Shown: piece after piece, positions 1 through 42,427 of the stretch | Position numbering within the stretch: the first letter of the stretch is position 1 | Layout of the letters: each line of letters begins with the position of its first letter | Origin: a virus | Taxonomy: Duplodnaviria > Heunggongvirae > Uroviricota > Caudoviricetes | IMG/VR virus record: IMGVR_UViG_2563366875_000004 | Span: 1 to 42,427 of that record | Direction: 5' to 3' (one strand) | DNA length: 42,427 nucleotides | The notes under the pieces: model-generated | What the model saw: the letters and a program-made list of their open reading frames with translations, nothing else | Told to the model about the DNA's origin: nothing | Databases searched by the model: none | Program-made: the position numbers and the translations under genes

Positions 1-1020
1 CTACTTACTGACCACAAGCGGCAAATCCAGTGTTGGCGTGATTTTGGTTTTACGATCGTAAATCAACACCTGATTTTCTGTTTTGTGTCCACTGAAAATT
101 TGTTTGTCGCGACTGCTGCCTTCGTAATCTGAAATCCCTTTGGCTTTTATGTCATGGAAGTTGCACCCAAACGGAACGCCGGCTTTTTGCTCGGCTGCAC
201 GTTTAGCCTGATTCCACCAGTTGTTCAGCGTCTTGGCTATTACCTTCCCGCCTTTGGTTGTGTTGATCACATACTCGCATGTGCCGGAAGATACATTTCG
301 GGCTAACTGGATCGCCGTACGTAATCGCGGAGACCATTCCTTGATTTGTTTAGTGCCGGTCTTGTTTTGCTCAATGTAAATCCCTTTATCCATAATATCC
401 TGCCATTTCAGCTCGAGTACATCACCGAGCCTTGCCGCACAAAGATAGGATATCTCCATTGCAATACGTAACTGTGGAATTGCTTCCGCATATATTGCTG
501 CATACTGTTCATCGGTGATGTAAACAGTACGGGCTTTAAGTGTGAATTTTCTGACTCCTTTGCATGGATTATTTTTCACATACCCACGCTCATATCCCCA
601 TCCGTATACACGGCTCAGACTTGCCAGTTCATGGTTTGCCTGGGTCTTGCTCTCAAGTCCTCGCTTATCCATGAAAATTCTTACCTGTTCAATTTTTACA
701 TTATCAGCAAGCACTTTTCCGAATACTGCCAACAATGCCCTTTGATGTTGCCGATAATCTTTTTGGGTTCGGGGGGCCAGTTCTGTAAATGCAGGGGAGT
801 CCATAAACATGTGCCATAATTTAGCTACTGTCATTATGTTGTGGAGTTTTGCTTTTTCCAGCTCATAATTTTGCCAGACTTTAGCTACGCTGGTTTCCCG
901 CACTCTTCCGAGCCCTATAGTTCTTGTGCTTCCTTCGGGTTTCCATACGTAACTGTAACCATTCGATCTAACACGCGGTGGTAGTGCATTATCTTTTTTG
1001 TTTTTTCTTGGTCTTCCCAT
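1..1020 (-). CDS. int: Phage integrase, tyrosine recombinase family (339 aa)
   Basis: Full ORF ending at window edge; lambdoid integrase-like sequence with C-terminal His/Tyr-containing region; overlapped at its 5' end by an excisionase-like ORF as in typical xis-int pairs. Confidence 0.85.
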   Translation of the reverse strand: MGRPRKNKKDNALPPRVRSNGYSYVWKPEGSTRTIGLGRVRETSVAKVWQNYELEKAKLHNIMTVAKLWHMFMDSPAFTELAPRTQKDYRQHQRALLAVFGKVLADNVKIEQVRIFMDKRGLESKTQANHELASLSRVYGWGYERGYVKNNPCKGVRKFTLKARTVYITDEQYAAIYAEAIPQLRIAMEISYLCAARLGDVLELKWQDIMDKGIYIEQNKTGTKQIKEWSPRLRTAIQLARNVSSGTCEYVINTTKGGKVIAKTLNNWWNQAKRAAEQKAGVPFGCNFHDIKAKGISDYEGSSRDKQIFSGHKTENQVLIYDRKTKITPTLDLPLVVSK

Positions 1021-1240
1021 TGTTCAGCGCCTCAAAATCGGGTTCAGCGGAAACCAGTTCAGGTGCTTTTGGCATCGTAGTCAGTCCGTGTGGAATATCC
1101 CTGCGAAGAACTATTGGTTCGTTTTTAGGACCGATTACAAATGGGATACCGTGCAGCCTTAACTGGTGTTGCTGTTTTGTGTATCGCTCGTATTTCGTGA
1201 TCTCTTGAATCTCTGCTGGCGATAGAGTTAATTCGTACAT
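989..1240 (-). CDS. xis: Excisionase-like small DNA-binding protein (83 aa)
   Basis: Small basic ORF immediately upstream of and overlapping int start by 32 nt; position and size typical of Xis. Confidence 0.55.
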   Translation of the reverse strand: MYELTLSPAEIQEITKYERYTKQQHQLRLHGIPFVIGPKNEPIVLRRDIPHGLTTMPKAPELVSAEPDFEALNNGKTKKKQKR

Positions 1241-1306
1241 GTGGTCACGTGCCTTACAGCATGACCGCCGCCAATATAATTCGGAGACGGCGATCAGGGG
1301 TGAACA

Positions 1307-3787
1307 TTAAAAATCAACCGGATTCGGGATCAGTTTTTGTATCGTGGCTGTAACGTATTTTGCCTGGTGACGGGCATCATCCAGCGCATTGTGGCGCACG
1401 CCTTCAAATGGAATAACTGTTCTGGCATCAAAGTCGATTGTTTTTCCCAGCTCAACGATTGTGCGTACATCGCGATCGTTGTAGTAGCGCCACGGGCAGG
1501 GGATGTCCAGACGTTCGTATGAGGTGCGCAAAATTGCGTTATCGAAAGTTGCACCATTACCCCATACCTGAACGAATTTTTCATCTGAGTATTCGTTGAT
1601 GAACTCCCGAAACCGCGAAAGGGCATCCTTCAGTTTTACCTGGTCTGTTAAAATGGCAGCTCTGGCTTCACTGGACTGCTTCAGCCACCATTCGATGGTT
1701 CCACCGTCAGGAACAGCCCCTGTATTCATTGCGTCAGTCAGACTGATAACGATATAAAATACTGGCCCGATTTCCCCTGTTTGTGGGTCGAAGAAAACCG
1801 CACCAATAACCACGATGGGCGCATTGGTGTTGGTTCCCATTGTTTCAAGGTCGATCATCAGGTGGTACCACACTCTGCTGGTGGATGTGATAACGTGATG
1901 ACCGTTCACCGCAATTAAGGGATCTGCCGTCCCGCCAGTTTCATTATCGCTGGCGTGGTCCTGAGCGCTGCCAGCATTCTCCTTGTGTGGATGTTCAGCG
2001 CCTTCCATTTCCTCCGGATCATTTTCCTGAACTTCAACCTGATTCTCTTCATCGAATGTTTCCTGGTATGTTGCGTCGCCCATCACCGCGCCACAATCAG
2101 GGCAGTTGCCGCCACCGCTCTGACCGCAGGCGGTGCAGACTTTTTCCGATTCCTGTTGCGCTACTGGCTCAGGTTGTTTCGTTTCTGGCTCGTTTTGTAA
2201 CGCATTTTGGCTGTTTTGTTCCGCTTTCTGGTCGTTCTGTTCCGTTTCTTGCTGGTTCTGGTACACAGAATCGCGGGTTTCAATCCCCTTCACCCATTTC
2301 GGATCATTCGGGTCGCTAATCCCTGCAACAAATTCTCCGCGAGAGGCAGCAAGCAACTTATCGGCGTCAGGCTGGCTGATATTGGCTGCCTGCATAATTT
2401 TGTTTACTTCGTCAGCGGTAACTTTTACCGGCTCTGGTTGTGCGGTCGTGTCAGAGGCACCAGTATTTTGTTGTGAACCTGAGTACGTGCCGTTTTTACG
2501 GGCAAAATATTCTTCTTTCGTGATTTCAGTAGCCCCTGCAGCCAGCGCCTTATTCAGACCAGAAAGTTTGTTTGCACGACCATATTTTTCGCCATCCTTA
2601 TCGGTGAAGAGGAAGTAGAACGGCCCCTCACGCTCTACAGATGGTTCAGTTTCCAGCGCGCTTTCATTTTTTTTGGTATCAGATACTTCAGTTTCCACTG
2701 CATCAGTTTGTGCTGCTGACGGCTGGAGAATATCAGCAGTGTTCTGGTCTGTTTCTTCATCCTCAAACACGCCCTTTGTCGCCAGGTATTCAGTGATGTA
2801 TTTGTTCAGCGCCACGGGATCTTTGTGAATGTCGATCGGACGCTCACGGACAAGGCCAAAAATAGTCTGACGGTCGTAGCGAACGGCATCAGGTTGTTTG
2901 CGCATTGATGCGGAAATACGCTTCCAGTCTTCGCGATCTTTGTCGATAACTTCATTTTTTGCCCAGCGATGGATGCTGCCGTCAATGTTTCCGGCATTAA
3001 TATCGCCAGGCCACAGAGCGTAGGCCAGTTCTTCATCCAGCGTTTTCCATGTCTGCTTGTATTCGCGACGAATGGCGGCAGTGGCGGGGTTGATTTTTCC
3101 TGCTGAGTTTTCAGTGTGCTGCCGGTTGACTCTGGCGCGGGCAAGATCAACAACAGACGTGTATTTCCCGGTTTCTTTGCGTTCGGCTTCGCGACGTTTT
3201 TTCCAGGTGCGTAATTCTGTCTGGATCTCAGGCCATTTTGCGCCCGGCTTACATTTATGTTTAACCCACCCGATGGCGAACAGCTTTAGTTCTGAATACA
3301 TGACGTTAACTTCAGGCATTTTCATCAGTGCCTCAACGATATGCCCGTCGAATGTTGCCATGTCCTCCTGCAACAATTCCTGTGCACTAATCACCATATC
3401 AACGGTGATGTTTTCACATGTACCGAACTTAACCAGGACCGCGTTCTGTACTTCAAGGGACAGCTTGTCAAAATTGACGTTCATCGGATCGGATTCTGGT
3501 TCGACCGGAACAAAGGAAGCGGATTCCTCATCCCAGCGGTTTTCCAGCATATATTCGGTATCCCAGGAGTCGATGGCAGGGCGGGGCATGCCGGGTTTAT
3601 CCTCGCAAACAAGAAATTTATAAGCGCAGTCCTGAGCAGCCGGATATTGCTCCAGGAATTGCCAGGTAAATTTGGCTCGGGCGCGGCGTTCGTCGCCGGC
3701 TTCAATGGCAGTAGCTACAGCGACTGCACCTTCTTCCTTTATTGCCTGTTCGTCCGGAATGGCGGCGCAAATAAAGACTTTACTCAT
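1307..3787 (-). CDS. Large exonuclease-family protein (826 aa): unassigned N-terminal region, acidic/Gln-rich linker, CxxC-x7-CxxC zinc ribbon, C-terminal DnaQ-like DEDDh 3'-5' exonuclease domain
   Basis: Exo motifs visible in translation: MIDLETMG (Exo I), WGNGATFDNAIL (Exo II), HNALDDARHQA (Exo III); zinc ribbon CTACGQSGGGNCPDCG; located next to xis where lambdoid phages carry recombination genes. Confidence 0.75.
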   Translation of the reverse strand: MSKVFICAAIPDEQAIKEEGAVAVATAIEAGDERRARAKFTWQFLEQYPAAQDCAYKFLVCEDKPGMPRPAIDSWDTEYMLENRWDEESASFVPVEPESDPMNVNFDKLSLEVQNAVLVKFGTCENITVDMVISAQELLQEDMATFDGHIVEALMKMPEVNVMYSELKLFAIGWVKHKCKPGAKWPEIQTELRTWKKRREAERKETGKYTSVVDLARARVNRQHTENSAGKINPATAAIRREYKQTWKTLDEELAYALWPGDINAGNIDGSIHRWAKNEVIDKDREDWKRISASMRKQPDAVRYDRQTIFGLVRERPIDIHKDPVALNKYITEYLATKGVFEDEETDQNTADILQPSAAQTDAVETEVSDTKKNESALETEPSVEREGPFYFLFTDKDGEKYGRANKLSGLNKALAAGATEITKEEYFARKNGTYSGSQQNTGASDTTAQPEPVKVTADEVNKIMQAANISQPDADKLLAASRGEFVAGISDPNDPKWVKGIETRDSVYQNQQETEQNDQKAEQNSQNALQNEPETKQPEPVAQQESEKVCTACGQSGGGNCPDCGAVMGDATYQETFDEENQVEVQENDPEEMEGAEHPHKENAGSAQDHASDNETGGTADPLIAVNGHHVITSTSRVWYHLMIDLETMGTNTNAPIVVIGAVFFDPQTGEIGPVFYIVISLTDAMNTGAVPDGGTIEWWLKQSSEARAAILTDQVKLKDALSRFREFINEYSDEKFVQVWGNGATFDNAILRTSYERLDIPCPWRYYNDRDVRTIVELGKTIDFDARTVIPFEGVRHNALDDARHQAKYVTATIQKLIPNPVDF

Positions 3788-3867
3788 TTTGTTTTAACCT
3801 CATTACAGATTTAAGGGTGAACAAATCCCTGCCATTGCTGGCATATAAAAATGAAACCGGATATTAA

Positions 3868-4071
3868 TTACGGTGCTGTTTTAAGTCCCGCCGGGATTTC
3901 GTTATTGTCCATGTGAATAACTTTATCAACCGGATAACAGTTGCCGGGAATTTTCTGTTCCGCTGCGGCAGCCATGCATTCTTCCATTGAATCACGTATG
4001 TCAATAATAAGGTCAAGCGGCTCGCCCGTATTAAGAAAAACCGTCAGAACGAGTGCAAATGATGTATTCAT
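3868..4071 (-). CDS. Hypothetical small protein (67 aa), leftward early operon
   Basis: Internal ATG at 4069-4071 preceded by AAAGGA; ATGA overlap with stop of upstream ORF (translational coupling). Confidence 0.45.
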   Translation of the reverse strand: MNTSFALVLTVFLNTGEPLDLIIDIRDSMEECMAAAAEQKIPGNCYPVDKVIHMDNNEIPAGLKTAP

Positions 4072-4256
4072 TGCCAGTATCCTTTTTGCATCAGACGTAA
4101 ACGGGCCAGCATTGAAACAATGCATATTTGATTTAATAGCTCCCGTTCGTGTTTTCTCTTATTAATGGCATCTTCAGTAAATACAGGGTTACTGATTTTG
4201 ACACCAATTTCAAAGCAACCTTCAGACGTATTAACGTTTGGTAATAACGTTTCCAT
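4068..4256 (-). CDS. Hypothetical small protein (62 aa), leftward early operon
   Basis: ATG at 4254-4256 preceded by GAGGA at 8 nt; coupled to downstream ORF. Confidence 0.45.
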   Translation of the reverse strand: METLLPNVNTSEGCFEIGVKISNPVFTEDAINKRKHERELLNQICIVSMLARLRLMQKGYWQ

Positions 4257-4277
4257 TATCGCGTCCTCAACAATGAA

Positions 4278-4431
4278 TTTTGTGATGCGGTGCCTGGTGC
4301 CTCCAGGTGACGTTAACCAGTTAACAATTAACGCCGGATACAGAGAACCCACCCATAAGAACCAATACGGAAGTCAACTGGCCTTTTTAACTGTTCCGCG
4401 TGCGCTGAGCCGCATTCACCGCATCACAAAA
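4278..4431. repeat. Perfect 15-bp inverted repeat pair TTTTGTGATGCGGTG / CACCGCATCACAAAA separated by 124 bp
   Basis: Read directly from sequence (4278-4292 and 4417-4431); internal GTTAAC-containing sub-palindromes; lies in an ORF-free stretch. Confidence 0.6.
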
Positions 4432-4827
4432 TTCACTTTAAAAAGGGCGGACATCAGCCAGCAATGAAAACTGATGCCGCCAAAAGGTAATCAACATGGG
4501 TTGTTGCAGCGGGGTTGTCACTCAAGCGTATGGTCAACCAGACAACCCGGTGCTCCACAGGGGAGGGAGAATAGTACCCCTGCCATACTTACCGCCGCGC
4601 CATTTCGCGGATTGCCACAACCGGAAGCGTACGGTCGAATTAAATTTAACGACAAGCCTCATAGGTGAAGGCCTTCGCCGTACGCTTTCGTGTTATGCCC
4701 TGACTTTTCAGGGATATATCCTTTCAGTAAACTGTCAGTGCCGGATGCTCACCCGTGTCCGGCGCACGACCACACGTGGCAGCGTGTTGGTCTCCATTTT
4801 TAACCCAGAACCCAAATGGAGGATAAA

Positions 4828-5007
4828 ATGTCAGAACAATTTAACCCCCTGCGGAGACCTGCCTCAGCAGCACAACAAGTCGTGCTTGAAGTTGTTCGCG
4901 CGGGTAAGTTGTACGAAAAAACACAACTTTCTGAACTTTTTACACACATGCTTGACCATTACCGTGCTGAGGCGAAACGCCTGGAGCAGGAAAATAAAGC
5001 TCAATAA
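4828..5007 (+). CDS. Small hydrophilic protein (59 aa) encoded convergently to the leftward operon
   Basis: ATG at 4828 preceded by GGAGGA at optimal spacing; protein-like helical composition; strong intrinsic terminator 20 nt downstream. Confidence 0.45.
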   Translation: MSEQFNPLRRPASAAQQVVLEVVRAGKLYEKTQLSELFTHMLDHYRAEAKRLEQENKAQ

Positions 5008-5137
5008 AAGCTGCTTTAATGATCTGAGCCAGTGTGATTGCTGGCTCTTTTTGTGTTGAATCCAGGTCTGCTAATTTTTGACGAAGACAGTCTGCAGCTA
5101 TAACCTGCAAATCTGCAGGTAAATCTTTAAATTCCAT
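4940..5137 (-). CDS. Hypothetical small protein (65 aa); 3' end overlaps the plus-strand small gene and terminator antisense
   Basis: ATG at 5135-5137 preceded by GAGG; either this ORF or the convergent plus-strand ORF may be the real one in the overlap. Confidence 0.3.
   Translation of the reverse strand: MEFKDLPADLQVIAADCLRQKLADLDSTQKEPAITLAQIIKAAFIELYFPAPGVSPQHGNGQACV
5026..5052 (+). terminator. Rho-independent terminator (plus strand only)
   Basis: GAGCCAG-8 nt loop-CTGGCTC stem followed by TTTTTG; on the minus strand the hairpin is followed by no U-tract. Confidence 0.6.
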
Positions 5138-5159
5138 TATTAGCCTCGTTGGTTAGCTA

Positions 5160-5378
5160 TTAACGCGGGTATGTAATCATTCTGGCAATGCTTAATGCCG
5201 CTGCTTTTTCCAGCCTGGTTATATCTTTTTCCAGAGCGGACAGATTTTCAGCCTGCTTAGTCCTGGCTTCATTGGCCCATTTCAGATCCTGCGCTGCATT
5301 AATTTTCTGGCGCATCCACTCATAAAGTTCATCATCGGTATAGTCTGGCGCGATGATGACGGGTTCTCGTTTCTGCAT
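5160..5378 (-). CDS. Hypothetical small protein (72 aa), leftward early operon
   Basis: ATG at 5376-5378 preceded by GAGGAA. Confidence 0.5.
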   Translation of the reverse strand: MQKREPVIIAPDYTDDELYEWMRQKINAAQDLKWANEARTKQAENLSALEKDITRLEKAAALSIARMITYPR

Positions 5379-5407
5379 ACTGATTCCTCGCGGTGCTGTT
5401 TCGCTTA

Positions 5408-5536
5408 TCAGCCGTTAGATTTTGCCGAACTGGAAAGCGCCTGTTTAAACTCACTGAAGCTGAGAGCTTCTTCGCCTTCGGCAAGGCCTTCGAAGTATTC
5501 TTCGTAAGCCTTTTCCATGATTGCGTCGAAATCCAT
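5408..5536 (-). CDS. Small acidic protein (42 aa, MDFDAIMEKAYEEYFEGLAEGEEALSFSEFKQALSSSAKSNG)
   Basis: Not in the 60-aa ORF track; found by hand translation; ATG 8 nt after stop of the upstream ORF; strongly acidic composition. Confidence 0.3.
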   Translation of the reverse strand: MDFDAIMEKAYEEYFEGLAEGEEALSFSEFKQALSSSAKSNG

Positions 5537-5537
5537 A

Positions 5538-5693
5538 TCACTCACCTGAATTTCTTTCCAGCCAGCGATGCGCGCCAGATTCGGTTTTAAACGTTTTGCT
5601 TTTGGTATACGTCATCGCGGTGAATGTGCCGTCCTGGTTGGGAAACACGCCGTACACCAGAGATTCGTTGTTGCCAAGATCGATAGTATCCAT
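5538..5693 (-). CDS. Hypothetical small protein (51 aa), first ORF downstream of pL-like promoter
   Basis: Internal ATG at 5691-5693 preceded by GAGGT; the longer 82-aa form in the track has no RBS. Confidence 0.35.
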   Translation of the reverse strand: MDTIDLGNNESLVYGVFPNQDGTFTAMTYTKSKTFKTESGAHRWLERNSGE

Positions 5694-5770
5694 GCTGACC
5701 TCATTTCCCCTTAACGCCGGGGTAGCGGAACTGTTTGCTGAGAACACCGTGCGGTGTCTTGATGGATGGT

Positions 5771-5822
5771 AATTTAGTTTTCTCATGAAAATTGGTCAAG
5801 TGTTTTTGATGAGAAAACTCAA
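5771..5822 (-). promoter_or_regulatory. pL-like promoter (-35 TTGACC, 17-nt spacer, -10 TAAATT on minus strand) flanked by two operator copies
   Basis: Operators ATGAGAAAACTCAA at 5809-5822 and inverted TCATGAGAAAACTAA at 5774-5788; same 13-mer recurs between repressor and cro. Confidence 0.5.
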
Positions 5823-5885
5823 TATTTAATGCAAAATAAAGCCAATACATTGAAATGTAAGGCTTTAAAATTAGTGAAGGGGGGG

Positions 5886-6344
5886 TTATTGATGTTTGTT
5901 ACGTTTGCGAGCTTCTAGTAGCTCGGTGAATAGGCGATTAAAATTCTCAACGCGGGCACGGAGTTCGCTGATTTGTGCTTGCTGCTCTGATTTTGGAAGT
6001 GCGCGATACAATCGCAACATCTCCAACTCATCTTCCGATAAGTCTAAGGCGCTGTTGAGTGCAACTGGTGGATCTGGTGTTTTATCCTCGTCACCAAACA
6101 GTATCCAAGTTGGTGAACATTGCAATACCTCAGCCAGGCGATGCAAATTTTGCCCGCGCGGGGCTGTATGGTCGCTTTCCCATAGTGAAATTGATGAGCC
6201 AGATACGCCAGCAGCTTTGCTTAAATCGTTTTGACTTAAACCAACCTGTTTGCGTCTTTCTCTAATTCGTTGACCTAAAGTTTTCTCGTTCATATTTAGA
6301 TATCTTAATAACCCTTGACTTGAGATTCCTTGAGTGATTACCAT
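5886..6344 (-). CDS. Prophage repressor, HTH XRE/CI-type, without a LexA-like peptidase domain (152 aa; alternative start at 6293)
   Basis: HTH motif QVGLSQNDLSKAAGVSGSSISLWE; divergent from cro-like gene; C-terminal part is helical and lacks a Ser/Lys autocleavage module. Confidence 0.8.
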   Translation of the reverse strand: MVITQGISSQGLLRYLNMNEKTLGQRIRERRKQVGLSQNDLSKAAGVSGSSISLWESDHTAPRGQNLHRLAEVLQCSPTWILFGDEDKTPDPPVALNSALDLSEDELEMLRLYRALPKSEQQAQISELRARVENFNRLFTELLEARKRNKHQ

Positions 6345-6356
6345 TGAGAAAACTCA
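6315..6356 (+). promoter_or_regulatory. pR-like promoter (-35 TTGACT) with operator TGAGAAAACTCA directly downstream
   Basis: Operator 6345-6356 abuts the repressor start codon and lies upstream of the cro RBS GGAGGGG. Confidence 0.5.
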
Positions 6357-6370
6357 ACTTTGGAGGGGTG

Positions 6371-6598
6371 ATGTTTAAATCAGACGTAATTAATTTTTAT
6401 GGGACGAAAGCCAAAGTAGCGAAAGCTGCTGGTGTTGATCCATCTGCTGTTTCTCAATGGGGAGAACTGGTTCCTGAAGGTCGCGCGATGCGCCTGCAAG
6501 AGGCATCTGGCGGGGAGCTTCAGTACGACCCCAAAGTTTATGACGAATATCGTAAGGCAAAGCGGGCGGGGCGGTTGAACAATGAAAATCACCCCTGA
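6371..6598 (+). CDS. cro: Cro-like / YdaS-like HTH regulator (75 aa)
   Basis: ATG at 6371 after GGAGGGG; small HTH protein divergent from repressor; the track ORF begins at an upstream TTG. Confidence 0.75.
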   Translation: MFKSDVINFYGTKAKVAKAAGVDPSAVSQWGELVPEGRAMRLQEASGGELQYDPKVYDEYRKAKRAGRLNNENHP

Positions 6599-7133
6599 AC
6601 AGGTTTGTGAGGCTCTGGATGCCTGGGTATGCCGACCAGGAATGACACAGGAGCAGGCGACGATATTAATCACGGAAGCATTCTGGGCTCTGAAAGAACG
6701 CCCGAACATTGATGTTCAACGCGTCACGTTTGATGATGGCGCGGTTGATCAACGGGCACTGGGCGTTAACCGGGTGAAGATATTCGAACGCTGGAAAGCT
6801 ATCGACACCAGGGATAAGCGTGAAAAATTCACGGCGCTGATTCCGGCAATTATGGAGGCTATCCGGATCAGTGATTTCAGGTTGTATCGTGAAATTACTG
6901 ACGGAAAAAGCATTACGTACATGATCGCCGGGTTAAACAAAGAATATGGCGATGTGGTGGAGTCCGGGCTGCTTTTTGCGGATCCAGCTGTTGTGGAACG
7001 TGAGACTGACGAGCTTATAGAAAAAGCTATTGCTTTCAAGCATGCGTATCGTCAGCAATACCAACATTACTTTGCAGATAAACAAATATCTGTCTGGGGT
7101 TCGTATGAGTATCGATGCACTACGATGGGCTAA
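6582..7133 (+). CDS. YdaT-like protein (CII functional analogue family), 183 aa
   Basis: Follows cro with overlap; segment IFERWKAIDTRDKREKFTALIPAIMEAI resembles the conserved YdaT core as I recall it. Confidence 0.6.
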   Translation: MKITPEQVCEALDAWVCRPGMTQEQATILITEAFWALKERPNIDVQRVTFDDGAVDQRALGVNRVKIFERWKAIDTRDKREKFTALIPAIMEAIRISDFRLYREITDGKSITYMIAGLNKEYGDVVESGLLFADPAVVERETDELIEKAIAFKHAYRQQYQHYFADKQISVWGSYEYRCTTMG

Positions 7134-8145
7134 AAAGGTGAAAACCGGCAGTTCATCCAGTAAGTCAGTATTGACCTGGCTTGCTGATATGTGCGGTGCC
7201 GATTTGTGTGCATACCCGTCTGTATCTGCACTGGCAGAAGTAACGGAACTGAACAAAAAGACTGTGCAGGACAGCTTACGACACCTGATGGAGATTGGGT
7301 TAATTGTTGATACCGGTGAGAGAAAAGGCCGAACAAAGCAAATCGTGGTGTACCGACTTATCGGTGTTGAAGAAAGTGTTGCCGAGCCTGAATACACCCA
7401 AAAACGGGAGTCTTTAAAGGTGGGTAAAATTGGTGCTGTTAATAAAAACAGTACCGAAAACGGTTATGTTTCAGCACTAAACAGACCCAAAAACGGAACT
7501 CTTTTCTGCATGGAAAATAACCAAAGACACCCAATTTTTCCATCAAAGACACCCAAAAACGGATCACGGAACCCAAAGGAACCCAAAGATCTAAACCCCA
7601 CACATAACACACGCGAGAGTGCTCCGACCAGTGAGCAGGAAGTTTTGTCGTTACAGGCAGCACCCCCTGTATTCCTGGATGGCCTGAGCGAACCCATCGG
7701 AAAATTTCCGATGACCGATAGCTGGTATCCGTCACGGGATTTTCGACGACGGGCTGCGTTGTGGGGGATGGCTTTGCCGGAGACAGAATTTACACCTGCT
7801 GAACTTGCCGCCTTCCGGGACTACTGGACAGCGGAGGGGAAAGTGTTTACGCAGATTCAGTGGGAGCAGAAATTCGCCCGTCACGTAAATCACGTCAGGG
7901 CGCAGGTTAAACCAGTCAGCAAGGGGGTAAACCATGCAGCAGCACCAGGTGGCACCGCATCACGGGCAGTTCAAGAAATTCGGGCAGCACGTGAGCAGTG
8001 GGAACGTGAAAACGGATTTATCAGCGACGGAAACGGCCTGGAAGCTGTGGGAGCTCATGGGGGAGGTTTATTCGAACCGCTGGACCCAGAAGAATGGGGC
8101 CGCACCTTCGAAGCTCTGGATTGCACAGATTGGCGCGATGACTGA
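7105..8145 (+). CDS. Replication initiator, lambda O-like: N-terminal HTH replication domain plus C-terminal DnaT-like domain
   Basis: N-terminus SIDALRWAKK...LTWLADMCGADLCAYPSVSALAEVTELNKKTV fits the HTH replication-protein pattern; low-complexity linker carries iterons; start chosen at internal ATG 7105. Confidence 0.7.
   Translation: MSIDALRWAKKVKTGSSSSKSVLTWLADMCGADLCAYPSVSALAEVTELNKKTVQDSLRHLMEIGLIVDTGERKGRTKQIVVYRLIGVEESVAEPEYTQKRESLKVGKIGAVNKNSTENGYVSALNRPKNGTLFCMENNQRHPIFPSKTPKNGSRNPKEPKDLNPTHNTRESAPTSEQEVLSLQAAPPVFLDGLSEPIGKFPMTDSWYPSRDFRRRAALWGMALPETEFTPAELAAFRDYWTAEGKVFTQIQWEQKFARHVNHVRAQVKPVSKGVNHAAAPGGTASRAVQEIRAAREQWERENGFISDGNGLEAVGAHGGGLFEPLDPEEWGRTFEALDCTDWRDD
7394..7590. 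repeat. Iteron-like direct repeats (putative replication origin) inside the initiator gene
   Basis: ACCCAAAAACGG at 7396-7407, 7485-7496 and 7551-7562; degenerate copy at 7452-7463; tandem ACCCAAAG at 7571-7588; CAAAGACACCCAA twice. Confidence 0.5.
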
Positions 8146-8599
8146 GCAGCAAATCCGACAGGTCTGCCGCCAGTGCATGGACCGCTGCCGGGCGGGTGAA
8201 ACATGGCCTCCGGACCTAGCTGAGTTTGTGGCACTGATTTCGGAAAGCGGAGCCAATCCATTCGGTCTGACGGTGGATGCTGTGATGGAGGAGTACCGTC
8301 GCTGGCGCAACGAGTCCTGGCGATACGACGGGAGCGATAAATACCCGTGGTCTCAGCCTGTGCTGTATCACATTTGCCTCGAGATGCGTTCAAAGGGGAT
8401 TGAGCGGCAGATGACCGAAGGGGAGTTAAAACGGCTTGCAGAACGGCAGCTGACGAAATGGGCAAAGCATGTTAGTAACGGCCTGAGCGTTCCGCCAGTC
8501 CGGCGACAACTGGCGGCCCCCAAACGTCCTGCGGGACCAACGCCAATTGAGTTGCTGAAACAGGAATATGAACGCCGGAAAGCGGCTGGGTTTGTCTGA
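7934..8599 (+). CDS. Replication protein P-like (helicase loader); start uncertain (7934 or 8138)
   Basis: C-terminal half aligns by eye with lambda P (YPW...W motif, TEGELKRLAERQL); ATG 7934 has a GGGGG RBS but overlaps the O-like gene by 212 nt in another frame. Confidence 0.6.
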   Translation: MQQHQVAPHHGQFKKFGQHVSSGNVKTDLSATETAWKLWELMGEVYSNRWTQKNGAAPSKLWIAQIGAMTEQQIRQVCRQCMDRCRAGETWPPDLAEFVALISESGANPFGLTVDAVMEEYRRWRNESWRYDGSDKYPWSQPVLYHICLEMRSKGIERQMTEGELKRLAERQLTKWAKHVSNGLSVPPVRRQLAAPKRPAGPTPIELLKQEYERRKAAGFV

Positions 8600-8631
8600 T
8601 TTGAGAAGTAATTTTTACCGGGAGGAAATTT

Positions 8632-9402
8632 ATGGAGACTGTTTTTGACGCACTGAAAGCGATGGGAAAAGCCACGTCGGTAGAGCTGGCTGCGCGACTT
8701 GATATCAGTCGTGAAGAAGTGCTGAACGAGCTGTGGGAACTGAAAAAGGCTGGCTTCGTTGATAAAAGCGTATACACCTGGCGTGTGGCTGGCGAAGGTG
8801 AATCCGGGGTAGCCGAAGAGCAGCCAGCACAATCTGAAGCACCGGATGTGCTAACCAGGGAGGTCGAACGAAAAGTTACCGCTGACATGATGATTGAGTT
8901 TATCGGTCAGGAGGGTGCTAAAACGAGTGAGGAACTGGCGGGTAAGTTCGGTGTCAGCACTCGCAAGGTTGCTTCCACGCTGGCGGTAGTAACCGCAACG
9001 GGGCGGCTGGCACGCGTAAACCAGAACGGTAAATTTCGCTACTGCATGCCGGGCGAGAATTTACCAGTAAAGCCGAAAGTCGCATCGGTAACGGAAAATG
9101 ATGGTAAAGCCTTTCCTCAGCCAGCCGGCGTTGCGTTACCAGTACAGGAAGCTGCAACACAGGAAGATATTAAAACAGAAACTGTGGCGGACATTGTGCA
9201 GTCGTTGCCATCGTTCACCGAAACGCGAGCGGATGACCTGATTTTACCATCGCTGCATATGGCAAACCGCGAACTGCGTCGGGCGAAAAATCATGTCCAG
9301 AAGTGGGAGCGTGTCTGCGCCGCGCTGCGGGAGTTGAACAAGCATCGGGATATTGTTCGACAGATTACTGATTTTTCCCGCCGTGTTGCATCGGAAAAGT
9401 GA
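8632..9402 (+). CDS. Hypothetical protein with two tandem winged-helix-like modules (DUF1627-like)
   Basis: GGAGG RBS; internal duplication ([28 protein letters not shown] versus [32 protein letters not shown]). Confidence 0.6.
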
Positions 9403-9417
9403 TTGCCGGAGGCGCTT

Positions 9418-9822
9418 ATGGCAAAAGTATTTACACAAGAAGAGCGGGAAAAAATTAAGGGGCAGATTGTTGAACTTGTACGTCTGAGCGGTCGCGAGAC
9501 GTTACGGCAACTGGAAGCGAAAACAGGTGCGACAAGATATCTGATGAGTGTTCTCGCCAGAGAGCTGGTTGCCAGTGGCGATGTATACAATTCTGGCTAC
9601 GGGTTATTTCCGTCTGAACAGGCGCGTAAGGACTGGCAAAACGCCCGCAAAAAACTATCGAGGGCAAAGGCGAAGAAACCGGTTGTGGTTGCTCCGGACC
9701 TTATCTGGTCATTACCAGACGGAGAAATACGCCGCTACGACAGGCGTCAGAACATGATTTGCCGTGAGTGCCGGGAAAGCGAAGTTATGCAGCGTATACT
9801 AACGTTCTATTGGGGAATATAG
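9418..9822 (+). CDS. Hypothetical protein (134 aa), possible winged-helix fold
   Basis: ATG at 9418 after GGAGG; track ORF starts at an upstream TTG. Confidence 0.55.
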   Translation: MAKVFTQEEREKIKGQIVELVRLSGRETLRQLEAKTGATRYLMSVLARELVASGDVYNSGYGLFPSEQARKDWQNARKKLSRAKAKKPVVVAPDLIWSLPDGEIRRYDRRQNMICRECRESEVMQRILTFYWGI

Positions 9823-9837
9823 CCACTAAATAAGGTA

Positions 9838-10149
9838 ATGAACCAAATGAACACGGAAAAAGCGAAAACGCAGCTCAGGATAATGCTTGCCGGTCCGGCT
9901 GCGAGTTATACGACACATTCACCAGCCATAAAAAAGGTTCTTGATGAACTGGAAGCCAAAGACAAGCGCATTGCAGAACTGGAGGCAAGGGAAGTCCAGC
10001 TACCGGCTGGCTATGAACTTCGATATGGACACCCGATAAATGCTGATGAGCGCCATGTCATGATACCTAAGGAAGATGGCAGCTGGATTTATCTGGCTGA
10101 TTTAGAGCGCGCACTACGTGTTGCTGGCATTCGCATCAAAGGAGAGTGA
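9838..10149 (+). CDS. Hypothetical protein (103 aa), ends with the shared IKGE junction
   Basis: C-terminal AGIRIKGE followed by AAAGGAGAGTGA, the same junction seen again at 10986-10998. Confidence 0.5.
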   Translation: MNQMNTEKAKTQLRIMLAGPAASYTTHSPAIKKVLDELEAKDKRIAELEAREVQLPAGYELRYGHPINADERHVMIPKEDGSWIYLADLERALRVAGIRIKGE

Positions 10150-10150
10150 G

Positions 10151-10507
10151 GTGGAAATAAAACCAGAAGATGAGTTAAGTAATATTGTTTTATTTCCGGT
10201 AAAAGAAGATGACCCACGTAATCAGGTTAATTTTCTTTATGAGCCATCGGAAAGACCATATTGCCATCACGCTTCTGTCCGGGTTGATGAAAAAGAGCGT
10301 CAGGTCCGCTGTAAAATCTGCGGTGCAGTTGTGGAGCCGTTTGACTGGATGCTCTCTGTGGCGAAAAGAGAAACCAGACTGGCAGATGATGTAAGGCTAT
10401 TGCGTCAGGAGGAACGGGAAAGGCGGAAAAATATAGAAAAGCTAATTCAGATTGAGCGTAACGCAAAAGCGCGGATACGCAGAGCGACAAAATCCAGAAC
10501 TGAATAA
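10151..10507 (+). CDS. Hypothetical protein with Cys/His cluster (GTG start, about 118 aa)
   Basis: GTG after GGAG RBS embedded in the preceding gene's end; CHH...CKICG motif. Confidence 0.45.
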   Translation: MEIKPEDELSNIVLFPVKEDDPRNQVNFLYEPSERPYCHHASVRVDEKERQVRCKICGAVVEPFDWMLSVAKRETRLADDVRLLRQEERERRKNIEKLIQIERNAKARIRRATKSRTE

Positions 10508-10602
10508 TTAAATTTAGCACTGTTAAAAATTTAATCCTTAACCGGAGGGATTTCTGTACCCTCAGAACATCAGGAGGCCGCCTGAAAGGGCAGTAATGAA
10601 AA

Positions 10603-10998
10603 ATGACTGAATTAACAAAAGAGCAATTAATCGAAGAAGCTAAATTAAAAATAGCGATTGCGAAATGCCACCCTAATTCAGAGATGGCACGGGTAGAGGG
10701 TGAGTTATTCAAAATTGCACTGGCATCGCTGGAAGCGGAGCCTGTTGGTGAATTTTATGAGTATAAGCCGGGCGGCTGGTATCAGCATTCGGCTGGAGAT
10801 AAAGCGCCAAAGTGGATACAACTCTACGCTGTGCCGCCAGCGCTCGCAGCACCTGAAGGACTGGTTAAAGCAGTGCGCTTTTATGAGCAGGTTAAGCGTG
10901 AGAATCCGCCAGCTGAAACCGGAGCATGGAAAGACGCTGTTGATTGGGTGCTCAAAGAGGCTTGCCAGGCTGTAAACATTGGCATCAAAGGAGAGTGA
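10603..10998 (+). CDS. Ea22-like hypothetical protein (131 aa)
   Basis: Shares motif ALASLEAEPV with the N-terminus of the ORF at 11220 and the IKGE C-terminal junction with the ORF at 9838. Confidence 0.55.
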   Translation: MTELTKEQLIEEAKLKIAIAKCHPNSEMARVEGELFKIALASLEAEPVGEFYEYKPGGWYQHSAGDKAPKWIQLYAVPPALAAPEGLVKAVRFYEQVKRENPPAETGAWKDAVDWVLKEACQAVNIGIKGE

Positions 10999-10999
10999 T

Positions 11000-11218
11000 A
11001 TGCCTACATTATTCAGAAAAGAATATCCGCGAAAAAGTAGAGCGACAGAATTTTTGTTTCTCATTCTGTTTATCGTGTTGCTGATACCGATATCCCCGCT
11101 AATTTTTGTCTGGGCAATCGGGAAAATAATTGAGCCAGTTATTGAATTGTATACCGACGTTGTATGGGCGCCGTTCAACACACTGCACAACAAAATCAAC
11201 CCATATAAGGAAAGCTGA
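11000..11218 (+). CDS. Small single-pass membrane protein (72 aa)
   Basis: ATG after AAAGGAGAGTGA; hydrophobic stretch FLFLILFIVLLIPISPLIFVWAIG. Confidence 0.45.
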   Translation: MPTLFRKEYPRKSRATEFLFLILFIVLLIPISPLIFVWAIGKIIEPVIELYTDVVWAPFNTLHNKINPYKES

Positions 11219-11219
11219 T

Positions 11220-11753
11220 ATGACCACTATTACCAGAGAAAACGCGGAGATTAAATCATTCATCACTGGTTTCCTGAGCGACCCGGCGCACGATAACCAA
11301 TCTTCAGACAGCCTGCTTGCCAATGTGTTTCGTATCGCACTGGCATCGCTGGAAGCAGAGCCAGTGGCGTGGAAGGCAACCTTCACGCAAATTGACAATG
11401 AATATAATACGTTCACTGCTCTGTATTCTGACAAAGCAGAAGTCGAACGGTGGGGGCGACTGCATGAAATAGGTGACTTTCGGGCAGAAATAACACCGCT
11501 TTACGCAGCGCCGTCAGCGCCGGTAATTCCGGATGGTTGGATAAGCTGTAGTGAGCGAATGCCGGAAAAGAACCAGAACGTACTTATTTCGGTGAATTTC
11601 GATAGCTCTCTGGTTGAACCGCTAATATGCTCCGCACGCTATACCGGAAGCACATTCCGGCGAGGAGATGCAACGATTAAACCGGGTAATGGTATTGAGC
11701 AGGCAACTCACTGGATGCCGCTACCGGAACCACCGCAGGAGGTGAATCAATGA
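11220..11753 (+). CDS. Ea22-like N-terminus plus DUF551-like C-terminal domain protein (177 aa)
   Basis: ATG after AAGGAA; C-terminal W...MPLPEPP pattern. Confidence 0.55.
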   Translation: MTTITRENAEIKSFITGFLSDPAHDNQSSDSLLANVFRIALASLEAEPVAWKATFTQIDNEYNTFTALYSDKAEVERWGRLHEIGDFRAEITPLYAAPSAPVIPDGWISCSERMPEKNQNVLISVNFDSSLVEPLICSARYTGSTFRRGDATIKPGNGIEQATHWMPLPEPPQEVNQ

Positions 11754-11833
11754 CCAGGCCTGAAGCATTCACAACGGTAGGAATTGCAATGGCGGTGGCG
11801 CTGGTGGTGCATTCGATTTGCCGCTGGGGGTGA
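11750..11833 (+). CDS. Putative 27-aa hydrophobic peptide (MTRPEAFTTVGIAMAVALVVHSICRWG)
   Basis: ATGA overlap with stop of the preceding gene; GGAGG RBS 8 nt upstream; followed by a hairpin and U-rich tract. Confidence 0.25.
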   Translation: MTRPEAFTTVGIAMAVALVVHSICRWG

Positions 11834-11875
11834 TAAGTGGAATAGTACGGGGTATCGTGCGCCCCGCAGATTTGA

Positions 11876-12049
11876 TTATTTATTTGGGGAGATAATGTCC
11901 TGAAGCGTGACGATTACTTCTTCATCTGTATCTATATTTCGGAGTTGATATGTAATGTCGTCGTTTCTAATAATTTGCACTACAAGCCATTCTCCATTTT
12001 TTTCACGTAAGTGAACAGTACTGTTTTCCGATATACCATGAACGGTCAT
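11876..12049 (-). CDS. Hypothetical small protein (57 aa) in an AT-rich island
   Basis: Hand-translated (below track threshold); weak RBS; convergent with the early-right operon. Confidence 0.25.
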   Translation of the reverse strand: MTVHGISENSTVHLREKNGEWLVVQIIRNDDITYQLRNIDTDEEVIVTLQDIISPNK

Positions 12050-12199
12050 TTTTATACCTTTTGTGTTGTGTGAAGGAGCAGTATAGTCAGAAATGAGACA
12101 AGTGAAAGGGGATAGAAAGTAATAGTTTGTTTTTGTAGAATTGCTGCGGGTGCTTGAGGCTATCTGCCTCAGGCATGAACACCAAAAGGCAGATAGAGA

Positions 12200-12303
12200 A
12201 AAGCCCCAGTTAACATTACGCGTCCTGCAAGACGCTTAACATTAATCTGAGGCCATATCTATGCGACACATAGAGATTAGCCTCTTACGGACCGAAAGGT
12301 CAA
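12200..12303 (-). ncRNA. Sok-like antisense RNA with its promoter (approximate bounds)
   Basis: Minus-strand -35 TTGACC (12298-12303) and -10 TAATCT (12274-12279), 18-nt spacer, reading antisense across the mok start; 3' end not defined. Confidence 0.4.
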
Positions 12304-12320
12304 GGAGAAGCAGGCTATGA
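12261..12320 (+). CDS. mok-like upstream leader ORF (19 codons) coupled to hok
   Basis: ATG 12261; stop TGA overlaps the hok ATG (CTATGA). Confidence 0.3.
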   Translation: MRHIEISLLRTERSRRSRL

Positions 12321-12472
12321 AGCAGCAAAAGGCGATGTTAATCGCCCTGATCGTCATCTGTTTAACCGTCATAGTGACGGCACTGGTAACGAGGAAAGAC
12401 CTCTGCGAGGTACGAATCCGAACCGGTCAGACGGAGGTCGCTGTCTTCACAGCTTACGAACCTGAGGAGTAA
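12317..12472 (+). CDS. hok: Hok/Gef-family type I toxin (51 aa)
   Basis: MKQQKAMLIALIVICLTVIVTALVTRKDLCEVRIRTGQTEVAVFTAYEPEE closely matches Gef/HokC as recalled; GGAG RBS; mRNA 5' segment 12146-12159 is complementary to 3' segment 12522-12536 (fbi-like). Confidence 0.8.
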   Translation: MKQQKAMLIALIVICLTVIVTALVTRKDLCEVRIRTGQTEVAVFTAYEPEE

Positions 12473-12542
12473 GAGACCAGGCGAGGGAGAAATCCCTCGC
12501 CACCTCTGATGTGTCAGGCATCCTCAACGCACCCGCACTTAA

Positions 12543-12567
12543 CCCGCTTCGGCGGGTTTTTGTTTTT
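12543..12567 (+). terminator. Rho-independent terminator of the hok mRNA
   Basis: CCCGC-TTCG-GCGGG stem-loop followed by TTTTTGTTTTT. Confidence 0.6.
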
Positions 12568-12692
12568 ATTTTCAACGCGTTTGAAGTTCTGGATGGTGCC
12601 GGAATAGAATCAAAAATACTTAAGTAGCGCGCAGGGAGAAGAGGGATGGACCCCAAATGGGGGAGTGCTATTTATCTGGAAGGATTCTGTTG

Positions 12693-12953
12693 ATGAAAAT
12701 CGAAGAATTACGTGAAATTTTTAGTGAAGATGGCCTCTATACTGTGCGCGTTGAGAATGGCGCTATTGTCAGCCACTGCCGTATTAAATGTTTACAGTCT
12801 CAACAAAGGAAGAGTGGAACTGCGTTAATTCATTTGGTGGATGGGCTTGTGACGGATGGTTTTATTTTGCGTGCAAATGAATTTGTCACATCGTTGCCGT
12901 CTCTGAAAGAAGCTGGGATTAAGGCTGGTTTTTCTGCTTTTGAAGATGTGTGA
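12693..12953 (+). CDS. Hypothetical protein (86 aa), nin-like region
   Basis: ATG at 12693 after GGA; AT-rich codon usage suggests a foreign insert. Confidence 0.45.
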   Translation: MKIEELREIFSEDGLYTVRVENGAIVSHCRIKCLQSQQRKSGTALIHLVDGLVTDGFILRANEFVTSLPSLKEAGIKAGFSAFEDV

Positions 12954-13019
12954 ATTCAACTACAATTTAGCGCAGGGCTGAACCCCTGCTGAGTAACACT
13001 GTGCCACCGGAGAAAGCCG

Positions 13020-13298
13020 ATGGCGCAAAATTCCAGACTACACAATTCTGATAATTCAGCCGTCTTTGCCAGCAGGCATGGGCGGCGCTCTCATGCATTT
13101 AAATCTGACTGGTTCCAGCATGACCCCTGCACTGAAGAACAAGCTGAATGGCTAATTCAGTGCTACCGCAGACACGGATACGAGATTAAGAAAGCCCTCA
13201 GCCTCGATTATCGTCACTGGATAATCTACGTCAGGCTCCCTTATTCCGAACGCCCACCACGCCCGTCCCGCACATTCCAGCAACGGATCTGGAGGTAA
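13020..13298 (+). CDS. Hypothetical protein (92 aa), nin-like region
   Basis: GGAGAAAG RBS upstream of ATG. Confidence 0.5.
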   Translation: MAQNSRLHNSDNSAVFASRHGRRSHAFKSDWFQHDPCTEEQAEWLIQCYRRHGYEIKKALSLDYRHWIIYVRLPYSERPPRPSRTFQQRIWR

Positions 13299-13299
13299 C

Positions 13300-14349
13300 G
13301 TGCGGGTATTACTTCGACCTGTTCCGGTACCGGAACTCGGGCTGGTGGTCCTTAAGCCTGGTCGTGAATCCATGCAGGTATTTCATAACCCTCGAGTGCT
13401 GGTGGAGCCTGAACCGAAAAGCATGCGCGGTCTGCCGTCCGGAGTCGTCCCTGCCGTCCGCCAGCCGCTGGTGGAGGATAAATCATTACTGCCATTTTTC
13501 AGCAATGAGCGTGTGATTCGTGCTGCTGGCGGCGCTGGTGCACTGTCTGACTGGCTGTTGCGTCATGTCAAATCCTGCCAGTGGCCTCATGGTGACTATC
13601 ATCACAGTGAAATCGTCATACATCGTTATGGTACCGGCGCGATGGTGTTGTGCTGGCACTGCGACAACCAGCTGCGTGACCAGACTTCCGAATCACTCGG
13701 GCAACTTGCTCACCAAAACCTGTCAGCATGGATGATTGACGTCATCCGTCACGCAATGAATGGCACACAGGAGCGGGAATTATCGCTGGCTGAATTATCC
13801 TGGTGGGCAGTCTGCAATCAGGTGGCGGACGCGCTACCGGAGACAGTATTACGTCGTTCTCTGAGGTTACGTGCGGAAAAAATCCGCTCGGTGTACCGCG
13901 AAAGCGACATCATGCCGGGAGAGCAGACAGCCACCAGCATACTGAAGCAGCGCACAAAAAATATTGTGCTATCGCCTCACGCCCACCAGCAACAGAACTC
14001 ACCGCAGGAAAAGGCGGTGGTCAGCATTGCTGTTGATCCTGAGTCTCCGGAATCTTTCATGAAGCGGCCTAAACGTCGCCGTTGGGTAAATGAGAAATAC
14101 ACGCGCTGGGTGAAGACACAGCCGTGTGCGTGTTGCGGTAAGCCAGCCGACGATCCCCATCACCTGATTGGTCATGGTCAGGGCGGAATGGGGACAAAAG
14201 CCCACGATATTTTCACGCTACCGCTGTGTCGGGAGCATCACAACGAGCTTCATGCGGATCCGCTGGCGTTCGAAGAAAAGCATGGTTCCCAGGTTGATTT
14301 AATTTTTCGTTTTCTTGATCACGCCTTTGCAACCGGCGTGCTCGGGTAA
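13300..14349 (+). CDS. DUF968-family (YdfU-like) protein with C-terminal HNH-like Cys/His motif
   Basis: GTG start after GGAGG; C-terminus CACCGKPADDPHHLIGHG...CREHHNELH. Confidence 0.65.
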   Translation: MRVLLRPVPVPELGLVVLKPGRESMQVFHNPRVLVEPEPKSMRGLPSGVVPAVRQPLVEDKSLLPFFSNERVIRAAGGAGALSDWLLRHVKSCQWPHGDYHHSEIVIHRYGTGAMVLCWHCDNQLRDQTSESLGQLAHQNLSAWMIDVIRHAMNGTQERELSLAELSWWAVCNQVADALPETVLRRSLRLRAEKIRSVYRESDIMPGEQTATSILKQRTKNIVLSPHAHQQQNSPQEKAVVSIAVDPESPESFMKRPKRRRWVNEKYTRWVKTQPCACCGKPADDPHHLIGHGQGGMGTKAHDIFTLPLCREHHNELHADPLAFEEKHGSQVDLIFRFLDHAFATGVLG

Positions 14350-14361
14350 AAGAGGTTACTG

Positions 14362-14820
14362 ATGCGTATAGAGTTTGTTTTGCCTTACCCGCCGACGGTG
14401 AACACCTACTGGCGACGTCGTGGCAGCACATATTTTGTATCAAAAGCCGGTGAGCGTTATCGCCGTGATGTGGCGCTTATTGTTCGCCAGCAGCGACTGA
14501 AATTAAACCTGTCCGGAAGGCTGGCGATAAAGATTATTGCAGAGCCACCGGATAAGCGCCGTCGTGACTTGGACAATATTCTGAAAGCACCACTGGATGC
14601 ACTGACACATGCGGGGTTGCTTATCGACGACGAGCAGTTTGATGAAATCAATATTGTGCGCGGACTGCCTGTTCCTGGTGGTCGGTTGGGTGTGAAGATT
14701 TACGAAATTACAGGTGATAACGATGGCGCGAGATATTCAGCAGGTTATGGAGCGGTGGGGAGCATGGGCTGCAAACAATCACGAAGATGTGTCATGGGCG
14801 TCAATCGCTGCTGGTTTTAA
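14362..14820 (+). CDS. rusA: RusA-family Holliday junction resolvase (with C-terminal extension overlapping Q)
   Basis: N-terminal [19 protein letters not shown] and [26 protein letters not shown] are RusA hallmarks. Confidence 0.8.
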
Positions 14821-15109
14821 AGGATTAATCCCGCCGAAAGTGAAATCACGCCCTCAGTGTTCTGATGATGATGCAATGATAATTTGTGGCTGTATGGCCC
14901 GGTTGAACAAGAAAAATCAGGATTTGCACGATTTGTTGGTGGATTATTACGTAGGTGGAATGACTTTTATGGGGCTGGCACGAAAGCATGGGTGTTCGGA
15001 TACCTGTATTGGCAAGCGCCTGCAGAAAGCGGAAGGGGTTATTGATGGCATGTTGATGATGCTTGATATCCGACTGGAGATGGACCGATACGTAGAACGA
15101 ATTATGTAG
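14723..15109 (+). CDS. Short Q-like late antiterminator (QuuD-like, 128 aa)
   Basis: ATG after AGGTGA; size and position immediately upstream of a pR'-like promoter and terminator. Confidence 0.65.
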
Positions 15110-15113
15110 GCGC

Positions 15114-15143
15114 TTGACCAGACACATTGTCCGGGGCTATATT
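15114..15143 (+). promoter_or_regulatory. pR'-like late promoter (-35 TTGACC, 18-nt spacer, -10 TATATT)
   Basis: Directly after the Q stop; followed about 65 nt later by a terminator, as for lambda pR'/6S RNA/tR'. Confidence 0.4.
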
Positions 15144-15206
15144 TCCGACGCAACCGCAAAATCGGTTGTCGGGATTAGCACCCCGGATGTTTACGGAGCG
15201 ATATGA

Positions 15207-15226
15207 GACGCGCCCGCGTCTTTTTT
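15207..15226 (+). terminator. tR'-like intrinsic terminator
   Basis: GACGC-tetraloop-GCGTC followed by TTTTTT. Confidence 0.5.
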
Positions 15227-15390
15227 CATATCGTTTGCACAGTCACATTCGCGATTAATGGCGGGCTGTGTGGGGGAGCCGAAAGGCTCGCCGGTTTCCG
15301 TACCCGGTAGTGCTAACCCCGCACAGTTCGCCACCACGATGATTAGCACCTGACGGTGGCGATAATGTCCAAATGTACGGAGTTATCGTT

Positions 15391-15954
15391 ATGACCACTC
15401 AGATTTCTGTCGAAACTCTTTCCCCAATTACACACAACCAAATTCCCGTTATCACTACCGAGTTACTGGCACAGCTTTACGGTACAGATTCAGATAACAT
15501 CAAAAAGAATTATTCGCGTAACGCAGATCGTTTTTATGAAGGTAAGCACTTCTACAAAGTGATTGGTGATGAACTAAAGAATTTGCGGGTGACTTTAAGT
15601 CACTCACAAAATCCCATCTCTCCCAAAACCCGCTCGCTCATACTCTGGACAGAACGCGGAGCAGCCCGCCACGCAAAAATGCTGGAAACCGATCAGGCAT
15701 GGGAGGTATTCGAAAAACTGGAAGATTGTTATTTCAGCCGAAAACAACCAGCTGCAGCACAAAACACATCTATCGAAAATGATGGATGCGCATTACTGAT
15801 CCACTTCGATAAACACGGTCAGGTCGACTTCACGGAAAAAGTACCCGCCGATGCGATGGTATGCACTCTGGAACGGTTCAAATTTTATCTGGAACAACGC
15901 GGCTGGATCGTTGCCCGTAAAGAACAACTGGTGGAATGGTTGATGCGGTTTTAG
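15391..15954 (+). CDS. ORF6N/Rha-like DNA-binding domain protein (candidate antirepressor or regulator), 187 aa
   Basis: N-terminal pattern ITTELLAQLYGTDSDNIKKNYSRNADRFYEGKHFYKV plus LILWTERGAARHAKMLETDQAWEVFEKLE resembles ORF6N-type domains as recalled; GGAG RBS. Confidence 0.55.
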   Translation: MTTQISVETLSPITHNQIPVITTELLAQLYGTDSDNIKKNYSRNADRFYEGKHFYKVIGDELKNLRVTLSHSQNPISPKTRSLILWTERGAARHAKMLETDQAWEVFEKLEDCYFSRKQPAAAQNTSIENDGCALLIHFDKHGQVDFTEKVPADAMVCTLERFKFYLEQRGWIVARKEQLVEWLMRF

Positions 15955-15999
15955 GTGCGACAGCCCCACCATCTTTATAGTAGTGGGGCTGAAAGTTCA

Positions 16000-16545
16000 T
16001 TACTGAGTGACTTTTAGCCCACTAAATTTAAAAATATACTCTGGTTCTGTTACTTTTCCATAGAGGGTCATGCTTGATTCAAGGATGCAGTCCTTTGAAT
16101 TAGGGATAAAACGCCCTGAAAATGAAACTATATCACCAGGTTTTAATTCAGAGGCCACCGTGAAAATTTCAGAGTCAGGGCTGATAAGAGTATGATGACG
16201 AGAATCGGAAAATGCGTTATTCCAGGTTTTAACTTCAATGTCTGGTGCTATCTCCAAAGCCAACACGCCGTAACCATCACTATTGGCAGAAACAGTTTTT
16301 ACAGTACCAATCCAGTTTTTAACTTTTTTATCTTTTCTTAAGGTTGCGCAAACCGCTTTGTCTCGTTTTGCTTTTATTCCGCCCAGCTTCATGTCGTTAT
16401 CAACACCTTTAGCTGATGAAATTGCGTTTGAGACCGCCTCGATGAACTTTTCCTGCTGCTCAGGCATCTGGTAAGCAAAGGCTGGTGTCTGAAATATGGT
16501 AACCGAAAACGCTATGGTCATGATTTTTGTAAAAACACTATTCAT
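16000..16545 (-). CDS. Secreted (Sec signal peptide) protein of unknown function, 181 aa; AT-rich cargo gene
   Basis: Signal peptide MNSVFTKIMTIAFSVTIFQTPAFA with AFA cleavage motif; opposite strand to the late operon; lower GC than neighbours. Confidence 0.65.
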   Translation of the reverse strand: MNSVFTKIMTIAFSVTIFQTPAFAYQMPEQQEKFIEAVSNAISSAKGVDNDMKLGGIKAKRDKAVCATLRKDKKVKNWIGTVKTVSANSDGYGVLALEIAPDIEVKTWNNAFSDSRHHTLISPDSEIFTVASELKPGDIVSFSGRFIPNSKDCILESSMTLYGKVTEPEYIFKFSGLKVTQ

Positions 16546-16737
16546 ATTTTTCCCTAAAACAAGAAATAATGAAACAAAGAGCGCTCAAATATAAGCTTGC
16601 TTAGATTACCCATCCCTTAAACCCTTATCAACAGTATGTATTTGGGTTGTATTGTTCATCATGTGTGTTTAGGGCTTTACGATCGTAAAAAGTTGAATAT
16701 CCTGTTAAGAGTTGTTACTTCGCCACACAGCTTAAAC

Positions 16738-16759
16738 CCGCCGCCAGGCGGTTTTTTTT
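16738..16759 (+). terminator. Intrinsic terminator
   Basis: CCGCC-GCCA-GGCGG followed by T8. Confidence 0.55.
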
Positions 16760-16956
16760 GTGTCCGGAAAGTGGTGCAGTACGTTAAATGCGCATGTTGT
16801 TTTTTCTAAAATTCAGAAATAATAAAAACACATGCATATATTTACGAATATTGACATAATTTTCTATTGAAAAAAGAGCCGGCATTATTAATATCCATCT
16901 TCGGTTCCGAAGGGGATGTAAAGCGCGGTCATTTTTATTTCTCTTGAGGAACCAAT

Positions 16957-17032
<76 letters not shown>

Positions 17033-17035
17033 TAT

Positions 17036-17110
<75 letters not shown>

Positions 17111-17379
17111 GCAGAGGACGATAGATACTAGGTTGTGTTAGGCACTGACACATTTTATGTGGGGCGTTTTTCCTGACTCCTTACCTCGCCCTGTACTGTA
17201 ATGAGTGATATCGGTTGCAGCACCAGTGCCGTTTTTTACGCCACCGGAATGGTGCATTATTGGTAGAGATTTGCAATGTCTCTGGCAGGGGCCGGTGATG
17301 CATCATTCTGGTGTTGTAAATAACACCATGACATTGAGATTAATCATATATTAAGCAAAACCTGGAAACACATCCTTAA

Positions 17380-17404
17380 CCGCCTCCACCAGGCGGTTTT
17401 TTTT
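17380..17404 (+). terminator. Intrinsic terminator downstream of the tRNA pair
   Basis: CCGCCT-CCACC-AGGCGG followed by T8. Confidence 0.6.
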
Positions 17405-17731
17405 ATTCTTAATTCGAAAAAAAGAAAACACGGACACTGATAATGTCCGTGCGGCAATGCCATGTAAGTCAGCGATGAATATGGCGCAAAAAAGCGCGGC
17501 TATCGGATTAACGCCGCGGGACAAAGTCCGTGAAGAAGAATAAGTATCGATCTCCTTCCGGAGACGAGTTGATATTACTAAGCTTTAAAAATGGTTTAAA
17601 TCCTCAGATTGACCTTAATTTCCGGTAAGTCTTATTTCATTTTCTCCGCGCTACCTCCGGCGCACATCACATCAGATAACACCACACAAAAGGCATCTGC
17701 AGGTGCCTTTGACGGGGTGTTGTTTTTTTAC

Positions 17732-17754
17732 GGGCCGCTGGTGGCCCTTTTTTA
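17732..17754 (+). terminator. Intrinsic terminator immediately upstream of the holin gene
   Basis: GGGCC-GCTGGT-GGCCC followed by TTTTTTATTT; 18 nt before the holin RBS. Confidence 0.5.
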
Positions 17755-17772
17755 TTTACAGGAGAAAAAAGT

Positions 17773-18165
17773 ATGTCTGAACCCTTATCCGGTTCCGGCA
17801 CGGCTGCGGCGCTCGGCGGGGCGACGGTATTCGGGCTGTTTACCGGAACGGATTTCGGGATTGTGTTTGGTGCGTTCGCCGGGGCGTTATTTGTGGCAAC
17901 AATTCCGCAGGCGCTTTCAGCCTGGCGTGTGGCAGCGCATTTTCTGGTGTCGTTCATTATCGGCGTGCTGGGCGCAGAGGTTCTGGCATCCTGGCTGGTA
18001 AAGCATACAGAGTTTGATGGTGCACCTGTTGACGCATTGTGTGCAGTGCTGGTGTCTGTATTGTCGGTAAAAGTGCTGTCCTTTGTGCACAGGCAGGACG
18101 TTATATCACTGATGTCCTGTCTGCTCTCCCGCCTGAAGAGTGGAGGAGGCGACAATGTTAAGTAA
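17773..18165 (+). CDS. Holin-like membrane protein (130 aa)
   Basis: AGGAGAAAAAAGT RBS; multiple Gly/Ala-rich transmembrane segments; first gene of the lysis cassette. Confidence 0.6.
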   Translation: MSEPLSGSGTAAALGGATVFGLFTGTDFGIVFGAFAGALFVATIPQALSAWRVAAHFLVSFIIGVLGAEVLASWLVKHTEFDGAPVDALCAVLVSVLSVKVLSFVHRQDVISLMSCLLSRLKSGGGDNVK

Positions 18166-18430
18166 CCTTCCCGGATTGCTGAATGTGGCGTTATGCACGG
18201 TTATCGTGCTGACGCTCTTTTTTTATCGTCGCCGTGATTCCAGACATAAACCGCTGATGTCATGGCTGGCCTGGCTGCTGATGCTGCTGTATGCCTTTGC
18301 GCCCCTCAGCTATCTGTGTGGTCGCCCGTTAGCAACGGGCTGGCTGGAAGTGTTTTTTAATCTGTTGTTCTGCGTGCTGGTAATACGCGCACGCGGGAAC
18401 GTCGCAAGAATCTTTCCATTGTTGAGGTGA
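18155..18430 (+). CDS. Second lysis-cassette membrane protein (about 92 aa)
   Basis: ATG after GGAGGAGG; hydrophobic segments LLNVALCTVIVLTLFFY and LAWLLMLLYAFAPL. Confidence 0.5.
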   Translation: MLSNLPGLLNVALCTVIVLTLFFYRRRDSRHKPLMSWLAWLLMLLYAFAPLSYLCGRPLATGWLEVFFNLLFCVLVIRARGNVARIFPLLR

Positions 18431-18810
18431 ATATGTCGGGTAAATTCAGATTCAGCCGTCGCAGTGAAAAAAATCTGGAGGGCGTCAAACCACAGCTGGC
18501 TGCTGTCGTTCGCCGTGCCCTTGAGCTGACGGAGGTTGATTTCGGTATTACGGAAGGCCTGCGCAGTAAGTATCGCCAGAAACAGCTGGTCGCGGAAGGG
18601 AAAAGCCAGACTATGAACAGCCGCCACCTGACCGGTGATGCGGTGGATGTTGTGGCCTACATTGGCAGCCAGGTGTCATGGGACTGGCCTCTGTACGAGA
18701 AAATCGCGCAGGCATTTAAGCAGGCTGCCGCAGAGCTGGGAACTGCCATCGAATGGGGCGGGGACTGGAAAACACTGAAAGACGGGCCTCACTTTCAGTT
18801 GAAACGCTGA
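18427..18810 (+). CDS. Endolysin, peptidase M15 (VanY-like) family
   Basis: Motifs SRHLTGDAVD and WGGDW...GPHF typical of M15 zinc peptidase endolysins; ATG at 18427 or 18433. Confidence 0.75.
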   Translation: MNMSGKFRFSRRSEKNLEGVKPQLAAVVRRALELTEVDFGITEGLRSKYRQKQLVAEGKSQTMNSRHLTGDAVDVVAYIGSQVSWDWPLYEKIAQAFKQAAAELGTAIEWGGDWKTLKDGPHFQLKR

Positions 18811-18824
18811 TAACCAGGTGTGTT

Positions 18825-19007
18825 ATGAGCAGAAAACACTGGACACACAGAATGCCGCGAACGGCGGCGAAATGGGCACTGGTAGCGATACTGGTGCCTT
18901 TTTTATTGGTGGGATGCGTCAGCCTGGATAAGGCGCGCCAGCTTTTCGATACGGCTTCTCAGGTCTGCCAGCTTATCGATGGCGTTCGGCAGTGTCTGCA
19001 GAACTGA
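18825..19007 (+). CDS. Small lipoprotein (60 aa), o-spanin-like
   Basis: Lipobox LLVGC after a signal sequence; directly after the endolysin; no i-spanin ORF identified. Confidence 0.45.
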   Translation: MSRKHWTHRMPRTAAKWALVAILVPFLLVGCVSLDKARQLFDTASQVCQLIDGVRQCLQN

Positions 19008-19178
19008 TCACCTGTAATAGCAGAATATTTTGCTGAAAAATGAAGGGTGCGCCAGCGTCCGGAAAGCATGAAATTCTGTGTTAGTGGCTATTCAATAAAA
19101 TAAATTCTTTCTGTCGCCGCGAATACTCAAATGTTGATCAGTGCCCGGTGCGGCGACGGGCTTCGATATCAGGAGACG

Positions 19179-19478
19179 ATGATGGAAAAAACAGAAAACA
19201 AACCGATTGTAATTGGTGCTGATGCTGCTCCGTTTAAGTTTGAGTTGTCTCAACTGGTGGAGATGCGCATCAGTGATGAATGGGGTGAGGTTAAAGCCCG
19301 TGCGCAGTATGCGGATGGCGAAAACCAGTACTTGATCCACTACAAGGCAGCTGACGGTCGCGCCACGACGGAGTGGTTTGGTGAGTCAATGCTGGAAGCA
19401 ACAGAAGATGATCGTCATCCAGGTTGCCCGGTATTTGCTGGTATGGAATTACCGGAAGGTGCAGTCGTTACTGAGTAA
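19179..19478 (+). CDS. Hypothetical protein (99 aa)
   Basis: AGGAGACG RBS before ATGATG; acidic soluble protein. Confidence 0.5.
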   Translation: MMEKTENKPIVIGADAAPFKFELSQLVEMRISDEWGEVKARAQYADGENQYLIHYKAADGRATTEWFGESMLEATEDDRHPGCPVFAGMELPEGAVVTE

Positions 19479-19523
19479 CAGGCATTACAGCAGCCCTTCT
19501 GTGTGAGGGGCTGCGATAATGCT

Positions 19524-19724
19524 TTAGTTGTCTTTCATAAATCCTTTAATTGCCCATCCCACAAGCCTGGTGATGCTGTATATCAACAAGGCACATATCA
19601 GGGAAACAAGGATATCAAACAGTGAAAATCCCCGAGCCTCTGTTGATAAAAGGCCGAAAATGAACACCAGAATAGCTAACAGAATTCCTACCCGGTGAAA
19701 ACCTTTAGAAATCGTGTTTTTCAT
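19524..19724 (-). CDS. Small two-helix membrane protein (66 aa), opposite strand
   Basis: GGAGGA RBS 4 nt before ATG; two hydrophobic helices; same position as the lambda bor-type lysogenic-conversion gene. Confidence 0.5.
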   Translation of the reverse strand: MKNTISKGFHRVGILLAILVFIFGLLSTEARGFSLFDILVSLICALLIYSITRLVGWAIKGFMKDN

Positions 19725-19784
19725 TTGTCCTCCGTATTGGTTTTTTAAAGGGTGGAAATTTTAACATCAGAAGAGTGAAGTTCT

Positions 19785-20135
19785 ATGCCATCACGAATCC
19801 CCCGCGCATGCCGTAAACGTGGATGTGCAGGTACAACCACAGACAGTTCTGGTTACTGCGATAAACATCGCGGTGAAGGCTGGGTGCAGCACCAGCGCGG
19901 ACTGAGCCGCCACCAGCGCGGCTATGGCTCAAAATGGACGGTGATTCGTGCCCGTATTCTGAAGCGCGATAAAGGTCTGTGTCAGTTGTGTCTGCGTGTC
20001 GGTGTGGTGAGCGAGGCGAAAACCGTCGACCACATCATCCCGAAAGCGCATGGCGGAACAGACGCAGACAGCAACCTGCAGAGTCTGTGCTGGCCTTGCC
20101 ATAAAGAGAAAACAGCGCGCGAACGTATCAACTGA
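19785..20135 (+). CDS. HNH endonuclease (terminase-associated)
   Basis: C-x-x-C...H-x-x-x-H pattern (CQLCLR...VDHIIPKAHGGTDADSNLQSLCWPCH); immediately upstream of the terminase genes. Confidence 0.8.
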   Translation: MPSRIPRACRKRGCAGTTTDSSGYCDKHRGEGWVQHQRGLSRHQRGYGSKWTVIRARILKRDKGLCQLCLRVGVVSEAKTVDHIIPKAHGGTDADSNLQSLCWPCHKEKTARERIN

Positions 20136-20283
20136 TAACTGTTCTCGTCTGTAAGGGAGGGGCGGGTAAAATCTCTGTAACCCTGGGCGTTCGGGACCGC
20201 CCGCCAACCCTTCTTCGCATCGCCGCAGGTTCGAAAACTTTTTTTTGGGAATGTGATTAAACGATTGATAGGTAAAACCGATT

Positions 20284-20766
20284 ATGTCAGGACCCCCGAA
20301 AACCCCGCCACGCCTGCATTTGATACGAGGCAACCCCTCAAAGCGCCCCGTTAAAGACTCCAAAAAAACCGCTAAAAAGGACGAAAAAGGTCTCCCTAAA
20401 ATTCCGCAGCATTTAGGGGCGCAGGGGAAGTACTGGTTCAGGCGAATGGCGGAAGAGCTGAATGCGGAAGGGATCATTTCTCAGCTTGATGCGCGTGCAC
20501 TTGAGTTACTGGTGGAAGCCTACACCGAATACCGGCATCACTGCGAAACACTCGATGTTGAGGGGTATACCTACCGCACGGAAACGCAGAATGGCGATGT
20601 GATGATCAAGGCACATCCGGCTGCGGCGATGAAGGCGGATGCCTGGAAGCGGATCCGGGCGATGCTTGCAGAGTTTGGTATGTCACCGGCAAGCCGGGCG
20701 AAAGTAAATATCGCCGGACCGGATGATGTTGATCCGCTGGCAGAGCTTTTAAAAGCGAGAGACTGA
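20284..20766 (+). CDS. Terminase small subunit (P27-family-like)
   Basis: Basic N-terminus, helical core, ends 1 nt overlapping the large-subunit ATG. Confidence 0.65.
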   Translation: MSGPPKTPPRLHLIRGNPSKRPVKDSKKTAKKDEKGLPKIPQHLGAQGKYWFRRMAEELNAEGIISQLDARALELLVEAYTEYRHHCETLDVEGYTYRTETQNGDVMIKAHPAAAMKADAWKRIRAMLAEFGMSPASRAKVNIAGPDDVDPLAELLKARD

Positions 20767-22523
20767 TGGCAAAAGTGGCTGACGGGATCCGCTACGCCGA
20801 ACGTGTTGTTGCAGGAGAAATTGTCGCTGGCGAATTTGTCCGTCTGGCCTGCCAGCGTTTTCTTGATGATCTGAAGTACGGCGAAGAGCGGGGGATTTAT
20901 TTCAGTGAACCCCGTGCGCAGCACATCCTGAATTTCTACAAATTTGTGCCCCATGTAAAAGGGGCGCTGGCAGGTCAGCCCATTGAACTGATGGACTGGC
21001 ATGTTTTTATCCTCATTAATATTTTTGGTTTTGTCATTCCGCTGGTGAATGAAGAGACCGGGGAAGTTGTCATGCGCAGCGATGGCAGCGGACGCCCGGT
21101 GATGGTGCGCCGGTTCCGGACAGCGTACAACGAAGTCGCCCGTAAAAACGCAAAATCAACCCTGTCATCGGGTATCGGTCTGTATATGACGGGGGCAGAT
21201 GGTGAAGGCGGGGCTGAGGTGTATTCAGCCGCAACCACGCGTGACCAGGCCAGAATTGTGTTTGAAGACGCCAAAAATATGGTCAGGAAAGCCCGGTCGA
21301 CACTCGGGCGGTTGTTTGATTTCAACAAGCTGGCGATTTACCAGGAGCAGAGCGCATCAAAATTTGAACCGCTTTCCTCGGATGCAAACAACCTGGACGG
21401 TCTGAACATCCACTGCGCCATTATTGATGAGCTGCATGCACATAAAACCCGCGACGTGTGGGACGTTCTGGAAACGGCAACCGGTGCCCGTCTGCAGTCC
21501 CTGTTATTTGGTATCACCACGGCGGGCTTTAACAAGGAAGGGATTTGTTACGAGCAACGCGATTACGCCATCAAGGTATTGCGAGGCTATAACAGCGACG
21601 TGGAGGGCGCGGTAAAAGACGACTCCTACTTTGCGATTATTTACACGCTCGATGAGGGAGATGATCCGTTTGATGAAACGGTCTGGCAGAAAGCGAATCC
21701 GGGCCTGGGCATCTGTAAACGCTGGGATGATCTGCGTCGTCTGGCGAAAAAAGCGAAGGAACAGGTTTCAGCGCGGGTGAATTTTTTTACCAAACACATG
21801 AATGTGTGGGTCACTGCCGAGTCTGCCTGGATGGATATGATTAAGTGGGAGAAGTGTGAATACATCGCTCCACAGCATGAGCTGAAAACATATCCCATGT
21901 GGGTCGGCGTCGACCTTGCTCATAAGATTGATATCTGTGCGGCGGCAAAACTCTGGCGAACGGATAACGGGCATGTTCATGCCGATTTTAAATTCTGGCT
22001 TCCGGAAGGACGGCTGGAACGATGCTCACGGCAGCAGGCAGAACTTTACCGGAAGTGGGCGGAGATGGATAAGCTCATCCTGACGGATGGTGATGTTATC
22101 GATCATACTCAGATAAAAAGTGACCTGCTGGAATGGATTGGCGGTGAAAACCTGAGGGAACTGGGATTTGACCCGTGGAGCGCAATGCAGTTCAGTCTGG
22201 CGCTGGCTGAAGAAGGTATACCGCTGGTGGAAGTTCCGCAGACGGTCCGCAATCTGTCAGAGGCCATGAAGGAAACGGAATCACTGGTCTATGCCGGACG
22301 TTTCCACCACAGCAATCACCCGGTCATGAACTGGATGATGTCTAACGTTACGGTGAAACCGGACAAAAACAACAATATCTTCCCGAATAAATCCACGCCG
22401 GAAGCCAAAATCGACGGCCCTGTGGCGATGTTTACAGCAATGAGCCGGATGCTGGTCAATGGCGGTGAACCGGAGCCGGATCTGTCTGAGCATCTGGTCA
22501 GCGTTGGTATTCGCTCGCTTTAA
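20766..22523 (+). CDS. Terminase large subunit
   Basis: 585 aa; ATPase and nuclease regions ([15 protein letters not shown]); canonical position. Confidence 0.9.
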
Positions 22524-22534
22524 CCGAGGTCATT

Positions 22535-22717
22535 ATGTTTCTGATAATTCTCACGCCACTGGTGGGCGTGCTGGGGGCGCTTTTGCTGGCGTATGGCGCC
22601 TGGCTGATTTATCCCCCGGCTGGTTTTGTTGTTGCCGGGGCGCTGTGTCTGTGCTGGTCGTGGCTGGTTGCGCGTTATCTCGATCGCGGTCACCGGGTCG
22701 CCTCCGGAGGTGAGTAA
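22535..22717 (+). CDS. Small membrane protein (60 aa)
   Basis: Two hydrophobic segments; lies between terminase and portal. Confidence 0.4.
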
Positions 22718-23958
22718 TGTTTTTCCAGGGGCTTTTTCAACGCAAAAATAACACCCCCGTCACAACGCCCGGGATGCTTGCGGAAGAGCTGGGGTTGTCA
22801 TACGACACCTATACCGGAAAGCGGATCAGCAGCCAGCGGGCCATGCGGCTGACGGCGGTCTATTCCTGCGTCAGGGTGCTGGCTGAGTCTGTTGGTATGC
22901 TGCCCTGCAGTCTCTACAAAATCAGCGGCACCCTTAAAACACGGGCGGTGGATGAACGGCTGCATAAGCTGATTTCGGCAAAACCCAATGGCTACATGAC
23001 GCCGCAGGAATTCTGGGAACTGGTTATCGTCTGCCTGTGTCTGCGGGGTAATTTTTACGCCTACAAGGTAAAGGCACTGGGGGAAGTGGTGGAGCTTCTT
23101 CCGATAGAGCCGGGCTGTGTGGAGCCGAAGCTGAACAGCCAGTGGCAGCCGGTTTATCAGGTGACGTTTCCGGATGGTTCCGTGGATGTGCTGACCCAGA
23201 ATGAAATCTGGCATGTGCGTACCCTGACGCTGGATGGACTTGTCGGTCTGAATCCCATTGCATATGCGCGCGAGGCCATTTCACTGGCAGCGGCAACCGA
23301 GGAGCATGGTGCCAGATTGTTTGGCAATGGCGCGGTAACATCCGGTGTGTTGCGTACGGATCAACAACTTTCTGACCAGGCTTATGCGCGTATCAAAAAG
23401 GATTTTGAGGAACGGCATGTCGGGCTGGGAAACTCTCATCGTCCGATGATTCTGGAAATGGGGCTGGACTGGAAAACGGTGGCACTGAATGCCGAGGACA
23501 GCCAGTTCCTGGAAACCCGCAAGTTTCAGCTGGAAGAAATCTGTCGCCTGTTCCGCGTGCCGCTGCATATGGTGCAGAACACCGATCGCGCCACCTTCAA
23601 CAATATTGAAGAGCTGGGGCTTGGTTTCATTAACTATTCCCTTGTGCCGTATCTGACCCGTATTGAGCAGCGGATCAATACAGGGCTGGTCAGGGAGAGC
23701 AAGCAGGGAAAATTTTACGCCAAATTTAATGCCGGAGCATTGTTGCGTGGCGACATGAAATCCCGCTTTGAAGCGTATGCCACGGGGATCAACTGGGGGA
23801 TTTATTCCCCTAATGACTGCCGTGATCTGGAAGATATGAATCCCCGACCGGGCGGTGATGTGTATCTGACACCGATGAACATGACCACCAGTCCCTCTGC
23901 TGGCGATGACAACGGTAAGAAAAAGGAGAGTGGAGATGCAGACAAAACAGCGTCTTGA
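22717..23958 (+). CDS. Portal protein, HK97 family
   Basis: 413 aa; GGAGG RBS; position between terminase and prohead protease. Confidence 0.85.
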   Translation: MFFQGLFQRKNNTPVTTPGMLAEELGLSYDTYTGKRISSQRAMRLTAVYSCVRVLAESVGMLPCSLYKISGTLKTRAVDERLHKLISAKPNGYMTPQEFWELVIVCLCLRGNFYAYKVKALGEVVELLPIEPGCVEPKLNSQWQPVYQVTFPDGSVDVLTQNEIWHVRTLTLDGLVGLNPIAYAREAISLAAATEEHGARLFGNGAVTSGVLRTDQQLSDQAYARIKKDFEERHVGLGNSHRPMILEMGLDWKTVALNAEDSQFLETRKFQLEEICRLFRVPLHMVQNTDRATFNNIEELGLGFINYSLVPYLTRIEQRINTGLVRESKQGKFYAKFNAGALLRGDMKSRFEAYATGINWGIYSPNDCRDLEDMNPRPGGDVYLTPMNMTTSPSAGDDNGKKKESGDADKTAS

Positions 23959-24586
23959 TATACCGCTGAACCTGAAATCCGTCAGTGATTCCGGGGAATT
24001 TGAAGGTTACGGTTCTGTTTTTGGTGTTAAGGACAGCCACGATGATGTGGTGGTCCCCGGAGCCTTTACCACAACACTCCAGAAATGGAGCGAAAAAAAG
24101 GCGCTGCCTGCGTTGCTCTGGCAGCACCGCATGGATGAGCCCATCGGTGTGTACACCGAAATGAAAGAAGATGATGTCGGGCTTTATGTCAGGGGACGAT
24201 TACTCATTGATGATGATCCCCTGGCAAAACGTGCACATGCCCATATGAAGGCCGGTTCTTTAACCGGCCTTTCTATTGGCTACATCCTGAAAGACTGGGA
24301 GTACGACCGGGAAAAAGGGGTATTCCTGCTGAAAGAGATCGACCTGTGGGAGGTCAGTCTGGTGACGTTTCCTTCCAATGATGAAGCACGCATCAGCGAT
24401 GTGAAAAATGCGCTGGCGCGTGGGGAGATCCCTGATCAGAAAATTATTGAGCGGGTCCTGCGTGATGTTGGACTCTCGCGAACCCAGGCCAAAGCATTCA
24501 TGGCCGGGGGATATGGCGCTTTATCCCTGCGTGATGCTGAGGATGTGGATGCCGCACTGAATGCACTGAAAAATCTTAAATTTTAA
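23936..24586 (+). CDS. Prohead protease, HK97 family
   Basis: ATG after AAGGAG; follows portal and precedes the major capsid gene. Confidence 0.8.
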   Translation: MQTKQRLDIPLNLKSVSDSGEFEGYGSVFGVKDSHDDVVVPGAFTTTLQKWSEKKALPALLWQHRMDEPIGVYTEMKEDDVGLYVRGRLLIDDDPLAKRAHAHMKAGSLTGLSIGYILKDWEYDREKGVFLLKEIDLWEVSLVTFPSNDEARISDVKNALARGEIPDQKIIERVLRDVGLSRTQAKAFMAGGYGALSLRDAEDVDAALNALKNLKF

Positions 24587-24600
24587 CCAGGAGAAAAATA

Positions 24601-25824
24601 ATGGCTGATGTTAAAGATGTGGAACAGGTCGCGCAGGAGTTGCAGCGGAAGTTTGACGATTTTAAGGAAAAAAACGACAAACGCATTGATGCGATCGAGC
24701 AGGAAAAGGGAAAACTTGCTGGTGAAGTGGAAACCCTCAACGGAAAACTGACTGAACTGGAAAACCTGAAAAGCGATCTTGAGGCTGAGCTGGCTGAAGT
24801 TAAGCGTCCGGCAGGCGGCACGCAAAATAAAGTTGCCGGTGAACACAAAGAAGCGTTTATCGGATTTATGCGCAAGGGGCGTGAAGACGGTCTGCGTGAA
24901 CTTGAACGTAAGGCGCTTCAGGTAGGTAATGATGAAGATGGTGGTTATGCCATTCCGGAAGAACTGGATCGTACCATCCTGACGCTGCTGAAAGATGAGG
25001 TGGTGATGCGCCAGGAAGCCACTGTGATCACCCTCGGTGGCTCGGATTATAAAAAACTGGTGAATCTGGGCGGCACAACGTCCGGATGGGTGGGGGAAAC
25101 GGATGCTCGTCCGGAAACCGCCACCTCAAAACTGGGTCTGATTGAACCCTTTATGGGGGAAATCTACGGCAACCCGCAGGCCACCCAGAAAATGCTCGAT
25201 GATGCTTTCTTCAATGTGGAAGACTGGATCAACAGTGAGCTGGCGCTGGAATTTGCCGAACAGGAAGAAATTGCCTTTACCAGTGGCGACGGCAGCAAAA
25301 AACCAAAAGGTTTTCTGGCTTACGAGTCCACCGATGAAGATGACAAGACCCGTGCGTTTGGCAAACTTCAGCACATTGCTTCCGGTGCGGCTTCCGGCGT
25401 GACTGCCGATGCGATCATTAAACTGATTTACACCCTGCGCAAGGCGCACCGCAGCGGCGCGAAGTTTATGATGAACAACAGCAGCCTGTTTGCCATTCGT
25501 CTGCTGAAGGATAACGACGGAAATTATCTGTGGCGTCCGGGTATTGAGCTGGGTCAGCCTTCTTCTCTGGCAGGGTATGGCATCGTTGAGAATGAACAGA
25601 TGCCGGATATTGCTGCCGATGCAAAAGCCATTGCGTTTGGTAACTTCAAACGTGGCTATACCATCGTTGATCGCATCGGTACCCGTATCCTGCGCGATCC
25701 GTACACCAATAAACCGTTTGTGGGTTTTTATACCACCAAGCGAACCGGCGGTATGCTGGTGGATTCTCAGGCGATTAAGCTGATGAAAATTGGGGCTGCA
25801 ACCCGCCAGAAAGCCGCTGCGTAA
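24601..25824 (+). CDS. Major capsid protein, HK97 fold, with N-terminal coiled-coil delta domain
   Basis: 407 aa; N-terminal heptad-rich scaffold-like region then capsid domain. Confidence 0.85.
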   Translation: MADVKDVEQVAQELQRKFDDFKEKNDKRIDAIEQEKGKLAGEVETLNGKLTELENLKSDLEAELAEVKRPAGGTQNKVAGEHKEAFIGFMRKGREDGLRELERKALQVGNDEDGGYAIPEELDRTILTLLKDEVVMRQEATVITLGGSDYKKLVNLGGTTSGWVGETDARPETATSKLGLIEPFMGEIYGNPQATQKMLDDAFFNVEDWINSELALEFAEQEEIAFTSGDGSKKPKGFLAYESTDEDDKTRAFGKLQHIASGAASGVTADAIIKLIYTLRKAHRSGAKFMMNNSSLFAIRLLKDNDGNYLWRPGIELGQPSSLAGYGIVENEQMPDIAADAKAIAFGNFKRGYTIVDRIGTRILRDPYTNKPFVGFYTTKRTGGMLVDSQAIKLMKIGAATRQKAAA

Positions 25825-25870
25825 TGCGGTTTTTTTTGTGCCCGCGTAATTGCGGGCACAGGAGGAAAAT

Positions 25871-26194
25871 ATGCTCCTGAAAGAAGAGGAAATTAAATCT
25901 CACCTCCGGCTCGATGATGGTTTGTACAGTGACGGCGATTTTCTGAAACTGCTGGCACAGGCGGTACAGAAAAGAACAGAGACATACCTGAACAGGAAGT
26001 TGTATGCACCGGAAGAGACGATTCCGGAAGACGATCCTGACGGGATGCATCTGACTGATGATGTTCGTCTGGCAATGCTGATGCTGGTCAGTCATTTTTA
26101 TGAAAATCGCTCAACGATCACCGATGTGGAGAAGCTGGAAACGCCAATGAGTTTCAGATGGCTTGCTGGCCCTTACAGGATTGTCCCGCTATGA
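25871..26194 (+). CDS. Head-tail connector (gp6-like) protein
   Basis: ATG after GGAGG; size and position. Confidence 0.6.
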   Translation: MLLKEEEIKSHLRLDDGLYSDGDFLKLLAQAVQKRTETYLNRKLYAPEETIPEDDPDGMHLTDDVRLAMLMLVSHFYENRSTITDVEKLETPMSFRWLAGPYRIVPL

Positions 26195-26607
26195 AAATCA
26201 GGCAAAGTCAGACCAGTGCCACTTACCTTTTACCGGATCCCGGAGAGCTGAATCGCCGGATAAAGATCCGCCTTCGGGTGGATGAACCCACCGCTGATTT
26301 TGGTACGGAGCCGACATATACGGAGTCGTTTGATGTCTGGGCAAAGGTGGCTCAGCCAGGCGCTGCCGCTTATCAGGGCTCAGTGCAGACAGAAAATATC
26401 GTTACGCATTATTTTACGATCCGTTTCCGTCACGACATCACGGCAGATCATGAGGTGGTTTATTACGGTCAGGAGTACCGGATCCGGCGAATACGCGACC
26501 TGAACGGTCAGCGGCGTTTTTTATTGCTGGAATGTGAAGAACTGCGTACAGCGCGACGACGGGGTGAATGCCATGAATCAGACAGCATTTTTACACGTCG
26601 ACTTTAA
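26191..26607 (+). CDS. Head closure / head-tail adaptor protein
   Basis: ATGA overlap with previous gene; size and position. Confidence 0.55.
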   Translation: MKIRQSQTSATYLLPDPGELNRRIKIRLRVDEPTADFGTEPTYTESFDVWAKVAQPGAAAYQGSVQTENIVTHYFTIRFRHDITADHEVVYYGQEYRIRRIRDLNGQRRFLLLECEELRTARRRGECHESDSIFTRRL

Positions 26608-27097
26608 ACAACCAAAGGAGCTGGAGTTTAATCGCGCCCGTCTGCGTCGGGCATTTGTGCAGATCGGGCGCGTTTACATGCGTGACGCCAGACGTCTGGT
26701 GATTAAACGCGGGCGTTCTGGCCCGGGAGAGAACCCGGGGTATCAGACCGGGCGTCTGGCCCGCTCCATCGGTTATTACGTTCCCAAAAAAACGACGCGT
26801 CGCCCCGGACTGATGGTGAAAATTTCTCCTAACCAGAAAAACGGGCAGGGGAATCGCCGTTTCCCTGAAGGCGCACCCTATTATCCGGCATTTCTGTATT
26901 ACGGCGTTCGCCATTCAGCTTATGGAATGGATAAAAAGGATAAGCGGCAGAAGAAGCACCATTCTTCGGCTTTCCGGCTGGCCCCGCGTAATAACTTTAT
27001 GGCTGACGTTATTGAGCGGCGGCGTCACTGGACGCAGGAACTGTTGTCCCGTGAGTTGCAGCGTTCGTTACGTCCGGTAAAAAGGAAGCATAAATGA
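26573..27097 (+). CDS. HK97 gp10-like head-tail joining protein
   Basis: Basic protein at the usual position; GGGGTGA RBS. Confidence 0.55.
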   Translation: MNQTAFLHVDFKQPKELEFNRARLRRAFVQIGRVYMRDARRLVIKRGRSGPGENPGYQTGRLARSIGYYVPKKTTRRPGLMVKISPNQKNGQGNRRFPEGAPYYPAFLYYGVRHSAYGMDKKDKRQKKHHSSAFRLAPRNNFMADVIERRRHWTQELLSRELQRSLRPVKRKHK

Positions 27098-27657
27098 AAC
27101 TGACAACAATAATTGCGGCGTTGCGTGAGCGATGCCCGCGTTTTGAGAATCGTGTTGGTGGTGCGGCGCAGTTTAAGGCGATCCCTGATGCCGGAAAACT
27201 GCGTCTGCCTGCTGCCTATGTTGTCCCCTCTGACGATGCGCCGGGGGAACAAAAATCACAGACCGATTACTGGCAGGATTTGACAGAAGGCTTCTCCGTT
27301 ATTGTTGTGCTCAGCAATGAGCGTGATGAAAAAGGGCAGTGGGCAGCCTATGACGCCGTTCATGATGTCCGGAGAGAACTCTGGAAAGCCCTGCTTGGGT
27401 GGATGCCGGACCCGCAGGGGGGCGAGATTGTTTATGCCGGTGGCACCCTGCTGGATTTGAACCGTTACGAACTGTATTACCAGTTTGATTTTACGGCGAA
27501 GCATGAAATCACGGAAGAAGACACGCGACAGGCAGAGGACGTGAATGCTCTGCCGGATTTATCCCTGCTGAGTATTGATGTGGATTACATCGATCCTGGT
27601 ACTGGCCCGGATGGTGACTTTGAGCACCATCTGGAAATGCGTTTCCCTCAGAAATAA
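27094..27657 (+). CDS. Tail completion / virion protein (unknown family)
   Basis: AAGGAAG RBS; position before the sheath gene. Confidence 0.5.
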   Translation: MKLTTIIAALRERCPRFENRVGGAAQFKAIPDAGKLRLPAAYVVPSDDAPGEQKSQTDYWQDLTEGFSVIVVLSNERDEKGQWAAYDAVHDVRRELWKALLGWMPDPQGGEIVYAGGTLLDLNRYELYYQFDFTAKHEITEEDTRQAEDVNALPDLSLLSIDVDYIDPGTGPDGDFEHHLEMRFPQK

Positions 27658-27666
27658 GAGTCCCTC

Positions 27667-27831
27667 ATGTTTGTGAAACCCCTGAAAGGGCGGTCGGTTC
27701 CTGACCCTGCCCGTGGAGATCTTTTGCCTTCTGACGGGCGAAATGTGGAAGAAAACAGCTACTGGCTCCGCCGTATAGCGGCGGGTGATGTGGTACGTGT
27801 TAAACAGGATAAGGCTAAAGAATCATGACAA
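27667..27831 (+). CDS. Small protein (54 aa) preceding the sheath gene, DUF2635-like
   Basis: Hand-translated MFVKPLKGRSVPDPARGD...; stop overlaps the sheath start. Confidence 0.4.
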
Positions 27832-29321
27832 TAAGTTTTAGTGCTGTTCCGTCGAATACGCTGGTGCCGTTGTTCTACGCCGAGATGGACAATTCTGCGG
27901 CAAATACAGCGGTGACCAGCGCGCCTGCATTACTGATTGGGCATGCCAGCAACGATGCCGCCATTGAGGTTAACAGCCTGGTGCTGATGCCGTCGGCAGA
28001 TTATGCCCGTCAGATTTGTGGGGCCGGGAGCCAGCTGGCGCGTATGGTTGACGTCTACCGTCAGACAGATCCTTTCGGTGAACTGTATGTTATTGCAGTA
28101 CCGGAAGCCAAAGGGGCGGCGGCGACGGTCAGGGTGACAGTTACCGGAGAAGCAGAGGAAAGCGGCACCCTGAGTCTGTATGTCGGGCGCTCCCGTGTAC
28201 AGGTGCCTGTGGTGAATGGCGATGATGCTACTGCGGTTGCCACCGCGATTAAGGAAGCGGTAAACGGGGTTATCACCCTGCCGTTTGCGGCGTCATCTGA
28301 TGCAGGTGTGGTGACGCTGACTGCCCGCCATAAGGGGCTGTATGGTAACGAGTTGCCTGTCTGCCTGAATTATTATGGTTCTGGTGGTGGTGAGATTCTG
28401 CCTGCGGGGCTTCAGGTTGTGACGGAAGCCGGAACTGCGGGTAGTGGCGCGCCTGATCTTACTGCCGCTGTTGCTGCTATGGGCGATGAGGCATTCGACT
28501 TTATCGGTCTGCCGTTCAACGATGCCGCCTCCATCAATATGATGATGACCGAAATGAATGACAGCAGCGGTCGCTGGAGTTATGCGCGCCAGTTATACGG
28601 GCATGTCTATACCGCAAAACTGGGAACGCTGTCAGAGCTGGTTGATGCCGGAGATATGCATAATCAGCAACATATCACGCTTGCCGGTTACGAAAAAGAA
28701 ACCCAGTCGCCTGTCGATGAACTGGTTGCCAGTCGCCTTGCCCGTGAAGCGGTATTTATCCGCAATGATCCGGCCCGTCCGACACAGACGGGGGAACTGG
28801 TGGGGATGCTTCCGGCACCGAAAGGTAAGCGATTCATCATGACAGAGCAGCAGACCCTTTTATCTCACGGCGTGGCGACGGCTTATGTGGAAGGCGGCAC
28901 GTTGCGGATCCAGCGTTCCGTAACCACATACAAAAAGAATGCATATGGCGTGGTAGACAACAGCTATCTGGACAGTGAAACACTGCATACCAGCGCATAT
29001 GTTCTTCGCAAACTGAAATCGGTCATCACAGGCAAGTACGGACGCCACAAGCTGGCAAATGATGGTACCCGTTTTGGTCCTGGGCAGGCGATTGTTACTC
29101 CTGCCGTTATCAAAGGGGAGCTTCTGGCGACATATCGTCAGATGGAGCGTGCCGGTATTGTGGAAAATTACGATCTGTTTAAACAGTATCTGATAGTTGA
29201 GCGTGATGCGGATAACCCGAACCGACTGAACACGCTGTTCCCGCCGGATTATGTTAACCAGTTACGTGTCTTTGCGGTGGTTAACCAGTTCCGTCTCCAG
29301 TATTCAGAGGAGTCAGCATAA
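27825..29321 (+). CDS. Contractile tail sheath protein (Mu L-like)
   Basis: 498 aa; followed by tube, chaperone and tape measure in Mu-like order. Confidence 0.8.
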   Translation: MTISFSAVPSNTLVPLFYAEMDNSAANTAVTSAPALLIGHASNDAAIEVNSLVLMPSADYARQICGAGSQLARMVDVYRQTDPFGELYVIAVPEAKGAAATVRVTVTGEAEESGTLSLYVGRSRVQVPVVNGDDATAVATAIKEAVNGVITLPFAASSDAGVVTLTARHKGLYGNELPVCLNYYGSGGGEILPAGLQVVTEAGTAGSGAPDLTAAVAAMGDEAFDFIGLPFNDAASINMMMTEMNDSSGRWSYARQLYGHVYTAKLGTLSELVDAGDMHNQQHITLAGYEKETQSPVDELVASRLAREAVFIRNDPARPTQTGELVGMLPAPKGKRFIMTEQQTLLSHGVATAYVEGGTLRIQRSVTTYKKNAYGVVDNSYLDSETLHTSAYVLRKLKSVITGKYGRHKLANDGTRFGPGQAIVTPAVIKGELLATYRQMERAGIVENYDLFKQYLIVERDADNPNRLNTLFPPDYVNQLRVFAVVNQFRLQYSEESA

Positions 29322-29677
29322 TGGCAAAGATCGCCGGAACCTGTTTTTTTAAAGTGGATGGTCAGCAGTTATCGCTGACAGGTGGCATTGAAGTGCCGAT
29401 GAACACCAATGTCCGGGATGATGTCGTCGGCATGGCTGGTGATGTGGATTACAAGGAGACCTGGCGGTCACCTTACGTTAAGGGCACGTTTAAAGTGCCC
29501 AAAAATTTTCCGGTCGACAAAATTACCGCCTCAGACCAGATGACGATTACTGCCGAGCTGGCAAACGGCATGGTGTATGTGCTTTCGGCGGCCTGGCTGC
29601 ATGGCGAAGCAAACCATAATGCCGAAGAAGGTACGGCAGATCTTGAATTCCACGGCGAAGAGGGAGGATATCAGTAA
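29321..29677 (+). CDS. Tail tube protein (Mu M-like)
   Basis: 118 aa directly after sheath; GAGGAG RBS. Confidence 0.75.
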   Translation: MAKIAGTCFFKVDGQQLSLTGGIEVPMNTNVRDDVVGMAGDVDYKETWRSPYVKGTFKVPKNFPVDKITASDQMTITAELANGMVYVLSAAWLHGEANHNAEEGTADLEFHGEEGGYQ

Positions 29678-30006
29678 TGAGCGTGACAGAAATTGTTTTA
29701 AAAAAACCGGTGACAGCGCATAACGAAACGCTGCATGTGCTGGAGTTGCGTGAACCCACGTATGACGAAATCGAGGCCCTGGGTTTTCCTTTCATTATTT
29801 CCGGTGAGGGCAGTATTAAACTGGACAGCCAGGTGGCACTGAAATATATCCCGCTGCTGGCGGGGATCCCGCGTTCATCGGCGGCGCAGATGGCAAAACT
29901 GGATATTTTTAAGACCAGCATGCAGATCCTGCGTTTTTTTACCCAGTCGGAGACGGGAAGCACCTCCGGAAACGACTCTACAATGTTGCCTGGTTCTGGA
30001 AACTGA
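29677..30006 (+). CDS. Tail assembly chaperone (short form)
   Basis: Position between tube and tape measure. Confidence 0.65.
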   Translation: MSVTEIVLKKPVTAHNETLHVLELREPTYDEIEALGFPFIISGEGSIKLDSQVALKYIPLLAGIPRSSAAQMAKLDIFKTSMQILRFFTQSETGSTSGNDSTMLPGSGN

Positions 30007-30098
30007 ATCCACTGGAGCTGCGACGGGTGGCTATTTCGCAGTTTACAGAACTGGAAGCCGAGGCCGTCCGCATTAACGAGGAGATGAAGCATGGCTGA
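29677..30098 (+). CDS. Tail assembly chaperone, predicted -1 frameshift extended form
   Basis: Slippery run T TTT TTT at 29933-29939 in the zero frame; the -1 frame stays open to 30098, overlapping the tape measure start. Confidence 0.4.
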
Positions 30099-32040
30099 CA
30101 GTTTTCAGCTGAAGGCGATCATCACTGCCGTGGATAAGGTATCGGCACCGCTGAAGGGAATGCAGCGCCAGCTGAAAGGTTTTAAAAAGGAGTTTGCCAG
30201 CCTGTCACTGGGCGCAGCGGGTGCCGGAACCGCAGTACTGGGGGCGCTGGCGCTCCCGGTCAAATCTGCCATTGCCCTTGAATCAAAAATGGCGGATGTC
30301 CGGAAAGTGGTGGATGGTCTGGATACGCCGGAAGCGTTTAAGGCAATGACGGAACAGGTGCGCGACCTGTCAACAGAACTGCCCATGTCGGCGGAAGGTA
30401 TCGCCGAAATCGTGGCGGCGGGTGGTCAGGCTGGCATCGCCCGTGACGAGCTGATGCAGTTTACTGACGACGCCGTGAAGATGGGGGGGGCCTTTGACAC
30501 CACGGCGGAAGAATCCGGTCAGATGATGGCACAGTGGCGCACTGCCTTTAAACTGACACAGGGAGAGGTGGCAGGACTTGCGGACAAGATTAACTATCTT
30601 GGTAATACCGGTCCTGCGAGTGCGAAAAAGATTTCTGATGTTGTGACCCGTATTGGCCCTTTAGGCAGTGTTGCGGGTGTGGCCTCCGGAGAGATTGCCG
30701 CAATGGGGGCAACCATTGCCGGAATGGGGGTGGAATCAGAAATTGCTGCGACGGGGATAAAGAATTTTATGCTGTCGCTGACTGCGGGGAATTCTGCCAC
30801 CAAATCGCAGAAAAAAGCGCTTCGCCTGTTGCGCATTGACCCGAAAAAACTGGCGGCGGATATGCAGAAAGACGCCCGTGGGGCCATGCTGCACGTACTG
30901 GATTCTCTGGCGAAAGTGCCGAAAGAAAAACAGGCTGCTGTGCTTAATGCGCTGTTCGGGAAGGAGTCTCTGGGAGCCATTGCGCCGCTGCTCACGAATC
31001 TGGATTTGTTGCGAACCAATTTTAATCGTGTGGCGGATGCGCAGCAGTATGGCGGCTCAATGCAGAAAGAATATGCCGCCCGTGCCGCGACGACGGAAAA
31101 TCAGTTGTTGCTGCTGCAGAACCAGATCAATGCGATTTCTTCCACGTTGGGGGAAACCTTCCTGCCTTCAATCAATGAAGGCATAAAAGAGATGAAGCCT
31201 TTTCTGGAAGAAGTGCGCACGTTTGTCAGAGAAAATCCTGAGGTCGTAAAAACCATCGCGAAAACGGGGCTGGCACTGCTGACATTTGGTGTTGCCATTG
31301 GCTCGCTGTCGCGGATGGGAAAAATCCTTAGTGGCGTGATGAATATGACACCGGCAAAGGGACTCATTACGTTACTGGTAGCGGGGGCGTATCTCATTAT
31401 TGACAACTGGGAAACGGTCGGGCCGGTTGTGAAAAAAGTCTGGCAGGAGGTTGATCAGGTTGTCAGGGCTATGGGGGGATGGGAACAGGCAGTAAAAACA
31501 ATTGCAACGGTTTCTGCCCTGTATATTGGTGTGAAAGCGGTGGCAGCCATTCGTGCAGCAACAGTCGCCCAGAATCAATGGACAACGGCGGCAGGAAAAA
31601 CAGCGCTGAAATTAAAGGGGCTCGGAAAGATCAGCCTCATTGGGGGATTGCTTGAGCTGGGCATGATGGCGCAGGAGTTTGAAAAAGAACATCCCTGGCT
31701 TGTTAAAAATTTTGTGGCTGATGCACTGAACAGTGGATTTGGTCTGAATGATAAGTTCGACGAGTGGGGCAAACAGTTCCATGATTTTGTCTATGACATG
31801 ACCGGATGGCAGATGCCACGTGGTGATGGGTATTTATCTCCCGATAAACGCTACACCCCGAATGTATCACTGGAAAGGAATCAGCTGTTAAGCCTTTCAT
31901 CTTCACCGGCAACCCGCAGCGAACTTAAGGTGACGTTTGACAACGCGCCGCCGGGAATGCGTGTCATCGATTTGCCGAAAACAGGCGATCCCTTTATGAA
32001 AATCACCCATGACGTTGGGTATTCACCTTTCAGGCGTTAA
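30091..32040 (+). CDS. Tail tape measure protein
   Basis: 649 aa, Ala/Gly-rich helical protein with hydrophobic segment; GAGGAG RBS. Confidence 0.8.
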   Translation: MADSFQLKAIITAVDKVSAPLKGMQRQLKGFKKEFASLSLGAAGAGTAVLGALALPVKSAIALESKMADVRKVVDGLDTPEAFKAMTEQVRDLSTELPMSAEGIAEIVAAGGQAGIARDELMQFTDDAVKMGGAFDTTAEESGQMMAQWRTAFKLTQGEVAGLADKINYLGNTGPASAKKISDVVTRIGPLGSVAGVASGEIAAMGATIAGMGVESEIAATGIKNFMLSLTAGNSATKSQKKALRLLRIDPKKLAADMQKDARGAMLHVLDSLAKVPKEKQAAVLNALFGKESLGAIAPLLTNLDLLRTNFNRVADAQQYGGSMQKEYAARAATTENQLLLLQNQINAISSTLGETFLPSINEGIKEMKPFLEEVRTFVRENPEVVKTIAKTGLALLTFGVAIGSLSRMGKILSGVMNMTPAKGLITLLVAGAYLIIDNWETVGPVVKKVWQEVDQVVRAMGGWEQAVKTIATVSALYIGVKAVAAIRAATVAQNQWTTAAGKTALKLKGLGKISLIGGLLELGMMAQEFEKEHPWLVKNFVADALNSGFGLNDKFDEWGKQFHDFVYDMTGWQMPRGDGYLSPDKRYTPNVSLERNQLLSLSSSPATRSELKVTFDNAPPGMRVIDLPKTGDPFMKITHDVGYSPFRR

Positions 32041-32055
32041 CAATGGGGTATCAGA

Positions 32056-33447
32056 ATGGATTTTCCCTCCTTACCTTCTTTGTCCTCTTTGTTTTCTTCA
32101 TCTTCCGGAACGACCTGGCGCGATAATCTTTACGACGCTTCATTTCGTGGTGTTCCGTTTTCGGTGGAAAGCGATGAGGGTACGTTCGGACGCCGCGTTC
32201 AGGTCCATGAATATCCAAACCGTGACAAACCGTACACGGAAGATCTCGGGCGTGCCACGCGACGGCTGACGATTAATGCGTATCTCGTTGGTGATGATTA
32301 CGCAGAGCAGCGCGATCGGCTGATTACCGCGATTGAAACCGCCGGGCCGGGGACACTGATCCATCCGCAGTTCGGTGAAATGCAGGGCTGTATTGACGGA
32401 CAGGTGACCGTTTCTCACTCCAGCACTGAAGGCCGTATGTGCCGGGTTTCATTTCAGTTTGTTGAGAGCGGGGAACTGTCATTTCCGGTCGCCGGAGCCG
32501 CAACCGCCAGAAAACTGGAGGAGTCGTCCGGATTCCTGGATGAGCTGATTGAAGACATGTTCGGCGATTTTGATCTTGCGGGAATATCGGACTTTATTCA
32601 GAACGATGTTATTGCCCGGGCAACCGATATGCTGGGAACCGTTCAGACGGCTTTCAGAATGGTTAATTCTGCTGTTTCTGCCGGAATGAGGCTGATGCAG
32701 GGCGATTTATCCGTCATTCTGATGCCGCCATCGGTTGCCAGTGATTTTGTGCATACGTTGCAGGATACCTGGCGGGCAGGAACCAGACTGGTGGATAACA
32801 CACAGGATCTGGTGCAGTCCATAACAACAATGTCAGGCATTACGCTGGATCCAGGACTGGCACCGCGTGCGGTGTGGCCCACAGATTCCGCATCAGTTGT
32901 CAGGCAAAAACAGCAGACAAATCTGGTGGCTGCAGTCATCCGGACGACGGCAATCAGCGAGGCTGCAAGGGCGGTCACTTCACTGCCGCAACCCGGAAGT
33001 CTGGTGAAAAATCAGCAGGCGGTTGCGGCTGTTGGTGGTTCCACTGAACGTCAGTCCGATATTATTCATGTTTCTCATCCGGCACTTGACAGCGTGGCAG
33101 CCAGCACAGAACAGGATGAGACAGCGCAACCACCCACGCGGGAAAATCTCACCATCATACGCGAATCACTGAACGCGGCGATTGAACAGGAGCTCAGACG
33201 AACGACGGATGACAGGCTGTTTTTTCAGCTGACGTCATTACGTACAGAACTGAACCGGGATATTCAGGCCCGTCTGGTTCAGACGGAGGAAACCGCAGAG
33301 CGAACGCCAGCGGAAGTTCTGCCTGCGCTTGTTCTGGCTGCATCATGGTACGACGATGCGTCCCGTGAAACTGATATCCTGGATCGAAATGCCATCTCCC
33401 ATCCGGGCTTTGTTCCGGTCAGAGCATTAAGGGTACCCGTCAGATGA
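32056..33447 (+). CDS. DNA circulation protein (Mu N-like)
   Basis: N-terminal region ...FRGVPFSVESDEGTFGRRVQVHEYPNRDKPYTEDLG typical of Mu gpN-like proteins. Confidence 0.7.
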   Translation: MDFPSLPSLSSLFSSSSGTTWRDNLYDASFRGVPFSVESDEGTFGRRVQVHEYPNRDKPYTEDLGRATRRLTINAYLVGDDYAEQRDRLITAIETAGPGTLIHPQFGEMQGCIDGQVTVSHSSTEGRMCRVSFQFVESGELSFPVAGAATARKLEESSGFLDELIEDMFGDFDLAGISDFIQNDVIARATDMLGTVQTAFRMVNSAVSAGMRLMQGDLSVILMPPSVASDFVHTLQDTWRAGTRLVDNTQDLVQSITTMSGITLDPGLAPRAVWPTDSASVVRQKQQTNLVAAVIRTTAISEAARAVTSLPQPGSLVKNQQAVAAVGGSTERQSDIIHVSHPALDSVAASTEQDETAQPPTRENLTIIRESLNAAIEQELRRTTDDRLFFQLTSLRTELNRDIQARLVQTEETAERTPAEVLPALVLAASWYDDASRETDILDRNAISHPGFVPVRALRVPVR

Positions 33448-34499
33448 ATAATACCGTTTTACTTCGGGTTTCCGGTCGCGAATGGGGCGGCTGGACATCC
33501 GTCCGTATCAGTGCGGGCATTAACCGTATTGCCCGGGATTTTAATGTTGCCATTACCACCCGCTGGCCCGGCAGCCGGGATTATCAGCCCCGGATAAAAA
33601 ATGGTGAGCTGGTTGAAGTGCTTATCGGGGATGAGCCTGTGCTCACCGGATATGTGGAGGCACTACCGCTTCGTTATGACGCCAGCAGCGTCAGCATGGG
33701 AATTGTCGGGCGAAGCAAAACAGCCGATCTGGTTGACTGCTCTGCTTTGCCACTCCAGCAGAGCGGAAAAAACCTGCTCAGAATAGTCAGTGAACTGGCT
33801 GCGCCATTTGGCATCACCGTTGTTGATGCTGGCGTGCCGCAGACAGCGGTGATTGATGCCCAGCCGGAACATGGCGAAACCGTTGCCGATTGTCTTAACC
33901 GGTTACTGGGGCAGGTTCAGACGCTGGCTTATGACGATGAATGCGGGCGACTGGTTCTGGGAAAACCCGGAACAGGTAAAGCGGCGACGGCGCTGGTTCT
34001 GGGAGAGAATATTCTTTCCTGTGACACGGAAAGAAGCATCAGAGAGCGGTTTTCTGAATATCAGGTCAGTGGGCAGCGACCGGGCAACGACGATGATTTT
34101 GGTGAGGCTACCATTGCCGCAATACGACAGACTATTCAGGACAGTGGTGTGACCCGTTATCGCCCTTTGTTGATTCAGCAGTCAGGCACAGCAACGACAG
34201 CAACCTGTAAGGCCCGTTGTGAATTTGAAGCGCGCCAACGGGCTGCACTTACCCGTGAGACAACATATACAGTTCAGGGCTGGCGGCAGGGCAGTGGCGC
34301 GTTATGGCGTCCGGGGTTATCTGTCATCGTTTTCGACCCGCTGAATAATTTTGATAATGATGAACTGGTGATCGCAGAAGTCACCTATAACCAGGACGAC
34401 CGGGGCACGACGACTGAATTACGGGTTGGCCCGGCAGATGCTTATCTCCCCGAGCCTGTTACCGCCAGGAAGAAAAAAAATGTTGAGGAGGATTTCTGA
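33444..34499 (+). CDS. Baseplate hub protein (Mu P / gpD-like)
   Basis: Position and size in the Mu-like baseplate module. Confidence 0.65.
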   Translation: MNNTVLLRVSGREWGGWTSVRISAGINRIARDFNVAITTRWPGSRDYQPRIKNGELVEVLIGDEPVLTGYVEALPLRYDASSVSMGIVGRSKTADLVDCSALPLQQSGKNLLRIVSELAAPFGITVVDAGVPQTAVIDAQPEHGETVADCLNRLLGQVQTLAYDDECGRLVLGKPGTGKAATALVLGENILSCDTERSIRERFSEYQVSGQRPGNDDDFGEATIAAIRQTIQDSGVTRYRPLLIQQSGTATTATCKARCEFEARQRAALTRETTYTVQGWRQGSGALWRPGLSVIVFDPLNNFDNDELVIAEVTYNQDDRGTTTELRVGPADAYLPEPVTARKKKNVEEDF

Positions 34500-35032
34500 T
34501 GAACGGGTTTTCTCTTCGCAATCTGATTTCCCGGGCTGTCATCACGGCGGTGGATTCCGCCAGAAAGTGTCAGTCTGTAGGGTTGAAAATGATAGCCGGA
34601 GATCAGAAACAACACGTTGAACACCTTGAACCTTATGGTTTTACATCTGCCGCACAGAACGGTGCTGAGGGCGTTGCTTTATTCCCGGCGGGCGATCGTT
34701 CGCATGGTGTGGTTGTGGTCGTGGCTGACAGACGTTACCGGTTGAAAGGACTGAAACGTGGGGAAGTGGCGCTTTATGACGATCAGGGGCAATCCGTTGT
34801 CCTGACTCGTTCCGGTATTGTGGTGAACGGGGGCGGGAAGCCCATTATTTTTCAAAACGCGCCTAAAGCGCGCTTTGAAATGCCTGTCGAATCCACCGCT
34901 GATATTACTGACAATTGCGACAGTGGCGGACTCAGCATGCAGCAAATGCGGCAGACCTACAATGCCCACAAACACACCGAAAATGGTGATGGTGGTGGGA
35001 TCACTGACACGCCAGATCAACCGATGGGCTGA
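34499..35032 (+). CDS. Baseplate spike protein (gpV-like)
   Basis: 177 aa; conserved order hub-V-gp46-J. Confidence 0.65.
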   Translation: MNGFSLRNLISRAVITAVDSARKCQSVGLKMIAGDQKQHVEHLEPYGFTSAAQNGAEGVALFPAGDRSHGVVVVVADRRYRLKGLKRGEVALYDDQGQSVVLTRSGIVVNGGGKPIIFQNAPKARFEMPVESTADITDNCDSGGLSMQQMRQTYNAHKHTENGDGGGITDTPDQPMG

Positions 35033-35037
35033 AAATC

Positions 35038-35451
35038 ATGATGATTAATGTTAACGGGCGAACCGTGTCGACCGGGGCTTCGCTCGACCTTCTGACGCGT
35101 GCTGTGATTATTTCGCTTTTTACCTGGCGGCGTGCAGGGCGTGATGATGATGCACCGCAGATATTTGGATGGTGGGGGGATACCTGGCCTACGGTTCAGA
35201 ATGATCGCACGGGGTCGCGTCTGTATCTGTTGCGACGCAGCAAGCTGACAAATAAAACCCCGCAGCTTGCCAGAGATTATGCCCGTGAAGCGCTGGCGTG
35301 GATGGTGGAGGATGGTGTTGCTTCCCGTCTTGATATTAACGCTGTCAGGACCGGGACAGACTCGCTGGCACTTGCCATTACCATTTACCAGCGTGACGGC
35401 AATATTCACAACATTATTTTTGATGATATCTGGAGTGAACTGAATGGCTGA
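35038..35451 (+). CDS. Baseplate protein (Mu gp46-like)
   Basis: 137 aa; position. Confidence 0.6.
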   Translation: MMINVNGRTVSTGASLDLLTRAVIISLFTWRRAGRDDDAPQIFGWWGDTWPTVQNDRTGSRLYLLRRSKLTNKTPQLARDYAREALAWMVEDGVASRLDINAVRTGTDSLALAITIYQRDGNIHNIIFDDIWSELNG

Positions 35452-36526
35452 CAGTCAGTTTTATCGCCCCGGCCTCCCGCAACTTATTTCTATGATCCGG
35501 AGCGATTTATTAACCCGCTTTGAGCAGGATACGCTGCTTCGTCGTATGGATGCGGAAGTGTATGCCCGTGTACAGGCTGCAGCCGTACACACGTTATACG
35601 GGTATATCGATTATCTTGCCAGAAATCTGTTGCCGGACATGTGTGATGAAGACTGGCTGTACCGGCACGCCAGAATCAAACGCTGCCCGCGAAAAGATGC
35701 GGTGTCAGCCCGGGGATTTGTGCGCTGGGATGGCGTAGAGGGGACGCCGGTATTGCCAGCGGGAACGCAGATCCAGCGTGATGATCAGGTGACCTTCACC
35801 ACGACGGCGACGGTGACCGCAGCCGATGGTCTTCTCCGGGTGCCTGTTGTGGCAGATGAACCGGGGGCGGCGGGGAATACGGATGATGGTATTGCCATGC
35901 AACTGGGAACACCCGTCAGTGGTCTGCCGTCCACAGGGTACGCGGACACCATTACAGACGGTGAAGATATTGAAAATCTGGAAATATGGCGTGCCCGCGT
36001 TATGGAACGTTATTACTACATTCCACAGGGGGGCGCAGACCCTGATTATGTTATCTGGGCGAAAGAAGTTCAGGGTATTAACCGTGCATGGACTTTCAGA
36101 CACTGGAAAGGCATTGGAACGGTTGGCGTGATGGTGGCGACAAACGATCCGGAACACCCGGCCCCGGATGAAAGCGTGATTAACGCAGTCAGGGACCACA
36201 TCCTTCCTCTGGCACCTGTTGCCGGAAGCGGATTGTATGTATTCGGTGCCACAGAAAAAGTTATCCCGATGACGATTGCGTTATCGAAAGACACACCGCA
36301 AATCAGGGCGGCAATAAAATCAGAACTGAATGCGCTGATGTTTCGGGATGGTGTGCCGGAAGGGCGCATGTATCTGTCCAGGATCAGCGAGGCTATCAGT
36401 TTATCTGCAGGCGAGGTGGCCCATCGACTCATCGACCCTTCATCGGATATTGACCTGGGGGAAACTGAGCTTCCGGTACTCGGGGAGATCACATGGCAGG
36501 CTTATGACCCGGTAAGGAGTAAATAA
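35444..36526 (+). CDS. Baseplate J-like protein (Mu gp47-like)
   Basis: 360 aa; position before the YmfQ-like gene. Confidence 0.7.
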   Translation: MADSQFYRPGLPQLISMIRSDLLTRFEQDTLLRRMDAEVYARVQAAAVHTLYGYIDYLARNLLPDMCDEDWLYRHARIKRCPRKDAVSARGFVRWDGVEGTPVLPAGTQIQRDDQVTFTTTATVTAADGLLRVPVVADEPGAAGNTDDGIAMQLGTPVSGLPSTGYADTITDGEDIENLEIWRARVMERYYYIPQGGADPDYVIWAKEVQGINRAWTFRHWKGIGTVGVMVATNDPEHPAPDESVINAVRDHILPLAPVAGSGLYVFGATEKVIPMTIALSKDTPQIRAAIKSELNALMFRDGVPEGRMYLSRISEAISLSAGEVAHRLIDPSSDIDLGETELPVLGEITWQAYDPVRSK

Positions 36527-37116
36527 TGGATACGTTACAGGATGATTATACAAAATTGTTGTATGGCCTGATGCCGCCGGGACCTGCATGGTCAGATACC
36601 GACGGTGTACTTGACGGTCTGGCACCATCGCTTGTGCGTGTTCACCAGCGGGCTGATGAACTGGTGATTGAAATCGATCCCGGTCAGTCCACAGAGCTGA
36701 TTGATCGTTATGAAGAATTGTATGGTTTACCTGATTCCTGTTCCCCTGTCGGAACCCAGACATTACGCCAGCGTCAGCAACGTCTTGAAGCAAAAGCCAA
36801 TGTAGCTGGTGGCATAAATGAGCAGTTCTTCCTGGATCAGCTTGAGGCGTTGGGATATACCGGCGTGACGATCGAACAGTTCCAGCACCTGGATGCAAGC
36901 CCCGATCCGGAATGGGGAGATCGCTGGCGTTATTTCTGGCGTGTGACGTTACCAGTGGATGCTGGCGCGCAGTGGCAGACATGTACGGATGCCTGTAACA
37001 CACCGATCCGGACGTGGGGCGATACGATTGCGGAGTGCGTGATTAATAAATTATGTCCGTCGCATACCGTTGTTTTATTTTCCTATCCAGATGAGGATGA
37101 AGATGCACAGGATTGA
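36526..37116 (+). CDS. Tail protein, Mu gp48 / YmfQ-like
   Basis: AAGGAG RBS; 196 aa acidic protein preceding the fibre genes. Confidence 0.65.
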   Translation: MDTLQDDYTKLLYGLMPPGPAWSDTDGVLDGLAPSLVRVHQRADELVIEIDPGQSTELIDRYEELYGLPDSCSPVGTQTLRQRQQRLEAKANVAGGINEQFFLDQLEALGYTGVTIEQFQHLDASPDPEWGDRWRYFWRVTLPVDAGAQWQTCTDACNTPIRTWGDTIAECVINKLCPSHTVVLFSYPDEDEDAQD

Positions 37117-38113
37117 TACGCTGACAGCGGTAAAAGATAAGTTTGGCCCGGGCAAGAACGGATTTACTGACGGAAATATTCGGACGGGGCGTCTTGCCAC
37201 CTGGCTGAACAGTGCCATGTGGGATGCCATTCAGGAAGAATTGTGTGGTGTCATTGAGAAGGCCGGGATAGAGCTGAATAAAGAAGAACACGATCAGCTA
37301 TATAAAGCCATATTATTACTGGTGGGTGGTGCAATTAACGAAGAGGCATTGCTGATAAAAAATAACCTTTCGGATGTGGAAAACAAGGATAAGGCTGTTG
37401 AAAACCTCGAATTAAAACCCACGGTGGACAAGGCAAAAAATGCCGTTCAGCGTGATGGCGACACCATGACAGGAAAGCTGACGCTGCCCCAGACCTCCGG
37501 ATTTGGTGTTAACACTGACAATGCCCTGGGAGGTAACTCAATTGCTTTCGGGGATAACGATACAGGTATAAAACAAAACGGCGACGGCATTCTGGATGTT
37601 TATGCGAATGGACAGCATGTATTTCGTTTCCAGAATGGTGTGGCGATAGCGTTAAAAAATATTCAGGCCGGAGATGCTAAAAAATTCACGTTATCCAGCG
37701 CCAACAACTCCACGAAAAACGCAACGTTTAATTTATGGGGCAATTCATCCCGACCTGTAGTTGCAGAGCTTGGTGATGATTCCGGCTGGCATTTTTACAG
37801 CCAGAGAAATACCGATGGCAGTATCACATTCGCTGTAAACGGACAGATGACCCCATCAAACTATGGAAATTTCGATGCCCGTTATCAGCAGCGAAATGGC
37901 GGCGTGCAGGATGTGCGTTATGGTTCCGAAATGTATTACAACCCGGGAGGTAACGAGATAACCTGGACGTTTCGCTCACCTTCAGGCCACGGATTATCCG
38001 GTATTTATGTGCAGGATACCGGAAGAAGTTCGGCAGATAACATTGGTGGTGTGTATTACAGACCGCTTCAGAAACTGATTAATGGCACCTGGTATAACGT
38101 GGCGAGTGTTTAA
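37103..38113 (+). CDS. Short tail fibre protein (336 aa)
   Basis: Internal ATG 37103 giving N-terminus MHRIDTLTAVKDKFGPGKNGFTDGN, a conserved fibre N-terminal pattern. Confidence 0.7.
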   Translation: MHRIDTLTAVKDKFGPGKNGFTDGNIRTGRLATWLNSAMWDAIQEELCGVIEKAGIELNKEEHDQLYKAILLLVGGAINEEALLIKNNLSDVENKDKAVENLELKPTVDKAKNAVQRDGDTMTGKLTLPQTSGFGVNTDNALGGNSIAFGDNDTGIKQNGDGILDVYANGQHVFRFQNGVAIALKNIQAGDAKKFTLSSANNSTKNATFNLWGNSSRPVVAELGDDSGWHFYSQRNTDGSITFAVNGQMTPSNYGNFDARYQQRNGGVQDVRYGSEMYYNPGGNEITWTFRSPSGHGLSGIYVQDTGRSSADNIGGVYYRPLQKLINGTWYNVASV

Positions 38114-38115
38114 CA

Positions 38116-38661
38116 ATGTTGCATTTAAAAAATATTACTGCGGGTAATCCAAGAACCGCGGAGCAATATCAGCTGACAAAACAATATGGTATCACCTGGC
38201 TTTTTTCGGAAGACGACAAAAACTGGTATGAAGAGCTGAAAAATTTTGCCAGTGACACCATAAAAATGGTTTACACCGGAGACGGGCGCGTGGTGTGGGT
38301 CGGTAAGGATGTGACAGGTATTGAACCCCGTAACGCCAGTGTTATTGAAGTTCCTGATATTACCGCTAACCGCCGCATTACCGCACCGGGTTACTGGTTC
38401 TACCGCAATGATGAATTTGTTTTTGACTACAAACTTAAAGCGGAAGATGAGCGTGATGCCCTGTTAAAACAGGTCAGCATCATGACCAGCGAATGGGAAA
38501 AAGACCTGCTGCTGGGATTAATCAGTGACGAAGACAGGGAGAAGCTGAAAGCGTACCGCATTTACGCGAAATCGCTGCAGGCGATGGATTTCAGCACCAT
38601 CACTAATAAAACCTCATATAACGCTATTGAATGGCCCGCCTCTCCGGAAACCTCTTCCTGA
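38116..38661 (+). CDS. Tail fibre assembly chaperone
   Basis: 181 aa directly after the fibre gene. Confidence 0.65.
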   Translation: MLHLKNITAGNPRTAEQYQLTKQYGITWLFSEDDKNWYEELKNFASDTIKMVYTGDGRVVWVGKDVTGIEPRNASVIEVPDITANRRITAPGYWFYRNDEFVFDYKLKAEDERDALLKQVSIMTSEWEKDLLLGLISDEDREKLKAYRIYAKSLQAMDFSTITNKTSYNAIEWPASPETSS

Positions 38662-38684
38662 TTTAATTTATTGCGAGAAAAACT

Positions 38685-41600
38685 ATGTCTGTAGTGATAT
38701 CAGGTGCGCTGATTGATGGCGCAGGCATCCCCATGTCCGGATGCCACATAATTCTGAAATCCCGGGTAAACACCTCAGAGGTGGTGATGCGCACAGTTGC
38801 CGACGTGGTGACAGGAAACTGTGGCGAGTACTGTTTTAAGGCGCAGACCGGAAAATATTGCGTATATCTGAAACAGGACTGGCGCGACGAGTACTGTGTT
38901 GGCGATATTGCTGTATACGATGACTCAAAGCCTGGCACGTTGAACGATTTTCTGACCGCTCTCGATGAAGGCGACCTCAAGCCGGATGTTGTTAAACGTT
39001 TTGAGGAACTGGTGGCGCAGGCGCAGCAGAGCGCGGAAGCGGCAGCGGAAAGCGAACGACAGGCCGGGCAACATGTCGCTGATGCGCAACAAATTAAGAG
39101 CGACTGCGAGACGCTGGCGGATAACGTACAGCAGAATGCAGAAGCCGTTGCCGAAGATAAAAAGCAGGTGGCGCTCCTTGCATCATCTACCACACAGGAT
39201 GCGGCCCGCGCAGAACAGGCGGTCAAAGATGCCGATAAGATAGTCCAGAAAGCGGTCGATAAACTCGGTGAAGCCGCAACGCTGACCGGCGAGGCAAAAG
39301 CCAGCGCCGAAGCGGCAGCAAAAAGCGAACAGAACGCGAAACAGCACAGGGACGAGGCGCAACGGATAGTCGATGACCTGAAAGGAACCAACGCCAGCAC
39401 GACGCAAAAAGGTCTGGTGCAACTCTGTAGTGATACAGACAACGACAGCGAAGAACTGGCAGCCACACCAAAAGCCGTCAAAGCCGTCATGGACGAGACG
39501 AAAACAAAAGCGCCGCTGGACAGCCCGGCATTCACCGGCACGCCCACCACACCAACCCCACCGGACGATGCTGCCGGTCTGGAAACCGCGAACGCGGCAT
39601 TTGTCCGCAAACTGCTCGCTGCACTGGTTGACTCGTCACCGGAAGCCCTGGACACGCTGAACGAGCTGGCAGCGGCGCTGGGCAATGACCCGGAGTTTGC
39701 GACGACAATCATGAACGCGCTGGCAGGTAAACAACCGCTGAACGACGTGCTGACGGCAATCAGTGAACTGACGCAACGGGCAGATAATCTTCTGTGCTTT
39801 AATCAGGACGGGAATGCTTCACTGTCTCCGCTGTCAGAAAAAGCCCGGTCACTGCTGGCACAGGCCACAGTGGAAGCCATGCGTAATGAGCTTGAGCTGA
39901 AAAGCGCAGCGGTAAGGGACATACAGACAGACCTTTACGACAGCACGGAAGGTCGCGTTGCGCTGCCTGGTGCATTTGGTTACGGAATGACGGACGCCGG
40001 AGCACGTTCAGTTATTGCCAGCAATATAGCGGATATAGCCAGAACCGCTCACAACCTGCACCCGGGACGGTATTACACCTTTTCCACACAAACGGAAGAG
40101 ACGACCGGAATAACAGAAATTATCTGGCTGGATAATGGCTGGGGCGACAAAACAAGCCAGACAGCAACAAAGCTGGTTCTGTTTTTTGGAAAAGACGGAC
40201 GGATTCTCATGACCGTTCGTGGCGATAATATCTCCGCCCCGGTCACCTGGACGAATCTGACGCCACAACTGGGCAATGCAGCACAAAAAGATGCGCAGGA
40301 GAATATTTACGACCGCACCGAAGGCCGCCTGGCGATTCCTGGCATGTTCGGATTCGGGAAAATATTTTCACCTGATGATGTGGTCCGGTTTAATTCAGAA
40401 GCTGATTTATTGAGGTGGGCAAAACAGGTCACACCGGGTGAATATTTTGTAAATGGTTCCGCCGGCATTCTTCCTGGCGTCGTTTTCCGGGGAATGATTC
40501 GCATCCGCTTCCTGGAAGCTGACCGGGCTACACCGAACCCTCCATATACGGCAAAAGCCATTATTTTCTACGGTGTTAACGGTGATATTTATTATAACCG
40601 TTATTGGTCCACAGGTGATGGATTGTTAACTGGCTGGATAAACCTGAAGGTCAACGAGGCTTCACTCAGGGCACTGATTGAAACCCGCGCCCCACTGAAC
40701 AGCCCGGCACTGACCGGAACGCCGTCTACGCCAACACCGCCGGATGATGCAGCAGGTAATGAAATAGCCAATGCGGCGTTTGTCCGCAAATTGCTTGCCG
40801 CGCTGGTTGACTCATCACCGGAAACCCTGGACACGCTGAACGAGCTGGCAGCGGCGCTGGGTCATGACCCGAACTTTGCGACGACAATCACGAACGCACT
40901 GGCAGGTAAACAGCCGCTTAATGACGTGTTAACGGCGGTCAGCCAGATAACACCGGAAGAAAACACACTGCCTTATTTCAGTGAAGAGGGCCGGATTTTA
41001 CTGGCGCAGCTGTCAGAAAAAGCCCGCGCATTACTGGCACTGGACACACCTGAAGCCATGCGCACGGAGCTTGAGCTGAAAGCGGCTGCGACGATGGAAC
41101 CCCAGACCGATATCCGTGACCGCACACCTGGCAGGCTGGCAGTGTCAGGCATGTATGGATTCGGTCAGGCATTTACCAGCACTGAAGCCCTGGCATTTAA
41201 CGGACAGGCTGATTTTGCTGAATGGCTGAAAGAGGCCACCCCGGGGCGTTATGCGGTCAGTATTGCGGACTCTTCCACGCTGCTGGCTGGCACAACGAAA
41301 TTTAACGGCATCATTGATGTGATGTGGTCCCCCTTTGATAACGACGAATCAGATGCAATACGCAAATTCAAAACGTTGCTGTGTTTTAACCAGTATTACG
41401 AAGGCGAACACAATATTCATCGCCTGACTTACCGCTGGAGTGGAAATAACTGGAATGCAACAGTAAGCCCCGTCATTTACGACGGCGATTCGCTGGCCTT
41501 CCTGCTGTCCCGGACGGCGGGCAACGGCCCGTCCTCATATTACAAATATCCGGCAATTGGCTCTCTTATTCTCGCAGTCTATCAGGGAACGGCGGCTGGC

Positions 41601-41828
41601 GATAAGGCAATCAAAATTGGGCTGGGTGACATTGTACCGGGGTCGCGACTCGGTCCGGTAACTATCACCTGCTCAATTAATGATGCAGGTTCATATGTTT
41701 CCACCCCACGCGTTTCTGCCGGAGGTGCCGGGGCATTCAGCTTTCCCGGTCGCTATCAGGCGCTTTCTGGATTCAGTAATTCGTATGGCGATGAAGGCCG
41801 CATTTGTCTGTTTGTGCGCATCGAGTAA
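38685..41828 (+). CDS. Long tail fibre protein (1047 aa) with internally duplicated modules
   Basis: Conserved fibre N-terminus MSVVISGALIDGAGIP, Ala-rich coiled coil, two copies of a SPxxTGTP-TPTPPDDAAG fibre-repeat module, three DxxEGRxAxxGxxGxG-plus-beta units. Confidence 0.8.
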   Translation: MSVVISGALIDGAGIPMSGCHIILKSRVNTSEVVMRTVADVVTGNCGEYCFKAQTGKYCVYLKQDWRDEYCVGDIAVYDDSKPGTLNDFLTALDEGDLKPDVVKRFEELVAQAQQSAEAAAESERQAGQHVADAQQIKSDCETLADNVQQNAEAVAEDKKQVALLASSTTQDAARAEQAVKDADKIVQKAVDKLGEAATLTGEAKASAEAAAKSEQNAKQHRDEAQRIVDDLKGTNASTTQKGLVQLCSDTDNDSEELAATPKAVKAVMDETKTKAPLDSPAFTGTPTTPTPPDDAAGLETANAAFVRKLLAALVDSSPEALDTLNELAAALGNDPEFATTIMNALAGKQPLNDVLTAISELTQRADNLLCFNQDGNASLSPLSEKARSLLAQATVEAMRNELELKSAAVRDIQTDLYDSTEGRVALPGAFGYGMTDAGARSVIASNIADIARTAHNLHPGRYYTFSTQTEETTGITEIIWLDNGWGDKTSQTATKLVLFFGKDGRILMTVRGDNISAPVTWTNLTPQLGNAAQKDAQENIYDRTEGRLAIPGMFGFGKIFSPDDVVRFNSEADLLRWAKQVTPGEYFVNGSAGILPGVVFRGMIRIRFLEADRATPNPPYTAKAIIFYGVNGDIYYNRYWSTGDGLLTGWINLKVNEASLRALIETRAPLNSPALTGTPSTPTPPDDAAGNEIANAAFVRKLLAALVDSSPETLDTLNELAAALGHDPNFATTITNALAGKQPLNDVLTAVSQITPEENTLPYFSEEGRILLAQLSEKARALLALDTPEAMRTELELKAAATMEPQTDIRDRTPGRLAVSGMYGFGQAFTSTEALAFNGQADFAEWLKEATPGRYAVSIADSSTLLAGTTKFNGIIDVMWSPFDNDESDAIRKFKTLLCFNQYYEGEHNIHRLTYRWSGNNWNATVSPVIYDGDSLAFLLSRTAGNGPSSYYKYPAIGSLILAVYQGTAAGDKAIKIGLGDIVPGSRLGPVTITCSINDAGSYVSTPRVSAGGAGAFSFPGRYQALSGFSNSYGDEGRICLFVRIE
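39510..39775 (+). repeat. Copy 1 of an approximately 260-bp intragenic direct repeat (approximate bounds)
   Basis: Near-identical DNA stretches, e.g. GACACGCTGAACGAGCTGGCAGCGGCGCTGGG in both copies. Confidence 0.6.
40690..40955 (+). repeat. Copy 2 of the intragenic direct repeat (approximate bounds)
   Basis: As for copy 1; about 1.18 kb downstream in the same frame. Confidence 0.6.
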
Positions 41829-41842
41829 TGAGGAAATAAGAC

Positions 41843-42427
41843 ATGAAAATCAGAGCGGTAAAAGGCATCAGAAACGCGCATTATCTTGAAAATGGCGCGG
41901 TTGACTGCGAGGTGTTATTTGAAGGTGAAACGGAATTCGTCCCGTATACCGCCATGCAGGATGATACCGCAATGACAGGCCAGCGCATCTGGGAAGAGTT
42001 ACAGAGCGGCAAGTGGGGGGAAATCGCCCCATTCACCGTCACGCCTGAACTTATCGCAGCGGCAAAAGATGCCAAACGCCAGGAAATCGAAGCCTGGCGC
42101 ACAGAACAGGAGGCGCAGCCGTTCACGTTCGAATGGAACGGTCGCACCTGGAATGCTGGCCCAGACTCACTGGCCCGTCTCTATCCGGTGGTAATGGCTG
42201 CAAAATCTGATACGGCACGAACCGCCCTTGCGTGGGGCGACGCTGATAATCAACAGGTGAAACTGTCGATGCAGGAACTTGAAGAACTGGCGGCAGCAAT
42301 GGCGCAGGCACAGGTCGATCGCAATGACGAGATTTATCAGCGTCAGCGGGAGATGAAGCAAGAGCTGAATAACCTGGAGGATTTGCATTCAATCAGGAAA
42401 CTGGTCGTTAGCTCAGAAAAACCTTGA
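41843..42427 (+). CDS. Tail fibre assembly chaperone (second copy type)
   Basis: RBS GAGGAA; 194 aa; stop codon is the last three bases of the window. Confidence 0.65.
   Translation: MKIRAVKGIRNAHYLENGAVDCEVLFEGETEFVPYTAMQDDTAMTGQRIWEELQSGKWGEIAPFTVTPELIAAAKDAKRQEIEAWRTEQEAQPFTFEWNGRTWNAGPDSLARLYPVVMAAKSDTARTALAWGDADNQQVKLSMQELEELAAAMAQAQVDRNDEIYQRQREMKQELNNLEDLHSIRKLVVSSEKP

Follow-up and report, generated by a model that had tools for sequence, protein, structure and literature searches.

Two distant places in the DNA analysed here (the window, 42,427 nucleotides of IMG/VR virus record IMGVR_UViG_2563366875_000004), which is a lambdoid prophage taken as a whole, carry the same 14-bp perfect palindrome, TTTACGATCGTAAA. 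This raises the question of whether the two copies belong to a joint system, as the original prediction implied, or owe their sequence to separate causes. Both copies exist where they were predicted, one in the 3' end of the integrase open reading frame (site 1) and one in intergenic DNA, 131 nt upstream of the start of a minus-strand open reading frame (site 2), except that the first occupies positions 49-62 instead of 48-61 and was thus one base off. No further copy was found in the window when up to two mismatches were allowed. The best overall explanation, based on sequence comparison, is probably that site 2 is the Q site of the late promoter, whereas site 1 is a coincidental spelling of integrase codons, brought into the same genome by mosaic recombination. 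The features that bear on this question are collected in Table 1.

Table 1. Features of the window around the two palindrome copies
Feature	Position	Strand	Remarks
Tyrosine integrase gene, 339 aa	1..1020	-	PF00589
Site 1 palindrome	49..62	.	Codons ATT TAC GAT CGT AAA, I-Y-D-R-K (minus strand), including the catalytic Tyr
Antiterminator Q gene, 131 aa	14714..15109	+	GTG start at 14714; probable start ATG 14723
ORF6N-domain anti-repressor gene	15373..15954	+	PF10543, phrog_2379; lies between Q and PR'
181-aa signal-peptide protein gene (moron)	16000..16545	-	Between the anti-repressor gene and PR'
Site 2 dyad, TTTACG/AT/CGTAAA	16676..16689	+	Proposed element for Q binding, at about -34 to -21 of PR'
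-10 hexamer of PR', TATCCT	16698..16703	+	In all cases 8 nt downstream of the dyad
Inferred transcription start A16710 and conserved initial transcribed region AGAGTTGTTACTTCGCCACACAGC	16710..16737	+	By homology to the Sakai PR' start
Candidate sigma-dependent pause element, TACTTC	16716..16721	+	+7 to +12; putative
G+C-rich hairpin followed by T8, intrinsic terminator-like	16738..16760	+	Conserved in related loci
tRNA-Thr(TGT) and tRNA-Gly(TCC) genes	16957..17110	+	Between PR' and the lysis genes

The duplication had been called unlikely by chance, and under a random-sequence model the numbers bear this out. Three 14-bp perfect palindromes were seen in the window against 2.8 expected, and two of the three are identical. 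Such an identical pair arose in none of 3,000 first-order Markov simulations, and a given 14-mer of this composition is expected about 1.5e-4 times per 42 kb with the base composition of the window. Neither GATC (129 copies) nor CGATCG (11 copies) is unusual in the window. The flanks of the two sites have nothing in common outside the 14 bp, and site 1 lies within coding sequence and site 2 within a promoter module; these properties speak against the terminal inverted repeat of a repeat or mobile element. In IMG/VR, the 14-mer is likewise not a motif scattered at large or an ordinary repeat. Among the matches listed, it was concentrated in two contexts, namely late promoters and the integrase family of the window, together with scattered singletons; at least about 20 unrelated contexts were seen.

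Site 2 is embedded in the late promoter PR'. Its left half forms the -35-like hexamer TTTACG, and a 16-nt spacer leads to TATCCT, as in a sigma-70 promoter, with the Q gene on the 5' side and late genes (tRNAs, holin/endolysin, and terminase) on the 3' side. Homology to phiP27, SfII, E. coli E10, and others begins exactly at the dyad, and the sequence upstream of the dyad is unrelated between loci. Just after the start, a conserved GGTTAC(T/A) block provides TACTTC in the window and TACATT in Sakai at +7 to +12, where the putative pause was assigned by eye. The following hairpin and T8 have the form of an intrinsic terminator, though the main 3' end in Sakai lies at +258. This structure may not be the tR' of the window, because the Sakai PR' transcript passes the position matching this first hairpin and T-run (PMC7547250).

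The closest known counterpart is PR' of VT2-Sakai/933W (Sp5), the promoter that gives rise to the StxS RNA and drives stx2 transcription. This promoter carries the identical 14-bp dyad, the same 8-nt gap to a TAT..T -10 hexamer (TATCAT), the conserved G(A/T)TAAGAGTGGTTAC block, and then a hairpin with a T-run. The Sakai PR' start was mapped by dRNA-seq to 258 nt upstream of the tR' 3' end (PMC7547250). When placed by this published distance, the start falls about 7 nt after TATCAT, which agrees with a dyad at -34 to -21. The two loci differ in what surrounds the promoter. The dyad lies 47 nt from the Q stop codon in VT2-Sakai but 1,567 nt from it in the window, where the anti-repressor and secreted-protein genes intervene, and the downstream cargo consists of tRNA-Thr/Gly and lysis genes in the window versus tRNA-Ile/Arg/Arg and stx2 in Sakai. 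The Q utilisation site of Sakai has been termed only "predicted" (PMC7547250). A literature search, with older subscription work on the qut sites of 933W, H-19B, and 82 outside its range, returned nothing relevant on the dyad sequences or on a Q933 binding site, and the papers covered do not mention the dyad.

The position and sequence of the dyad were surveyed in 123 loci, made up of 119 IMG/VR loci from a module-pattern scan, three other loci, and the window. At a fixed position, the dyad occurred in discrete classes: A/A2, TTTAC(G/A)ATCGTAAA; B, GCGTACGC; C, GCGGTCCGC; and D, TGTTATAACA. The longest dyad was centred 15.0-15.5 nt before the -10 hexamer in 47 of the 58 distinct upstream sequences. 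Q clusters formed at 80% identity corresponded to dyad class without exception (38/38, 31/31, 21/21, and 12/12; 102 loci). No such correspondence was seen for the neighbours: the gene immediately before Q (71 loci), like other adjacent genes, was mixed across dyad classes, and the only class-pure gene clusters besides Q were those confined to one class with few loci. Spacer and -10 variants were shared by classes B and C.

A retrieval by the Q protein alone gave 80 loci with 82-99% identity, 76 of which were informative. The exact 14-mer was present downstream of Q in 74 of the 80, at distances of 47, about 500, 782-889, 1,064, 1,726, or 3,016 bp. Two others carried TTTACGTACGTAAA instead, in which a centre-swapped dyad was accompanied by an altered Q helix; in the remaining four, neither the dyad nor a variant was found in the 60-1,914 bp examined downstream. 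The correspondence extends to the putative helix-turn-helix of Q itself. The helix SDTCIGKRL goes with a GATC centre, SDGYIGKKL or SDGTIGKRL with a GTAC centre, SDCWVGRLL with TTTACAATCG, and SDGTIRKEL with the class B dyad. Thus, in the 102-locus pairing, in the retrieval by Q alone, and by comparison with neighbours that are not class-specific, the dyad is specific to the Q allele. In principle, covariation of elements this close together could reflect a tightly linked third factor.

The cognate protein belongs to a known family. Q of the window matches PF06530 (E=2.5e-52) and phrog_79, with no Pfam family other than PF06530, and is about 80% identical to Q of 933W/VT2-Sakai. Its N-terminal 80 aa (residues 8-89) align with Q21 (PDB 6jnx/6p18; phmmer E=2.5e-7, profile E=5.6e-11), and the segment that varies with class corresponds to the DNA-binding helices of Q21. 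Q is 31 aa shorter than Q21 and, judged from its sequence, appears to carry a plain helix-turn-helix, unlike the helix-turn[loop]helix of Q21. A single-sequence AlphaFold (AF2) model reached a pLDDT of 41.5, too low for fold comparison.

As proposed for site 2, the Q21 complex (PDB 6P18, 6JNX) involves two protomers of helix-turn-helix type of a homologous Q on a cis element located upstream within PR', and the centre-to-centre spacing of the subsites is 8 bp in both cases. The two elements differ in symmetry and place. The Q21 element consists of direct TGAGCA repeats centred near -21 and -13, between -35 and -10 (PMC6606751), whereas the half-sites of site 2 are inverted into a perfect palindrome that covers the -35 position together with the first half of the spacer. 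The lambda Q/QBE (qut) at PR' follows the same logic, with a promoter-embedded Q site, a promoter-proximal pause, and read-through of tR', but lambda Q is of an unrelated family and uses a single site plus a -35-like element, with no dyad. The arrangement proposed at site 2 differs from both solved Q-DNA complexes (lambda and 21), and its dyad symmetry is a modest novelty in an otherwise known kind of Q-site element.

Given its position, conservation, and match to Q, site 2 is most probably the Q-binding element (qut) of PR'. The suggestion that the palindrome could bind a dimeric regulator therefore fits this copy well, as it has a fixed late-promoter position and covaries with the Q allele and its helix-turn-helix. 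In the proposed mechanism, RNA polymerase would start at PR' and be held at a promoter-proximal pause. Two Q helix-turn-helix domains would read the half-sites TTTACG and CGTAAA, whose centre lies 15 nt before the -10 hexamer, and Q would then join the polymerase and allow it to pass the hairpin/T8 terminator and transcribe the tRNA, lysis, and structural genes. From the features described above, we infer the binding of Q to the dyad, its stoichiometry, and the pause element.

Site 1 has a different explanation. The PF00589 match covers residues 168-323 of the integrase, and the catalytic box at site 1 encodes SGHKTENQVLIYDRK, with the protein sequence GHKTENQVLIYDRK inside the C-terminal His...Tyr box. 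The GHK-x8-Y (His-x9-Tyr) spacing is the same as that of H333/Y342 in lambda Int. Compared with box II of the lambda-family tyrosine integrases (GHK...Y-R/D-D-R), site 1 is nothing unusual, as its DNA is one of several synonymous spellings in the family. Of about 76 near-identical integrase alleles, 15 (about 20%) have lost the palindrome through synonymous changes (TAC>TAT and CGT>CGC/CGA), and it is gone in all integrases of 76-78% identity. No TAnnnT hexamer was found at the required 8-nt spacing on either side of site 1, and no conserved transcribed block lies beside it. In the preferred explanation, site 1 is simply this integrase allele's way of spelling I-Y-D-R-K, with no promoter context and no conservation beyond coding.

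The two sites are also inherited independently. In six complete E. coli genomes with this integrase and site 1, the prophage had another Q type in every case (6/6), and no second palindrome copy was found in these six prophages within two or three mismatches. Conversely, E. coli STEC005 has the class-A Q and the dyad but a different integrase with no integrase copy, and the whole 60.9-kb genome of VT2-Sakai has a single palindrome copy, with Q and the dyad present and the integrase copy absent. Seven E. coli prophages and VT2-Sakai together thus show a double dissociation. In IMG/VR, 46 contigs matched the class-A PR' pattern in the form seen in the window, a set that does not extend to the 933W-type or to further PR' variants; none of these was among the 64 contigs with the integrase site.

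Considering these results, it is very unlikely that both copies function for one dimeric protein, Q or another phage regulator, with the integrase copy serving as a second operator, a decoy, or a roadblock, so that late transcription would be linked to excision or to expression of the integrase. The exact 14-bp identity, so rare in the simulations, speaks for such a pair, and Q, if it recognised the dyad on naked DNA, would recognise the integrase copy too; a function of site 1 through Q binding is a residual possibility. Nevertheless, the copies are not co-inherited, the integrase is found with other Q types and the Q/dyad without the integrase copy, and site 1, which lacks the -10 hexamer and the conserved transcribed block, is lost by synonymous change instead of being conserved beyond its other constraints, as a second operator would be. 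The implied joint system was not borne out, and the pairing of the two palindromes is a mosaic coincidence, without importance as a pair, because each copy is part of a different, unrelated module of the lambdoid prophage and these modules assort independently. At the other extreme, the chance that both copies are meaningless is negligible. The 14-mer does occur in the unrelated IMG/VR contexts noted above, but site 2 keeps its sequence and its place in the promoter despite unrelated flanks and covaries with Q. A functionless sequence at a mosaic junction was rejected on account of the same allele-specific covariation.

It is unlikely, too, that the site 2 dyad is functional but not read by Q, being either a plain -35 region or an operator for a different allele-specific factor inherited together with Q. 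TTTACG, the 16-nt spacer, and TATCCT make a plausible -35/-10 pair, and the direct repeats of Q21 sit further downstream. However, other classes match a -35 element poorly at this place and still have the dyad. Apart from few-locus clusters confined to a single class, no gene cluster besides Q is class-pure, and the gene directly upstream of Q is mixed; in 933W-type loci, just 47 nt separate the Q stop codon from the dyad, and the fine-scale covariation falls within the Q helix-turn-helix itself. PR' is constitutively active in Sakai lysogens (PMC7547250), and therefore a repressor at site 2 is disfavoured. That the dyad serves the divergent 181-aa gene or the ORF6N anti-repressor gene as an operator was rejected because it is present in most loci lacking these genes, including those where it follows Q by 47 nt. 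A hairpin or terminator formed at site 2 in RNA or DNA was rejected as well, since the perfect palindromes are loopless, other classes have arms that are rich in A and T or very short, and the run that follows is of A instead of T.

The central GATC Dam site of the palindrome had been pointed out, with a nuclease as another possible reader. That the palindrome acts as a target of Dam (GATC) or of a restriction-type enzyme (CGATCG, PvuI-like), whether as a methylation switch or as a twice-present nuclease site, is most improbable. GATC is indeed central within CGATCG and is kept in 74 of the 76 class-A loci. However, close relatives have GTAC with matching changes in Q (it forms the dyad centre in L424 and L436), and classes B to E have other, unrelated centres; neither GATC nor CGATCG is unusually frequent in the window, no nuclease or methylase gene adjoins either site there, and the integrase copy is not conserved. 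Nothing pointed to a nuclease. Site 2 resembles the Dam-sensitive sites of pap and agn43 in having GATC amid a regulator binding site, here a probable one, but differs from them in that its GATC is not conserved among homologous sites and nothing indicates methylation-dependent switching.

With site 2 as the preferred Q site of PR', the intergenic copy offers comparative evidence for a probable recognition site of the Q933-type antiterminators, which turn on Shiga toxin 2 and late-gene expression in many E. coli prophages. The 14-bp palindrome at -34 to -21 comes in a few alleles, each matched to its own recognition helix, and this would amount to a simple specificity code. Such a code might be used to predict which Q activates which late promoter in poly-lysogens, and it bears on the differences in toxin output between Q alleles. 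A bolder proposal, which we regard as a long shot, is that Q933-type antiterminators, as a short branch of the Q21 family, load on polymerase from an allele-specific perfect palindrome over the -35 region, with the first residues of the recognition helix reading its centre. The centre of class A, the allele that also controls Shiga toxin 2 expression, is a Dam site, so loading could sense the methylation or replication state, and extra copies such as that in the integrase could titrate Q. If so, late-gene and toxin expression could depend on the methylation of the phage DNA or on its replication.

The genes around the two sites vary between relatives. Above threshold, an Rfam search over the window returned the two tRNAs only. 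The 181-aa protein had no Pfam or PHROG match; its gene is missing from most loci with the same dyad and plays no part in dyad function. In STEC005, an anti-repressor gene likewise lies between Q and PR'. The integrase of the window is present in 750 of 5,426 E. coli genomes, and the annotated integrase homologues in related E. coli genomes adjoin yccA, which places the attachment site of these prophages on the yccA side.

The 14-bp perfect palindrome TTTACGATCGTAAA was confirmed in two exact copies, one in the integrase gene (site 1) and one intergenic (site 2); the first lies one base away from its originally predicted position. No additional copy with up to two mismatches was present in the window, and the flanks of the two sites had no sequence in common. 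Three 14-bp perfect palindromes were found in the window versus 2.8 expected. Two identical ones arose in 0 of 3,000 first-order Markov simulations, and base composition gave an expectation of 1.5e-4 per 42 kb for a given 14-mer of the same make-up. The duplication is thus real, and a random model makes it improbable, as the original prediction had held. The 14-mer also occurred in approximately 20 unrelated settings among the first 120 IMG/VR stretches listed, a number in line with the size of that collection. The window is a lambdoid prophage, and its relatives in E. coli are adjacent to yccA. No complete E. coli genome covered 80% of its first 20 kb.

Features of the prophage, with PR' elements assigned by homology
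Feature	Position	Strand	Remark
Tyrosine integrase gene	1-1020	minus	PF00589 match
Site 1	49-62		exact copy
Excisionase-like gene			DUF4224
DUF968 gene	13300-14349		early gene
Palindrome GTTCCGGTACCGGAAC	13321-13336		only 16-bp perfect palindrome in window; within DUF968 gene
RusA ORF	14362-14820		early gene; 152 aa
Q gene	14714-15109		PF06530
Anti-repressor gene	15373-15954		ORF6N
Inserted region	15960-16675		contains moron
Moron (signal-peptide protein) gene	16000-16545	minus	181 aa
Site 2	16676-16689		exact copy
Probable PR' -10 hexamer	16698-16703		TATCCT
Probable PR' start	~A16710
Hairpin and T-run	16738-16760		directly after PR'
Promoter-like TTGAAA-N16-TAATAT	16867-16894		just 5' of tRNA-Thr
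tRNA-Thr and tRNA-Gly	16957-17110
CyaR/RyeE sRNA, weak Rfam match	17334-17403		3' of tRNAs; 31 bits, below gathering score of 47
Lysis, P27-type terminase, and structural genes			

Site 1 is part of a coding sequence: its minus strand reads ATT TAC GAT CGT AAA (I-Y-D-R-K) within SGHKTENQVLIYDRKTK. The His-to-Tyr spacing of the integrase equals that of H333/Y342 in lambda Int; thus, the tyrosine of site 1 is the catalytic tyrosine. Among approximately 76 integrase alleles retrieved by protein (95 to 100% protein identity), 15 had lost the palindrome through synonymous TAC>TAT and/or CGT>CGC/CGA changes, at a rate similar to that of neighboring third positions, and integrases of 76 to 78% identity carried VYDRK without the palindrome. 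Site 1 has no TAnnnT hexamer at a distance of 8 nt on either side and no conserved transcribed block beside it. Positions 1 to 3 of the window are the integrase stop codon, so attL and the host junction lie outside it; many IMG/VR prophage records with this integrase start at the same point and likewise have the palindrome at 49-62.

Site 2 marks the left boundary of a late-promoter (PR') module. When 15960-16960 was searched by megablast, the matches in E. coli genomes and in phages (phiP27, SfII, SfIV, the cdtI phage, and Stx2 phages) all started at approximately 16695 to 16703, directly right of the palindrome. When the window was aligned with E. coli E10 and phiP27, the palindrome's position was taken by other dyads, TGCGTACGCA and GGAATTCC. 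After it come an A-run and a TAnnnT hexamer, then the strongly conserved block GTTAAGAGT(G/T)GTTACT.CGCCACACAGC, and finally a hairpin and T-run. Scanning IMG/VR with a pattern built from the conserved block alone yielded 119 loci. Together with 3 loci fetched earlier and the window (n = 123), the dyads fell into discrete classes at a single fixed position: A (TTTACGATCGTAAA), A2 (TTTACAATCGTAAA), B (GCGTACGC), C (GCGGTCCGC), and D (TGTTATAACA). Of 58 distinct upstream sequences, 47 had their longest dyad centered 15.0 to 15.5 nt ahead of the -10 hexamer.

VT2-Sakai, the Stx2 phage of Sakai, carries the identical 14-mer 47 nt past the Q stop codon, with TATCAT 8 nt after it and then the conserved block as in the window. 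In the StxS study, the primary PR' start of the Sakai Stx2a prophage was placed 258 nt upstream of the 3' end of the terminator tR' (PMC7547250). Counting 258 nt back from the VT2-Sakai tR' T-run led to an A approximately 7 nt past TATCAT, and the promoter assignment in the window is thus experimentally supported by homology. With the start so placed, the dyad would span -34 to -21, TTTACG in its left part would be a -35-like hexamer with a 16-nt spacer, and TACTTC at +7 to +12 is a candidate pause element. The study refers to the Q utilization site in Sakai as "predicted" (PMC7547250). The hairpin and T-run directly after PR' resemble an intrinsic terminator, with a counterpart at 1985-2009 of locus L459. 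In Sakai, the counterpart falls at approximately +25 to +50, and the transcript reportedly ends at +258; since this transcript passes the hairpin position, the window element may act as a leaky terminator or belong to the Q-utilization region.

The antiterminator Q varied together with the dyad. The Qs upstream of the module formed four clusters at 80% identity, which equaled the dyad classes without exception (38/38 C, 31/31 B, 21/21 A plus A2, and 12/12 D), with 26 to 3,779 nt and variable genes between the Q stop codon and the module. As a linkage control, neighboring genes were clustered at the same 80%: the gene directly upstream of Q gave one cluster of 71 loci over all dyad classes, and other neighbors were spread too. 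Spacer and -10 variants adjoining the dyad were common to classes B and C. When 80 loci were retrieved by the Q protein alone (82 to 99% identity), the exact 14-mer was found downstream of Q in 74, at distances of 47, about 500, 782 to 889, 1,064, 1,726, or 3,016 nt (1,567 nt in the window); two had TTTACGTACGTAAA instead, and four had no dyad or variant in the 60 to 1,914 bp of downstream sequence available. The 30 nt 5' of the dyad were unrelated among 31 distinct contexts, and the dyad itself was invariant or nearly so.

The window Q is approximately 80% identical to those of 933W, VT2-Sakai, and BP-4795. Among classes, the N-terminal ~55 residues were conserved and residues ~83 to 106 were class specific. 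A Q profile aligned with Q21 (PDB 6jnx/6p18; E = 5.6e-11) as far as the first helix of the Q21 DNA-binding motif, which contacts its binding element (PMC6606751). The following helix was SDTCIGKRL in every Q paired with TTTACGATCGTAAA, SDCWVGRLL with A2, SDGTIRKEL with B, SEKAIRIEM with C, and SLNQVVIRL with D. In the variant TTTACGTACGTAAA, at ~6953-6966 of locus L424 and ~6183-6196 of L436, GTAC replaces the GATC center and the palindrome is still perfect; the two corresponding Q helices were SDGYIGKKL or SDGTIGKRL, a compensatory-looking change in protein and site together. This covariation is the pattern expected if two Q helix-turn-helix units read both half-sites, including the center, and led us to interpret site 2 as the probable Q-binding element of PR'. 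The binding and stoichiometry that we infer from sequence would be two such units on the two half-sites.

That site 2 is a plain -35 element or the dyad of another linked factor is improbable: dyad symmetry persists in classes with poor -35 matches, and the covariation falls inside the Q helix-turn-helix. A Dam or nuclease role, the latter also proposed originally, is contradicted by the GTAC-centered relatives and the dyads of other classes. A functional two-site system formed by both copies is contradicted by the synonymous variation at site 1 and by the dissociation of the sites among prophages. This integrase family occurs in 750 of 5,426 complete E. coli genomes. Six prophages that carry this integrase together with site 1 (M9, P393-F10, bR_120_Kylling, MS 119-7, A35, and PEC240) had Qs of other types (221 to 273 aa), and in none did the >20 kb between int and the lysis/terminase genes contain a second dyad copy, with two or three mismatches allowed. 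E. coli STEC005 combined a class-A Q, the ORF6N gene, and the dyad with a different integrase, located at ompW, and lacked a second dyad copy; the complete VT2-Sakai genome had one copy of the 14-mer, at PR'. In IMG/VR, 46 contigs with a class-A PR' of the window type (a pattern outside which 933W-type and other variants fall) and 64 contigs with the integrase 17-mer had no contig in common.

The two sites thus assort independently. This integrase allele beside a class-A Q module is ordinary lambdoid mosaicism, and what is rare is that a common integrase allele spells the same 14-mer by chance. The pair is a coincidence, and the duplicated palindrome as originally posed is an ordinary finding; the idea of a regulator site holds, by comparison, for site 2.

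As a putative Q-binding element in PR', site 2 would be functionally like those of lambda and phage 21. However, the Q21-type element consists of direct repeats between -35 and -10, whereas site 2 consists of inverted repeats over the -35 region and is thus not Q21-type. The well-studied Stx2 phage promoter has the same dyad sequence, and no description of the dyad was found in the searchable literature. Within that literature, the dyad as an allele-specific element matched to the Q recognition helix seems undescribed. As a by-product, the analysis yields a testable recognition code for antiterminators of the Q933 type, which control Shiga toxin expression.

The moron lies between the anti-repressor gene and PR', and its product carries a clear signal peptide (MNSVFTKIMTIAFSVTIFQTPAFA/YQ). 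The protein matched no family in Pfam or PHROG, and the inserted region had no megablast match in 5,426 E. coli genomes or the phage collection; in IMG/VR, the protein was 100% identical in locus L151 and 91% in L424. The RusA ORF overlaps the Q gene by approximately 100 nt in a different frame, versus a few bases for the ~120-aa RusA of related prophages, and may reflect a lost stop codon or frameshift. The promoter-like sequence before tRNA-Thr has an analog in Sakai, where a separate tRNA promoter was reported between tR' and stx2 (PMC7547250).

Follow-up and report, generated by a model that had tools for sequence, protein, structure and literature searches.

RecET is a workhorse of recombineering. 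From the biochemistry of RecET and of the Red system it is known that RecA and the annealing proteins (SSAPs) require 3′ tails, and that degradation in 3′-5′ direction removes such tails. In phage T4, the DEDDh exonuclease DexA takes part in double-strand-break repair and in DNA scavenging. For the N-terminal two-thirds of RecE no function is known beyond the enhancement of linear-linear recombination (PMC11611040). A plasmid-borne homologue of DexA from E. coli, EcD ("HREX"), is reported to cut the DNA of T4 and to give protection against this phage also when uninduced, acting in anti-phage defence and not in phage DNA metabolism; the signature given for the 5hmC-specific enzymes is that the equivalents of DexA W152 and D169 are kept while the tetramer residue D90 is lost (PMC12153337).

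The 42-kb window (the whole stretch of DNA that was analysed) carries beside its excisionase gene a large gene which combines parts known from these systems. The gene and its neighbours are:

1..1020, minus strand: tyrosine integrase (ORF; annotated so by RefSeq in the UMNF18 prophage, which is near-identical)
989..1240, minus strand: excisionase, directly 3′ of the exonuclease gene (PHROG 1266, E=6.5e-23)
1307..3787, minus strand: 826-aa YdfE-family exonuclease, complete CDS (ORF list; end-to-end match to PHROG 2082)
3868-4071, minus strand: ydfD-like gene, DUF1482 (PHROG 1092/1251 matches for the ydfD-dicB pair; coordinates transferred from UMNF18)
4068-4256, minus strand: dicB (same PHROG matches; coordinates transferred from UMNF18)
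5886..6344, minus strand: repressor of DicA/CI type, head of the immunity region (PHROG transcriptional repressor families)

The exonuclease ORF starts with an ATG that has a Shine-Dalgarno-like GAGG 10 nt on its 5′ side, and the base composition along the gene shows nothing out of the ordinary. PHROG 2082 ("exonuclease") matches the protein over its entire length (aa 1-826 on profile positions 1-823 of 823, 1716 bits), and a RefSeq "exonuclease" gene of E. coli UMNF18 has 98.7% DNA identity to it. Coverage of the gene reaches 80% or more in 3,462 genomes out of 5,426 complete ones of E. coli, and RefSeq names the E. coli copies "exonuclease", "3′-5′ exonuclease" or, often, "3′-5′ exoribonuclease domain-containing protein". 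The complete phage genome records of Tritos and HannyBb carry the same gene. The gene is thus genuine, very common and among the most widespread prophage genes of E. coli; in K-12 it exists as the pseudogene ydfE, of which the present copy is the intact version. Its family is already catalogued and uncharacterised; no functional study of the protein or of any full-length relative was found in the searchable literature, which may be explained by the fact that K-12 has no intact copy.

In K-12, ydfE belongs to the Qin prophage and is interrupted by IS2. Residues 1-256 of the protein studied here share 87% identity with K-12 YdfE, the DNA of dicF-dicB-ydfD-ydfE is 86% identical to Qin up to the IS2 insertion, and the Pfam domains YdfE_N (PF27430) and YdfE_C (PF27432) are recorded for homologues which are 81-99% identical to the 826-aa protein. 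Judged by sequence and gene order, the protein is the ortholog of YdfE.

The gene order from the repressor to the exonuclease matches Qin as well as phages Tritos and HannyBb. A leftward early operon of the dicB type starts beside the repressor and has the exonuclease as its last gene before xis-int; the ydfD-like gene and dicB lie directly upstream in the same operon, in the order dicB-ydfD-ydfE of K-12 Qin, and a DicF-like sRNA is encoded there too. The UMNF18 counterpart of the excisionase is annotated as DUF4224. No promoter-like site was seen directly upstream of the exonuclease gene, which fits expression from the operon; both the operon structure and the expression of the gene we infer from gene order and from K-12 Qin.

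Because the K-12 copy is an IS2-cut pseudogene, and because many database entries are partial or start at the internal Met644, one could suspect that the gene is in decay and has lost its function, as part of a cryptic prophage. This is very improbable. The ORF is intact and has kept all its catalytic residues, the gene is found in phage genome records as well as at the prevalence given above, and in comparison with phage Tritos (dS ~0.5 overall) dN/dS lies between 0.03 and 0.17 in every folded module, with linkers near neutral. By these substitution rates, all folded modules of the protein are under purifying selection. As 183-aa database entries begin at Met644, a second start at this internal codon, with the domain made on its own, was weighed as well; it was dropped because no Shine-Dalgarno-like sequence precedes Met644.

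Within the coding region, all on the minus strand, the following parts can be recognised, from the N- to the C-terminus:

3173..3787, minus strand: N-terminal alpha/beta and helical domain of YdfE_N type, aa 1-205
2768..3055, minus strand: helical domain of YdfE_C type, common to RecE, aa 245-340 (AlphaFold2 [AF2], BLASTP, hhalign)
2492..2635, minus strand: small beta-beta-alpha-beta-alpha domain, aa 385-432 (AF2, invariant columns)
1913..2377, minus strand: segment near-identical to RecE 445-591, aa 471-625 (BLASTP)
2093..2137, minus strand: Cys4 zinc ribbon (C551, C554, C562, C565), aa 551-565 (sequence reading)
1346..1864, minus strand: DEDDh 3′-5′ exonuclease domain of DexA/Rv2179c type, aa 642-814 (Pfam PF16473)

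The C-terminal domain matches the Rv2179c-like family PF16473 (aa 642-814, E=5.7e-68, 228.5 bits vs a cut-off of 27, profile positions 2-175 of 177), and RNase_T gives a weak Pfam match in the same protein. All five catalytic residues are present, namely D646 and E648 of Exo I (within MIDLETMG), D749 of Exo II, and H799 and D804 of Exo III; in an alignment with DexA and stand-alone homologues they pair with D7/E9, D119 and H186/D191 of T4 DexA. DexA (PDB 8kel, "Exodeoxyribonuclease", 227 aa; E=8e-9, ~30% identity) is the sole solved relative of the domain found by sequence; Rv2179c was not retrieved when the PDB was searched directly by sequence (E<=0.01). PADLOC gives a generic Cas-associated DEDDh match and nothing further. 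The dN/dS of the domain is 0.16. No PD-(D/E)XK nuclease domain of RecE type is present, and RecE 600-866 has no BLASTP, tblastn or Pfam similarity to the 826-aa protein. By these matches, a DexA/Rv2179c-type DEDDh exonuclease sits where RecE has its PD-(D/E)XK 5′-3′ nuclease.

Because the Pfam family takes its name from an exoribonuclease, the assignment of a DNA substrate depends on an identity of only 30% to DexA. The name of this best match ("Rv2179c-like 3′-5′ exoribonuclease"), the frequent RefSeq name of similar wording and the DicF-like sRNA in the same operon would suit an exoribonuclease that trims RNAs of the phage or the host at their 3′ ends, such as the DicF precursor or the early-operon mRNA. 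However, the only solved relative is a DNA exonuclease, the rest of the protein is common to DNA enzymes (RecE and Rad52-like proteins), and the sequence gives no sign of RNA binding, so that we consider a role in RNA trimming quite improbable.

The part in front of the nuclease, referred to here as the platform, shows how close the relation to RecE is. Homology to RecE 294-591 extends over residues 279-625 and takes in the zinc ribbon as well as the acidic linker (BLASTP, E=7e-64), the alignment starting at RecE residue 294 and the similarity breaking off sharply at residue 591, at the start of the RecE nuclease domain (about 600-866). Comparison of the family profile with RecE 258-480 by hhalign gives a probability of 97.5%. 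The helical domain at aa 245-340 is modelled by AF2 with a pLDDT of ~90 and has a dN/dS of 0.17. The small domain at aa 385-432 (pLDDT 80-89), which is missing from K-12 RecE, has the lowest dN/dS of the protein (0.03) and an invariant motif, GPFYF...GRANK...EI..EEY.ARKNG, derived from the invariant columns of 50 sequences. The segment aa 471-625 contains a RGEFxxGISDPNDPKW motif, which is also retained by Rad52-like fusion proteins, together with the zinc ribbon and an acidic linker, and nt 1425-1874 of the gene share 78% nucleotide identity with K-12 recE. The ribbon (C551-x2-C554...C562-x2-C565) has identical spacing in RecE; its Pfam DZR match is weak (E=0.06) and its AF2 pLDDT is ~69. For the acidic linkers of low complexity (aa 344-384, 498-546 and 574-640) the AF2 model predicts disorder. 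The NCBIfam equivalog model for RecE (NF007259) scores 280 bits vs a cut-off of 1269 and is matched at positions 243-603 of 877. The platform is composed of a YdfE_N-type and a YdfE_C-type domain, the small invariant domain, the RGEF..GIS..W motif and the Cys4 ribbon, with long disordered acidic linkers in between.

The first-pass annotation had described a large protein in the RecE position beside xis with a zinc ribbon and an acidic linker, all of which is borne out, ribbon and linker being near-identical in RecE. Its "RecE-like size and position" is correct as well, and the likeness goes further, to true homology over the region given above. The N-terminal region which it called unassigned corresponds, on the other hand, judged by the records for close homologues, to the YdfE_N/YdfE_C module of recent Pfam releases, in a protein that PHROG 2082 covers from end to end. 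As possible functions it had listed recombination, anti-defence and DNA processing.

A census by local BLAST among long representatives sharing the platform revealed different C-terminal heads. About seven representatives end in a DEDDh domain, about 12 in a PD-(D/E)XK domain of RecE type or DUF3799, 18 in a third type and six in a fourth. For the model of the third C-terminus, the top five fold matches in the PDB are all human RAD52 (E 5e-6 to 2e-5, probability 1.0); a sequence-profile search of the PDB gave no match for this type, Rad52 being seen by fold comparison alone. Many "exodeoxyribonuclease VIII" labels in Klebsiella, Salmonella and Enterobacter appear to be wrong; these proteins are predicted to have a Rad52-like fold, and no nuclease domain is recognisable in them. 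There is also a natural hybrid, in which the exact N-terminus of K-12 RecE is fused to a DEDDh domain, with xis-int directly after it and no recT. In this hybrid, recT has been lost along with the nuclease domain of RecE.

It is possible, and we propose it tentatively, that the non-catalytic region of YdfE and RecE is a mobile platform for targeting DNA ends or a host factor, which carries interchangeable effector heads in enterobacterial prophages, and that the DEDDh version found here defines a class of lambdoid modules which process DNA ends independently of an SSAP. The effector heads would be a 5′-3′ nuclease, a 3′-5′ nuclease of DexA type, an annealase resembling Rad52 and one or more additional, uncharacterised domains. 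No informative structural relative of the platform was found, and the targeting role is therefore proposed purely from its co-occurrence with recombination enzymes.

An annealing partner was looked for in several ways. No Pfam or PHROGs match to RecT, Bet, Erf, Rad52 or Sak was obtained for any early-region ORF of at least 100 aa, nor for the small ORFs that separate the exonuclease gene from the repressor. In six-frame searches of the whole window (tblastn, phmmer, hmmsearch) RecT, lambda Bet, P22 Erf and a Rad52-like profile gave nothing significant, and the same holds for lambda Exo, Gam and Abc2. In the complete genomes of Tritos and HannyBb no SSAP, Gam or lambda Exo is annotated, and altogether an SSAP was undetected in the window and in three related genomes or contigs. 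The first-pass annotation had likewise seen no Bet/RecT/Erf-like gene. It had also proposed a DnaQ-type (DEDDh) C-terminus instead of a PD-(D/E)XK domain and suggested an HMM search, which with PF16473 now confirms this fold; neither of the two findings that it held to speak against it, a PD-(D/E)XK fold of RecE type or an annealing protein among the flanking small ORFs, turned up. A two-component "SynExo" system is defined by a 5′-3′ exonuclease beside an SSAP gene. What is found here is a member of a 3′-5′ family, DEDDh, and no SSAP.

The position of RecE or Exo beside xis, the platform of RecE, the joining of this platform to a Rad52-like annealase in other prophages, and the RusA and DUF968/HNH proteins also encoded in the window (recombination-associated nin-region functions) could all be explained by a recombination exonuclease that replaces RecE and, despite its opposite polarity, works with host RecA/RecFOR or an unrecognised annealase. 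We regard this as unlikely, because 3′-5′ degradation would destroy the very tails which RecA and SSAPs need, because no SSAP was detected in the window or in three related genomes or contigs, and because the RecE-N/DEDDh hybrid lost recT together with the RecE nuclease domain.

The best explanation, which we hold to be rather probable, is an intact early protein of the YdfE family from a lambdoid prophage of Qin/DicB type, in which a RecE-type platform is joined to a DEDDh exonuclease that trims or degrades 3′ DNA ends in lytic growth. Its function is most likely that of a 3′-to-5′ DNA-end exonuclease produced on induction, rather than that of a recombinase of RecET type. The course of events that we infer, including the substrate and the role in biology, is as follows. 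Derepression of the prophage would lead to leftward early transcription of ydfA-ydfB-ydfC-dicF-dicB-ydfD-exo-xis-int. Like T4 DexA, the C-terminal domain would then remove nucleotides at free 3′-OH ends of DNA by two-metal catalysis, the metals sitting on D646, E648, D749 and D804 and H799 serving as the general base. The platform would steer the nuclease to the target of the RecE N-terminal region; as the platform elsewhere carries the RecE nuclease or a Rad52-like annealase, this target is presumably a DNA end or some host factor. As 3′-to-5′ resection leaves no 3′ tails for annealases of RecT/Bet type, the enzyme would not be a partner in a pair of RecET/Red type, in agreement with the consistent lack of an SSAP gene. 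While the phage grows lytically, its role would most likely be to trim or degrade 3′ ends, both in linear DNA and in intermediates of recombination or replication, comparable to the role of DexA in T4 double-strand-break repair and DNA scavenging.

The DEDDh domain might instead act like EcD, selectively degrading the incoming, 5hmC-modified DNA of T-even phages and so protecting the lysogen, as a prophage defence or superinfection exclusion system. EcD itself is the precedent, the domain is a DexA homologue with every catalytic residue present, and the gene is prophage-borne, extremely widespread in E. coli and adjoined by the dicB operon, a known source of phage-resistance functions. However, the 5hmC signature is not seen: W152 is replaced by Y769, D169 by T783, and D90 is kept as D721, in an alignment at 30% identity which leaves the D169-equivalent position uncertain. 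Furthermore, EcD is a short, stand-alone protein beginning with MIDTET and not an 826-aa fusion, the exonuclease is the last cistron of a repressed early-left operon with no promoter-like site of its own, PADLOC finds only a generic DEDDh match, and the RecE-type platform with its Rad52-like and RecE-nuclease sister fusions suggests DNA recombination or repair. Defence is therefore an improbable function for this protein. EcD is absent among the 120 homologues listed, and its 20-nt reverse-primer sequence matched one viral contig, which is unrelated. The EcD paper does not mention a RecE-type fusion or a prophage context, the word "prophage" occurring 0 times (PMC12153337).

If the platform reading were true, the long-unexplained N-terminal two-thirds of RecE would become experimentally tractable through natural swaps, since a nuclease of opposite polarity and a Rad52-like annealase on one platform are ready-made domain exchanges to probe what the platform binds. 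Should the DexA-like domain attack DNA that is incoming or modified, as EcD reportedly does, it could alter the phage susceptibility of clinical and veterinary strains.

Of the systems described before, RecE (exonuclease VIII) from the E. coli K-12 prophage Rac is similar in size (866 vs 826 aa) and comparable in its location in the early-left operon near xis-int, and its RGEF..GISDPNDPKW motif, its Cys4 ribbon and its acidic linker are near-identical. It differs in its catalytic C-terminus, which is PD-(D/E)XK (5′-3′) vs DEDDh (3′-5′) here, and RecE 1-257 has no detectable similarity to the YdfE_N-type first ~260 aa. In Rac, recE is separated from xisR by recT, ralR and rcbA, whereas here xis directly follows the exonuclease and recT is lacking after it. 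Lambda Red (Exo-Bet-Gam) and the "SynExo" recombinases share the neighbourhood of a lambdoid early-left operon, but the polarity predicted here is opposite, and neither an annealase nor Gam is present. T4 DexA (PDB 8KEL/8KEN) belongs to the same DEDDh fold family with D-x-E, D and H-x4-D aligned and is likewise phage-encoded and non-structural; it has additional loops and, at 227 aa, stands alone, while here the domain forms the C-terminus of an 826-aa fusion, and its W152 and D169, proposed to recognise 5hmC, correspond to Y769 and T783. Rv2179c of Mycobacterium tuberculosis, the namesake of PF16473, is in the same strongly matched Pfam family, although it is a cellular stand-alone exoribonuclease. 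EcD (GenBank HAK9828821.1; PMC12153337) is, like the protein described here, an E. coli DEDDh exonuclease of the DexA family, and the distance from the Exo I aspartate to the putative equivalent of DexA D90 would be 75 residues in both (D3-A78 in EcD, D646-D721 in the window), but EcD has an alanine at this position.

The exonuclease gene (1307-3787, minus strand) starts with ATG, is preceded by GAGG 10 nt 5' of this codon and encodes a product of 826 aa. On the leftward side the order is int - xis - exo - ydfD - dicB - (DicF-like) - ydfC - ydfB - ydfA - repressor, which bears out the RecE-like position beside xis noticed in the first-pass annotation; rightward of the repressor follow a Cro-like ORF and then the replication genes. 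The cryptic prophage Qin of K-12 has its genes in the same order. Since residues 1-256 share 87% identity with K-12 ydfE, an annotated pseudogene interrupted by IS2, the window gene is, judged by its sequence, an intact ydfE. The N-terminal region had been regarded as unassigned, a view which had to be given up, as PHROG 2082 ('exonuclease') matches the protein end to end and the recent Pfam families PF27430 (YdfE_N) and PF27432 (YdfE_C) are found on close homologues. Among 5,426 complete genomes of E. coli, 4,800 contain similar DNA and 3,462 at least 80% of the gene; RefSeq uses the names 'exonuclease', '3'-5' exonuclease' or '3'-5' exoribonuclease domain-containing protein'. The sequence family is already catalogued and very common; no functional study of the gene or of ydfE was found in the literature searched.

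Further elements of the window are:
4385-4566, minus strand: DicF-like region between dicB and ydfC, sharing 81.5% identity with the dicF locus of K-12 and below the Rfam gathering score in a whole-window scan
12148-12319, plus strand: sok antitoxin RNA (Rfam RF01794, 108 bits), indicating that the nin-like region holds a toxin-antitoxin cassette of the hok/sok type
15150-15954, plus strand: isrK (RF01394) and C4 antisense RNA (RF01695), directly 5' of the anti-repressor gene
15373-15954, plus strand: anti-repressor gene (PHROG 2379), just after the Q gene; with isrK and C4 it forms a P1/P7-type c4-ant immunity module within a lambdoid prophage
16957-17110, plus strand: tRNA-Thr(TGT) and tRNA-Gly(TCC), 5' of the lysis genes; the UMNF18 prophage is annotated with the same pair
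38663-39712, minus strand: 349-aa ORF in the tail-fibre region, reported inside a 1047-aa ORF (38685-41828, plus strand)
39-40 kb: unusual GC and AT skew (GC 0.579, AT skew 0.36)

In Pfam, aa 642-814 match the Rv2179c-like 3'-5' exonuclease domain (E=5.7e-68, 228 bits vs a cut-off of 27), and weak matches are found to RNase_T and, at aa 545-569, to a double zinc ribbon. The sole solved relative by sequence is a 227-aa 'Exodeoxyribonuclease' (PDB 8KEL/8KEN, E=8e-9) which matches T4 DexA, the gene of which was taken from the T4 record. All five DEDDh residues (D646, E648, D749, H799, D804) are kept when the protein is aligned with DexA and with four stand-alone homologues from enterobacteria. 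By these comparisons the protein has a complete DEDDh catalytic centre and is homologous to the DNA exonuclease DexA, in agreement with the DnaQ-type C-terminal domain proposed at first, whose presumed catalytic motif MIDLETMG contributes D646 and E648. The zinc ribbon (C551, C554, C562, C565) and the acidic stretches of the linker can be read from the sequence as originally described. In the prophages of Salmonella and Klebsiella that were examined, homologues standing alone (60-70% identity) are found at the same place near int. In a Salmonella contig (L010, 4703-6570) the gene of a 189-aa stand-alone DEDDh protein, 62% identical to the window domain, has a dATP/dGTP pyrophosphohydrolase gene (PF04447) directly in front of it and xis-int behind it; the early operon of this prophage is of the YfdP/DUF2303 type.

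A PD-(D/E)XK fold of the RecE type had been named as a finding that would speak against this assignment, and BLASTP against K-12 RecE revealed no similarity to the RecE nuclease domain. The similarity lies in front of it: aa 279-625 align with RecE 294-591 (E=7e-64) and are near-identical from about aa 470 on, a stretch that holds the zinc ribbon and the acidic linker as well as the motif AASRGEFV.GISDPNDPKWVKGI. With the NCBIfam equivalog of exonuclease VIII the match is confined to model positions 243-603 of 877 and scores far under the cut-off. In DNA the shared stretch (gene nt 1425-1874) is 78% identical to K-12 recE. A natural hybrid gene, P0248, occurs in an E. coli contig (L009, 5001-7418). 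Its identity to K-12 recE is 92% over nt 1-1772 (aa 1-591) of that gene and, in the protein, 100% over the N-terminal 290 aa of RecE; beyond nt 1772 it continues with a DEDDh domain 70% identical to that of the window. Upstream of it the contig is Rac-like (sieB, kilR, ydaE); downstream xis (DUF4224) and int follow at once and recT is absent. From this hybrid and its surroundings, the conserved linker segment looks like a crossover point for the exchange of catalytic heads and downstream genes.

Residues 1-640, the non-catalytic platform, were modelled with AF2 (50-sequence alignment, mean pLDDT 67), and dN/dS was calculated (Nei-Gojobori) against the orthologue of phage Tritos:
aa 1-205: alpha/beta and helical domain, pLDDT >90, dN/dS 0.10
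aa 245-340: helical domain, pLDDT ~90, dN/dS 0.17
aa 385-432: small beta-beta-alpha-beta-alpha domain, pLDDT 80-89, dN/dS 0.03
aa 471-545: dN/dS 0.14
aa ~548-570: zinc ribbon, pLDDT ~69
remainder of aa 1-640: disordered, low pLDDT
disordered linkers: dN/dS 0.6-1.5
DEDDh domain: dN/dS 0.16

The whole protein is maintained by selection. The values of 0.03-0.17 in the folded regions speak against decay of the gene. Irrespective of the C-terminal head, conservation in the family as a whole is highest in two short elements, the 48-aa mini-domain at aa 385-432 (2492-2635, minus strand), with the invariant motif GPFYF...GRANK...EI..EEY.ARKNG, and the motif RGEF..GIS...D..W at aa ~477-500 (~2290-2360, minus strand). 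The latter is predicted to lack structure and could be a peptide that binds a partner.

An exhaustive HMMER search with aa 1-640 (E<=0.001) returned only 246 clusters among 1.84 billion representative proteins, and the platform is therefore, on sequence grounds, narrowly distributed. When the long representatives were compared with domain queries by local BLAST, about 7 had a DEDDh C-terminus, about 12 a RecE-type or DUF3799 PD-(D/E)XK C-terminus and 18 a third type lacking a Pfam match. A fourth type (phrog_26058, no Pfam match) is found in six (P0246, P0350, P0355, P0357, P0372, P0377). Proteins of the third type have about 780 aa and the YdfE_N/YdfE_C platform, without a nuclease domain; in Klebsiella, Salmonella, Enterobacter, Citrobacter and related genera they are annotated 'exodeoxyribonuclease VIII'. 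For one of them, P0249, an AF2 model (mean pLDDT 72.6, C-terminal domain mostly 80-90) was compared with the PDB by Foldseek; each of the top five matches is the N-terminal domain of human RAD52 (E 5e-6 to 2e-5, probability 1.0, ~180 aligned columns, ~20% identity), the next match having E=0.12. In a Klebsiella aerogenes contig (L006) the gene of this family (P0395, 6001-8337) has a weak Gam-like ORF on one side and on the other a Sipho_Gp157 gene, followed by xis-int, and no separate exonuclease gene was found at the locus. The C-terminal domain is thus modelled as a Rad52-like annealase, the annotation as exodeoxyribonuclease VIII is probably wrong, and these proteins may be an unreported fusion to a DNA-annealing protein (SSAP). 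With RecE the family has in common a core that begins with the YdfE_C domain and ends with the RGEF..GIS..W motif (hhalign probability 97.5%), and the platform is common to two kinds of recombination enzyme. Two points may be new, the interpretation of the YdfE/RecE region as a platform that can be exchanged and the Rad52-like fusion now annotated as exonuclease VIII. The N-terminal domain of RecE, whose function is not known, yet enhances linear-linear recombination (PMC11611040); the window gene, ordinary in its occurrence, gives a direct route to this old question.

Apart from the Cro-like ORF, all ORFs of 100 aa or more in the early region, and the small ones lying between exonuclease and repressor, were compared with Pfam and/or PHROGs. 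On the leftward side these comprised the excisionase, DUF1482/YdfD-like, DicB, YdfC-, YdfB- and YdfA-like proteins and the repressor, further the CII/YdaT-like protein, an O-like replication protein with DnaT domain, a P-like helicase loader, the DUF1627, DUF977, DUF551 and DUF968/HNH proteins, RusA, Q and the anti-repressor. No SSAP was found among them, and thus none among the flanking small ORFs, where one would have contradicted the first-pass annotation. Six-frame searches (tblastn, phmmer, hmmsearch) of all 42,427 bases gave nothing significant for K-12 RecT, lambda Bet, P22 Erf and a Rad52-like domain profile, so that the reported absence of a Bet/RecT/Erf-like gene holds, nor for lambda Exo, Gam and Abc2; for the Sak4/Rad51-like and Gp2.5-like families the search was by the Pfam and PHROG scans only. 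The complete genome records of the phages Tritos (85% nucleotide identity, ~87% across the wider matched region) and HannyBb contain the same gene and no annotated SSAP.

SSAPs need 3' tails, which are destroyed by 3'-5' resection. The absence of an SSAP therefore fits a 3'-5' exonuclease, and we conclude that the window protein is not a RecET-type recombinase. Upon induction the early-left operon would supply a predicted 3'-to-5' exonuclease acting on DNA ends, and we lean, with modest confidence, towards a role in DNA-end processing during lytic development. DexA itself is a 3'-5' DNA exonuclease with roles in scavenging the host's DNA and in the homing of introns (PMC12153337). The main rival is defence, in which the DexA-like domain would act against phage as does EcD, a stand-alone E. 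coli DexA homologue reported to cleave T4 DNA and to protect cells (PMC12153337). However, the window gene comes at the end of a presumably repressed operon and shows no promoter-like site of its own, and DNA-end processing remains the reading we prefer. The comparison with the known enzymes also speaks against defence: the window protein is a large fusion, whereas EcD is short and stands alone, and the window domain lacks the signature described in that paper (PMC12153337), as W152 of DexA aligns with Y769 and D169 with T783, and D90 is kept as D721.

What the first reader, a model, noticed from the sequence alone, without database searches (positions are those of the whole stretch)
3868..5693. 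Cluster of six small unassigned ORFs in the pL-proximal operon, including a 42-aa highly acidic protein
The position between the immunity region and the recombination gene is where lambdoid phages carry host-takeover and anti-restriction genes. Six ORFs of 42-72 aa with RBSs and translational coupling are present and I cannot assign any of them. The 42-aa ORF (5408-5536) has 11 acidic residues and is absent from the 60-aa ORF track. No N-like Arg-rich antiterminator is visible.
Basis: partly seen in the sequence, partly recalled or inferred. Interest (0 to 1): 0.55.

Follow-up and report, generated by a model that had tools for sequence, protein, structure and literature searches.

The report
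Known dicBF operon of Qin-type prophage

Summary
The six ORFs exist as described, with ribosome-binding sites and coupled stops and starts. They are not unassignable. Five are close copies of E. coli K-12 Qin prophage genes, in the same order: ydfA (49/51 aa identical), ydfB (41/42, the "acidic 42-aa" protein), ydfC (69/72), dicB (55/62) and ydfD (44/67). They lie downstream of a promoter flanked by operator repeats and a DicA-family repressor.

Here it is a divergent variant, scoring 39 bits in Rfam against 72-77 for canonical copies. Its loop lacks the CUCCG that pairs with the ftsZ ribosome-binding site.

The sixth ORF (4940-5137) lies in a 371-bp segment absent from K-12. Only its N-terminal ~50 aa have homologues; its tail overlaps a 59-aa gene on the opposite strand (4828-5007) that has its own terminator. 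That gene follows a ~87-nt leader that is conserved in at least 751 of 5,426 complete E. coli genomes. In other prophages the same leader and start codon precede at least ten different small ORFs.

Verdict: already known and of low interest. YdfA, YdfB and YdfC remain functionally uncharacterised. The leader and cassette slot and the DicF variant are modest leads.

The parts
5771..5823 (-). Early-left promoter, equivalent to dicBp (TTGACC-17-TAAATT, 5799-5771), flanked and overlapped by an inverted operator-like repeat (5772-5791 / 5804-5823). The 13-nt core TGAGAAAACTCAA recurs at 6345-6357, next to the cro-like gene.
   Evidence: Promoter scan and repeats. Homology to the K-12 Qin dicBF transcript begins at 5764, just downstream.
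5886..6344 (-). DicA-family (CI-like) HTH repressor with a different immunity specificity. The likely start is the internal ATG at 6293.
   Evidence: Pfam HTH_3, 1.3e-16. 57% identical to K-12 DicA over 127 aa.
5538..5693 (-). ydfA (DUF1391), 51 aa; function unknown.
   Evidence: Pfam PF07151, 1.4e-28. 49/51 identical to K-12 YdfA. The AF2 model has a three-stranded sheet and a disordered tail, with no significant fold match.
5408..5536 (-). ydfB, 42 aa, acidic (10 D/E); function unknown.
   Evidence: 41/42 identical to K-12 YdfB. phrog_2061, 1.3e-26. Annotated ydfB in RefSeq.
5160..5378 (-). ydfC, 72 aa; function unknown.
   Evidence: 69/72 identical to K-12 YdfC. phrog_1744, 2e-38.
4940..5137 (-). 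65-aa ORF beginning MEFKDLP. The N-terminal ~50 aa form a domain shared with 52-216-aa prophage proteins. The C-terminal tail is unconstrained and overlaps the plus-strand gene.
   Evidence: phrog_9419, 4e-17, and N-termini of phrog_1363/2151/6937. tblastn gives 49-51% identity over residues 1-48. Intact at 61-65 aa in 5 loci. All 4 substitutions in the tail fall on codon positions 1 or 2 of this frame.
4769..5139 (.). 371-bp segment that replaces 40 bp of K-12 Qin between ydfC and the dicF precursor region.
   Evidence: blastn against K-12 and phage Tritos. The whole segment is found in only 9 of 5,426 complete E. coli genomes.
4730..4830 (+). Conserved leader on the plus strand. It has a weak promoter-like site (TTTTCA-17-TAAACT) ending 7 nt before the core, hairpin 1 (~4741-4762), hairpin 2 (4769-4793), and a hairpin pairing CUCCAUUU (4794-4800) with AAAUGGAG (4815-4821) that sequesters the GGAGG Shine-Dalgarno sequence. 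The ATG is at 4828.
   Evidence: Fold z = -3.9. Pairing probability of the Shine-Dalgarno bases is 0.8-1.0. Covariance model R1 scores 122 bits, with a single copy in the window. The same leader precedes at least 10 different ORFs in 143 viral-contig loci. -10-like hexamers sit 5-7 nt before the core in 6 unrelated upstream contexts. There is no Rfam match.
4828..5007 (+). 59-aa ORF (MSEQFNPL...) antisense to the operon. It is predicted to be a two-helix hairpin; function unknown.
   Evidence: phrog_17494, 1.2e-17. Identical protein on 149 contigs of E. coli, with cluster members also in Salmonella and E. albertii. A distant relative of the same length (MSDKLINPF...) occupies the same slot. 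5 of 9 substitutions against L041 are at codon position 3. AF2 pLDDT is 78.
5026..5057 (+). Intrinsic terminator of the plus-strand ORF (GAGCCAG-tgtgatt-CTGGCTC followed by TTTTTGTGTT), embedded in the coding sequence of the 65-aa ORF.
   Evidence: Terminator scan. Conserved in all 5 related loci.
4497..4768 (-). Untranslated dicF precursor region, 84% identical to K-12.
   Evidence: Fold z = -3.1. [quoted passage not shown]
4440..4496 (-). DicF sRNA, divergent variant, with its intrinsic terminator hairpin and U-tail.
   Evidence: Rfam RF00039 gives 39.4 bits (gathering score 48), E = 1.4e-6, full length. Canonical copies score 72-77 bits. The variant is in 91 of 5,426 complete genomes and is unannotated there.
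4224..4447 (-). dicF-dicB spacer and dicB 5' UTR, with a sub-threshold STnc100 match.
   Evidence: Rfam RF02076, 34 bits (gathering score 47). The same score appears at the same place in K-12, O157 and STEC316, and a partial match (33.5 bits) appears in Tritos.
4068..4256 (-). dicB, cell-division inhibitor, 62 aa.
   Evidence: Pfam PF05358, 1.3e-38. NCBIfam NF049927, 133 bits against a cut-off of 100. 55/62 identical to K-12 DicB.
3868..4071 (-). ydfD-family gene (DUF1482) encoding a lysis protein, 67 aa. Its start overlaps the dicB stop as ATGA.
   Evidence: Pfam PF07358, 8e-21. 44/67 identical to K-12 YdfD.
1307..3787 (-). 826-aa exonuclease in the position of ydfE. Its C-terminal domain is a DEDD 3'-5' exonuclease.
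   Evidence: Pfam PF16473, 5.7e-68. Annotated as exonuclease or exonuclease VIII in related records.

Best explanation
The region is the early-left dicBF operon of an apparently complete Qin-type lambdoid prophage of E. coli. The order is promoter/operator, ydfA, ydfB, ydfC, [65-aa ORF], dicF, dicB, ydfD, exonuclease. In the lysogen a DicA-family repressor bound at operators overlapping the promoter keeps the operon off (inferred from the anatomy and from K-12 work). On derepression one leftward transcript is made. [quoted passage not shown] Read-through expresses DicB, which blocks FtsZ-ring formation and ManYZ-dependent phage entry, and YdfD, a lysis protein. These activities were shown for the K-12 homologues and are only inferred here. 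YdfA, YdfB and YdfC are conserved but have no known function. A 371-bp segment between ydfC and the dicF precursor adds two things. One is a short member of the MEFKDLP-domain family on the operon strand. The other is a convergent 59-aa gene on the opposite strand with its own conserved leader, Shine-Dalgarno sequence and terminator, that is, a moron-like cassette.
For: DNA is 96% identical to K-12 Qin over ydfABC and 84% over dicF-dicB-ydfD. Protein identities are 49/51, 41/42, 69/72, 55/62 and 44/67. The Pfam families DUF1391, DicB and DUF1482 and the NCBIfam DicB model all pass their cut-offs. RefSeq and phage records with 89-98% identical DNA annotate ydfD/DUF1482 and dicB; some also annotate ydfC, ydfB, DUF1391 or DicF. 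A full-length DicF match lies at the expected place. The repressor is 57% identical to DicA. A promoter-like site is flanked by operator repeats that recur at the cro side. Operon structure, processing and functions come from PMC5069750, PMC10448788 and PMC6832061. For the insert.
Against: DicF scores below Rfam's gathering threshold, and its loop lacks the CUCCG that pairs with the ftsZ ribosome-binding site. Division inhibition by the sRNA cannot therefore be assumed here. YdfD is only 66% identical to the K-12 protein. No expression or activity data exist for this element. The function of four of the six proteins is unknown, so the operon's function is only partly explained.
Confidence: 0.93

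Rival explanations
1. One reading: the six ORFs are a set of novel, unassignable host-takeover or anti-restriction genes. The acidic 42-aa protein would be a candidate DNA mimic or restriction alleviator.
For: YdfA, YdfB, YdfC and the 65-aa ORF have no known function (PMC10448788). YdfB is acidic, with 10 of its 42 residues D or E.
Against: Five of the six are named K-12 genes, present in thousands of genomes: 4,763 of 5,426 have a match to the region. DicB and YdfD are characterised and are not anti-restriction proteins. No anti-restriction family matched, and 42 aa is far shorter than the known DNA mimics (my knowledge of Ocr and ArdA).
Confidence: 0.03
2. In the 371-bp insert only one strand codes. 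Either the 65-aa minus-strand ORF is real and the plus-strand ORF is spurious, which is what PGAP annotates, or the reverse.
For: PGAP annotates only the minus-strand ORF in STEC316. Frameshifted versions of the plus-strand ORF exist: L028 and L064 and P0004-P0006. The plus-strand ORF has no Pfam or PDB match.
Against: The two ORFs overlap by only 68 nt at their 3' ends. The N-terminal ~50 aa of the minus-strand ORF have homologues at about 50% identity in other phages. The plus-strand ORF has a conserved Shine-Dalgarno sequence and ATG that at least 10 other ORF families share. It also has a canonical terminator, a distant relative of the same length in the same slot, and third-position-biased substitutions. 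In the overlap, substitutions are non-synonymous in the minus frame.
Confidence: 0.2
3. The conserved ~87-nt element at 4741-4827 acts on the minus strand, as a processing or stability structure of the leftward transcript upstream of DicF. On this view it is not a plus-strand 5' leader, and the ORFs beginning at its end are incidental.
For: All three hairpins also form in the complementary RNA. K-12 keeps hairpin 1 without any ORF. RNase III processing of the dicF precursor is documented (PMC5069750). Covariation is too weak to decide the strand: 7 variable G-U cells favour the plus strand and 5 A-C cells favour the minus strand.
Against: Conservation ends exactly at an ATG preceded by GGAGG. 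At least ten ORF families of 35-104 aa start at that ATG. The element also occurs without dicF, in phiP27, L062, L029 and L041, each time with a -10-like hexamer 5-7 nt upstream. The U-G pair in hairpin 1, present in 21 of 23 sequences, is a mismatch on the minus strand.
Confidence: 0.25

Closest known systems
dicBF operon (ydfA-ydfB-ydfC-dicF-dicB-ydfD-ydfE) of cryptic prophage Qin, E. coli K-12
   Same: The gene order, strand logic, repressor-proximal position and untranslated dicF precursor region are the same. Protein identity is 66-98%.
   Different: The repressor has a different immunity specificity (57% identical to DicA). A 371-bp segment replaces 40 bp between ydfC and the dicF precursor. 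The DicF seed and loop are diverged. The exonuclease gene is intact at 826 aa, whereas ydfE is a pseudogene in K-12.
Phage Tritos, vB_EcoS-689R5, mEp460 and O157:H7 prophages carrying dicB/dicF
   Same: They have the same operon inside functional or near-complete lambdoid phages.
   Different: Tritos lacks the insert. O157 prophages replace ydfB and ydfC with a 212-aa MEFKDLP protein and carry a different 69-aa ORF behind the same leader.
Morons of lambdoid phages (an autonomous promoter-gene-terminator unit inserted in an operon; Hendrix and colleagues, from my knowledge)
   Same: The plus-strand 59-aa gene has its own promoter-like site, Shine-Dalgarno sequence and terminator. It sits between operon genes and is absent from close relatives.
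   Different: Many different cargo ORFs share the same leader up to the start codon, and the Shine-Dalgarno sequence is sequestered in a hairpin. I do not know of a description of this arrangement.
ymfI of prophage e14 (K-12)
   Same: It is an opposite-strand small gene inside the early-left region. One cassette family found behind the leader is named YmfI by one source.
   Different: K-12 ymfI itself does not carry the leader: covariance model R1 finds no match.

Membership tests
dicBF operon of Qin-type prophages | Colinear ydfA-ydfB-ydfC-dicF-dicB-ydfD downstream of a repressor-controlled promoter | tested here: met
   Order and homology are shown. The promoter and operators are, and the DicA-family repressor. 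One extra 371-bp segment is present.
DicB (Pfam PF05358 / NCBIfam NF049927) | Full-length match above the curated cut-offs | tested here: met
   130.9 bits against a cut-off of 27, and 133.2 bits against a cut-off of 100.
DicB | MinC-dependent inhibition of division when expressed | not testable with these tools
   This needs expression in E. coli. It is inferred from 55/62 identity to the K-12 protein.
DicF RNA (Rfam RF00039) | Score at or above the gathering threshold (48 bits) | tested here: not met
   39.4 bits, E = 1.4e-6, over model positions 1-52. Canonical copies score 72-77 bits.
DicF RNA | Position between ydfC and dicB, with a terminator hairpin and U-tail at the 3' end | tested here: met
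DicF RNA | Loop or 3' region complementary to the ftsZ ribosome-binding site | tested here: not met
   The K-12 loop pairs at -16.9 kcal/mol and includes CUCCG against the ftsZ GGAG. The window variant pairs at -10.9 kcal/mol, no better than shuffled controls. This is an in-silico result only.
YdfA / DUF1391 (PF07151) | Pfam match above the cut-off | tested here: met
   98.7 bits against a cut-off of 27.3.
YdfD / DUF1482 (PF07358) | Pfam match above the cut-off | tested here: met
   74.1 bits against a cut-off of 25. Lysis activity was not testable.
Lambda N-type antitermination | Small Arg-rich protein encoded first in the pL operon | tested here: not met
   The first gene is ydfA. Every ORF between the promoter and the exonuclease is accounted for, and none has an Arg-rich N-terminus. 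nut sites were not searched for systematically.
Anti-restriction proteins (Ral, Ocr, ArdA and similar) | Sequence match to a known family | tested here: not met
   No such Pfam, NCBIfam or PDB hit was found for any of the proteins.
Moron (autonomous inserted gene) | Own promoter, own terminator, and absence from close relatives | tested here: inconclusive
   The terminator is clear and the gene is absent from K-12 and Tritos. The promoter is only an 8/12 consensus match, and no transcript data are available.

The most novel reading that the evidence does not exclude
The most novel reading concerns the ~87-nt plus-strand element at 4741-4827. It has two hairpins and a hairpin that sequesters the Shine-Dalgarno sequence, and it is not in Rfam. 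On this reading it is a mobile, conserved 5' leader that marks an exchangeable slot for small genes inside the early-left operon of E. coli lambdoid prophages. The slot occurs in at least 751 of 5,426 complete E. coli genomes. At least ten different ORFs of 35-104 aa start at the same ATG, including Zn-ribbon, GhoS-like and YmfI-like proteins. The cassettes would be transcribed in the lysogen, antisense to the repressed operon and just upstream of the toxic dicF, dicB and ydfD genes. The leader would gate their translation, and the transcript might also damp leaky leftward transcription. Separately, the DicF variant here (91 of 5,426 genomes) may have been retargeted away from ftsZ.
Probability: 0.4. 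Interest if true: 0.45.

Novelty: already known. Interest (0 to 1): 0.17.

Why it matters
As stated, the finding adds nothing new. It re-discovers the dicBF operon, which has been studied since the 1980s. It matters in three smaller ways. First, it removes a false "unknown gene cluster" from the scan. Second, three of these ubiquitous prophage proteins (YdfA, YdfB, YdfC) still have no known function. Third, two unannotated features came up here: a divergent DicF that annotation pipelines miss, and a conserved leader in front of interchangeable small genes on the opposite strand. Both can be tested directly with existing O157:H7 RNA-seq and Ribo-seq data and with simple reporter fusions.

Tried and rejected
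- **Sequence and fold searches for function.** The PDB sequence search gave nothing significant for YdfA, YdfB, YdfC, the 65-aa ORF or the plus-strand ORF. A weak YdfA match to head-decoration protein D (E = 0.2) probably explains that odd annotation in some phage records.
- **AF2 models.** Single-sequence models of YdfA (pLDDT 72) and of the plus-strand ORF (pLDDT 78) gave no significant Foldseek PDB hit. They are uninformative about function.
- **tblastn of the plus-strand ORF** against phage genomes found no match at E <= 1e-3.
- **Wasted genome-contig scan.** A degenerate GC-rich 18-mer from hairpin 1 returned only chance hits in high-GC genomes.
- **Covariation test of the leader.** 97% of cells are paired, but there is only one compensatory change, which is not better than shuffles. 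The alignment is too conserved, and helix 3 was fixed by the search pattern.
- **Whole-length RNA duplex energies** for DicF and ftsZ were meaningless. They were replaced by segment-wise duplexes.
- **K-12 e14 ymfI** does not carry the leader.
- **Terminators behind other cassettes.** Only some have a clear one, so "promoter-leader-ORF-terminator" is not a universal design.
- **Alternative starts rejected.** The longer upstream starts (82-aa, 94-aa and 85-aa versions) are rejected in favour of the starts that have Shine-Dalgarno sequences and match the K-12 proteins.
Full report
**Observation.** The six minus-strand ORFs are real. Using the starts that carry Shine-Dalgarno sequences, they are:

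| Coordinates | Length |
|---|---|
| 5538-5693 | 51 aa |
| 5408-5536 | 42 aa |
| 5160-5378 | 72 aa |
| 4940-5137 | 65 aa |
| 4068-4256 | 62 aa |
| 3868-4071 | 67 aa |

Each has a GAGG/AGGA motif 5-9 nt upstream of its ATG. The first pair is separated by 1 nt, and the last pair overlaps as ATGA. The 42-aa protein has 10 acidic residues, not 11.

**Identity.** Megablast of 3800-5900 against phages and complete E. coli genomes returns records that annotate the matched DNA as YdfD/DUF1482, DicB, DicF, YdfC, YdfB and DUF1391. In all, 4,763 of 5,426 complete genomes have a match.

The window was then compared directly with the K-12 Qin prophage. It shows 96% identity over 5764-5140 and 84% over 4768-3800. 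Identities to the K-12 proteins are as follows:

| Protein | Identical residues |
|---|---|
| YdfA | 49/51 |
| YdfB | 41/42 |
| YdfC | 69/72 |
| DicB | 55/62 |
| YdfD | 44/67 |

Pfam DUF1391, DicB and DUF1482 and the NCBIfam DicB model all pass their curated cut-offs. All six proteins have PHROG families.

The upstream repressor is 57% identical to DicA. A sigma-70-like site at 5799-5771 is flanked by a 20-nt inverted repeat, and the 13-nt core of that repeat recurs next to the cro-like gene. Homology to the K-12 transcript begins at 5764. Downstream lies an 826-aa exonuclease with a DEDD domain, in the position of ydfE.

So this is the dicBF operon. Its structure and functions are described in PMC5069750, PMC10448788 and PMC6832061:
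- A DicA-repressed polycistronic transcript is made.
- DicF is released from it by termination and by RNase E/III processing.
- DicB and DicF inhibit division.
- DicB protects against phages that use ManYZ.
- YdfD is a lysis protein.
- YdfA, YdfB and YdfC are uncharacterised, as the y-ome and other papers found also indicate.

Rfam finds a full-length DicF match at 4445-4496 on the minus strand. It scores only 39.4 bits, below the gathering score of 48. The K-12, O157 and Tritos copies score 72-77 bits. The terminator stem is kept and is in fact stronger. The 5' segment and the loop differ.

The K-12 loop carries CUCCG, which pairs with the ftsZ ribosome-binding site at -16.9 kcal/mol. The variant pairs no better than shuffled sequence, at -10.9 kcal/mol. 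PMC5069750 shows experimentally that this part of DicF is what represses ftsZ.

Among the prophage loci collected here there are several DicF classes that share the stem base but have different loops. This particular variant is in 91 of 5,426 complete genomes and is not annotated there. Whether it still inhibits division is open.

**The sixth ORF and the insert.** The segment 4769-5139 (371 bp) replaces 40 bp of K-12. In full it occurs in only 9 complete genomes. It holds two convergent ORFs:
- **The 65-aa minus-strand ORF.** It matches phrog_9419. Over residues 1-48/53 it also matches the N-termini of families of 121-212 aa, at about 50% identity in Stx phages. In O157 prophages a 212-aa protein with the same MEFKDLP N-terminus sits at this place.
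- **The 59-aa plus-strand ORF (4828-5007).** It has a GGAGG Shine-Dalgarno sequence and a textbook terminator at 5026-5047. It matches phrog_17494. The identical protein is on 149 contigs, and its cluster includes Salmonella and E. albertii members.

Against locus L041, 5 of the 9 substitutions in the plus-strand ORF fall on third codon positions. The four substitutions in the 68-nt overlap all hit positions 1 or 2 of the minus frame. The overlap therefore codes on the plus strand, and the tail of the 65-aa ORF is unconstrained. The 65-aa ORF is nevertheless intact in all five related loci. Frameshifted versions of the plus-strand ORF exist, in homopolymer runs, so it is not always kept. They could also be sequencing errors.

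**The leader.** The first 71 bp of the insert (4769-4839) are found in 751 of 5,426 genomes. Two scans of viral contigs gave 143 instances.

In all of them the sequence from about CCGGATGC to ATGGAGGATAAAATG is conserved. The ORFs that begin at that ATG belong to at least ten different sequence groups of 35-104 aa. These include two Zn-ribbon-like proteins, a GhoS/DUF2622-like protein and a protein named YmfI by one source. The rest are hypothetical.

The leader folds into three parts (z = -3.9):
- hairpin 1;
- hairpin 2;
- a hairpin pairing CUCCAUU(U) with (A)AAUGGAG.

In the third hairpin the Shine-Dalgarno bases are paired with probability 0.8-1.0.

The element also occurs away from dicF, in phiP27, L062, L029 and L041. 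In six unrelated upstream contexts a -10-like hexamer ends 5-7 nt before the conserved core. This suggests that the core starts at a plus-strand transcription start.

Hairpin 2 exists in two mirror-image versions. Pair counting gives 97% pairing but only one compensatory change, which is not significant. G-U against A-C counts do not decide the strand.

A covariance model finds one copy in the window. It finds 31-37-bit remnants in K-12 Qin and Tritos, consisting of the promoter-like site, hairpin 1 and a short hairpin but no ORF. It finds none at e14 ymfI. Rfam has no family for the element.

I read this as a moron-like slot with a shared, translationally gated leader. The main rival is that the hairpins serve the leftward transcript instead.

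**Function searches.** No solved-structure relatives were found for any of these proteins. AF2 gives a three-stranded sheet with a disordered tail for YdfA, and a two-helix hairpin for the plus-strand ORF. Neither has a significant fold match.

**Verdict.** The finding as written is already explained. It is the dicBF operon of a Qin-type prophage, so its interest is low. The divergent DicF and the conserved leader/cassette slot are worth a note rather than a headline.

Noticed in passing
window 4440-4496 (-): The DicF homologue is a divergent variant: 39 bits in Rfam against 72-77 for canonical copies. Its loop lacks the CUCCG that pairs with the ftsZ ribosome-binding site. It is present in 91 of 5,426 complete E. 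coli genomes and is unannotated there. Several DicF loop classes exist among related prophages.
   Followed up: partly
window 4730-4830 (+); also L004 2462-2562 and L005 2462-2561: A conserved ~87-nt leader with two hairpins and a hairpin that sequesters the Shine-Dalgarno sequence. It precedes at least ten different small ORFs that start at the same ATG, on the strand opposite the early-left operon. It is found in 751 of 5,426 complete E. coli genomes and has no Rfam family.
   Followed up: partly
loci L111, L114, L135, L148 versus the window (hairpin 2, window 4769-4793): Hairpin 2 of the leader occurs in two versions that are near reverse complements of each other (GACCACACGTGACAGCGTGTTGGTC and GACCACACGCTGTCACGTGTGGTC). 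It looks as if the palindromic segment had been inverted.
   Followed up: no
L003 3573-3641 (K-12 Qin, between ydfC and dicF): K-12 keeps a remnant of the leader without any ORF: the promoter-like TTTTCA-17-TAAACT, hairpin 1 and a short CTCCAC..GTGGAG hairpin. An antisense transcript there could be looked for in K-12 transcription-start data.
   Followed up: partly
window 4224-4447 (-): There is a sub-threshold match to Salmonella sRNA family STnc100 (34 bits, gathering score 47) in the dicF-dicB spacer. The same score appears at the same place in K-12, O157 and STEC316, and Tritos has a partial match. STnc100 is therefore probably the homologous dicB 5' UTR region.
   Followed up: no
window 12148-12319 (+): Rfam sok antitoxin RNA (108 bits). 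This implies a hok/sok-type type I toxin-antitoxin locus inside the prophage.
   Followed up: no
window 15150-15338 (+): An isrK Hfq-binding RNA (74 bits) lies immediately before a C4 antisense RNA (77 bits), the arrangement known from anti-Q / ant-type regulatory modules.
   Followed up: no
window 16957-17107 (+): Two adjacent tRNA genes are found by Rfam in a low-GC stretch (GC 0.385 at 16001-17000).
   Followed up: no
window 5772-5823 and 6345-6357: The 13-nt motif TGAGAAAACTCAA is repeated at the leftward promoter, as an inverted pair, and again at the repressor/cro junction. These are candidate OL and OR operators of this immunity type.
   Followed up: partly
phage records H1, H2, H4: Some phage records annotate a "head-DNA stabilization protein D" in this operon. 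YdfA has only a chance-level similarity to head-decoration protein D (E = 0.2), so this is probably a mis-annotation.
   Followed up: partly

What the first reader, a model, noticed from the sequence alone, without database searches (positions are those of the whole stretch)
4257..5059. ORF-free, hairpin-dense segment inside the leftward operon, ending in a convergent small gene with its own terminator
Between 4353 and 4815 no plausible protein is encoded on the operon strand, yet the DNA is packed with inverted repeats: a perfect 15-bp pair (4278-4292 / 4417-4431), an 11-bp stem at 4624-4686 enclosing the palindrome GAAGGCCTTC, and hairpins at 4697-4712, 4741-4764 and 4771-4788. At its right end a 59-aa ORF (4828-5007) on the opposite strand has a GGAGGA RBS and a strictly unidirectional terminator (5026-5052). 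The 187-codon plus-strand ORF across this stretch is Cys-rich and not protein-like, which fits a structured RNA rather than a gene. This could be a regulatory RNA, an antisense control module or a protein-binding DNA element.
Basis: seen in the sequence. Interest (0 to 1): 0.65.

Follow-up and report, generated by a model that had tools for sequence, protein, structure and literature searches.

The report
Divergent DicF small-RNA locus plus cassette
The hairpin-rich "empty" stretch is the known precursor region of the prophage small RNA DicF, read on the operon strand, here with an unannotated variant of the small RNA, a very conserved folded RNA domain just upstream of it, and a rare inserted cassette that carries a real 59-residue gene on the opposite strand.

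Summary
In detail: the hairpins, the 59-aa plus-strand ORF and its one-way terminator are at the stated coordinates and exceed chance. The window is a Qin-type lambdoid prophage. Bases 4257-4815 are the untranslated dicF region of the ydfABC-dicF-dicB operon, and they work as RNA on the minus (operon) strand, not the plus strand.

- **Small RNA.** Between the stems lies a DicF-like sRNA (4445-4496). Its 5' part and loop differ from K-12 DicF, it scores below Rfam's threshold, and it is unannotated in about 100 E. coli genomes.
- **Conserved core.** Upstream of the sRNA is a roughly 119-nt four-helix core with a likely pseudoknot (4503-4621). It is more conserved than the sRNA, occurs in about 80% of complete E. 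coli genomes and in phage P1, and has covariation support.
- **Cassette.** Bases ~4741-5140 are a rare mobile cassette. Its 59-aa gene shows a clear coding signature.

Most of this is known biology. The new pieces are the sRNA allele, the core's fold and the cassette.

The parts
4068..4256 (-). dicB, cell-division inhibitor, 62 aa. The true start is the ATG at 4256.
   Evidence: NCBIfam CellDivInhibDicB, 133 bits against a cut-off of 100. PGAP annotation in the closest genome. Alignment with K-12.
4257..4444 (-). Structured dicF-dicB spacer, which is also the dicB leader. It resembles STnc100 and is closed by the 19-bp duplex.
   Evidence: Rfam STnc100 at 4224-4447, 34 bits against a gathering score of 47, E = 3.7e-5. 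Fold z = -5.1. Aligns with the K-12 spacer.
4274..4292 (-). 3' arm of the 19-bp duplex, 18-36 nt upstream of the dicB ATG.
   Evidence: Perfect 19-nt inverted repeat. Conserved in 51 unique spacers, where the variants are mostly G-U pairs.
4417..4435 (-). 5' arm of the 19-bp duplex. Inferred RNase III site that would set the 3' end of the 72-nt DicF form.
   Evidence: Counting 72 nt from the K-12 DicF 5' end lands about 9 nt into this arm. A 72-nt form made by RNase III is reported in PMC5069750 and PMC9438474. The position here is transferred by alignment and not shown for this allele.
4440..4496 (-). DicF-like small RNA in a divergent allele. Variable 5' part 4482-4496, terminator hairpin 4445-4481, U-run 4440-4444.
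   Evidence: Rfam DicF at 4445-4496, 39.4 bits against a gathering score of 48, E = 1.4e-6. 13-bp hairpin followed by U5. Sits at the DicF position in the K-12 alignment, with 10 of K-12's bases missing from the 5' part and a different loop. Present in about 100 of 5426 genomes and never annotated.
4503..4621 (-). Conserved core domain. Closing stem P1 (4614-4621 with 4503-4510), H1 (4595-4610), H2 (4558-4582), H3 (4512-4548) with an invariant loop, and a proposed pseudoknot between 4583-4588 and 4528-4533.
   Evidence: 67-sequence alignment, consensus fold and pair counts: 98.5% of cells paired against at most 57% for slid partners, 9 pairs with changes on both sides, 0 of 500 shuffles as good. 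Pseudoknot covariation. Covariance model hit of 136.6 bits, the only copy in the window.
4614..4697 (-). Long interrupted stem-loop. Inferred RNase III substrate that would give the 5' end of the 190-nt pre-DicF, with the cut expected near 4627. Its 3' arm includes the 5' strand of P1.
   Evidence: the stem is kept in every lineage folded, in the K-12-like lineages with base changes that preserve pairing and in the group next to LexA-like repressors with wholly different arm sequences. The 190-nt RNase III product is described in PMC10448788. The position is transferred from K-12 coordinates.
4697..4712 (-). Small hairpin CCCUGA-AAAG-UCAGGG.
   Evidence: Some relatives have CUCUGA/UCAGAG, a change on both sides that keeps the pair.
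4741..4790 (.). Two adjacent hairpins (4741-4764 and 4771-4788) at the left edge of the cassette. They are part of the operon transcript and would also form the 5' leader of the plus-strand gene.
   Evidence: Shared with unrelated contexts L006 and L007. Hairpin 1 is also in K-12. Hairpin 2 is replaced by a different hairpin at the same position in K-12. The same leader precedes an unrelated 77-aa plus-strand ORF in strain ESC818.
4792..4823 (+). Ribosome-binding site GGAGGA (4818-4823), partly paired with CUCCAUUU (4792-4799).
   Evidence: Inverted repeat I10, 8 nt and 100% complementary. Conserved in all three contexts. Any role in translation control is inference.
4828..5007 (+). Real 59-aa gene of unknown function. 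Predicted to form a two-helix hairpin.
   Evidence: Substitutions fall mostly on codon position 3 (9 of 15). Synonymous to non-synonymous codon changes are 8:5, 8:6 and 7:3, against 0-3:9-13 in the other two frames. phrog_17494, E = 1e-17. AlphaFold2 mean pLDDT 78.
5026..5052 (+). Intrinsic terminator of the plus-strand gene, working in one direction only.
   Evidence: 9-bp stem followed by TTTTTGTG on the plus strand, with no minus-strand terminator at that site.
4940..5137 (-). 65-aa minus-strand ORF, called by PGAP. It overlaps the 59-aa gene by 68 nt. It may be a truncated or fast-evolving member of a family that shares its first ~50 residues.
   Evidence: PGAP WP_001542791.1. phrog_9419 E = 4e-17 and phrog_1363 E = 2.5e-10, both N-terminal only. 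No purifying-selection signature (2:12, 5:9, 2:10), and the stop codon moves between loci.
5160..5378 (-). ydfC, the last protein gene before the dicF region.
   Evidence: PGAP annotation. K-12 alignment.

Best explanation
Bases 4257-4815 are the untranslated dicF segment of a Qin-type early-left operon (ydfA-ydfB-ydfC-[cassette]-dicF-dicB-ydfD), transcribed on the minus strand from the repressor-controlled promoter next to the cI/DicA-like gene.

Order of elements, 5' to 3' on the minus strand:
1. Small leader hairpins.
2. An interrupted stem of about 22 bp (4614-4697), which aligns with the position where K-12's 190-nt pre-DicF begins.
3. A conserved four-helix core of about 119 nt, probably pseudoknotted (4503-4621).
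4. A short single-stranded linker, where RNase E would make the mature 5' end.
5. A DicF-like sRNA of about 52 nt ending in its own intrinsic terminator (4440-4496).
6. A 188-nt structured spacer closed by a 19-bp duplex (4274-4292 / 4417-4435). This is the second inferred RNase III site. It would separate the sRNA from the dicB message and lies just upstream of the dicB ribosome-binding site.

How it most likely works. When the operon is derepressed, most transcripts stop at the sRNA terminator. They are trimmed to a small Hfq-dependent regulator of host mRNAs. Read-through transcripts express dicB and the recombination and integration genes.

This window's allele. It lacks 10 bases of K-12's 5' part and lacks the loop sequence ACUCCG that pairs with the ftsZ ribosome-binding site. 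It therefore probably has a different target set (inference).

The core. Its most likely job (inference, about 0.4) is as a biogenesis and stability scaffold. Before cleavage its 5' strand GUUGUGG is held in the RNase III stem. After cleavage that strand pairs with GCUGCAAC to close the domain, leaving a 5'-monophosphate RNA with an exposed linker for RNase E.

The cassette. Bases ~4741-5140 are a rare mobile two-ORF cassette inserted between ydfC and the dicF region. Its plus-strand 59-aa gene is real and has its own terminator, and it is presumably expressed independently of the operon.
For: - **Identity of the locus.** Flanking genes are ydfA/B/C and dicB/DUF1482. The region is collinear with K-12 Qin, where dicF is annotated between ydfC and dicB. 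Phage Tritos annotates DicF at the homologous place. Rfam gives DicF (E = 1.4e-6) and STnc100 (E = 3.7e-5) on the minus strand.
- **Processing.** The 190-nt RNase III product, the 53-nt RNase E product and the 72-nt RNase III 3' end are documented in K-12 (PMC10448788; PMC5069750; PMC9438474).
- **Strand and structure.** The core reaches 98.5% pairing, with 9 doubly changed pairs and many G-U pairs. The upstream stem is kept in every lineage, in one group with wholly different arm sequences. The 19-bp duplex is kept in 51 unique spacers, with mostly G-U variants. Fold z-scores are -3.4 and -5.1.
- **Conservation.** The 4497-4827 stretch matches 4350 of 5426 E. coli genomes. The sRNA slot comes in at least 7 alleles.
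- **Cassette.** It is present in full in only about 10 genomes. It recurs with the same edges in two unrelated contexts. The 59-aa ORF has a coding signature.
Against: - No expression data exist for this window. All cleavage sites are transferred from K-12 by alignment, and the paper's own cut coordinate ('813/814') could not be reconciled with the 190-nt count.
- The sRNA scores below Rfam's DicF threshold (39.4 against 48), and its mature 5' end is unknown.
- The core's role is inferred only. Its loops are invariant and its pseudoknot is conserved, which is more constraint than a simple protective scaffold would seem to need.
- Pseudoknot support is modest: two apparently independent double changes and two wobble singles, against two disruptive singles.
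- No promoter for the 59-aa gene passes the consensus scan at a sensible place. The only hit at 4800-4829 would overlap the start codon.
Confidence: 0.85

Rival explanations
1. The conserved core is a cis-acting termination-control RNA, analogous to the put RNA of phage HK022. It would modify RNA polymerase, or switch the adjacent terminator, so that early-operon transcription can pass the sRNA terminator and reach dicB, exo, xis and int.
For: - The core always sits directly upstream of an intrinsic terminator, inside repressor-controlled early operons. Examples: after ydfABC in Qin-type prophages; about 300 nt downstream of the likely PL promoter in the phage group with a LexA-like cI; and immediately after the C1-controlled Pban promoter in P1.
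- No N-like gene is evident in these operons.
- The core is more conserved than its flanks and has invariant loops, which suggests binding to a conserved host machine.
- All alleles keep GGCGG/CCGCC at the base of the terminator.
Against: - No sequence or covariance-model similarity to HK022.
- The architecture differs. put is about 70 nt with two stems (PMC9378689). This element is about 119 nt, with a closing stem, three hairpins and a pseudoknot.
- There is only one copy in the window and none in the rightward operon.
- In K-12 the terminator right after the core works well. The ydfABC-dicF transcript ending at the terminator was detected in wild-type cells, and the read-through species accumulated only when RNase E was inactivated.
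Confidence: 0.15
2. One reading: the functional RNA is on the plus strand. It would be a structured regulatory or antisense RNA ending at the 5026-5052 terminator that controls the leftward operon.
For: - A plus-strand transcript must exist for the 59-aa gene, which is under selection. It would be antisense to the operon RNA over roughly 4740-5052.
- The two-hairpin leader at 4741-4790 precedes two unrelated plus-strand ORFs in different prophages.
- A -10-like TAAACT/TAAAAT sits at the cassette edge in all three contexts (read from the sequence).
Against: - The conserved structures between 4257 and 4700 carry many G-U pairs, which would be A-C mismatches on the plus strand.
- The known RNAs of this locus are on the operon strand.
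- K-12 has the same 4497-4768 sequence with no plus-strand gene or terminator.
- No plus-strand promoter passed the scan at a useful position.
Confidence: 0.1
3. The 190-nt RNA (core plus sRNA) is itself the functional unit. The core would bind or titrate a host protein or RNA in trans, rather than only helping sRNA maturation.
For: - The 190-nt species increases and remains stable in stationary phase in K-12.
- In P1 the promoter lies about 35-55 nt upstream of the core. A primary transcript ending at the adjacent terminator would therefore be core plus sRNA-like tail, with no RNase III step.
- The loops are invariant and the fold is compact and pseudoknot-like.
Against: No partner is known. 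The 53-nt form is sufficient for all published DicF phenotypes. No sequence-level hint of a partner was found.
Confidence: 0.15
4. The ORF-free stretch is a decayed pseudogene, or a DNA-level protein-binding site.
For: Short minus-strand ORFs of 42-45 aa exist in the window.
Against: - Indels that are not multiples of three separate the window from K-12 inside these ORFs.
- Substitutions are compensatory in stems.
- No protein family matches.
- The same stretch is unannotated and lacks an ORF in K-12.
Confidence: 0.02

Closest known systems
DicF sRNA of the E. coli K-12 Qin prophage (Rfam RF00039), with its 190-nt, 72-nt and 53-nt processing forms
   Same: Same operon position between ydfC and dicB. 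Same upstream core and the same two duplexes that fit the K-12 RNase III products. Same terminator base GGCGG/CCGCC followed by a U-run. Same downstream spacer.
   Different: The 5' part lacks 10 of K-12's bases and is otherwise changed. The loop lacks the ACUCCG that pairs with ftsZ. It scores 39.4 bits against a gathering score of 48 and so is missed by annotation. A 344-bp cassette separates ydfC from the dicF region.
STnc100 (RF02076) and the related PasD prophage sRNAs
   Same: The dicF-dicB spacer matches the full length of the STnc100 model, including its long closing helix, which is the 19-bp duplex.
   Different: The score is below threshold (34 bits against 47). Here the element is an intra-operon leader of dicB. 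Whether it yields a separate sRNA is unknown.
The 'dicF-like region' in the phage P1 ban operon leader
   Same: It has the same core (78.8 bits with the model built here), followed by a short tail and an intrinsic terminator. It lies downstream of a repressor-controlled early promoter.
   Different: There is no upstream RNase III stem, because the promoter is about 35-55 nt upstream of the core. The tail and terminator sequences are unrelated. tRNA genes and ban follow, rather than dicB.
HK022 putL and putR antiterminator RNAs
   Same: A promoter-proximal, cis-encoded structured RNA in the early operons of a lambdoid phage that lacks an obvious N protein.
   Different: No sequence or model similarity. 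put has two stems and about 70 nt, against four helices, a pseudoknot and about 119 nt here. This element is present as a single copy, and the adjacent terminator is functional in K-12.
Intra-operonic and 3'UTR-derived sRNAs such as SroC, made by early termination plus RNase E
   Same: An sRNA made from a polycistronic mRNA by intrinsic termination and endonucleolytic 5' trimming, with seeds that evolve quickly.
   Different: Those examples have no large conserved structured domain upstream of the sRNA.

Membership tests
DicF sRNA (RF00039) | Lies between ydfC and dicB in the dicB operon, on the operon strand | tested here: met
   Collinear with K-12, where dicF is annotated.
DicF sRNA (RF00039) | Score at or above the Rfam gathering threshold | tested here: not met
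   39.4 bits against 48. E = 1.4e-6 in a 2.1-kb search, with the full model length matched. No hit in the gathering-threshold scan.
DicF sRNA (RF00039) | 3' Rho-independent terminator hairpin with a U-run | tested here: met
   13-bp hairpin at 4445-4481 followed by U5.
DicF sRNA (RF00039) | 3'-region sequence complementary to the ftsZ ribosome-binding site | tested here: inconclusive
   The K-12 loop AGUUUUACUCCG is AGUUUUCAUUGC here, so the CUCCG part is lost. The whole-molecule duplex energy is no better than shuffled controls, but this test also failed to separate K-12 DicF from its own shuffled controls.
DicF sRNA (RF00039) | [quoted passage not shown] | not testable with these tools
   Both duplexes and the linker are conserved. 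The cleavages themselves are known only for K-12.
STnc100 (RF02076) | Score at or above the Rfam gathering threshold, with the long closing helix | tested here: not met
   34 bits against 47, with model positions 1-206 matched. The closing helix is present as the 19-bp duplex.
HK022 put antiterminator RNA | Sequence or structure similarity to putL/putR (two stems, about 70 nt) | tested here: not met
   BLAST against the whole HK022 genome gives no match above chance. The covariance model gives no hit at E <= 10. The put architecture is described in PMC9378689.
HK022 put antiterminator RNA | One copy in each early operon (left and right) | tested here: not met
   The window holds a single copy.
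HK022 put antiterminator RNA | Suppresses downstream terminators | not testable with these tools
   K-12 Northern data suggest efficient termination right after the core.
tRNA-like element or RNase P substrate | Cloverleaf recognisable by a tRNA finder | tested here: not met
   ARAGORN finds nothing in 4200-5200.
Protein-coding gene (59-aa plus-strand ORF) | Purifying selection in its own frame, with the ORF kept intact in homologues | tested here: met
   position-3 bias, synonymous to non-synonymous 8:5, 8:6 and 7:3 against 0-3:9-13 in the other frames. Same length in all three loci.
Known anti-phage defence or named protein families (59-aa and 65-aa ORFs) | Match to a Pfam, NCBIfam or PADLOC model, or to a solved fold | tested here: not met
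   Only PHROG families of unknown function match.

The most novel reading that the evidence does not exclude
The ~119-nt pseudoknotted core is an autonomous, previously undescribed RNA domain. It would serve as a common 'launch pad' for interchangeable prophage small RNAs by engaging a specific host machine (RNase E or the degradosome, RNA polymerase, or another factor). It is fused to at least seven different seed-and-terminator modules at the start of early operons in Qin-type prophages, in a second prophage group next to LexA-like repressors, and in P1. The RNase III cut would act as a switch that lets the domain fold.
Probability: 0.3. Interest if true: 0.7.

Novelty: new member of a known kind. 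Interest (0 to 1): 0.45.

Why it matters
**Annotation.** A DicF-family sRNA allele carried by about 2% of complete E. coli genomes, including STEC isolates, goes unannotated. It scores below the Rfam threshold, and its changed 5' part and loop imply different host targets from the ftsZ, xylR and pykA set of K-12 DicF.

**Biology.** The part of the dicF region that evolution holds most constant is not the sRNA. It is a folded domain in front of it, present in about 80% of E. coli genomes and in P1. No paper in the searchable library discusses its structure or role. It offers a direct, testable handle on how prophage sRNAs are matured, and on how one platform can carry swappable regulators.

**Cassette.** The cassette shows that the ydfC-dicF junction is a hot spot for small opposite-strand genes.

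Tried and rejected
- **HK022 put homology.** BLAST of the core against the whole HK022 genome and a covariance-model search both gave nothing.
- **tRNA-like idea.** ARAGORN was negative, also for loci L042 and L121, which carry T-arm-like sequences.
- **Other named prophage sRNAs.** The PasA-D and HnrS papers place those sRNAs among late or lysis genes, not at this locus. The AgvB lead from the CACAACA motif was dropped, because Rfam's AgvB model did not hit the window or the representative loci scanned.
- **Function of the 59-aa protein.** Pfam, NCBIfam and PADLOC gave nothing and PDB Foldseek gave no match. The apparent homologue at 51% identity (P0006), along with P0004 and P0005, turned out to be frame-shifted copies of the same DNA rather than divergent relatives.
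- **ftsZ pairing by whole-molecule RNAduplex.** Uninformative, because even K-12 DicF did not stand out from its shuffled controls.
- **Genome-contig scan with a 16-mer.** Mostly chance matches and capped at 120 rows. Only E. albertii, a Citrobacter and one MAG were true hits, so the taxonomic range is not established.
- **Older literature.** Faubladier & Bouché 1994 and Murashko & Lin-Chao 2017 could not be read. Whether the older work already drew the core structure is therefore unknown. A full-text search for the core's sequence strings found no paper.
- **Promoter for the plus-strand gene.** The only consensus hit overlaps the start codon and was rejected.
Full report
**What the window is.**
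The left end of the window is a lambdoid prophage arm read leftwards. Its gene order is:
- integrase (1-1020), excisionase and an 826-aa exonuclease;
- a DUF1482/YdfD-like gene (3868-4071);
- dicB (4068-4256);
- the finding;
- ydfC (5160-5378), ydfB and ydfA;
- a cI/DicA-like repressor (5886-6344), divergent from a cro-like gene.

This is the layout of the dicB ("dicBF") operon of the K-12 cryptic prophage Qin, where the small RNA gene dicF lies between ydfC and dicB. Related phages annotate dicB, ydfC and, in phage Tritos, DicF at the homologous place.

**Checking the observation.**
- The long-range inverted repeat is longer than stated: 19 nt, perfect, at 4274-4292 / 4417-4435.
- The "11-bp stem" is 13 nt at 92% (4622-4634 / 4678-4690), around the GAAGGCCTTC palindrome.
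- The plus-strand terminator at 5026-5047 with its T-run is found, and there is no minus-strand equivalent.
- The minus-strand RNA folds better than all 200 dinucleotide shuffles in both halves, with z = -3.4 and -5.1.
- The 187-codon plus-strand ORF is not conserved. Its frame has stop codons in the two homologous loci.
- The short minus-strand ORFs cross a stretch whose length differs from K-12 by a number of bases that is not a multiple of three.

**Identity of 4257-4500.**
A permissive Rfam scan puts DicF at 4445-4496 on the minus strand (39.4 bits, gathering score 48, E = 1.4e-6). It puts STnc100 at 4224-4447 on the same strand (34 bits against 47). Neither reaches threshold, which is why the gathering scan and PGAP are silent here.

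In the four-way alignment with K-12, Tritos and strain ESC818, the sRNA sits exactly at the DicF position. It keeps UUUGGCGG...CCGCCCUUUUU. It lacks 10 of K-12's bases in the 5' part and has a different loop.

The K-12 literature describes three forms:
- a 53-nt DicF, made by intrinsic termination plus RNase E;
- a 72-nt form whose 3' end is cut by RNase III;
- a 190-nt form whose 5' end is cut by RNase III (PMC10448788; PMC5069750; PMC9438474).

Counting these lengths on K-12 and carrying them through the alignment gives two positions. The 72-nt end falls about 9 nt into the 5' arm of the 19-bp duplex. The 190-nt end falls at about window 4627, in the 3' arm of the 4622-4634 / 4678-4690 stem. 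This step is an inference by alignment, not a measurement on this allele.

The 19-bp duplex is kept in 51 unique spacers. Its variants are mostly U-G or G-U pairs, there is one C-G to U-A double change, and a few positions show A-C mismatches in 2-5 sequences.

**Identity of 4497-4815.**
This "ORF-free" stretch is the conserved ydfC-dicF spacer.
- It matches 4350 of 5426 complete E. coli genomes at 80-90% identity, K-12 included, with no annotation under it.
- An exact 24-mer from it retrieved 120 viral contigs.
- In the resulting alignments the ~130 nt just upstream of the sRNA are over 90% identical. The sRNA itself occurs in at least seven alleles with different 5' parts and loops.

A 67-sequence alignment, including P1, gives the following consensus fold:
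- a closing stem P1, GUUGUGGC/GCUGCAAC;
- hairpin H1;
- a variable hairpin H2;
- a two-part hairpin H3 with an invariant 9-nt loop UGACCAUAC.

The fold is supported statistically. 98.5% of cells are paired, against at most 57% when partners are slid by 1-3 columns. Nine pairs carry changes on both sides, against 1-2 in the slid controls. No shuffle out of 500 reaches the observed values. One caveat applies: H1 and the junction lie inside the search pattern, so their invariance says nothing.

Frequent G-U pairs fix the strand as the operon strand. Examples are U-G 36 against U-A 29 at one P1 position, and G-U 44 against G-C 21 at the next.

**A likely pseudoknot.**
GUAUGG in the H1/H2 junction (4583-4588) is complementary to CCAUAC in the H3 loop (4528-4533). 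Three scans that excluded the canonical base at single positions gave the following:
- GCAUGG always occurs together with CCAUGC in the P1-type lineage.
- The same double change occurs in a dicF-type sequence (L358) whose intervening sequence is not P1-like.
- Two single changes give wobble pairs (L121, L412).
- Two single changes break the pair (L392, L173).

This is suggestive, not conclusive.

**A likely switch.**
The P1 5' strand GUUGUGG also pairs with an upstream CAUAAC or CACAAC. That pairing extends the RNase III stem to about 22 bp. The extended stem is predicted in every lineage folded, including the group next to LexA-like repressors, whose arm sequences are wholly different. The same segment therefore has two conserved, mutually exclusive partners.

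The inference is that RNase III cleavage removes the upstream partner and lets the core close. The product would be a 5'-monophosphate RNA of core, linker and sRNA, which is the 190-nt species.

**Where else the core occurs.**
- In about 80 of 126 loci it sits in a dicB operon.
- In about 40 loci none of the dicB-operon proteins are nearby.
- In one of those 40 (L008) it lies about 300 nt downstream of the likely PL promoter, beside a LexA-like cI, and is followed by a different sRNA-like hairpin and terminator.
- In P1 it lies about 35-55 nt downstream of the C1-controlled Pban promoter, again followed by a terminator, inside the region annotated "dicF-like".
- The covariance model finds exactly one copy in the window, finds P1 at 78.8 bits, and finds nothing in HK022.

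**What the core does.**
This is not shown by any result here. I commit to a maturation and stability scaffold as the most likely role. Three points support it:
- it forms the body of a documented stable precursor;
- it is flanked by both processing sites;
- the switch fits a 5'-end-dependent RNase E step.

A put-like antitermination role is attractive from the core's position. Several results count against it: no similarity to put, a different architecture, a single copy, and K-12 Northern data in which the transcript ending at the terminator right after the core was detected in wild-type cells while the read-through species accumulated only without RNase E. A trans-acting role for the 190-nt RNA cannot be excluded.

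**The window's sRNA allele.**
It occurs in about 100 of 5426 genomes, never annotated, and in 8 of about 125 viral loci. The K-12 loop sequence that pairs with the ftsZ ribosome-binding site (ACUCCG) is replaced, and the 5' region used for xylR is altered. A different target set is therefore likely, but this is inference. The duplex-energy test was uninformative.

**The right-hand part.**
Bases 4816-5159 are rare. Only 9-10 genomes hold them in full. The block ~4741-5140 recurs with the same edges in two unrelated contexts.

The 59-aa plus-strand ORF is a real gene.
- Its substitutions fall mostly on codon position 3.
- Synonymous changes outnumber non-synonymous ones (8:5, 8:6, 7:3), against 0-3:9-13 in the other two frames.
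- Its length is constant across the three loci.
- It has a GGAGGA ribosome-binding site that can pair with an upstream CUCCAUUU, and a one-way terminator.
- It matches only a PHROG family of unknown function.
- It is predicted to be a two-helix hairpin with no structural neighbour.

The overlapping 65-aa minus-strand ORF, which PGAP calls, shares its first ~50 residues with a larger family that has variable C-termini. It shows no purifying-selection signature here.

In strain ESC818 a different cassette occupies the same slot, with a 135-aa minus-strand ORF and a 77-aa plus-strand ORF. Its plus-strand ORF starts just after the same two-hairpin leader. That hints at a plus-strand promoter or leader in 4728-4790, but no promoter was demonstrated.

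**Verdict.**
What remains new is modest but concrete:
- an unannotated DicF-family allele;
- a covariation-supported fold for the highly conserved pre-DicF core;
- a rare convergent small-gene cassette.

Noticed in passing
window 12148-12319 (+): A full-length sok antitoxin RNA (Rfam, 108 bits), which implies a hok/sok-type toxin-antitoxin module in the prophage's rightward region.
   Followed up: no
window 15150-15338 (+): isrK (74 bits) followed directly by a C4 antisense RNA (77 bits), just after a Q-like antiterminator gene that ends near 15109. This is a P1/P7-type immI-like module. In other loci (L039, L087) the DicF core lies upstream of the same isrK-C4 pair.
   Followed up: partly
window 16957-17107 (+): Two adjacent tRNA genes inside the prophage.
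   Followed up: no
L008 7968-8150 (-), and 34 other viral loci: A second common module behind the same core, UUUGGCGGUACCAGUUUGUACNCUUGCUUCCGGCUGGUACCGCUCUUUUU, with no Rfam match. In L008 it lies about 300 nt downstream of the likely PL promoter, beside a LexA-like cI. It looks like an unnamed early-operon sRNA.
   Followed up: partly
L003 (strain ESC818) 1827-2445; window 5118-5159: The ydfC-dicF junction is a hot spot for cassettes. ESC818 carries a 135-aa minus-strand ORF and a 77-aa plus-strand ORF in place of the window's pair. About 935 genomes share the first 42 nt (ribosome-binding site plus N-terminus MEFKDLP...) of a minus-strand gene family with variable C-termini.
   Followed up: partly
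L042 and L121, upstream of the core: The top of the upstream stem is replaced by sequences with perfect tRNA T-arm-like hairpins (GGCAGGTTCAATTCCTGCC and GTCCGTTCAATTCGGAC). The sRNA slot there lacks a terminator and runs into a ribosome-binding site. ARAGORN calls no tRNA.
   Followed up: partly
L005 1568-2287; hit H39: In some close relatives a 239-aa Rha/ASH-family regulator gene lies between dicB and the dicF region.
   Followed up: no
proteins P0004-P0006: Database 'homologues' of the 59-aa protein are frame-shifted readings of the same DNA, switching into the frame of the spurious 187-aa ORF. They come either from sequencing errors or from real frameshift variants.
   Followed up: partly
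window 4697-4712 (-): The hairpin CCCUGAAAAGUCAGGG begins like a lambda boxB (GCCCUGAAAAAGGGC), but has a 6-bp stem and a 4-nt loop. No boxA-boxB arrangement or N-like gene was found.
   Followed up: no

What the first reader, a model, noticed from the sequence alone, without database searches (positions are those of the whole stretch)
5771..6371. Immunity region with a peptidase-less repressor and three copies of a TGAGAAAACTCA operator
The repressor has only an HTH domain and a helical tail, so RecA-mediated autocleavage is unlikely and induction probably needs an antirepressor or another trigger. The operator 13-mer occurs at 5809-5822 and 6345-6356, plus an inverted imperfect copy at 5774-5788, bracketing pL-like and pR-like promoters. 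I found no LexA box in the window.
Basis: partly seen in the sequence, partly recalled or inferred. Interest (0 to 1): 0.5.

Follow-up and report, generated by a model that had tools for sequence, protein, structure and literature searches.

The report
DicA-type prophage immunity switch, new specificity
This is the on/off switch of an E. coli lambda-like prophage, built around a short non-cleavable repressor of the already studied DicA (Qin prophage) family; the three repeated sites are real operators with a specificity of their own, so the finding is correct but of a known kind.

Summary
TGAGAAAACTCA(A) occurs exactly at 5810-5822 and 6345-6357, and with one mismatch, inverted, at 5774-5785. 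These are the only close copies in the immunity region. Such a triple arose in 2 of 2000 random regions.

The real unit is a 14-bp dyad, TTGAG-N4-CTCAA. It overlaps the -10 of a leftward promoter, lies upstream of that promoter's -35, and covers the start of the rightward promoter.

The repressor (5886-6293, minus strand, 135 aa) is 56% identical to E. coli K-12 DicA over its full length. The divergent Cro is 71% identical to DicC. The leftward operon is ydfA-ydfB-ydfC-DicF-dicB.

In seven loci with this recognition helix the three sites are invariant while their flanks diverge. In 13 further family loci, other helices go with other dyads at the same positions.

DicA is known to lack RecA-dependent cleavage and to be inactivated by the antirepressor Rem. 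It is absent from two phages of the same immunity type.

A strong LexA-like site does exist (7434-7453), but it lies inside the replication origin.

Verdict: a new member of a known kind, of low to moderate interest.

The parts
5886..6293 (-). Repressor, 135 aa, DicA family. HTH domain plus a C-terminal helical hairpin; no peptidase domain.
   Evidence: Pfam HTH_3 E 1.2e-16 and no S24 family. 56% identical to K-12 DicA over 128 aa, both proteins 135 aa. N-terminal domain matches the P22 C2 N-terminal domain, E 2.6e-24, and by Foldseek rmsd 0.8-1.1 A. AlphaFold model mean pLDDT 84. PGAP annotates the identical 135-aa protein in strain STEC005.
6371..6598 (+). Cro-like regulator, DicC homologue, 75 aa
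   Evidence: Pfam P22_Cro E 1.1e-17. 71% identical to K-12 DicC, with the differences concentrated in the HTH region.
6344..6357 (.). Right operator, positional equivalent of Qin Oc: TTGAGAAAACTCAA, a perfect 5+5 dyad starting at the last base of the pR-like -10 hexamer (6339-6344) and covering the expected transcription start
   Evidence: ATTGAGAAAACTCA (6343-6356) is invariant in 7 loci of this immunity type, including two Buttiauxella loci. Qin Oc, TTGTTAGTCATAACTAACAA, occupies the same position and binds DicA in vivo.
5809..5822 (.). Left operator, distal site: ATGAGAAAACTCAA, starting 10 bp upstream of the pL-like -35
   Evidence: The 12-nt core TGAGAAAACTCA is invariant in 7 loci while the flanks diverge. 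Family members place a site at the same relative position.
5773..5786 (.). Left operator, proximal site: TTTAGTTTTCTCAT (reverse complement ATGAGAAAACTAAA). It overlaps the -10 and spacer of the pL-like promoter. Its centre is 36 bp from the centre of the distal site.
   Evidence: inverted repeat I1. The core TTAGTTTTCTCA is invariant in 7 loci. The 34-36 bp spacing between the two left sites is kept in the eleven family loci whose two best matches are the two left operators.
6318..6335 (.). Candidate middle operator (Om-like). The left half, TTGAG, is perfect; the right half, CTTGA, matches 3 of 5. It lies in the spacer of the pR-like promoter, 24 bp centre to centre from the right operator.
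   Evidence: Read directly from the sequence. The TGAG-TTCCTTG block is conserved in 7 loci. Inferred only: Qin Om did not bind DicA when tested alone.
6293..6310 (.). Near-palindrome TATTTAGATATCTTAATA over the repressor start codon. It is a candidate weak operator (Oa-like). It also holds the likely -10 (TAAGAT, 6307-6302, minus strand) of the repressor's own promoter, which would give a leaderless or nearly leaderless mRNA.
   Evidence: Inverted repeat I14. A 22-nt block is invariant in 7 loci. Similar sequences sit at this position in other immunity types, which fits a promoter element better than a specificity site. Inferred.
5771..5799 (-). pL-like promoter, equivalent to Qin dicBp: TTGACC-17-TAAATT
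   Evidence: The same -35 context is present in Qin.
6315..6344 (+). pR-like promoter, equivalent to Qin dicCp: TTGACT-18-TACCAT
   Evidence: The -35 hexamer TTGACT is identical in Qin.
5837..5867 (-). Hairpin followed by a U-rich tract after the repressor stop codon; a likely terminator that separates the repressor gene from the pL-like promoter
   Evidence: RNA fold -11.3 kcal/mol, z-score -3.67. The CACATTGAAA core is conserved in 7 loci.
4068..5693 (-). Leftward operon under the left operators: ydfA (5538-5693), ydfB (5408-5545), ydfC (5160-5378), a DicF-like RNA (4445-4496) and dicB (4068-4262)
   Evidence: Pfam DUF1391 E 1.4e-28 and DicB E 1.5e-38. DicF scores 39.4 bits, below the Rfam gathering score of 48, E 1.7e-6. 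Gene order is the same as in K-12 Qin.
12693..12953 (+). Rem homologue, 86 aa; the most likely antirepressor. It has its own promoter-like site (12581-12610) after a terminator (12541-12558).
   Evidence: 70% identical to Qin Rem. The upstream region is nearly identical to that of Qin rem. Promoter and terminator scan. Present in all four genomes of this immunity type that were examined. Qin Rem derepresses dicBp 165-fold.
15150..15954 (+). IsrK RNA (15150-15226), C4-type RNA (15254-15338) and the ORF6N protein, an AnrP homologue (15391-15954), directly downstream of Q (14714-15109). An accessory, RNA-gated candidate antirepressor.
   Evidence: Rfam isrK 74 bits and C4 77 bits. Pfam ORF6N and Q. 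The layout is the same in Gifsy-1, and the protein is 53% identical to Gifsy-1 STM2616. Absent from mEp460 and HannyBb.

Best explanation
Region 5771-6371 is the immunity switch of a Qin/Gifsy-like lambdoid prophage, and its repressor is a heteroimmune member of the DicA family.

Repression (inferred from position and homology). Repressor dimers bind a 14-bp dyad, TTGAG-AAAA-CTCAA, through an N-terminal domain of the P22 C2 type.
- Two sites lie on the left, 36 bp apart. One overlaps the -10 and spacer of the leftward promoter. The other lies just upstream of its -35. Together they shut off the ydfABC-DicF-dicB-exo-xis-int operon.
- One strong site on the right covers the start of the rightward promoter. 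It shuts off cro, the CII/YdaT-like gene and the replication genes.
- Two weaker sites (6318-6335 and 6293-6310), at 24-25 bp spacing, probably complete a three-part right operator. There the repressor would activate, and Cro would shut off, the repressor's own weak promoter, which gives a leaderless transcript. This follows what was shown for Qin DicA at Oc.

Induction (inferred). The protein has no peptidase domain, so it cannot be inactivated by RecA-stimulated self-cleavage. The most likely inducer is the small antirepressor Rem (12693-12953), perhaps by binding the conserved C-terminal helical hairpin. The Cro-dependent bistable flip seen in Qin would then lock in the lytic state. The AnrP-like ORF6N protein, behind the IsrK and C4 RNAs, is a second, dispensable antirepressor candidate.

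Shown here: the sequences, the statistics, conservation, covariation with the recognition helix, and the homologies.
Inferred: binding, repression, activation, and which antirepressor acts.
For: - Homology. The repressor is 56% identical to DicA over its full length and Cro is 71% identical to DicC. Gene order is the same as in Qin.
- Statistics. The repeated sites exceed chance.
- Promoters. The only two promoter-like sites in the region coincide with the operator sites.
- Footprint. Seven loci share this recognition helix, including two Buttiauxella loci with 75-76% identical repressors. In all of them TTAGTTTTCTCA, TGAGAAAACTCA and ATTGAGAAAACTCA are invariant while neighbouring intergenic bases vary.
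- Covariation. In 20 family loci, each HTH type has its own dyad (for example TGTTAG-N6-CTAACA in Qin and CTTAGG-N4-TCTAAG in PPompW). The dyads sit at the same places: about 50-58 nt before the repressor ATG, plus two sites 34-36 bp apart after the stop codon.
- Binding precedent. Qin Oc, at the equivalent position, binds DicA in vivo, and a single base change abolishes binding.
- DNA-binding domain. The N-terminal domain matches the P22 C2 N-terminal domain.
- No cleavage route. There is no S24 peptidase domain, and the model shows only a helical tail.
- Antirepressor. Rem is 70% identical to Qin Rem, which derepresses dicBp 165-fold. Rem is present in window, STEC005, mEp460 and HannyBb.
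Against: - No binding or expression data exist for this immunity type. All functional steps rest on homology and position.
- Qin Om and Oa did not bind DicA when tested alone, so the two weak right-hand sites may not be operators. The 6293-6310 block is also conserved across immunity types, which fits a promoter element.
- The signal that turns on rem is unknown even in Qin. Spontaneous, urea-induced and heat-induced switching in Qin were all independent of Rem.
- The window's Rem differs from Qin Rem at 30% of positions, and it has not been tested against this repressor.
Confidence: 0.85

Rival explanations
1. The ORF6N protein (15391-15954), not Rem, is the antirepressor that inactivates this repressor.
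For: It is the homologue of Gifsy-1 AnrP: 53% identity, with the first 27 residues identical and the same Q-isrK-C4-anrP layout. In Gifsy-1, ectopic AnrP raised transcription of the antQ operon and induced the prophage, and its translation is unlocked by IsrK (PMC4825925). PHROG families covering it are annotated 'anti-repressor'.
Against: It is absent from mEp460_ev081 and HannyBb, functional phages whose repressors are 96% identical to the window's and which do carry Rem. It lies downstream of Q, a pR'-like promoter and a terminator, so most of its expression should follow derepression rather than cause it. Its C-terminal half has diverged from Gifsy-1 AnrP. No AnrP target has been identified biochemically.
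Confidence: 0.25
2. No antirepressor is needed. The switch flips because the repressor is intrinsically unstable or loses DNA binding under stress such as heat or denaturants, and Cro then locks the lytic state.
For: In Qin about 1% of cells switch spontaneously. Switching is increased by urea and by temperatures of 39 C or more. It depends on DicC and is independent of Rem and RecA. DicA binds Oc better at 25 C than at 37 C. The window has the full DicA/DicC-type pair.
Against: Rem is kept intact, with its own promoter, in all four genomes of this immunity type, two of them free-living phages. That argues it is used. The Qin measurements come from a defective prophage and a different immunity type.
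Confidence: 0.3
3. Induction depends on the SOS response through LexA, as in Gifsy phages, using the LexA-like box at 7434-7453.
For: TGCTGTTAATAAAAACAGTA scores 21.5 bits. That is above the median of the known E. coli LexA boxes used to build the matrix and above the best hit in each of 30 random windows.
Against: The site lies inside the replication gene, within the array of CCCAAAAACGG iterons, and not upstream of rem or the ORF6N gene. It is not kept in the one diverged homologue found, Edwardsiella phage EPP-1. No LexA-like site lies near the rem promoter, which is nearly identical to that of Qin, and mitomycin C does not induce Qin dicBp. PGAP annotates no dinI gene in the matching STEC005 prophage. 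mEp460 and HannyBb have no comparable site.
Confidence: 0.05
4. The three copies are chance repeats, or remnants of a duplicated coding start: each copy could be read as (M/L)-R-K-L-N.
For: All three copies begin with ATG or TTG followed by AGA AAA CT(C/A) AA.
Against: Such a triple arose in 2 of 2000 random regions. The copies are invariant in seven loci while the flanks vary. By the promoter positions, the start codons at 5786 and 6344 lie upstream of the expected transcription starts. Other immunity types have different dyads, without start codons, at the same positions.
Confidence: 0.02

Closest known systems
DicA-DicC-Oc immunity locus of the E. coli K-12 cryptic prophage Qin (repressor DicA, Cro-like DicC, promoter dicBp, antirepressor Rem)
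   Same: - The repressor is 135 aa with 56% identity over its full length, including the conserved C-terminal helical part.
- The Cro is 71% identical.
- The leftward operon is the same: ydfA-ydfB-ydfC-DicF-dicB.
- The promoters are in the same places and the operators are at the same positions relative to them.
- Rem is present, with a nearly identical upstream region.
   Different: - The recognition helix differs (SGSSISLWES here, SHVSVSQWER in Qin), and so does the operator: TTGAG-N4-CTCAA here, TGTTAG-N6-CTAACA in Qin. The two should therefore be heteroimmune.
- The window has the gene content of a complete prophage (integrase to tail genes), whereas Qin is a remnant.
- Nothing about this immunity type has been tested experimentally. 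Its operator sequence was not found in the searchable literature.
Phage P22 C2 repressor N-terminal domain and its operators
   Same: The N-terminal 68-71 residues match at E 2.6e-24 and about 47-48% identity. The model superposes on the P22 c2-operator complexes at 0.8-1.1 A. The arrangement is also the same: divergent repressor and Cro genes with a spacer carrying several operators.
   Different: P22 C2 is 216 aa, with a C-terminal self-cleaving domain that responds to RecA. This protein replaces that domain with a helical hairpin of about 50 residues.
Gifsy-1/-2/-3 repressors (GfoR, GftR, GfhR) and their LexA-controlled small antirepressors (Lemire et al. 2011, PMC3121763)
   Same: These are short repressors that are not cleaved and are inactivated by small antirepressor proteins. 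That paper lists DicA as a member of the group. In both cases the antirepressor gene is preceded by a terminator and its own promoter.
   Different: In Gifsy phages the antirepressor sits in a dinI-antirepressor-irsA operon behind a LexA box. Here no LexA-like site scores anywhere near rem. PGAP annotates no dinI gene in the matching STEC005 prophage.
Gifsy-1 antQ-isrK-orf45-anrP locus (Hershko-Shalev et al. 2016, PMC4825925), related to the C4 RNA/ant module of phages P1 and P7
   Same: The order Q, IsrK RNA, C4-type RNA, ORF6N protein is the same. The protein is 53% identical, and the promoter and RNA elements align.
   Different: The C-terminal third of the protein has diverged. The short upstream reading frame differs. 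Whether this protein acts on the window's repressor is untested.
SinR-SinI of Bacillus subtilis, and the arbitrium phage repressor with its small antirepressor AimX
   Same: The overall architecture is the same: an HTH domain plus a C-terminal helical domain, which in those systems is the target of a small antagonist protein. These structures appear among the Foldseek matches to the whole model.
   Different: Outside the HTH there is no meaningful sequence similarity, and the full-length superpositions have high rmsd. This is an analogy only.

Membership tests
DicA/GfoR-type non-cleavable lambdoid repressors | About 135 aa, with full-length similarity to DicA including the conserved C-terminal segment (LQCSPTW-LFGD ... 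LP-SEQ ... RAR-NFN-LF) | tested here: met
   56% identity over 128 aa with K-12 DicA, both proteins 135 aa. 45 invariant columns across 17 family members, most of them in the C-terminal half.
DicA/GfoR-type non-cleavable lambdoid repressors | No S24 (LexA/CI-type) peptidase domain and no cleavage module | tested here: met
   Pfam reports only HTH families. The model shows only helices 87-98 and 101-134 after the HTH. About 65 residues remain after the HTH. No solved-structure match extends into a peptidase domain.
DicA/GfoR-type non-cleavable lambdoid repressors | A divergent DicC (P22_Cro-type) gene, and a leftward ydfABC-DicF-dicB operon downstream of the repressor gene | tested here: met
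   DicF falls below the Rfam gathering score (39.4 against 48 bits), so it counts as a diverged copy.
DicA/GfoR-type non-cleavable lambdoid repressors | An inverted-repeat operator at the start of the Cro promoter and two operators at the leftward promoter, bound by the repressor | tested here: inconclusive
   Sequence, position, conservation and covariation with the recognition helix are all met. Actual binding cannot be tested with these tools.
DicA/GfoR-type non-cleavable lambdoid repressors | Inactivation by a small antirepressor (Rem or GfoA type) | not testable with these tools
   A Rem homologue is present (70% identity) and co-occurs with this immunity type in 4 of 4 genomes. Its activity on this repressor is untested.
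Lambda CI / P22 C2 / LexA-type self-cleaving repressors | A C-terminal S24 peptidase domain with a Ser/Lys dyad and an Ala-Gly (or Cys-Gly) cleavage site in the linker | tested here: not met
   No S24 match. P22 C2 aligns only with residues 1-72. The linker DEDKTPDPPVALNSALDL contains no Ala-Gly.
Gifsy-type SOS induction (LexA-controlled antirepressor operon) | A LexA box overlapping the promoter of a dinI-antirepressor operon | tested here: not met
   The LexA matrix scan gives no hit near 12500-12700 or 15100-15400. The two best sites lie inside coding sequence, at 7434 and 28081. PGAP annotates no dinI gene in the matching STEC005 prophage.
IsrK/C4-gated AnrP module (Gifsy-1; related to P1 immI) | IsrK RNA and a C4-type RNA between Q and an ORF6N-type protein homologous to AnrP | tested here: met
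   isrK 74.3 bits (gathering score 50) and C4 77.2 bits (gathering score 45). The Gifsy-1 locus has the same elements. The protein is 53% identical to Gifsy-1 AnrP.

The most novel reading that the evidence does not exclude
This immunity type, found in about 15% of complete E. coli genomes and in two free-living phages, may be induced entirely outside the SOS pathway. Two antirepressors of different kinds would do this: Rem, and an AnrP protein gated by the IsrK and C4 RNAs. Both would dock on the C-terminal helical hairpin, which is nearly invariant across the DicA family. A single signal could then fire several heteroimmune DicA-type prophages in one cell. In addition, the family offers a readable recognition code (helix sequence against dyad) across at least eight specificities, all at fixed operator positions.
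Probability: 0.25. Interest if true: 0.5.

Novelty: new member of a known kind. Interest (0 to 1): 0.25.

Why it matters
[quoted passage not shown] The 1.2-kb region of this immunity type is at least 80% covered in 797 of 5426 complete genomes.

Knowing the operator of this particular specificity (TTGAG-AAAA-CTCAA) makes several things directly testable:
- heteroimmunity between this type and Qin;
- cross-talk through Rem;
- the unanswered question of what signal induces prophages of the DicA type.

The mechanism itself is already known from Qin and the Gifsy phages, so the gain is incremental.

Tried and rejected
1. A fourth partial copy (core AGTTTTCTC, 6274-6287, inside repressor codons 2-5; inverted repeats I15/I16). 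It is not conserved in the Buttiauxella loci, which read AGCGTCATTTCA and AACGTCATTTCA. Treated as a by-product of the coding sequence.

2. A perfect TTGAG-N4-CTCAA at 19240-19253. It lies inside an ORF with no Pfam match, has a different spacer, and has no counterpart anywhere in mEp460 or HannyBb. Probably chance.

3. A weak PHROG link (phrog_340, E 2e-4) between the C-terminus of the ORF6N protein and Rem. BLASTP finds nothing and hhalign gives probability 0.07. Rejected.

4. Reading the repeats as the start of small proteins (MRKLN). Rejected on promoter geometry and on comparison with other immunity types.

5. The LexA-like box at 7434-7453 as an induction signal. It lies among the origin iterons and is not conserved in phage EPP-1. 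A second site at 28081 (16.7 bits) lies inside the tail sheath gene.

6. The 152-aa ORF as the repressor. Rejected in favour of the 135-aa form, on the alignment with DicA and the PGAP annotation.

7. Literature search for the operator string. It returned only unrelated primer sequences.

It was repeated with alignment A2.

9. The genome-contig scan labelled some loci as Bacillota, Veillonella or Collinsella metagenome bins (L008, L009, L014). Their sequences are typical E. coli prophage DNA, so these are probably binning errors. They were used only as sequence copies.
Full report
**1. What is in the sequence**

The region holds a leftward 135-aa ORF (5886-6293, starting MNEKTL) and a divergent 75-aa ORF (6371-6598), separated by 77 bp.

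The 13-mer TGAGAAAACTCAA occurs exactly at 5810-5822 and 6345-6357. A copy with one mismatch lies inverted at 5774-5785. Allowing two mismatches, the other matches in the 42-kb window are at 543, 9545 and 19241, and none of them is in the immunity region.

Read with its flanks, the unit is a 14-bp dyad, TTGAG-AAAA-CTCAA. It is perfect at 6344-6357. The copy at 5809-5822 is ATGAG-AAAA-CTCAA. The copy at 5773-5786, on the other strand, is ATGAG-AAAA-CTAAA.

**2. Is it more than chance?**

In 2000 Markov-1 random regions of the same length and composition, an exact repeat of 13 nt or more appeared in 0.95%. Two exact 12-mers plus a third copy with at most one mismatch appeared in 2 of 2000.

I also ran an unbiased search for the 14-mer best shared between the repressor-cro spacer and the 130 bp after the repressor stop. 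It returned TTGAGTTTTCTCAA with 3 summed mismatches. All 300 shuffles gave 5 or more.

The only two promoter-like sites in 5400-6700 are a leftward TTGACC-17-TAAATT (5799-5771) and a rightward TTGACT-18-TACCAT (6315-6344).
- Site 5773-5786 overlaps the leftward -10 and spacer.
- Site 5809-5822 starts 10 bp upstream of the leftward -35.
- Site 6344-6357 starts at the last base of the rightward -10 and covers the expected start.

**3. What the genes are**

- The repressor matches only HTH families (HTH_3, E 1.2e-16) and no peptidase.
- It is 56% identical over its full length to E. coli K-12 DicA, which is also 135 aa.
- The divergent gene is of the P22_Cro type and 71% identical to DicC, with the differences in the HTH.
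- Downstream of the repressor, on the same strand, lie ydfA (DUF1391, E 1.4e-28), ydfB, ydfC, a diverged DicF (39.4 bits, E 1.7e-6) and dicB (E 1.5e-38). This is the order found in Qin.
- Rightward follow a YdaT/CII-like gene and a DnaT-domain replication gene.

The same 1.2-kb region is at least 80% covered in 797 of 5426 complete E. coli genomes. It is 99% identical in prophages next to ompW in goat STEC strains, and about 92% identical in the phages mEp460_ev081 and HannyBb.

**4. Comparative evidence that the sites are operators**

Seven loci carry essentially the same recognition helix: the window, mEp460, HannyBb, two metagenome copies, and two Buttiauxella genomes whose repressors are only 75-76% identical. 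In all seven, the blocks TTAGTTTTCTCA, TGAGAAAACTCA and ATTGAGAAAACTCA are invariant, while the bases between and around them differ.

Across 20 family loci, each HTH type has its own dyad at the same positions. One site ends about 50-58 nt before the repressor ATG. Two more follow the stop codon, 34-36 bp apart.
- Qin-type loci: TGTTAG-N6-CTAACA.
- PPompW-type loci: CTTAGG-N4-TCTAAG.
- Citrobacter-type loci: TTAG-N6-CTAA variants.
- Several others.

In Qin the site at the position of 6344-6357 is Oc. Oc binds DicA in vivo, a single base change abolishes binding, and from there DicA represses dicC and activates dicA (PMC3441716).

The repressor's N-terminal domain matches the P22 C2 DNA-binding domain (E 2.6e-24; the model superposes on the c2-operator complexes at 0.8-1.1 A).

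Fixed position, sequence covarying with the recognition helix, and conservation within one specificity are what operators are expected to show.

**5. Further elements in the spacer**

Two more elements can be proposed.
- 6318-6335 has a perfect left half-site (TTGAG) and a poor right half. It lies 24 bp, centre to centre, from 6344-6357.
- 6293-6310 (TATTTAGATATCTTAATA) is a near-palindrome 25 bp further on, over the repressor start codon.

The spacing resembles the three-part right operators of lambdoid phages, and Qin has Om and Oa at these places. However, Qin Om and Oa did not bind DicA on their own. The 6293-6310 block is also similar in other immunity types.

On the repressor strand that block contains TAAGAT, 8 nt before the ATG, and no Shine-Dalgarno sequence is visible. 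I therefore read it mainly as the -10 of a weak, activated promoter that gives a leaderless or nearly leaderless repressor mRNA. This is inference.

A hairpin followed by a U-tract after the repressor stop (5837-5867; -11.3 kcal/mol, z-score -3.67) probably terminates the repressor transcript before the leftward promoter.

**6. How induction most likely works**

The AlphaFold model (pLDDT 84) has the HTH at residues 6-66, a proline-rich linker, and helices 87-98 and 101-134. There is no room for a peptidase, and no sign of one.
- DicA lacks the Ala-Gly bond, and dicBp is not induced by mitomycin C.
- The Qin protein Rem derepresses dicBp 165-fold.
- Spontaneous, urea-induced and heat-induced switching depends on DicC but not on Rem or RecA (PMC10448788).
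- Gifsy repressors of the same group are not cleaved and are inactivated by small antirepressors under LexA control (PMC3121763).

The window encodes a Rem homologue (12693-12953, 70% identical). It is preceded by a terminator (12541-12558) and a promoter-like site (12581-12610). This upstream region is almost identical to the one upstream of Qin rem. Rem is also present in STEC005, mEp460 and HannyBb. The Qin paper itself notes that mEp460_ev081 carries DicA and Rem homologues.

**7.

This gene lies directly after Q (14714-15109), a pR'-like promoter (15114-15143) and a terminator (15205-15222). Rfam identifies the short transcript as IsrK (15150-15226) and the next element as a C4-type RNA (15254-15338).

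Gifsy-1 has the same order, and its protein STM2616 (AnrP) is 53% identical, with the first 27 residues identical. In Gifsy-1, IsrK acting in trans unlocks translation of orf45-anrP. AnrP then raises transcription of the antQ operon and induces the prophage (PMC4825925).

Against it as the main inducer:
- It is absent from mEp460 and HannyBb.
- It shows no similarity to Rem.
- Its position suggests it is expressed mostly after derepression.

I rank it as an accessory antirepressor candidate.

**8. LexA**

I built a matrix from twenty E. coli LexA boxes recalled from memory. It gives one strong hit, TGCTGTTAATAAAAACAGTA at 7434-7453 (21.5 bits; the best of 30 random windows scored 18.4), and a weaker one at 28081.
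- The first lies inside the replication gene, between CCCAAAAACGG iterons, and is not kept in the one diverged homologue found.
- The second lies inside the tail sheath gene.
- Neither is near rem or the ORF6N gene.

'No LexA box' is therefore wrong as written. The practical conclusion, that no LexA-controlled inducer is visible, stands.

**9. Comparison with what is known, and novelty**

This is a member of the DicA/DicC immunity family. It has a recognition helix and an operator of its own, so it is expected to be heteroimmune to Qin.

The features that define the family are met by sequence. Binding and antirepression could not be tested. The defining feature of CI/C2/LexA-type repressors, the S24 domain, was tested and is not met. 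So was the Gifsy-type LexA box at the antirepressor operon.

The operator string was not found in the searchable literature. The architecture and the mode of induction are published for Qin and the Gifsy phages, and mEp460_ev081 has already been noted as a functional relative. I rate it a new member of a known kind, interest 0.25.

Noticed in passing
window 7434-7453 (context 7390-7560): A strong LexA-box-like palindrome, TGCTGTTAATAAAAACAGTA (21.5 bits), sits between CCCAAAAACGG-type iterons inside the DnaT-domain replication gene. This is probably the phage origin. The palindrome is not conserved in the homologous region of Edwardsiella phage EPP-1, which has five ACACCCAAAAACGG iterons.
   Followed up: partly
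window 15150-15338: An IsrK RNA (which looks like the short pR' transcript ending at a terminator) and a C4-type RNA lie between Q and the ORF6N/AnrP gene, exactly as in Gifsy-1. In Gifsy-1 the Rfam 'c4-a1b1' target family overlaps IsrK, which suggests that IsrK carries the decoy sites for the C4 RNA.
   Followed up: partly
window 12148-12472: A hok/sok-type toxin-antitoxin pair (sok RNA at 108 bits; hokD 12317-12472) lies immediately upstream of the rem terminator, as in Qin.
   Followed up: no
window 4445-4496 (-) and 4274-4435: The DicF homologue scores below the Rfam gathering threshold (39.4 against 48 bits), so it has diverged from K-12 DicF. Next to it lies a long inverted repeat (about 4274-4290 paired with 4417-4435), and there is a weak STnc100 match at 4224-4447.
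   Followed up: no
window 19240-19253: A perfect TTGAG-N4-CTCAA dyad with a different spacer (TTGT) lies inside an ORF with no Pfam match, 13 kb from the immunity region. It has no counterpart in mEp460 or HannyBb and is probably chance.
   Followed up: partly
window 27825-29321 and 16957-17110: The late region encodes a 498-aa protein that looks like a contractile-tail sheath, whereas mEp460 and HannyBb, which share the immunity region, have lambda-like non-contractile tail genes. The immunity module is therefore shuffled between different virion types. tRNA-Thr and tRNA-Gly genes lie downstream of the ORF6N gene.
   Followed up: no
L008, L009, L014 (genome-contig loci): Contigs carrying typical E. 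coli prophage immunity regions are filed in public metagenome bins named Bacillota, Veillonella parvula and Collinsella. These are most likely binning contamination.
   Followed up: no

Follow-up and report, generated by a model that had tools for sequence, protein, structure and literature searches.

The window, that is, the whole 42,427-nt stretch of DNA analyzed here, is by its sequence a PPompW-type lambdoid prophage of E. coli, and the region considered below is 97% identical to PPompW prophages. Its + strand carries an initiator (O-like) gene at 7105–8145 and a lambda-P-like helicase-loader gene at 7934–8599, which together are, as their predicted products indicate, a lambda-style replication module. 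The explanation that we regard as likely combines three elements: an array of iterons within the initiator gene would be the phage origin, the P-like protein would load DnaB, and the P-like gene would start at the ATG at 7934. With that start, the initiator gene is read in two frames over its final 212 nt. In bacteria and phages, a long overlap between genes on one strand is most often an annotation error. For the initiator and P-like genes, both frames are open beyond chance, the initiator (O) tail is conserved beyond the shadow cast by the P frame, and the P core contains invariant motifs, a combination that points to genuine dual coding. The family of enterobacterial prophages in which this helicase-loader gene occurs is very common: of 5426 complete E. 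coli genomes, 1279 have a match. A literature search of incomplete coverage found no paper on the initiator/P overlap or on CCCAAAAACGG-type iterons.

Architecture of the initiator and the P-like protein

The initiator ORF encodes 346 aa and starts as in its RefSeq relatives. Its product is laid out as an N-terminal winged helix, a linker predicted to be disordered, a DnaT-like domain, and, at the C terminus, a helix plus acidic tail, the domain boundaries being those of the AF2 model. The winged-helix DNA-binding domain (aa 1–89, 7105–7371), delimited by AF2 and by the alignment of orthologues, is strongly conserved across the aligned orthologues and is modeled with pLDDT values of 75–89 as a helical bundle plus a beta hairpin (helices 3–11, 17–29, 40–47, and 51–64; strands 67–74 and 80–85). 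This domain is presumed to be the iteron reader. Its Pfam match to HTH_36 (PF13730) reaches 20.9 bits, below the cut-off of 25, and orthologous initiators have a precomputed PF13730 match. The linker that follows (aa 90–195, 7372–7689) holds the whole repeat array, has AF2 pLDDT values of 27–37, and is rich in indels in the orthologue alignment. The DnaT-like domain (aa 197–267, 7693–7905) is recognized by Pfam, PDB, and AF2 alike: the match to DnaT (PF17948) spans aa 201–267 with an E value of 7.7e-17 and 61.2 bits against a cut-off of 25, and PDB DnaT chains match at E values of 1e-16 to 1e-19 (1.5e-19 for 6aep). The Pfam scan of the initiator returned no lambda-O family, only DnaT, the subthreshold HTH_36, RP-C, and HVO_A0114.

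The long form of the P-like protein, 221 aa, was identified from the ORF together with Pfam, PDB, and Foldseek searches. It matches Phage_lambda_P (PF06992) from residue 56 onward with an E value of 8.9e-17 (61.8 bits, cut-off 26), and a PDB profile search matches it to lambda P (8v9t, E 3.9e-6). The top Foldseek matches are the lambda P chains in the DnaB complex 9oa1, with E values of ~1e-5 over 196–224 aligned columns. It is the length of these Foldseek alignments that suggests colinearity of the P-like protein and lambda P at the N terminus. Direct sequence similarity to lambda P is found only from ~aa 82 on, by BLASTP and by profile search, and an alignment by eye of P aa 36–85 to lambda P aa 40–93 was rejected, as both searches align only beyond that point. 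By homology, the DnaT-like C-terminal half of the initiator, with its helix and acidic tail, would recruit the lambda-P-like protein, which would then load the host DnaB.

The module shares its overall organization with the lambda ori/O/P region. As annotated in lambda, the initiator gene itself contains the origin repeats, placed between the segments for its N- and C-terminal domains; the repeats and the N-terminal domain make up a single specificity unit; the gene that follows encodes a homologue of the DnaB loader lambda P; and the module is located in the rightward early operon after cro. However, there are differences between the two. The initiator in the window is not a lambda-O homologue and has instead an HTH_36-like winged helix and a DnaT-like domain. 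Its repeats are 11–12 bp long, on the same strand, and irregular, compared with four 18-bp sites at 20- to 24-bp spacing in lambda, and the array has no separate AT-rich block. In addition, the overlap is 212 nt and out of frame, compared with 4 nt in lambda, and the P N terminus is of another type, with similarity detectable only in the region noted above.

The same domain architecture is also found in the DopC/DopE pair of Cellvibrionales and Oceanospirillales, in which an HTH_36 plus DnaT protein precedes a P-like protein of the PF06992 family (Brezellec et al. 2017, PMC5509034), although the HTH_36 match is subthreshold in the window. The dop genes are resident chromosomal genes, and dopC has no iteron-like sequences (PMC5509034); in contrast, the pair described here resides in a prophage and has iterons.

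Iterons in the initiator linker

The earlier note had described three repeats, with shorter ACCCAAA elements, in the low-complexity linker of the initiator, and this description holds: ACCCAAAAACGG is present in three exact copies, and the linker is predicted to be disordered (AF2 pLDDT ~30). The exact copies lie at 7396–7407 (iteron 1), 7485–7496 (iteron 3), and 7551–7562 (iteron 4), all on the + strand. Their 11-mer core, CCCAAAAACGG, has 3 exact matches in the 42.4 kb of the window (7397, 7486, and 7552), compared with 0.03 expected, and 0 of 100 shuffles reached that number. A fourth, degenerate copy at 7446–7464 emerges with the 19-nt family AAACAGACCCAAAAACGGA; within it lies iteron 2 (7453–7463), with the sequence ACCGAAAACGG, the form that predominates in the Kluyvera orthologue (L019). 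Short related repeats extend over 7522–7587, comprising CAAAGACACCCAA at 7522 and 7544, CAAAGGAACCCAA at 7574, and ACCCAAA at 7571 and 7581. ACCCAAA itself has 9 matches in the window, 5 of them within the 192 nt of 7396–7587. The direct repeats thus cluster in the part of the initiator gene that separates its two domains. GC content falls to 0.35–0.38 over 7400–7560, inside the array, and no distinct AT-rich block was found flanking it. We infer that the winged-helix domain would bind these same-strand 11- to 12-bp iterons, of the form (A/C)CC(A/G)AAAACGG, and that the array, located in an AT-rich, linker-encoding stretch of the initiator's own gene, is probably the phage origin. As in lambda, the initiator would be transcribed and translated through it.

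Comparison with relatives supports the lambda-like origin proposed in the earlier note, as the position of the motif is conserved in orthologues and the repeats change with the N-terminal domain. Seven orthologous initiators, with ~50–57% amino-acid identity and including that of the viable phage phiV10, keep the iteron motif, and its place within the gene is unchanged. Orthologous genes from five genera and a metagenome, six in all, each have 4–5 same-strand copies at nt 292–477, and the 66-nt distance between iterons 3 and 4 is kept in 4 of 6 orthologues. Escherichia phage phiV10 (epsilon15-like), in which the corresponding genes are p43 and p44, has the same type of initiator N-terminal domain together with a DnaT domain, and its linker contains 7 copies of the CCCAAAAACGG-type repeat; its 3.7-kb locus has 8 matches, compared with 1.25 expected.

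The repeats might instead be a low-complexity PKNG peptide repeat in a flexible linker, or initiator sites used for autoregulation only, and not an origin at all, which we consider quite unlikely. They do translate into recurring P-K-N-G and T-E-N-G, most copies share one codon phase, the phiV10 spacings are multiples of 3 and 6, and neither a flanking AT-rich element nor a DnaA box was found. However, the 11-mer core of iteron 1 begins at codon position 2 and is read T-Q-K-R, whereas that of iteron 3 begins at codon position 1 and is read P-K-N-G, and the first copy is conserved in this different phase (TQKR). Because the motif occurs in two codon phases, what is repeated is the DNA and not the peptide. 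Moreover, the repeat sequence covaries with the type of N-terminal DNA-binding domain, and neither the linker nor the C-terminal half shows such a link: where the N-terminal domain differs, so do the repeats at that position (GTCACG, GCGTTAC, GTTCAAC, and 8 copies of GGGTAGTG). The N-terminal domain and the repeats travel as one mosaic module, and DNA similarity to E. coli prophages with other initiator N-terminal domains begins just past the repeats, at a junction at 7585–7613 (matches start at 556–584 of a query beginning at 7030). The layout is also that of lambda, whose annotated origin is within gene O. Collectively, a lambda-style origin inside the initiator gene is the probable reading, and the repeats with their type-specific counterparts would give sequence-level origin predictions for several initiator families.

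Other candidate features of the origin were tried and discarded. In the window (56, 33, and 66) and in Kluyvera (44, 33, and 66) the iteron spacings come close to multiples of 11, but those in Enterobacter/Salmonella (26 and 30) and phiV10 (18 and 24) do not, and we place no weight on helical phasing. A perfect 9-nt inverted repeat at 7695–7713 (CATCGGAAA/TTTCCGATG) is reminiscent of the palindrome beside lambda ori. It was rejected as an origin element because it follows from the I-G-K-F-P-M codons of the DnaT domain; its arms shrink to 3–8 nt in relatives. Within 7200–7800 there was no perfect DnaA box or IHF consensus, only matches with one mismatch, and Rfam and consensus scans returned nothing within 7000–8600.

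Start of the P-like gene

The helicase-loader gene of this prophage family carries three different annotated starts. RefSeq places the start at 8138 in E. coli, giving a protein of 153 aa, and at the equivalent of Met-42 in other genera (about 180 aa). The earlier note had named 7934 as the start with the best ribosome-binding site, which the Shine-Dalgarno (SD) energies uphold: −11.8 kcal/mol for the SD of 7934 (AAGGGGGT, 7921–7928, + strand, within the second disordered segment of the initiator), compared with −6.5 kcal/mol at 8057 and −3.1 kcal/mol at 8138. The SD of 7934 is the strongest among the candidate P starts and is in the top 0.35% of 865 + strand ATGs. A GGAGG-like element lies 5–9 nt upstream of the ATG in 24 diverged loci, and SD energies at the upstream ATG are −7 to −12.6 kcal/mol in most loci, weak in a few enterobacterial loci, and weak also in Vibrio phages (−3.5 to −5.6). 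Folding of 7895–7975 gave nothing special in RNA structure at the P start (z = 0.05). The evidence thus favors a P start at the ATG at 7934 and a misplaced start in the RefSeq annotation, and P would be translated behind a strong ribosome-binding site within the initiator gene.

If P began at 8138 (ATG at 8138–8140), the two genes would share only the 8 nt of ATGACTGA, and the open frame upstream would be a by-product of initiator coding. PGAP annotates this start across many E. coli genomes, and the ATG precedes the initiator stop by 5 nt, which is typical of translational coupling. A start only at 8138 nevertheless conflicts with the data, because P residues W50, K53, N54, G55, P58, and W62 are invariant and all are encoded upstream of it. 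The Pfam match likewise has already begun, at residue 56; the column of the 8138 start is M or L across the family; its SD is at background level; and P is the more conserved frame within 8057–8145. We therefore regard this start as extremely improbable. The 153-aa RefSeq form would be short by ~68 residues, including the most conserved motif of the family.

Translation only from Met-42 (ATG at 8057–8059) would reduce the overlap to 89 nt and leave 7934–8056 open but untranslated. Met-42 is nearly invariant (at least 90% conserved), is the PGAP choice in Salmonella, Citrobacter, Klebsiella, Brenneria, and Pectobacterium (180–181 aa), and has an SD as strong as −9.6 in some loci, and P residues 1–26 upstream of it are predicted to be disordered and are poorly conserved. 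Against this, nearly all loci retain an upstream ATG whose SD is stronger, the P frame upstream of Met-42 is open in 24 of 24 nonredundant loci, and two loci (L027 and L030) have CTG in place of the Met-42 ATG. The motif A-W-x-[LF]-W, encoded upstream of Met-42, is conserved; Met-42 itself lies within a confident AF2 helix of P (residues 29–46), and the SD spacer before 8057 in the window is only 3 nt. A start at Met-42 alone is, in our judgment, unlikely.

Met-42 is also a possible secondary start, and both 7934 and 8057 might be used, producing long and short P isoforms in a ratio set by ribosome traffic on the initiator frame. Both ATGs are conserved, each with some SD complementarity, and the long form adds only a disordered tail and half of one helix; however, the short form would begin within the predicted helix, and the second ATG is absent in two loci. 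We rate this possibility as a minor one and retain 7934 as the favored start.

Two reading frames over 212 nucleotides

The dual-coding segment runs from 7934 to 8145 on the + strand, where initiator aa 277–346 are encoded in frame 0 and P aa 1–70 in frame +1. The 212-nt out-of-frame overlap reported in the earlier note stands, with the P ORF extending to 8599. The note had left open whether the overlap was dual coding or a misassigned start or stop; conservation of both frames beyond chance favors the former, and the wrong start would be that of the public annotation. A programmed frameshift yielding an initiator–P fusion was set aside on two points, namely that the P frame is +1 and not −1 relative to the initiator frame, and that P has its own conserved SD and ATG.

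The overlap is widespread, measuring 149–224 nt across Enterobacterales and about 200–212 nt in Vibrio phages. Nine E. coli loci all retain the ATG and an uninterrupted P frame, even where a 3-nt indel intervenes without disturbing either frame. Among 37 Enterobacterales loci, any intact O-like gene ahead of P stops 29–101 nt past the start of the P W..KNG motif, with an offset of +1. About 24 diverged loci retain both the P start codon and its ribosome-binding site, and the initiator residues that correspond to the P SD and ATG, GG and [HN][AV], are the only conserved residues in that initiator segment. When codons were resampled synonymously for 24 loci of <85% nucleotide identity, the joint probability was ~1e-7.7 that the P head, and ~1e-16.4 that the O tail, would be open, values that overstate the significance because lineages are treated as independent. 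The O tail has an identity of 0.353, compared with 0.276 expected from the P constraint alone (z = 10), and is stop-free in 21 of 21 loci compared with 22% of simulations. Control regions coding only for P gave z values of 0.7 and 3.2, and 2 of 21 loci were stop-free. SNP density is 0.20–0.24 in the overlap compared with 0.42 and 0.32 in its flanks.

The two parts of the overlap differ in which frame dominates. Over 7934–8056 the initiator frame is the more constrained as judged by conservation, and the P frame encodes a predicted disordered, fast-evolving N-terminal tail; P aa 1–28 retain openness, the ATG, and the SD without sequence conservation. Over 8057–8145 the P frame, with the helix 29–46 and the W..KNG motif, is by the same measure the more constrained, and the acidic tail of the initiator is still under selection of its own. 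Same-strand genes overprinted in different frames over more than 100 nt are exemplified by lambda Rz/Rz1 and by phiX174 A/B and D/E, and as in those pairs, two proteins are read here in different frames from one strand. In contrast to them, the C terminus of a replication protein here overlaps the N terminus of its presumed binding partner, and the stronger constraint switches frame within the overlap.

The helix and acidic tail of the initiator and the long-overlap head of P occur together. From E. coli to Vibrio phages, a P with this head always overlaps an initiator with the helix and acidic tail, and the overlap geometry in Vibrio phages D72 and D65 is the same as in the E. coli prophage. 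Lambda, mEp237, and phiV10 have a different P N terminus, an overlap of only 4 nt, and initiators without the helix and acidic tail; phiV10 P, which unlike P in the window has a lambda-like N terminus, begins only where the initiator gene ends. The tail of the initiator and the head of P are plausibly the surfaces by which the two proteins touch. We tentatively raise the possibility that the 150- to 224-nt segment is a conserved cassette encoding both sides of the initiator–loader interface, a reading consistent with the data in that tail and head co-occur and lambda-type P heads are found without either feature. If it is true, the shared nucleotides would physically stop lambdoid mosaic recombination from parting cognate partners, and the P ribosome-binding site inside the initiator frame would couple P synthesis to the passage of ribosomes along the initiator. 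The overlap, supported in both frames and old enough to be common to Vibrio phages, would be a natural case of two proteins evolving in one sequence, and it offers a testable candidate for the contact between initiator and loader.

Prophage setting and initiator architecture

The window represents a lambdoid prophage of E. coli. Its region 7030-8620 shares 97% identity with PPompW prophages carried by Shiga-toxin-producing E. coli, and 1279 of the 5426 complete E. coli genomes contain a match to it. The cI-like repressor gene (5886-6344, minus strand) is followed by Cro (6344-6598), a YdaT-family gene (6582-7133), the O-like initiator gene (7105-8145), the P-like gene and a DUF1627 gene (8632-9402). 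The early operon is densely packed throughout, with overlaps of 17 nt between Cro and the YdaT-family gene and of 29 nt (7105-7133) between the end of the latter and the initiator start. In the closest RefSeq relative, E. coli CFSAN018748 (L001, 4880-6591), a DUF977 gene located two genes 3′ of P is split by IS2. Rfam gathering-level matches in the window (12148-12319, 15150-15226, 15254-15338 and 16957-17107) are to sok antitoxin RNA of the hok/sok module, isrK sRNA, C4 antisense RNA and two tRNA genes.

The AlphaFold2 model of the initiator, built on 19 orthologues, contains a confident winged-helix domain (residues 1-89), a disordered linker (90-195, pLDDT ~30), a confident DnaT-like domain (196-268), a disordered segment (269-284), a helix (287-302) and a disordered tail (306-346). 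The protein is HTH_36-like plus DnaT-like and not a homologue of lambda O; the P-like protein belongs to PF06992, and functionally the module is a lambda-type ori-O-P. The chromosomal pair DopC/DopE has the same HTH_36 plus DnaT architecture; in contrast to the window initiator gene, which harbors iterons, the authors who described that pair reported none there (Brezellec et al. 2017, PMC5509034).

Repeats in the linker-coding segment

As the earlier note had proposed, repeats lie in the low-complexity linker of the initiator. Exact copies of ACCCAAAAACGG start at 7396, 7485 and 7551, a degenerate extra copy from a 19-nt repeat family lies at 7446-7464, and 5 of the 9 ACCCAAA sites in the window fall within 7396-7587. 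The 11-mer core has three exact matches, compared with 0.03 expected in 42.4 kb, a count never reached in shuffles. The entire array is contained in the linker-coding segment (7372-7689), and GC content drops to 0.35-0.38 over 7400-7560. Likewise, lambda carries four iterons inside gene O, and an origin within the initiator gene is ordinary for a lambdoid phage.

Three lines of comparison support the lambda-like reading and point to a DNA-level, initiator-binding array. First, six orthologous initiators with ~52-57% amino acid identity to the window protein (from E. coli, Enterobacter, Kluyvera, Salmonella, Klebsiella and one metagenome) each carry 4-5 same-strand copies of (A/C)CC(A/G)AAAACGG at gene nt 292-477, despite an indel-rich linker. 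The initiator gene of the plaque-forming phage phiV10 encodes the same N-terminal domain and has 7 copies; its 3.7-kb locus has 8 matches versus 1.25 expected. Second, the first copy (T-Q-K-R) always differs in codon phase from the remaining copies (P-K-N-G, T-E-N-G), which indicates that conservation is of the DNA rather than of a peptide. Third, initiators with a common C-terminal half but different N-terminal domains carry different repeats at the equivalent position: GTCACG-type repeats at four loci, GCGTTAC at five loci from five genera, GTTCAAC at two loci and eight copies of GGGTAGTG at one. Among E. coli prophages of differing N-terminal types, DNA similarity starts at 7585-7613, directly past the array. 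Together, the position of this junction and the type-specific repeats indicate that the DNA-binding domain and its repeats move as a single module. From these comparisons we infer that the repeats quite probably constitute an initiator-binding origin array.

In the MANAWLRLWHD (L004, L007, L026, L039), MASSWIKVEVITPD (L020, L031, L033, L035, L036) and DUF1376 (L028) initiator types, the type-specific repeats form two clusters, one at ~nt 140-200, coding for the N-terminal domain, and one at ~nt 340-470, in the linker; those of the window's type form a single cluster. Within the linker, DNA conservation is highest over AAAGATCTAAACCCCACACATA (7586-7607), which codes for K-D-L-N-P-T-H. The K(D/E)LNPTH peptide is common to initiators with unrelated N-terminal domains and marks the mosaic junction; the block may act at the protein level, as a motif, or at the DNA level, for instance as a site of recombination or unwinding. 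At 7695-7713 lies an inverted repeat with perfect 9-nt arms separated by 1 nt (CATCGGAAA a TTTCCGATG), which is accounted for by I-G-K-F-P-M codons and is not perfect in relatives.

The initiator-P overlap and the start of P

The open P frame begins at 7931 and has an ATG at 7934, and the initiator ends at TGA 8143-8145, which confirms the 212-nt out-of-frame overlap (offset +1). The earlier note had left open whether this reflects dual coding or a mis-assigned start or stop. Dual coding, with P from 7934, is the reading that the comparisons favor, and the mis-assignment lies in the public annotation. RefSeq E. coli records start P at 8138 (153 aa), one GenBank set begins it still later, and other pipelines give 180-181 aa (from Met-42, ATG 8057) or 221-223 aa; all three choices occur among three orthologous loci. 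Yet W50, K53, N54, G55, P58 and W62, invariant in 23 family members, are all encoded upstream of 8138, contrary to translation from 8138 only. The Pfam match starts at residue 56, and the 8138 Met column holds M or L across the family. Given the upstream invariant residues and the Pfam match, the 8138 start is, judged from sequence, wrong.

Among 37 Enterobacterales loci, with P identity down to 42%, every locus with an intact O-like gene before P has the O stop 29-101 nt beyond the point where the W..KNG motif begins, at offset +1, and an ATG 111-150 nt 5′ of W50. This upstream ATG usually has a strong Shine-Dalgarno (SD) sequence (-7 to -12.6 kcal/mol); that of ATG 7934 (-11.8 kcal/mol) ranks in the top 0.35% among window ATGs. 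Values for Met-42 are mostly -4 to -6.5, and the codon is CTG in two loci. In an alignment of initiator C-terminal parts, the sole residues conserved between the DnaT domain and the C-terminal helix are GG and [HN][AV], which at the DNA level are P's GGAGG and ATG. The AlphaFold2 model of the long form is disordered over residues 1-26, with a confident helix at 29-46 that includes Met-42. Foldseek aligned 196-224 columns of the P model with lambda P in its DnaB complex. In direct sequence comparison, P detectably resembles lambda P only from ~residue 82.

Synonymous-codon resampling at 24 loci (<85% nucleotide identity to one another) gave p ~0.5 per locus and ~1e-7.7 jointly for an open P head given the initiator protein, and ~0.2 and ~1e-16.4 for an open initiator tail given P; the joint values are optimistic, as independent lineages are assumed. 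Mean pairwise identity of the initiator tail is 0.353, versus 0.276 expected under P constraint alone (z = 10), and the tail is stop-free in 21/21 loci. In two P-only control regions, the corresponding shadow frame gave z = 0.7 and 3.2 and was stop-free in 2/21. In 70 close relatives, SNP density is 0.42 in the initiator-only segment (7610-7933), 0.24 in the first part of the overlap (7934-8056), 0.20 in its core (8057-8145) and 0.32 in P only (8146-8596). Synonymous:nonsynonymous counts are 16:16 (initiator frame) and 8:24 (P frame) in the first part and 6:13 and 11:8 in the core, indicating that, within the overlap, the initiator frame is the more strongly constrained one at first and the P frame thereafter. 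An overlap of at least 89 nt is almost certainly real, and the start of P at 7934, with the full 212 nt, is likely.

Spread of the overlap and pairing of tail and head

The same +1 arrangement recurs in Vibrio phages D72 and D65, with ~200-212 nt of overlap, initiator tails ending ...EERGG...D..DW and P heads containing LWE...KNG. Their P-like genes (L130 1501-2160 and L131 1393-2034) are deposited in truncated form, as 1834-2160 and 1513-2034; the open frame and homology begin ~330 and ~120 nt upstream, inside the O-like genes. Lambda, mEp237 and phiV10 have the other, lambda-type P N terminus, a 4-nt overlap and initiators without the tail, although the phiV10 initiator otherwise matches that of the window. 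Tail and head, present or absent together, are thus inherited as one unit. In lambda, genetics places P specificity in the C-terminal part of O. We infer that the initiator tail and P head are plausibly the contact surfaces.

Some copies of the module appear decayed: a frameshift within the overlap breaks the P frame in Leclercia (L041), P has in-frame stops in Symbiopectobacterium (L045), and the O-like frame is open for 46 codons only in Erwinia (L034). In Erwinia sp. MMLR14_017 (L043, 2974-3543), a lone 189-aa P homologue, its ORF starting 16 codons 5′ of the Met-42 equivalent, has no O-like gene upstream and lies between genes for a PTS transporter and a LysR-type regulator, a context that does not appear prophage-like. 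As suggested for DopE, this homologue could represent a domesticated loader.

No description of this conserved long dual-coding junction was found in the searchable literature. The overlap represents well-supported, widespread and systematically mis-annotated dual coding, with a functional rationale that is testable.
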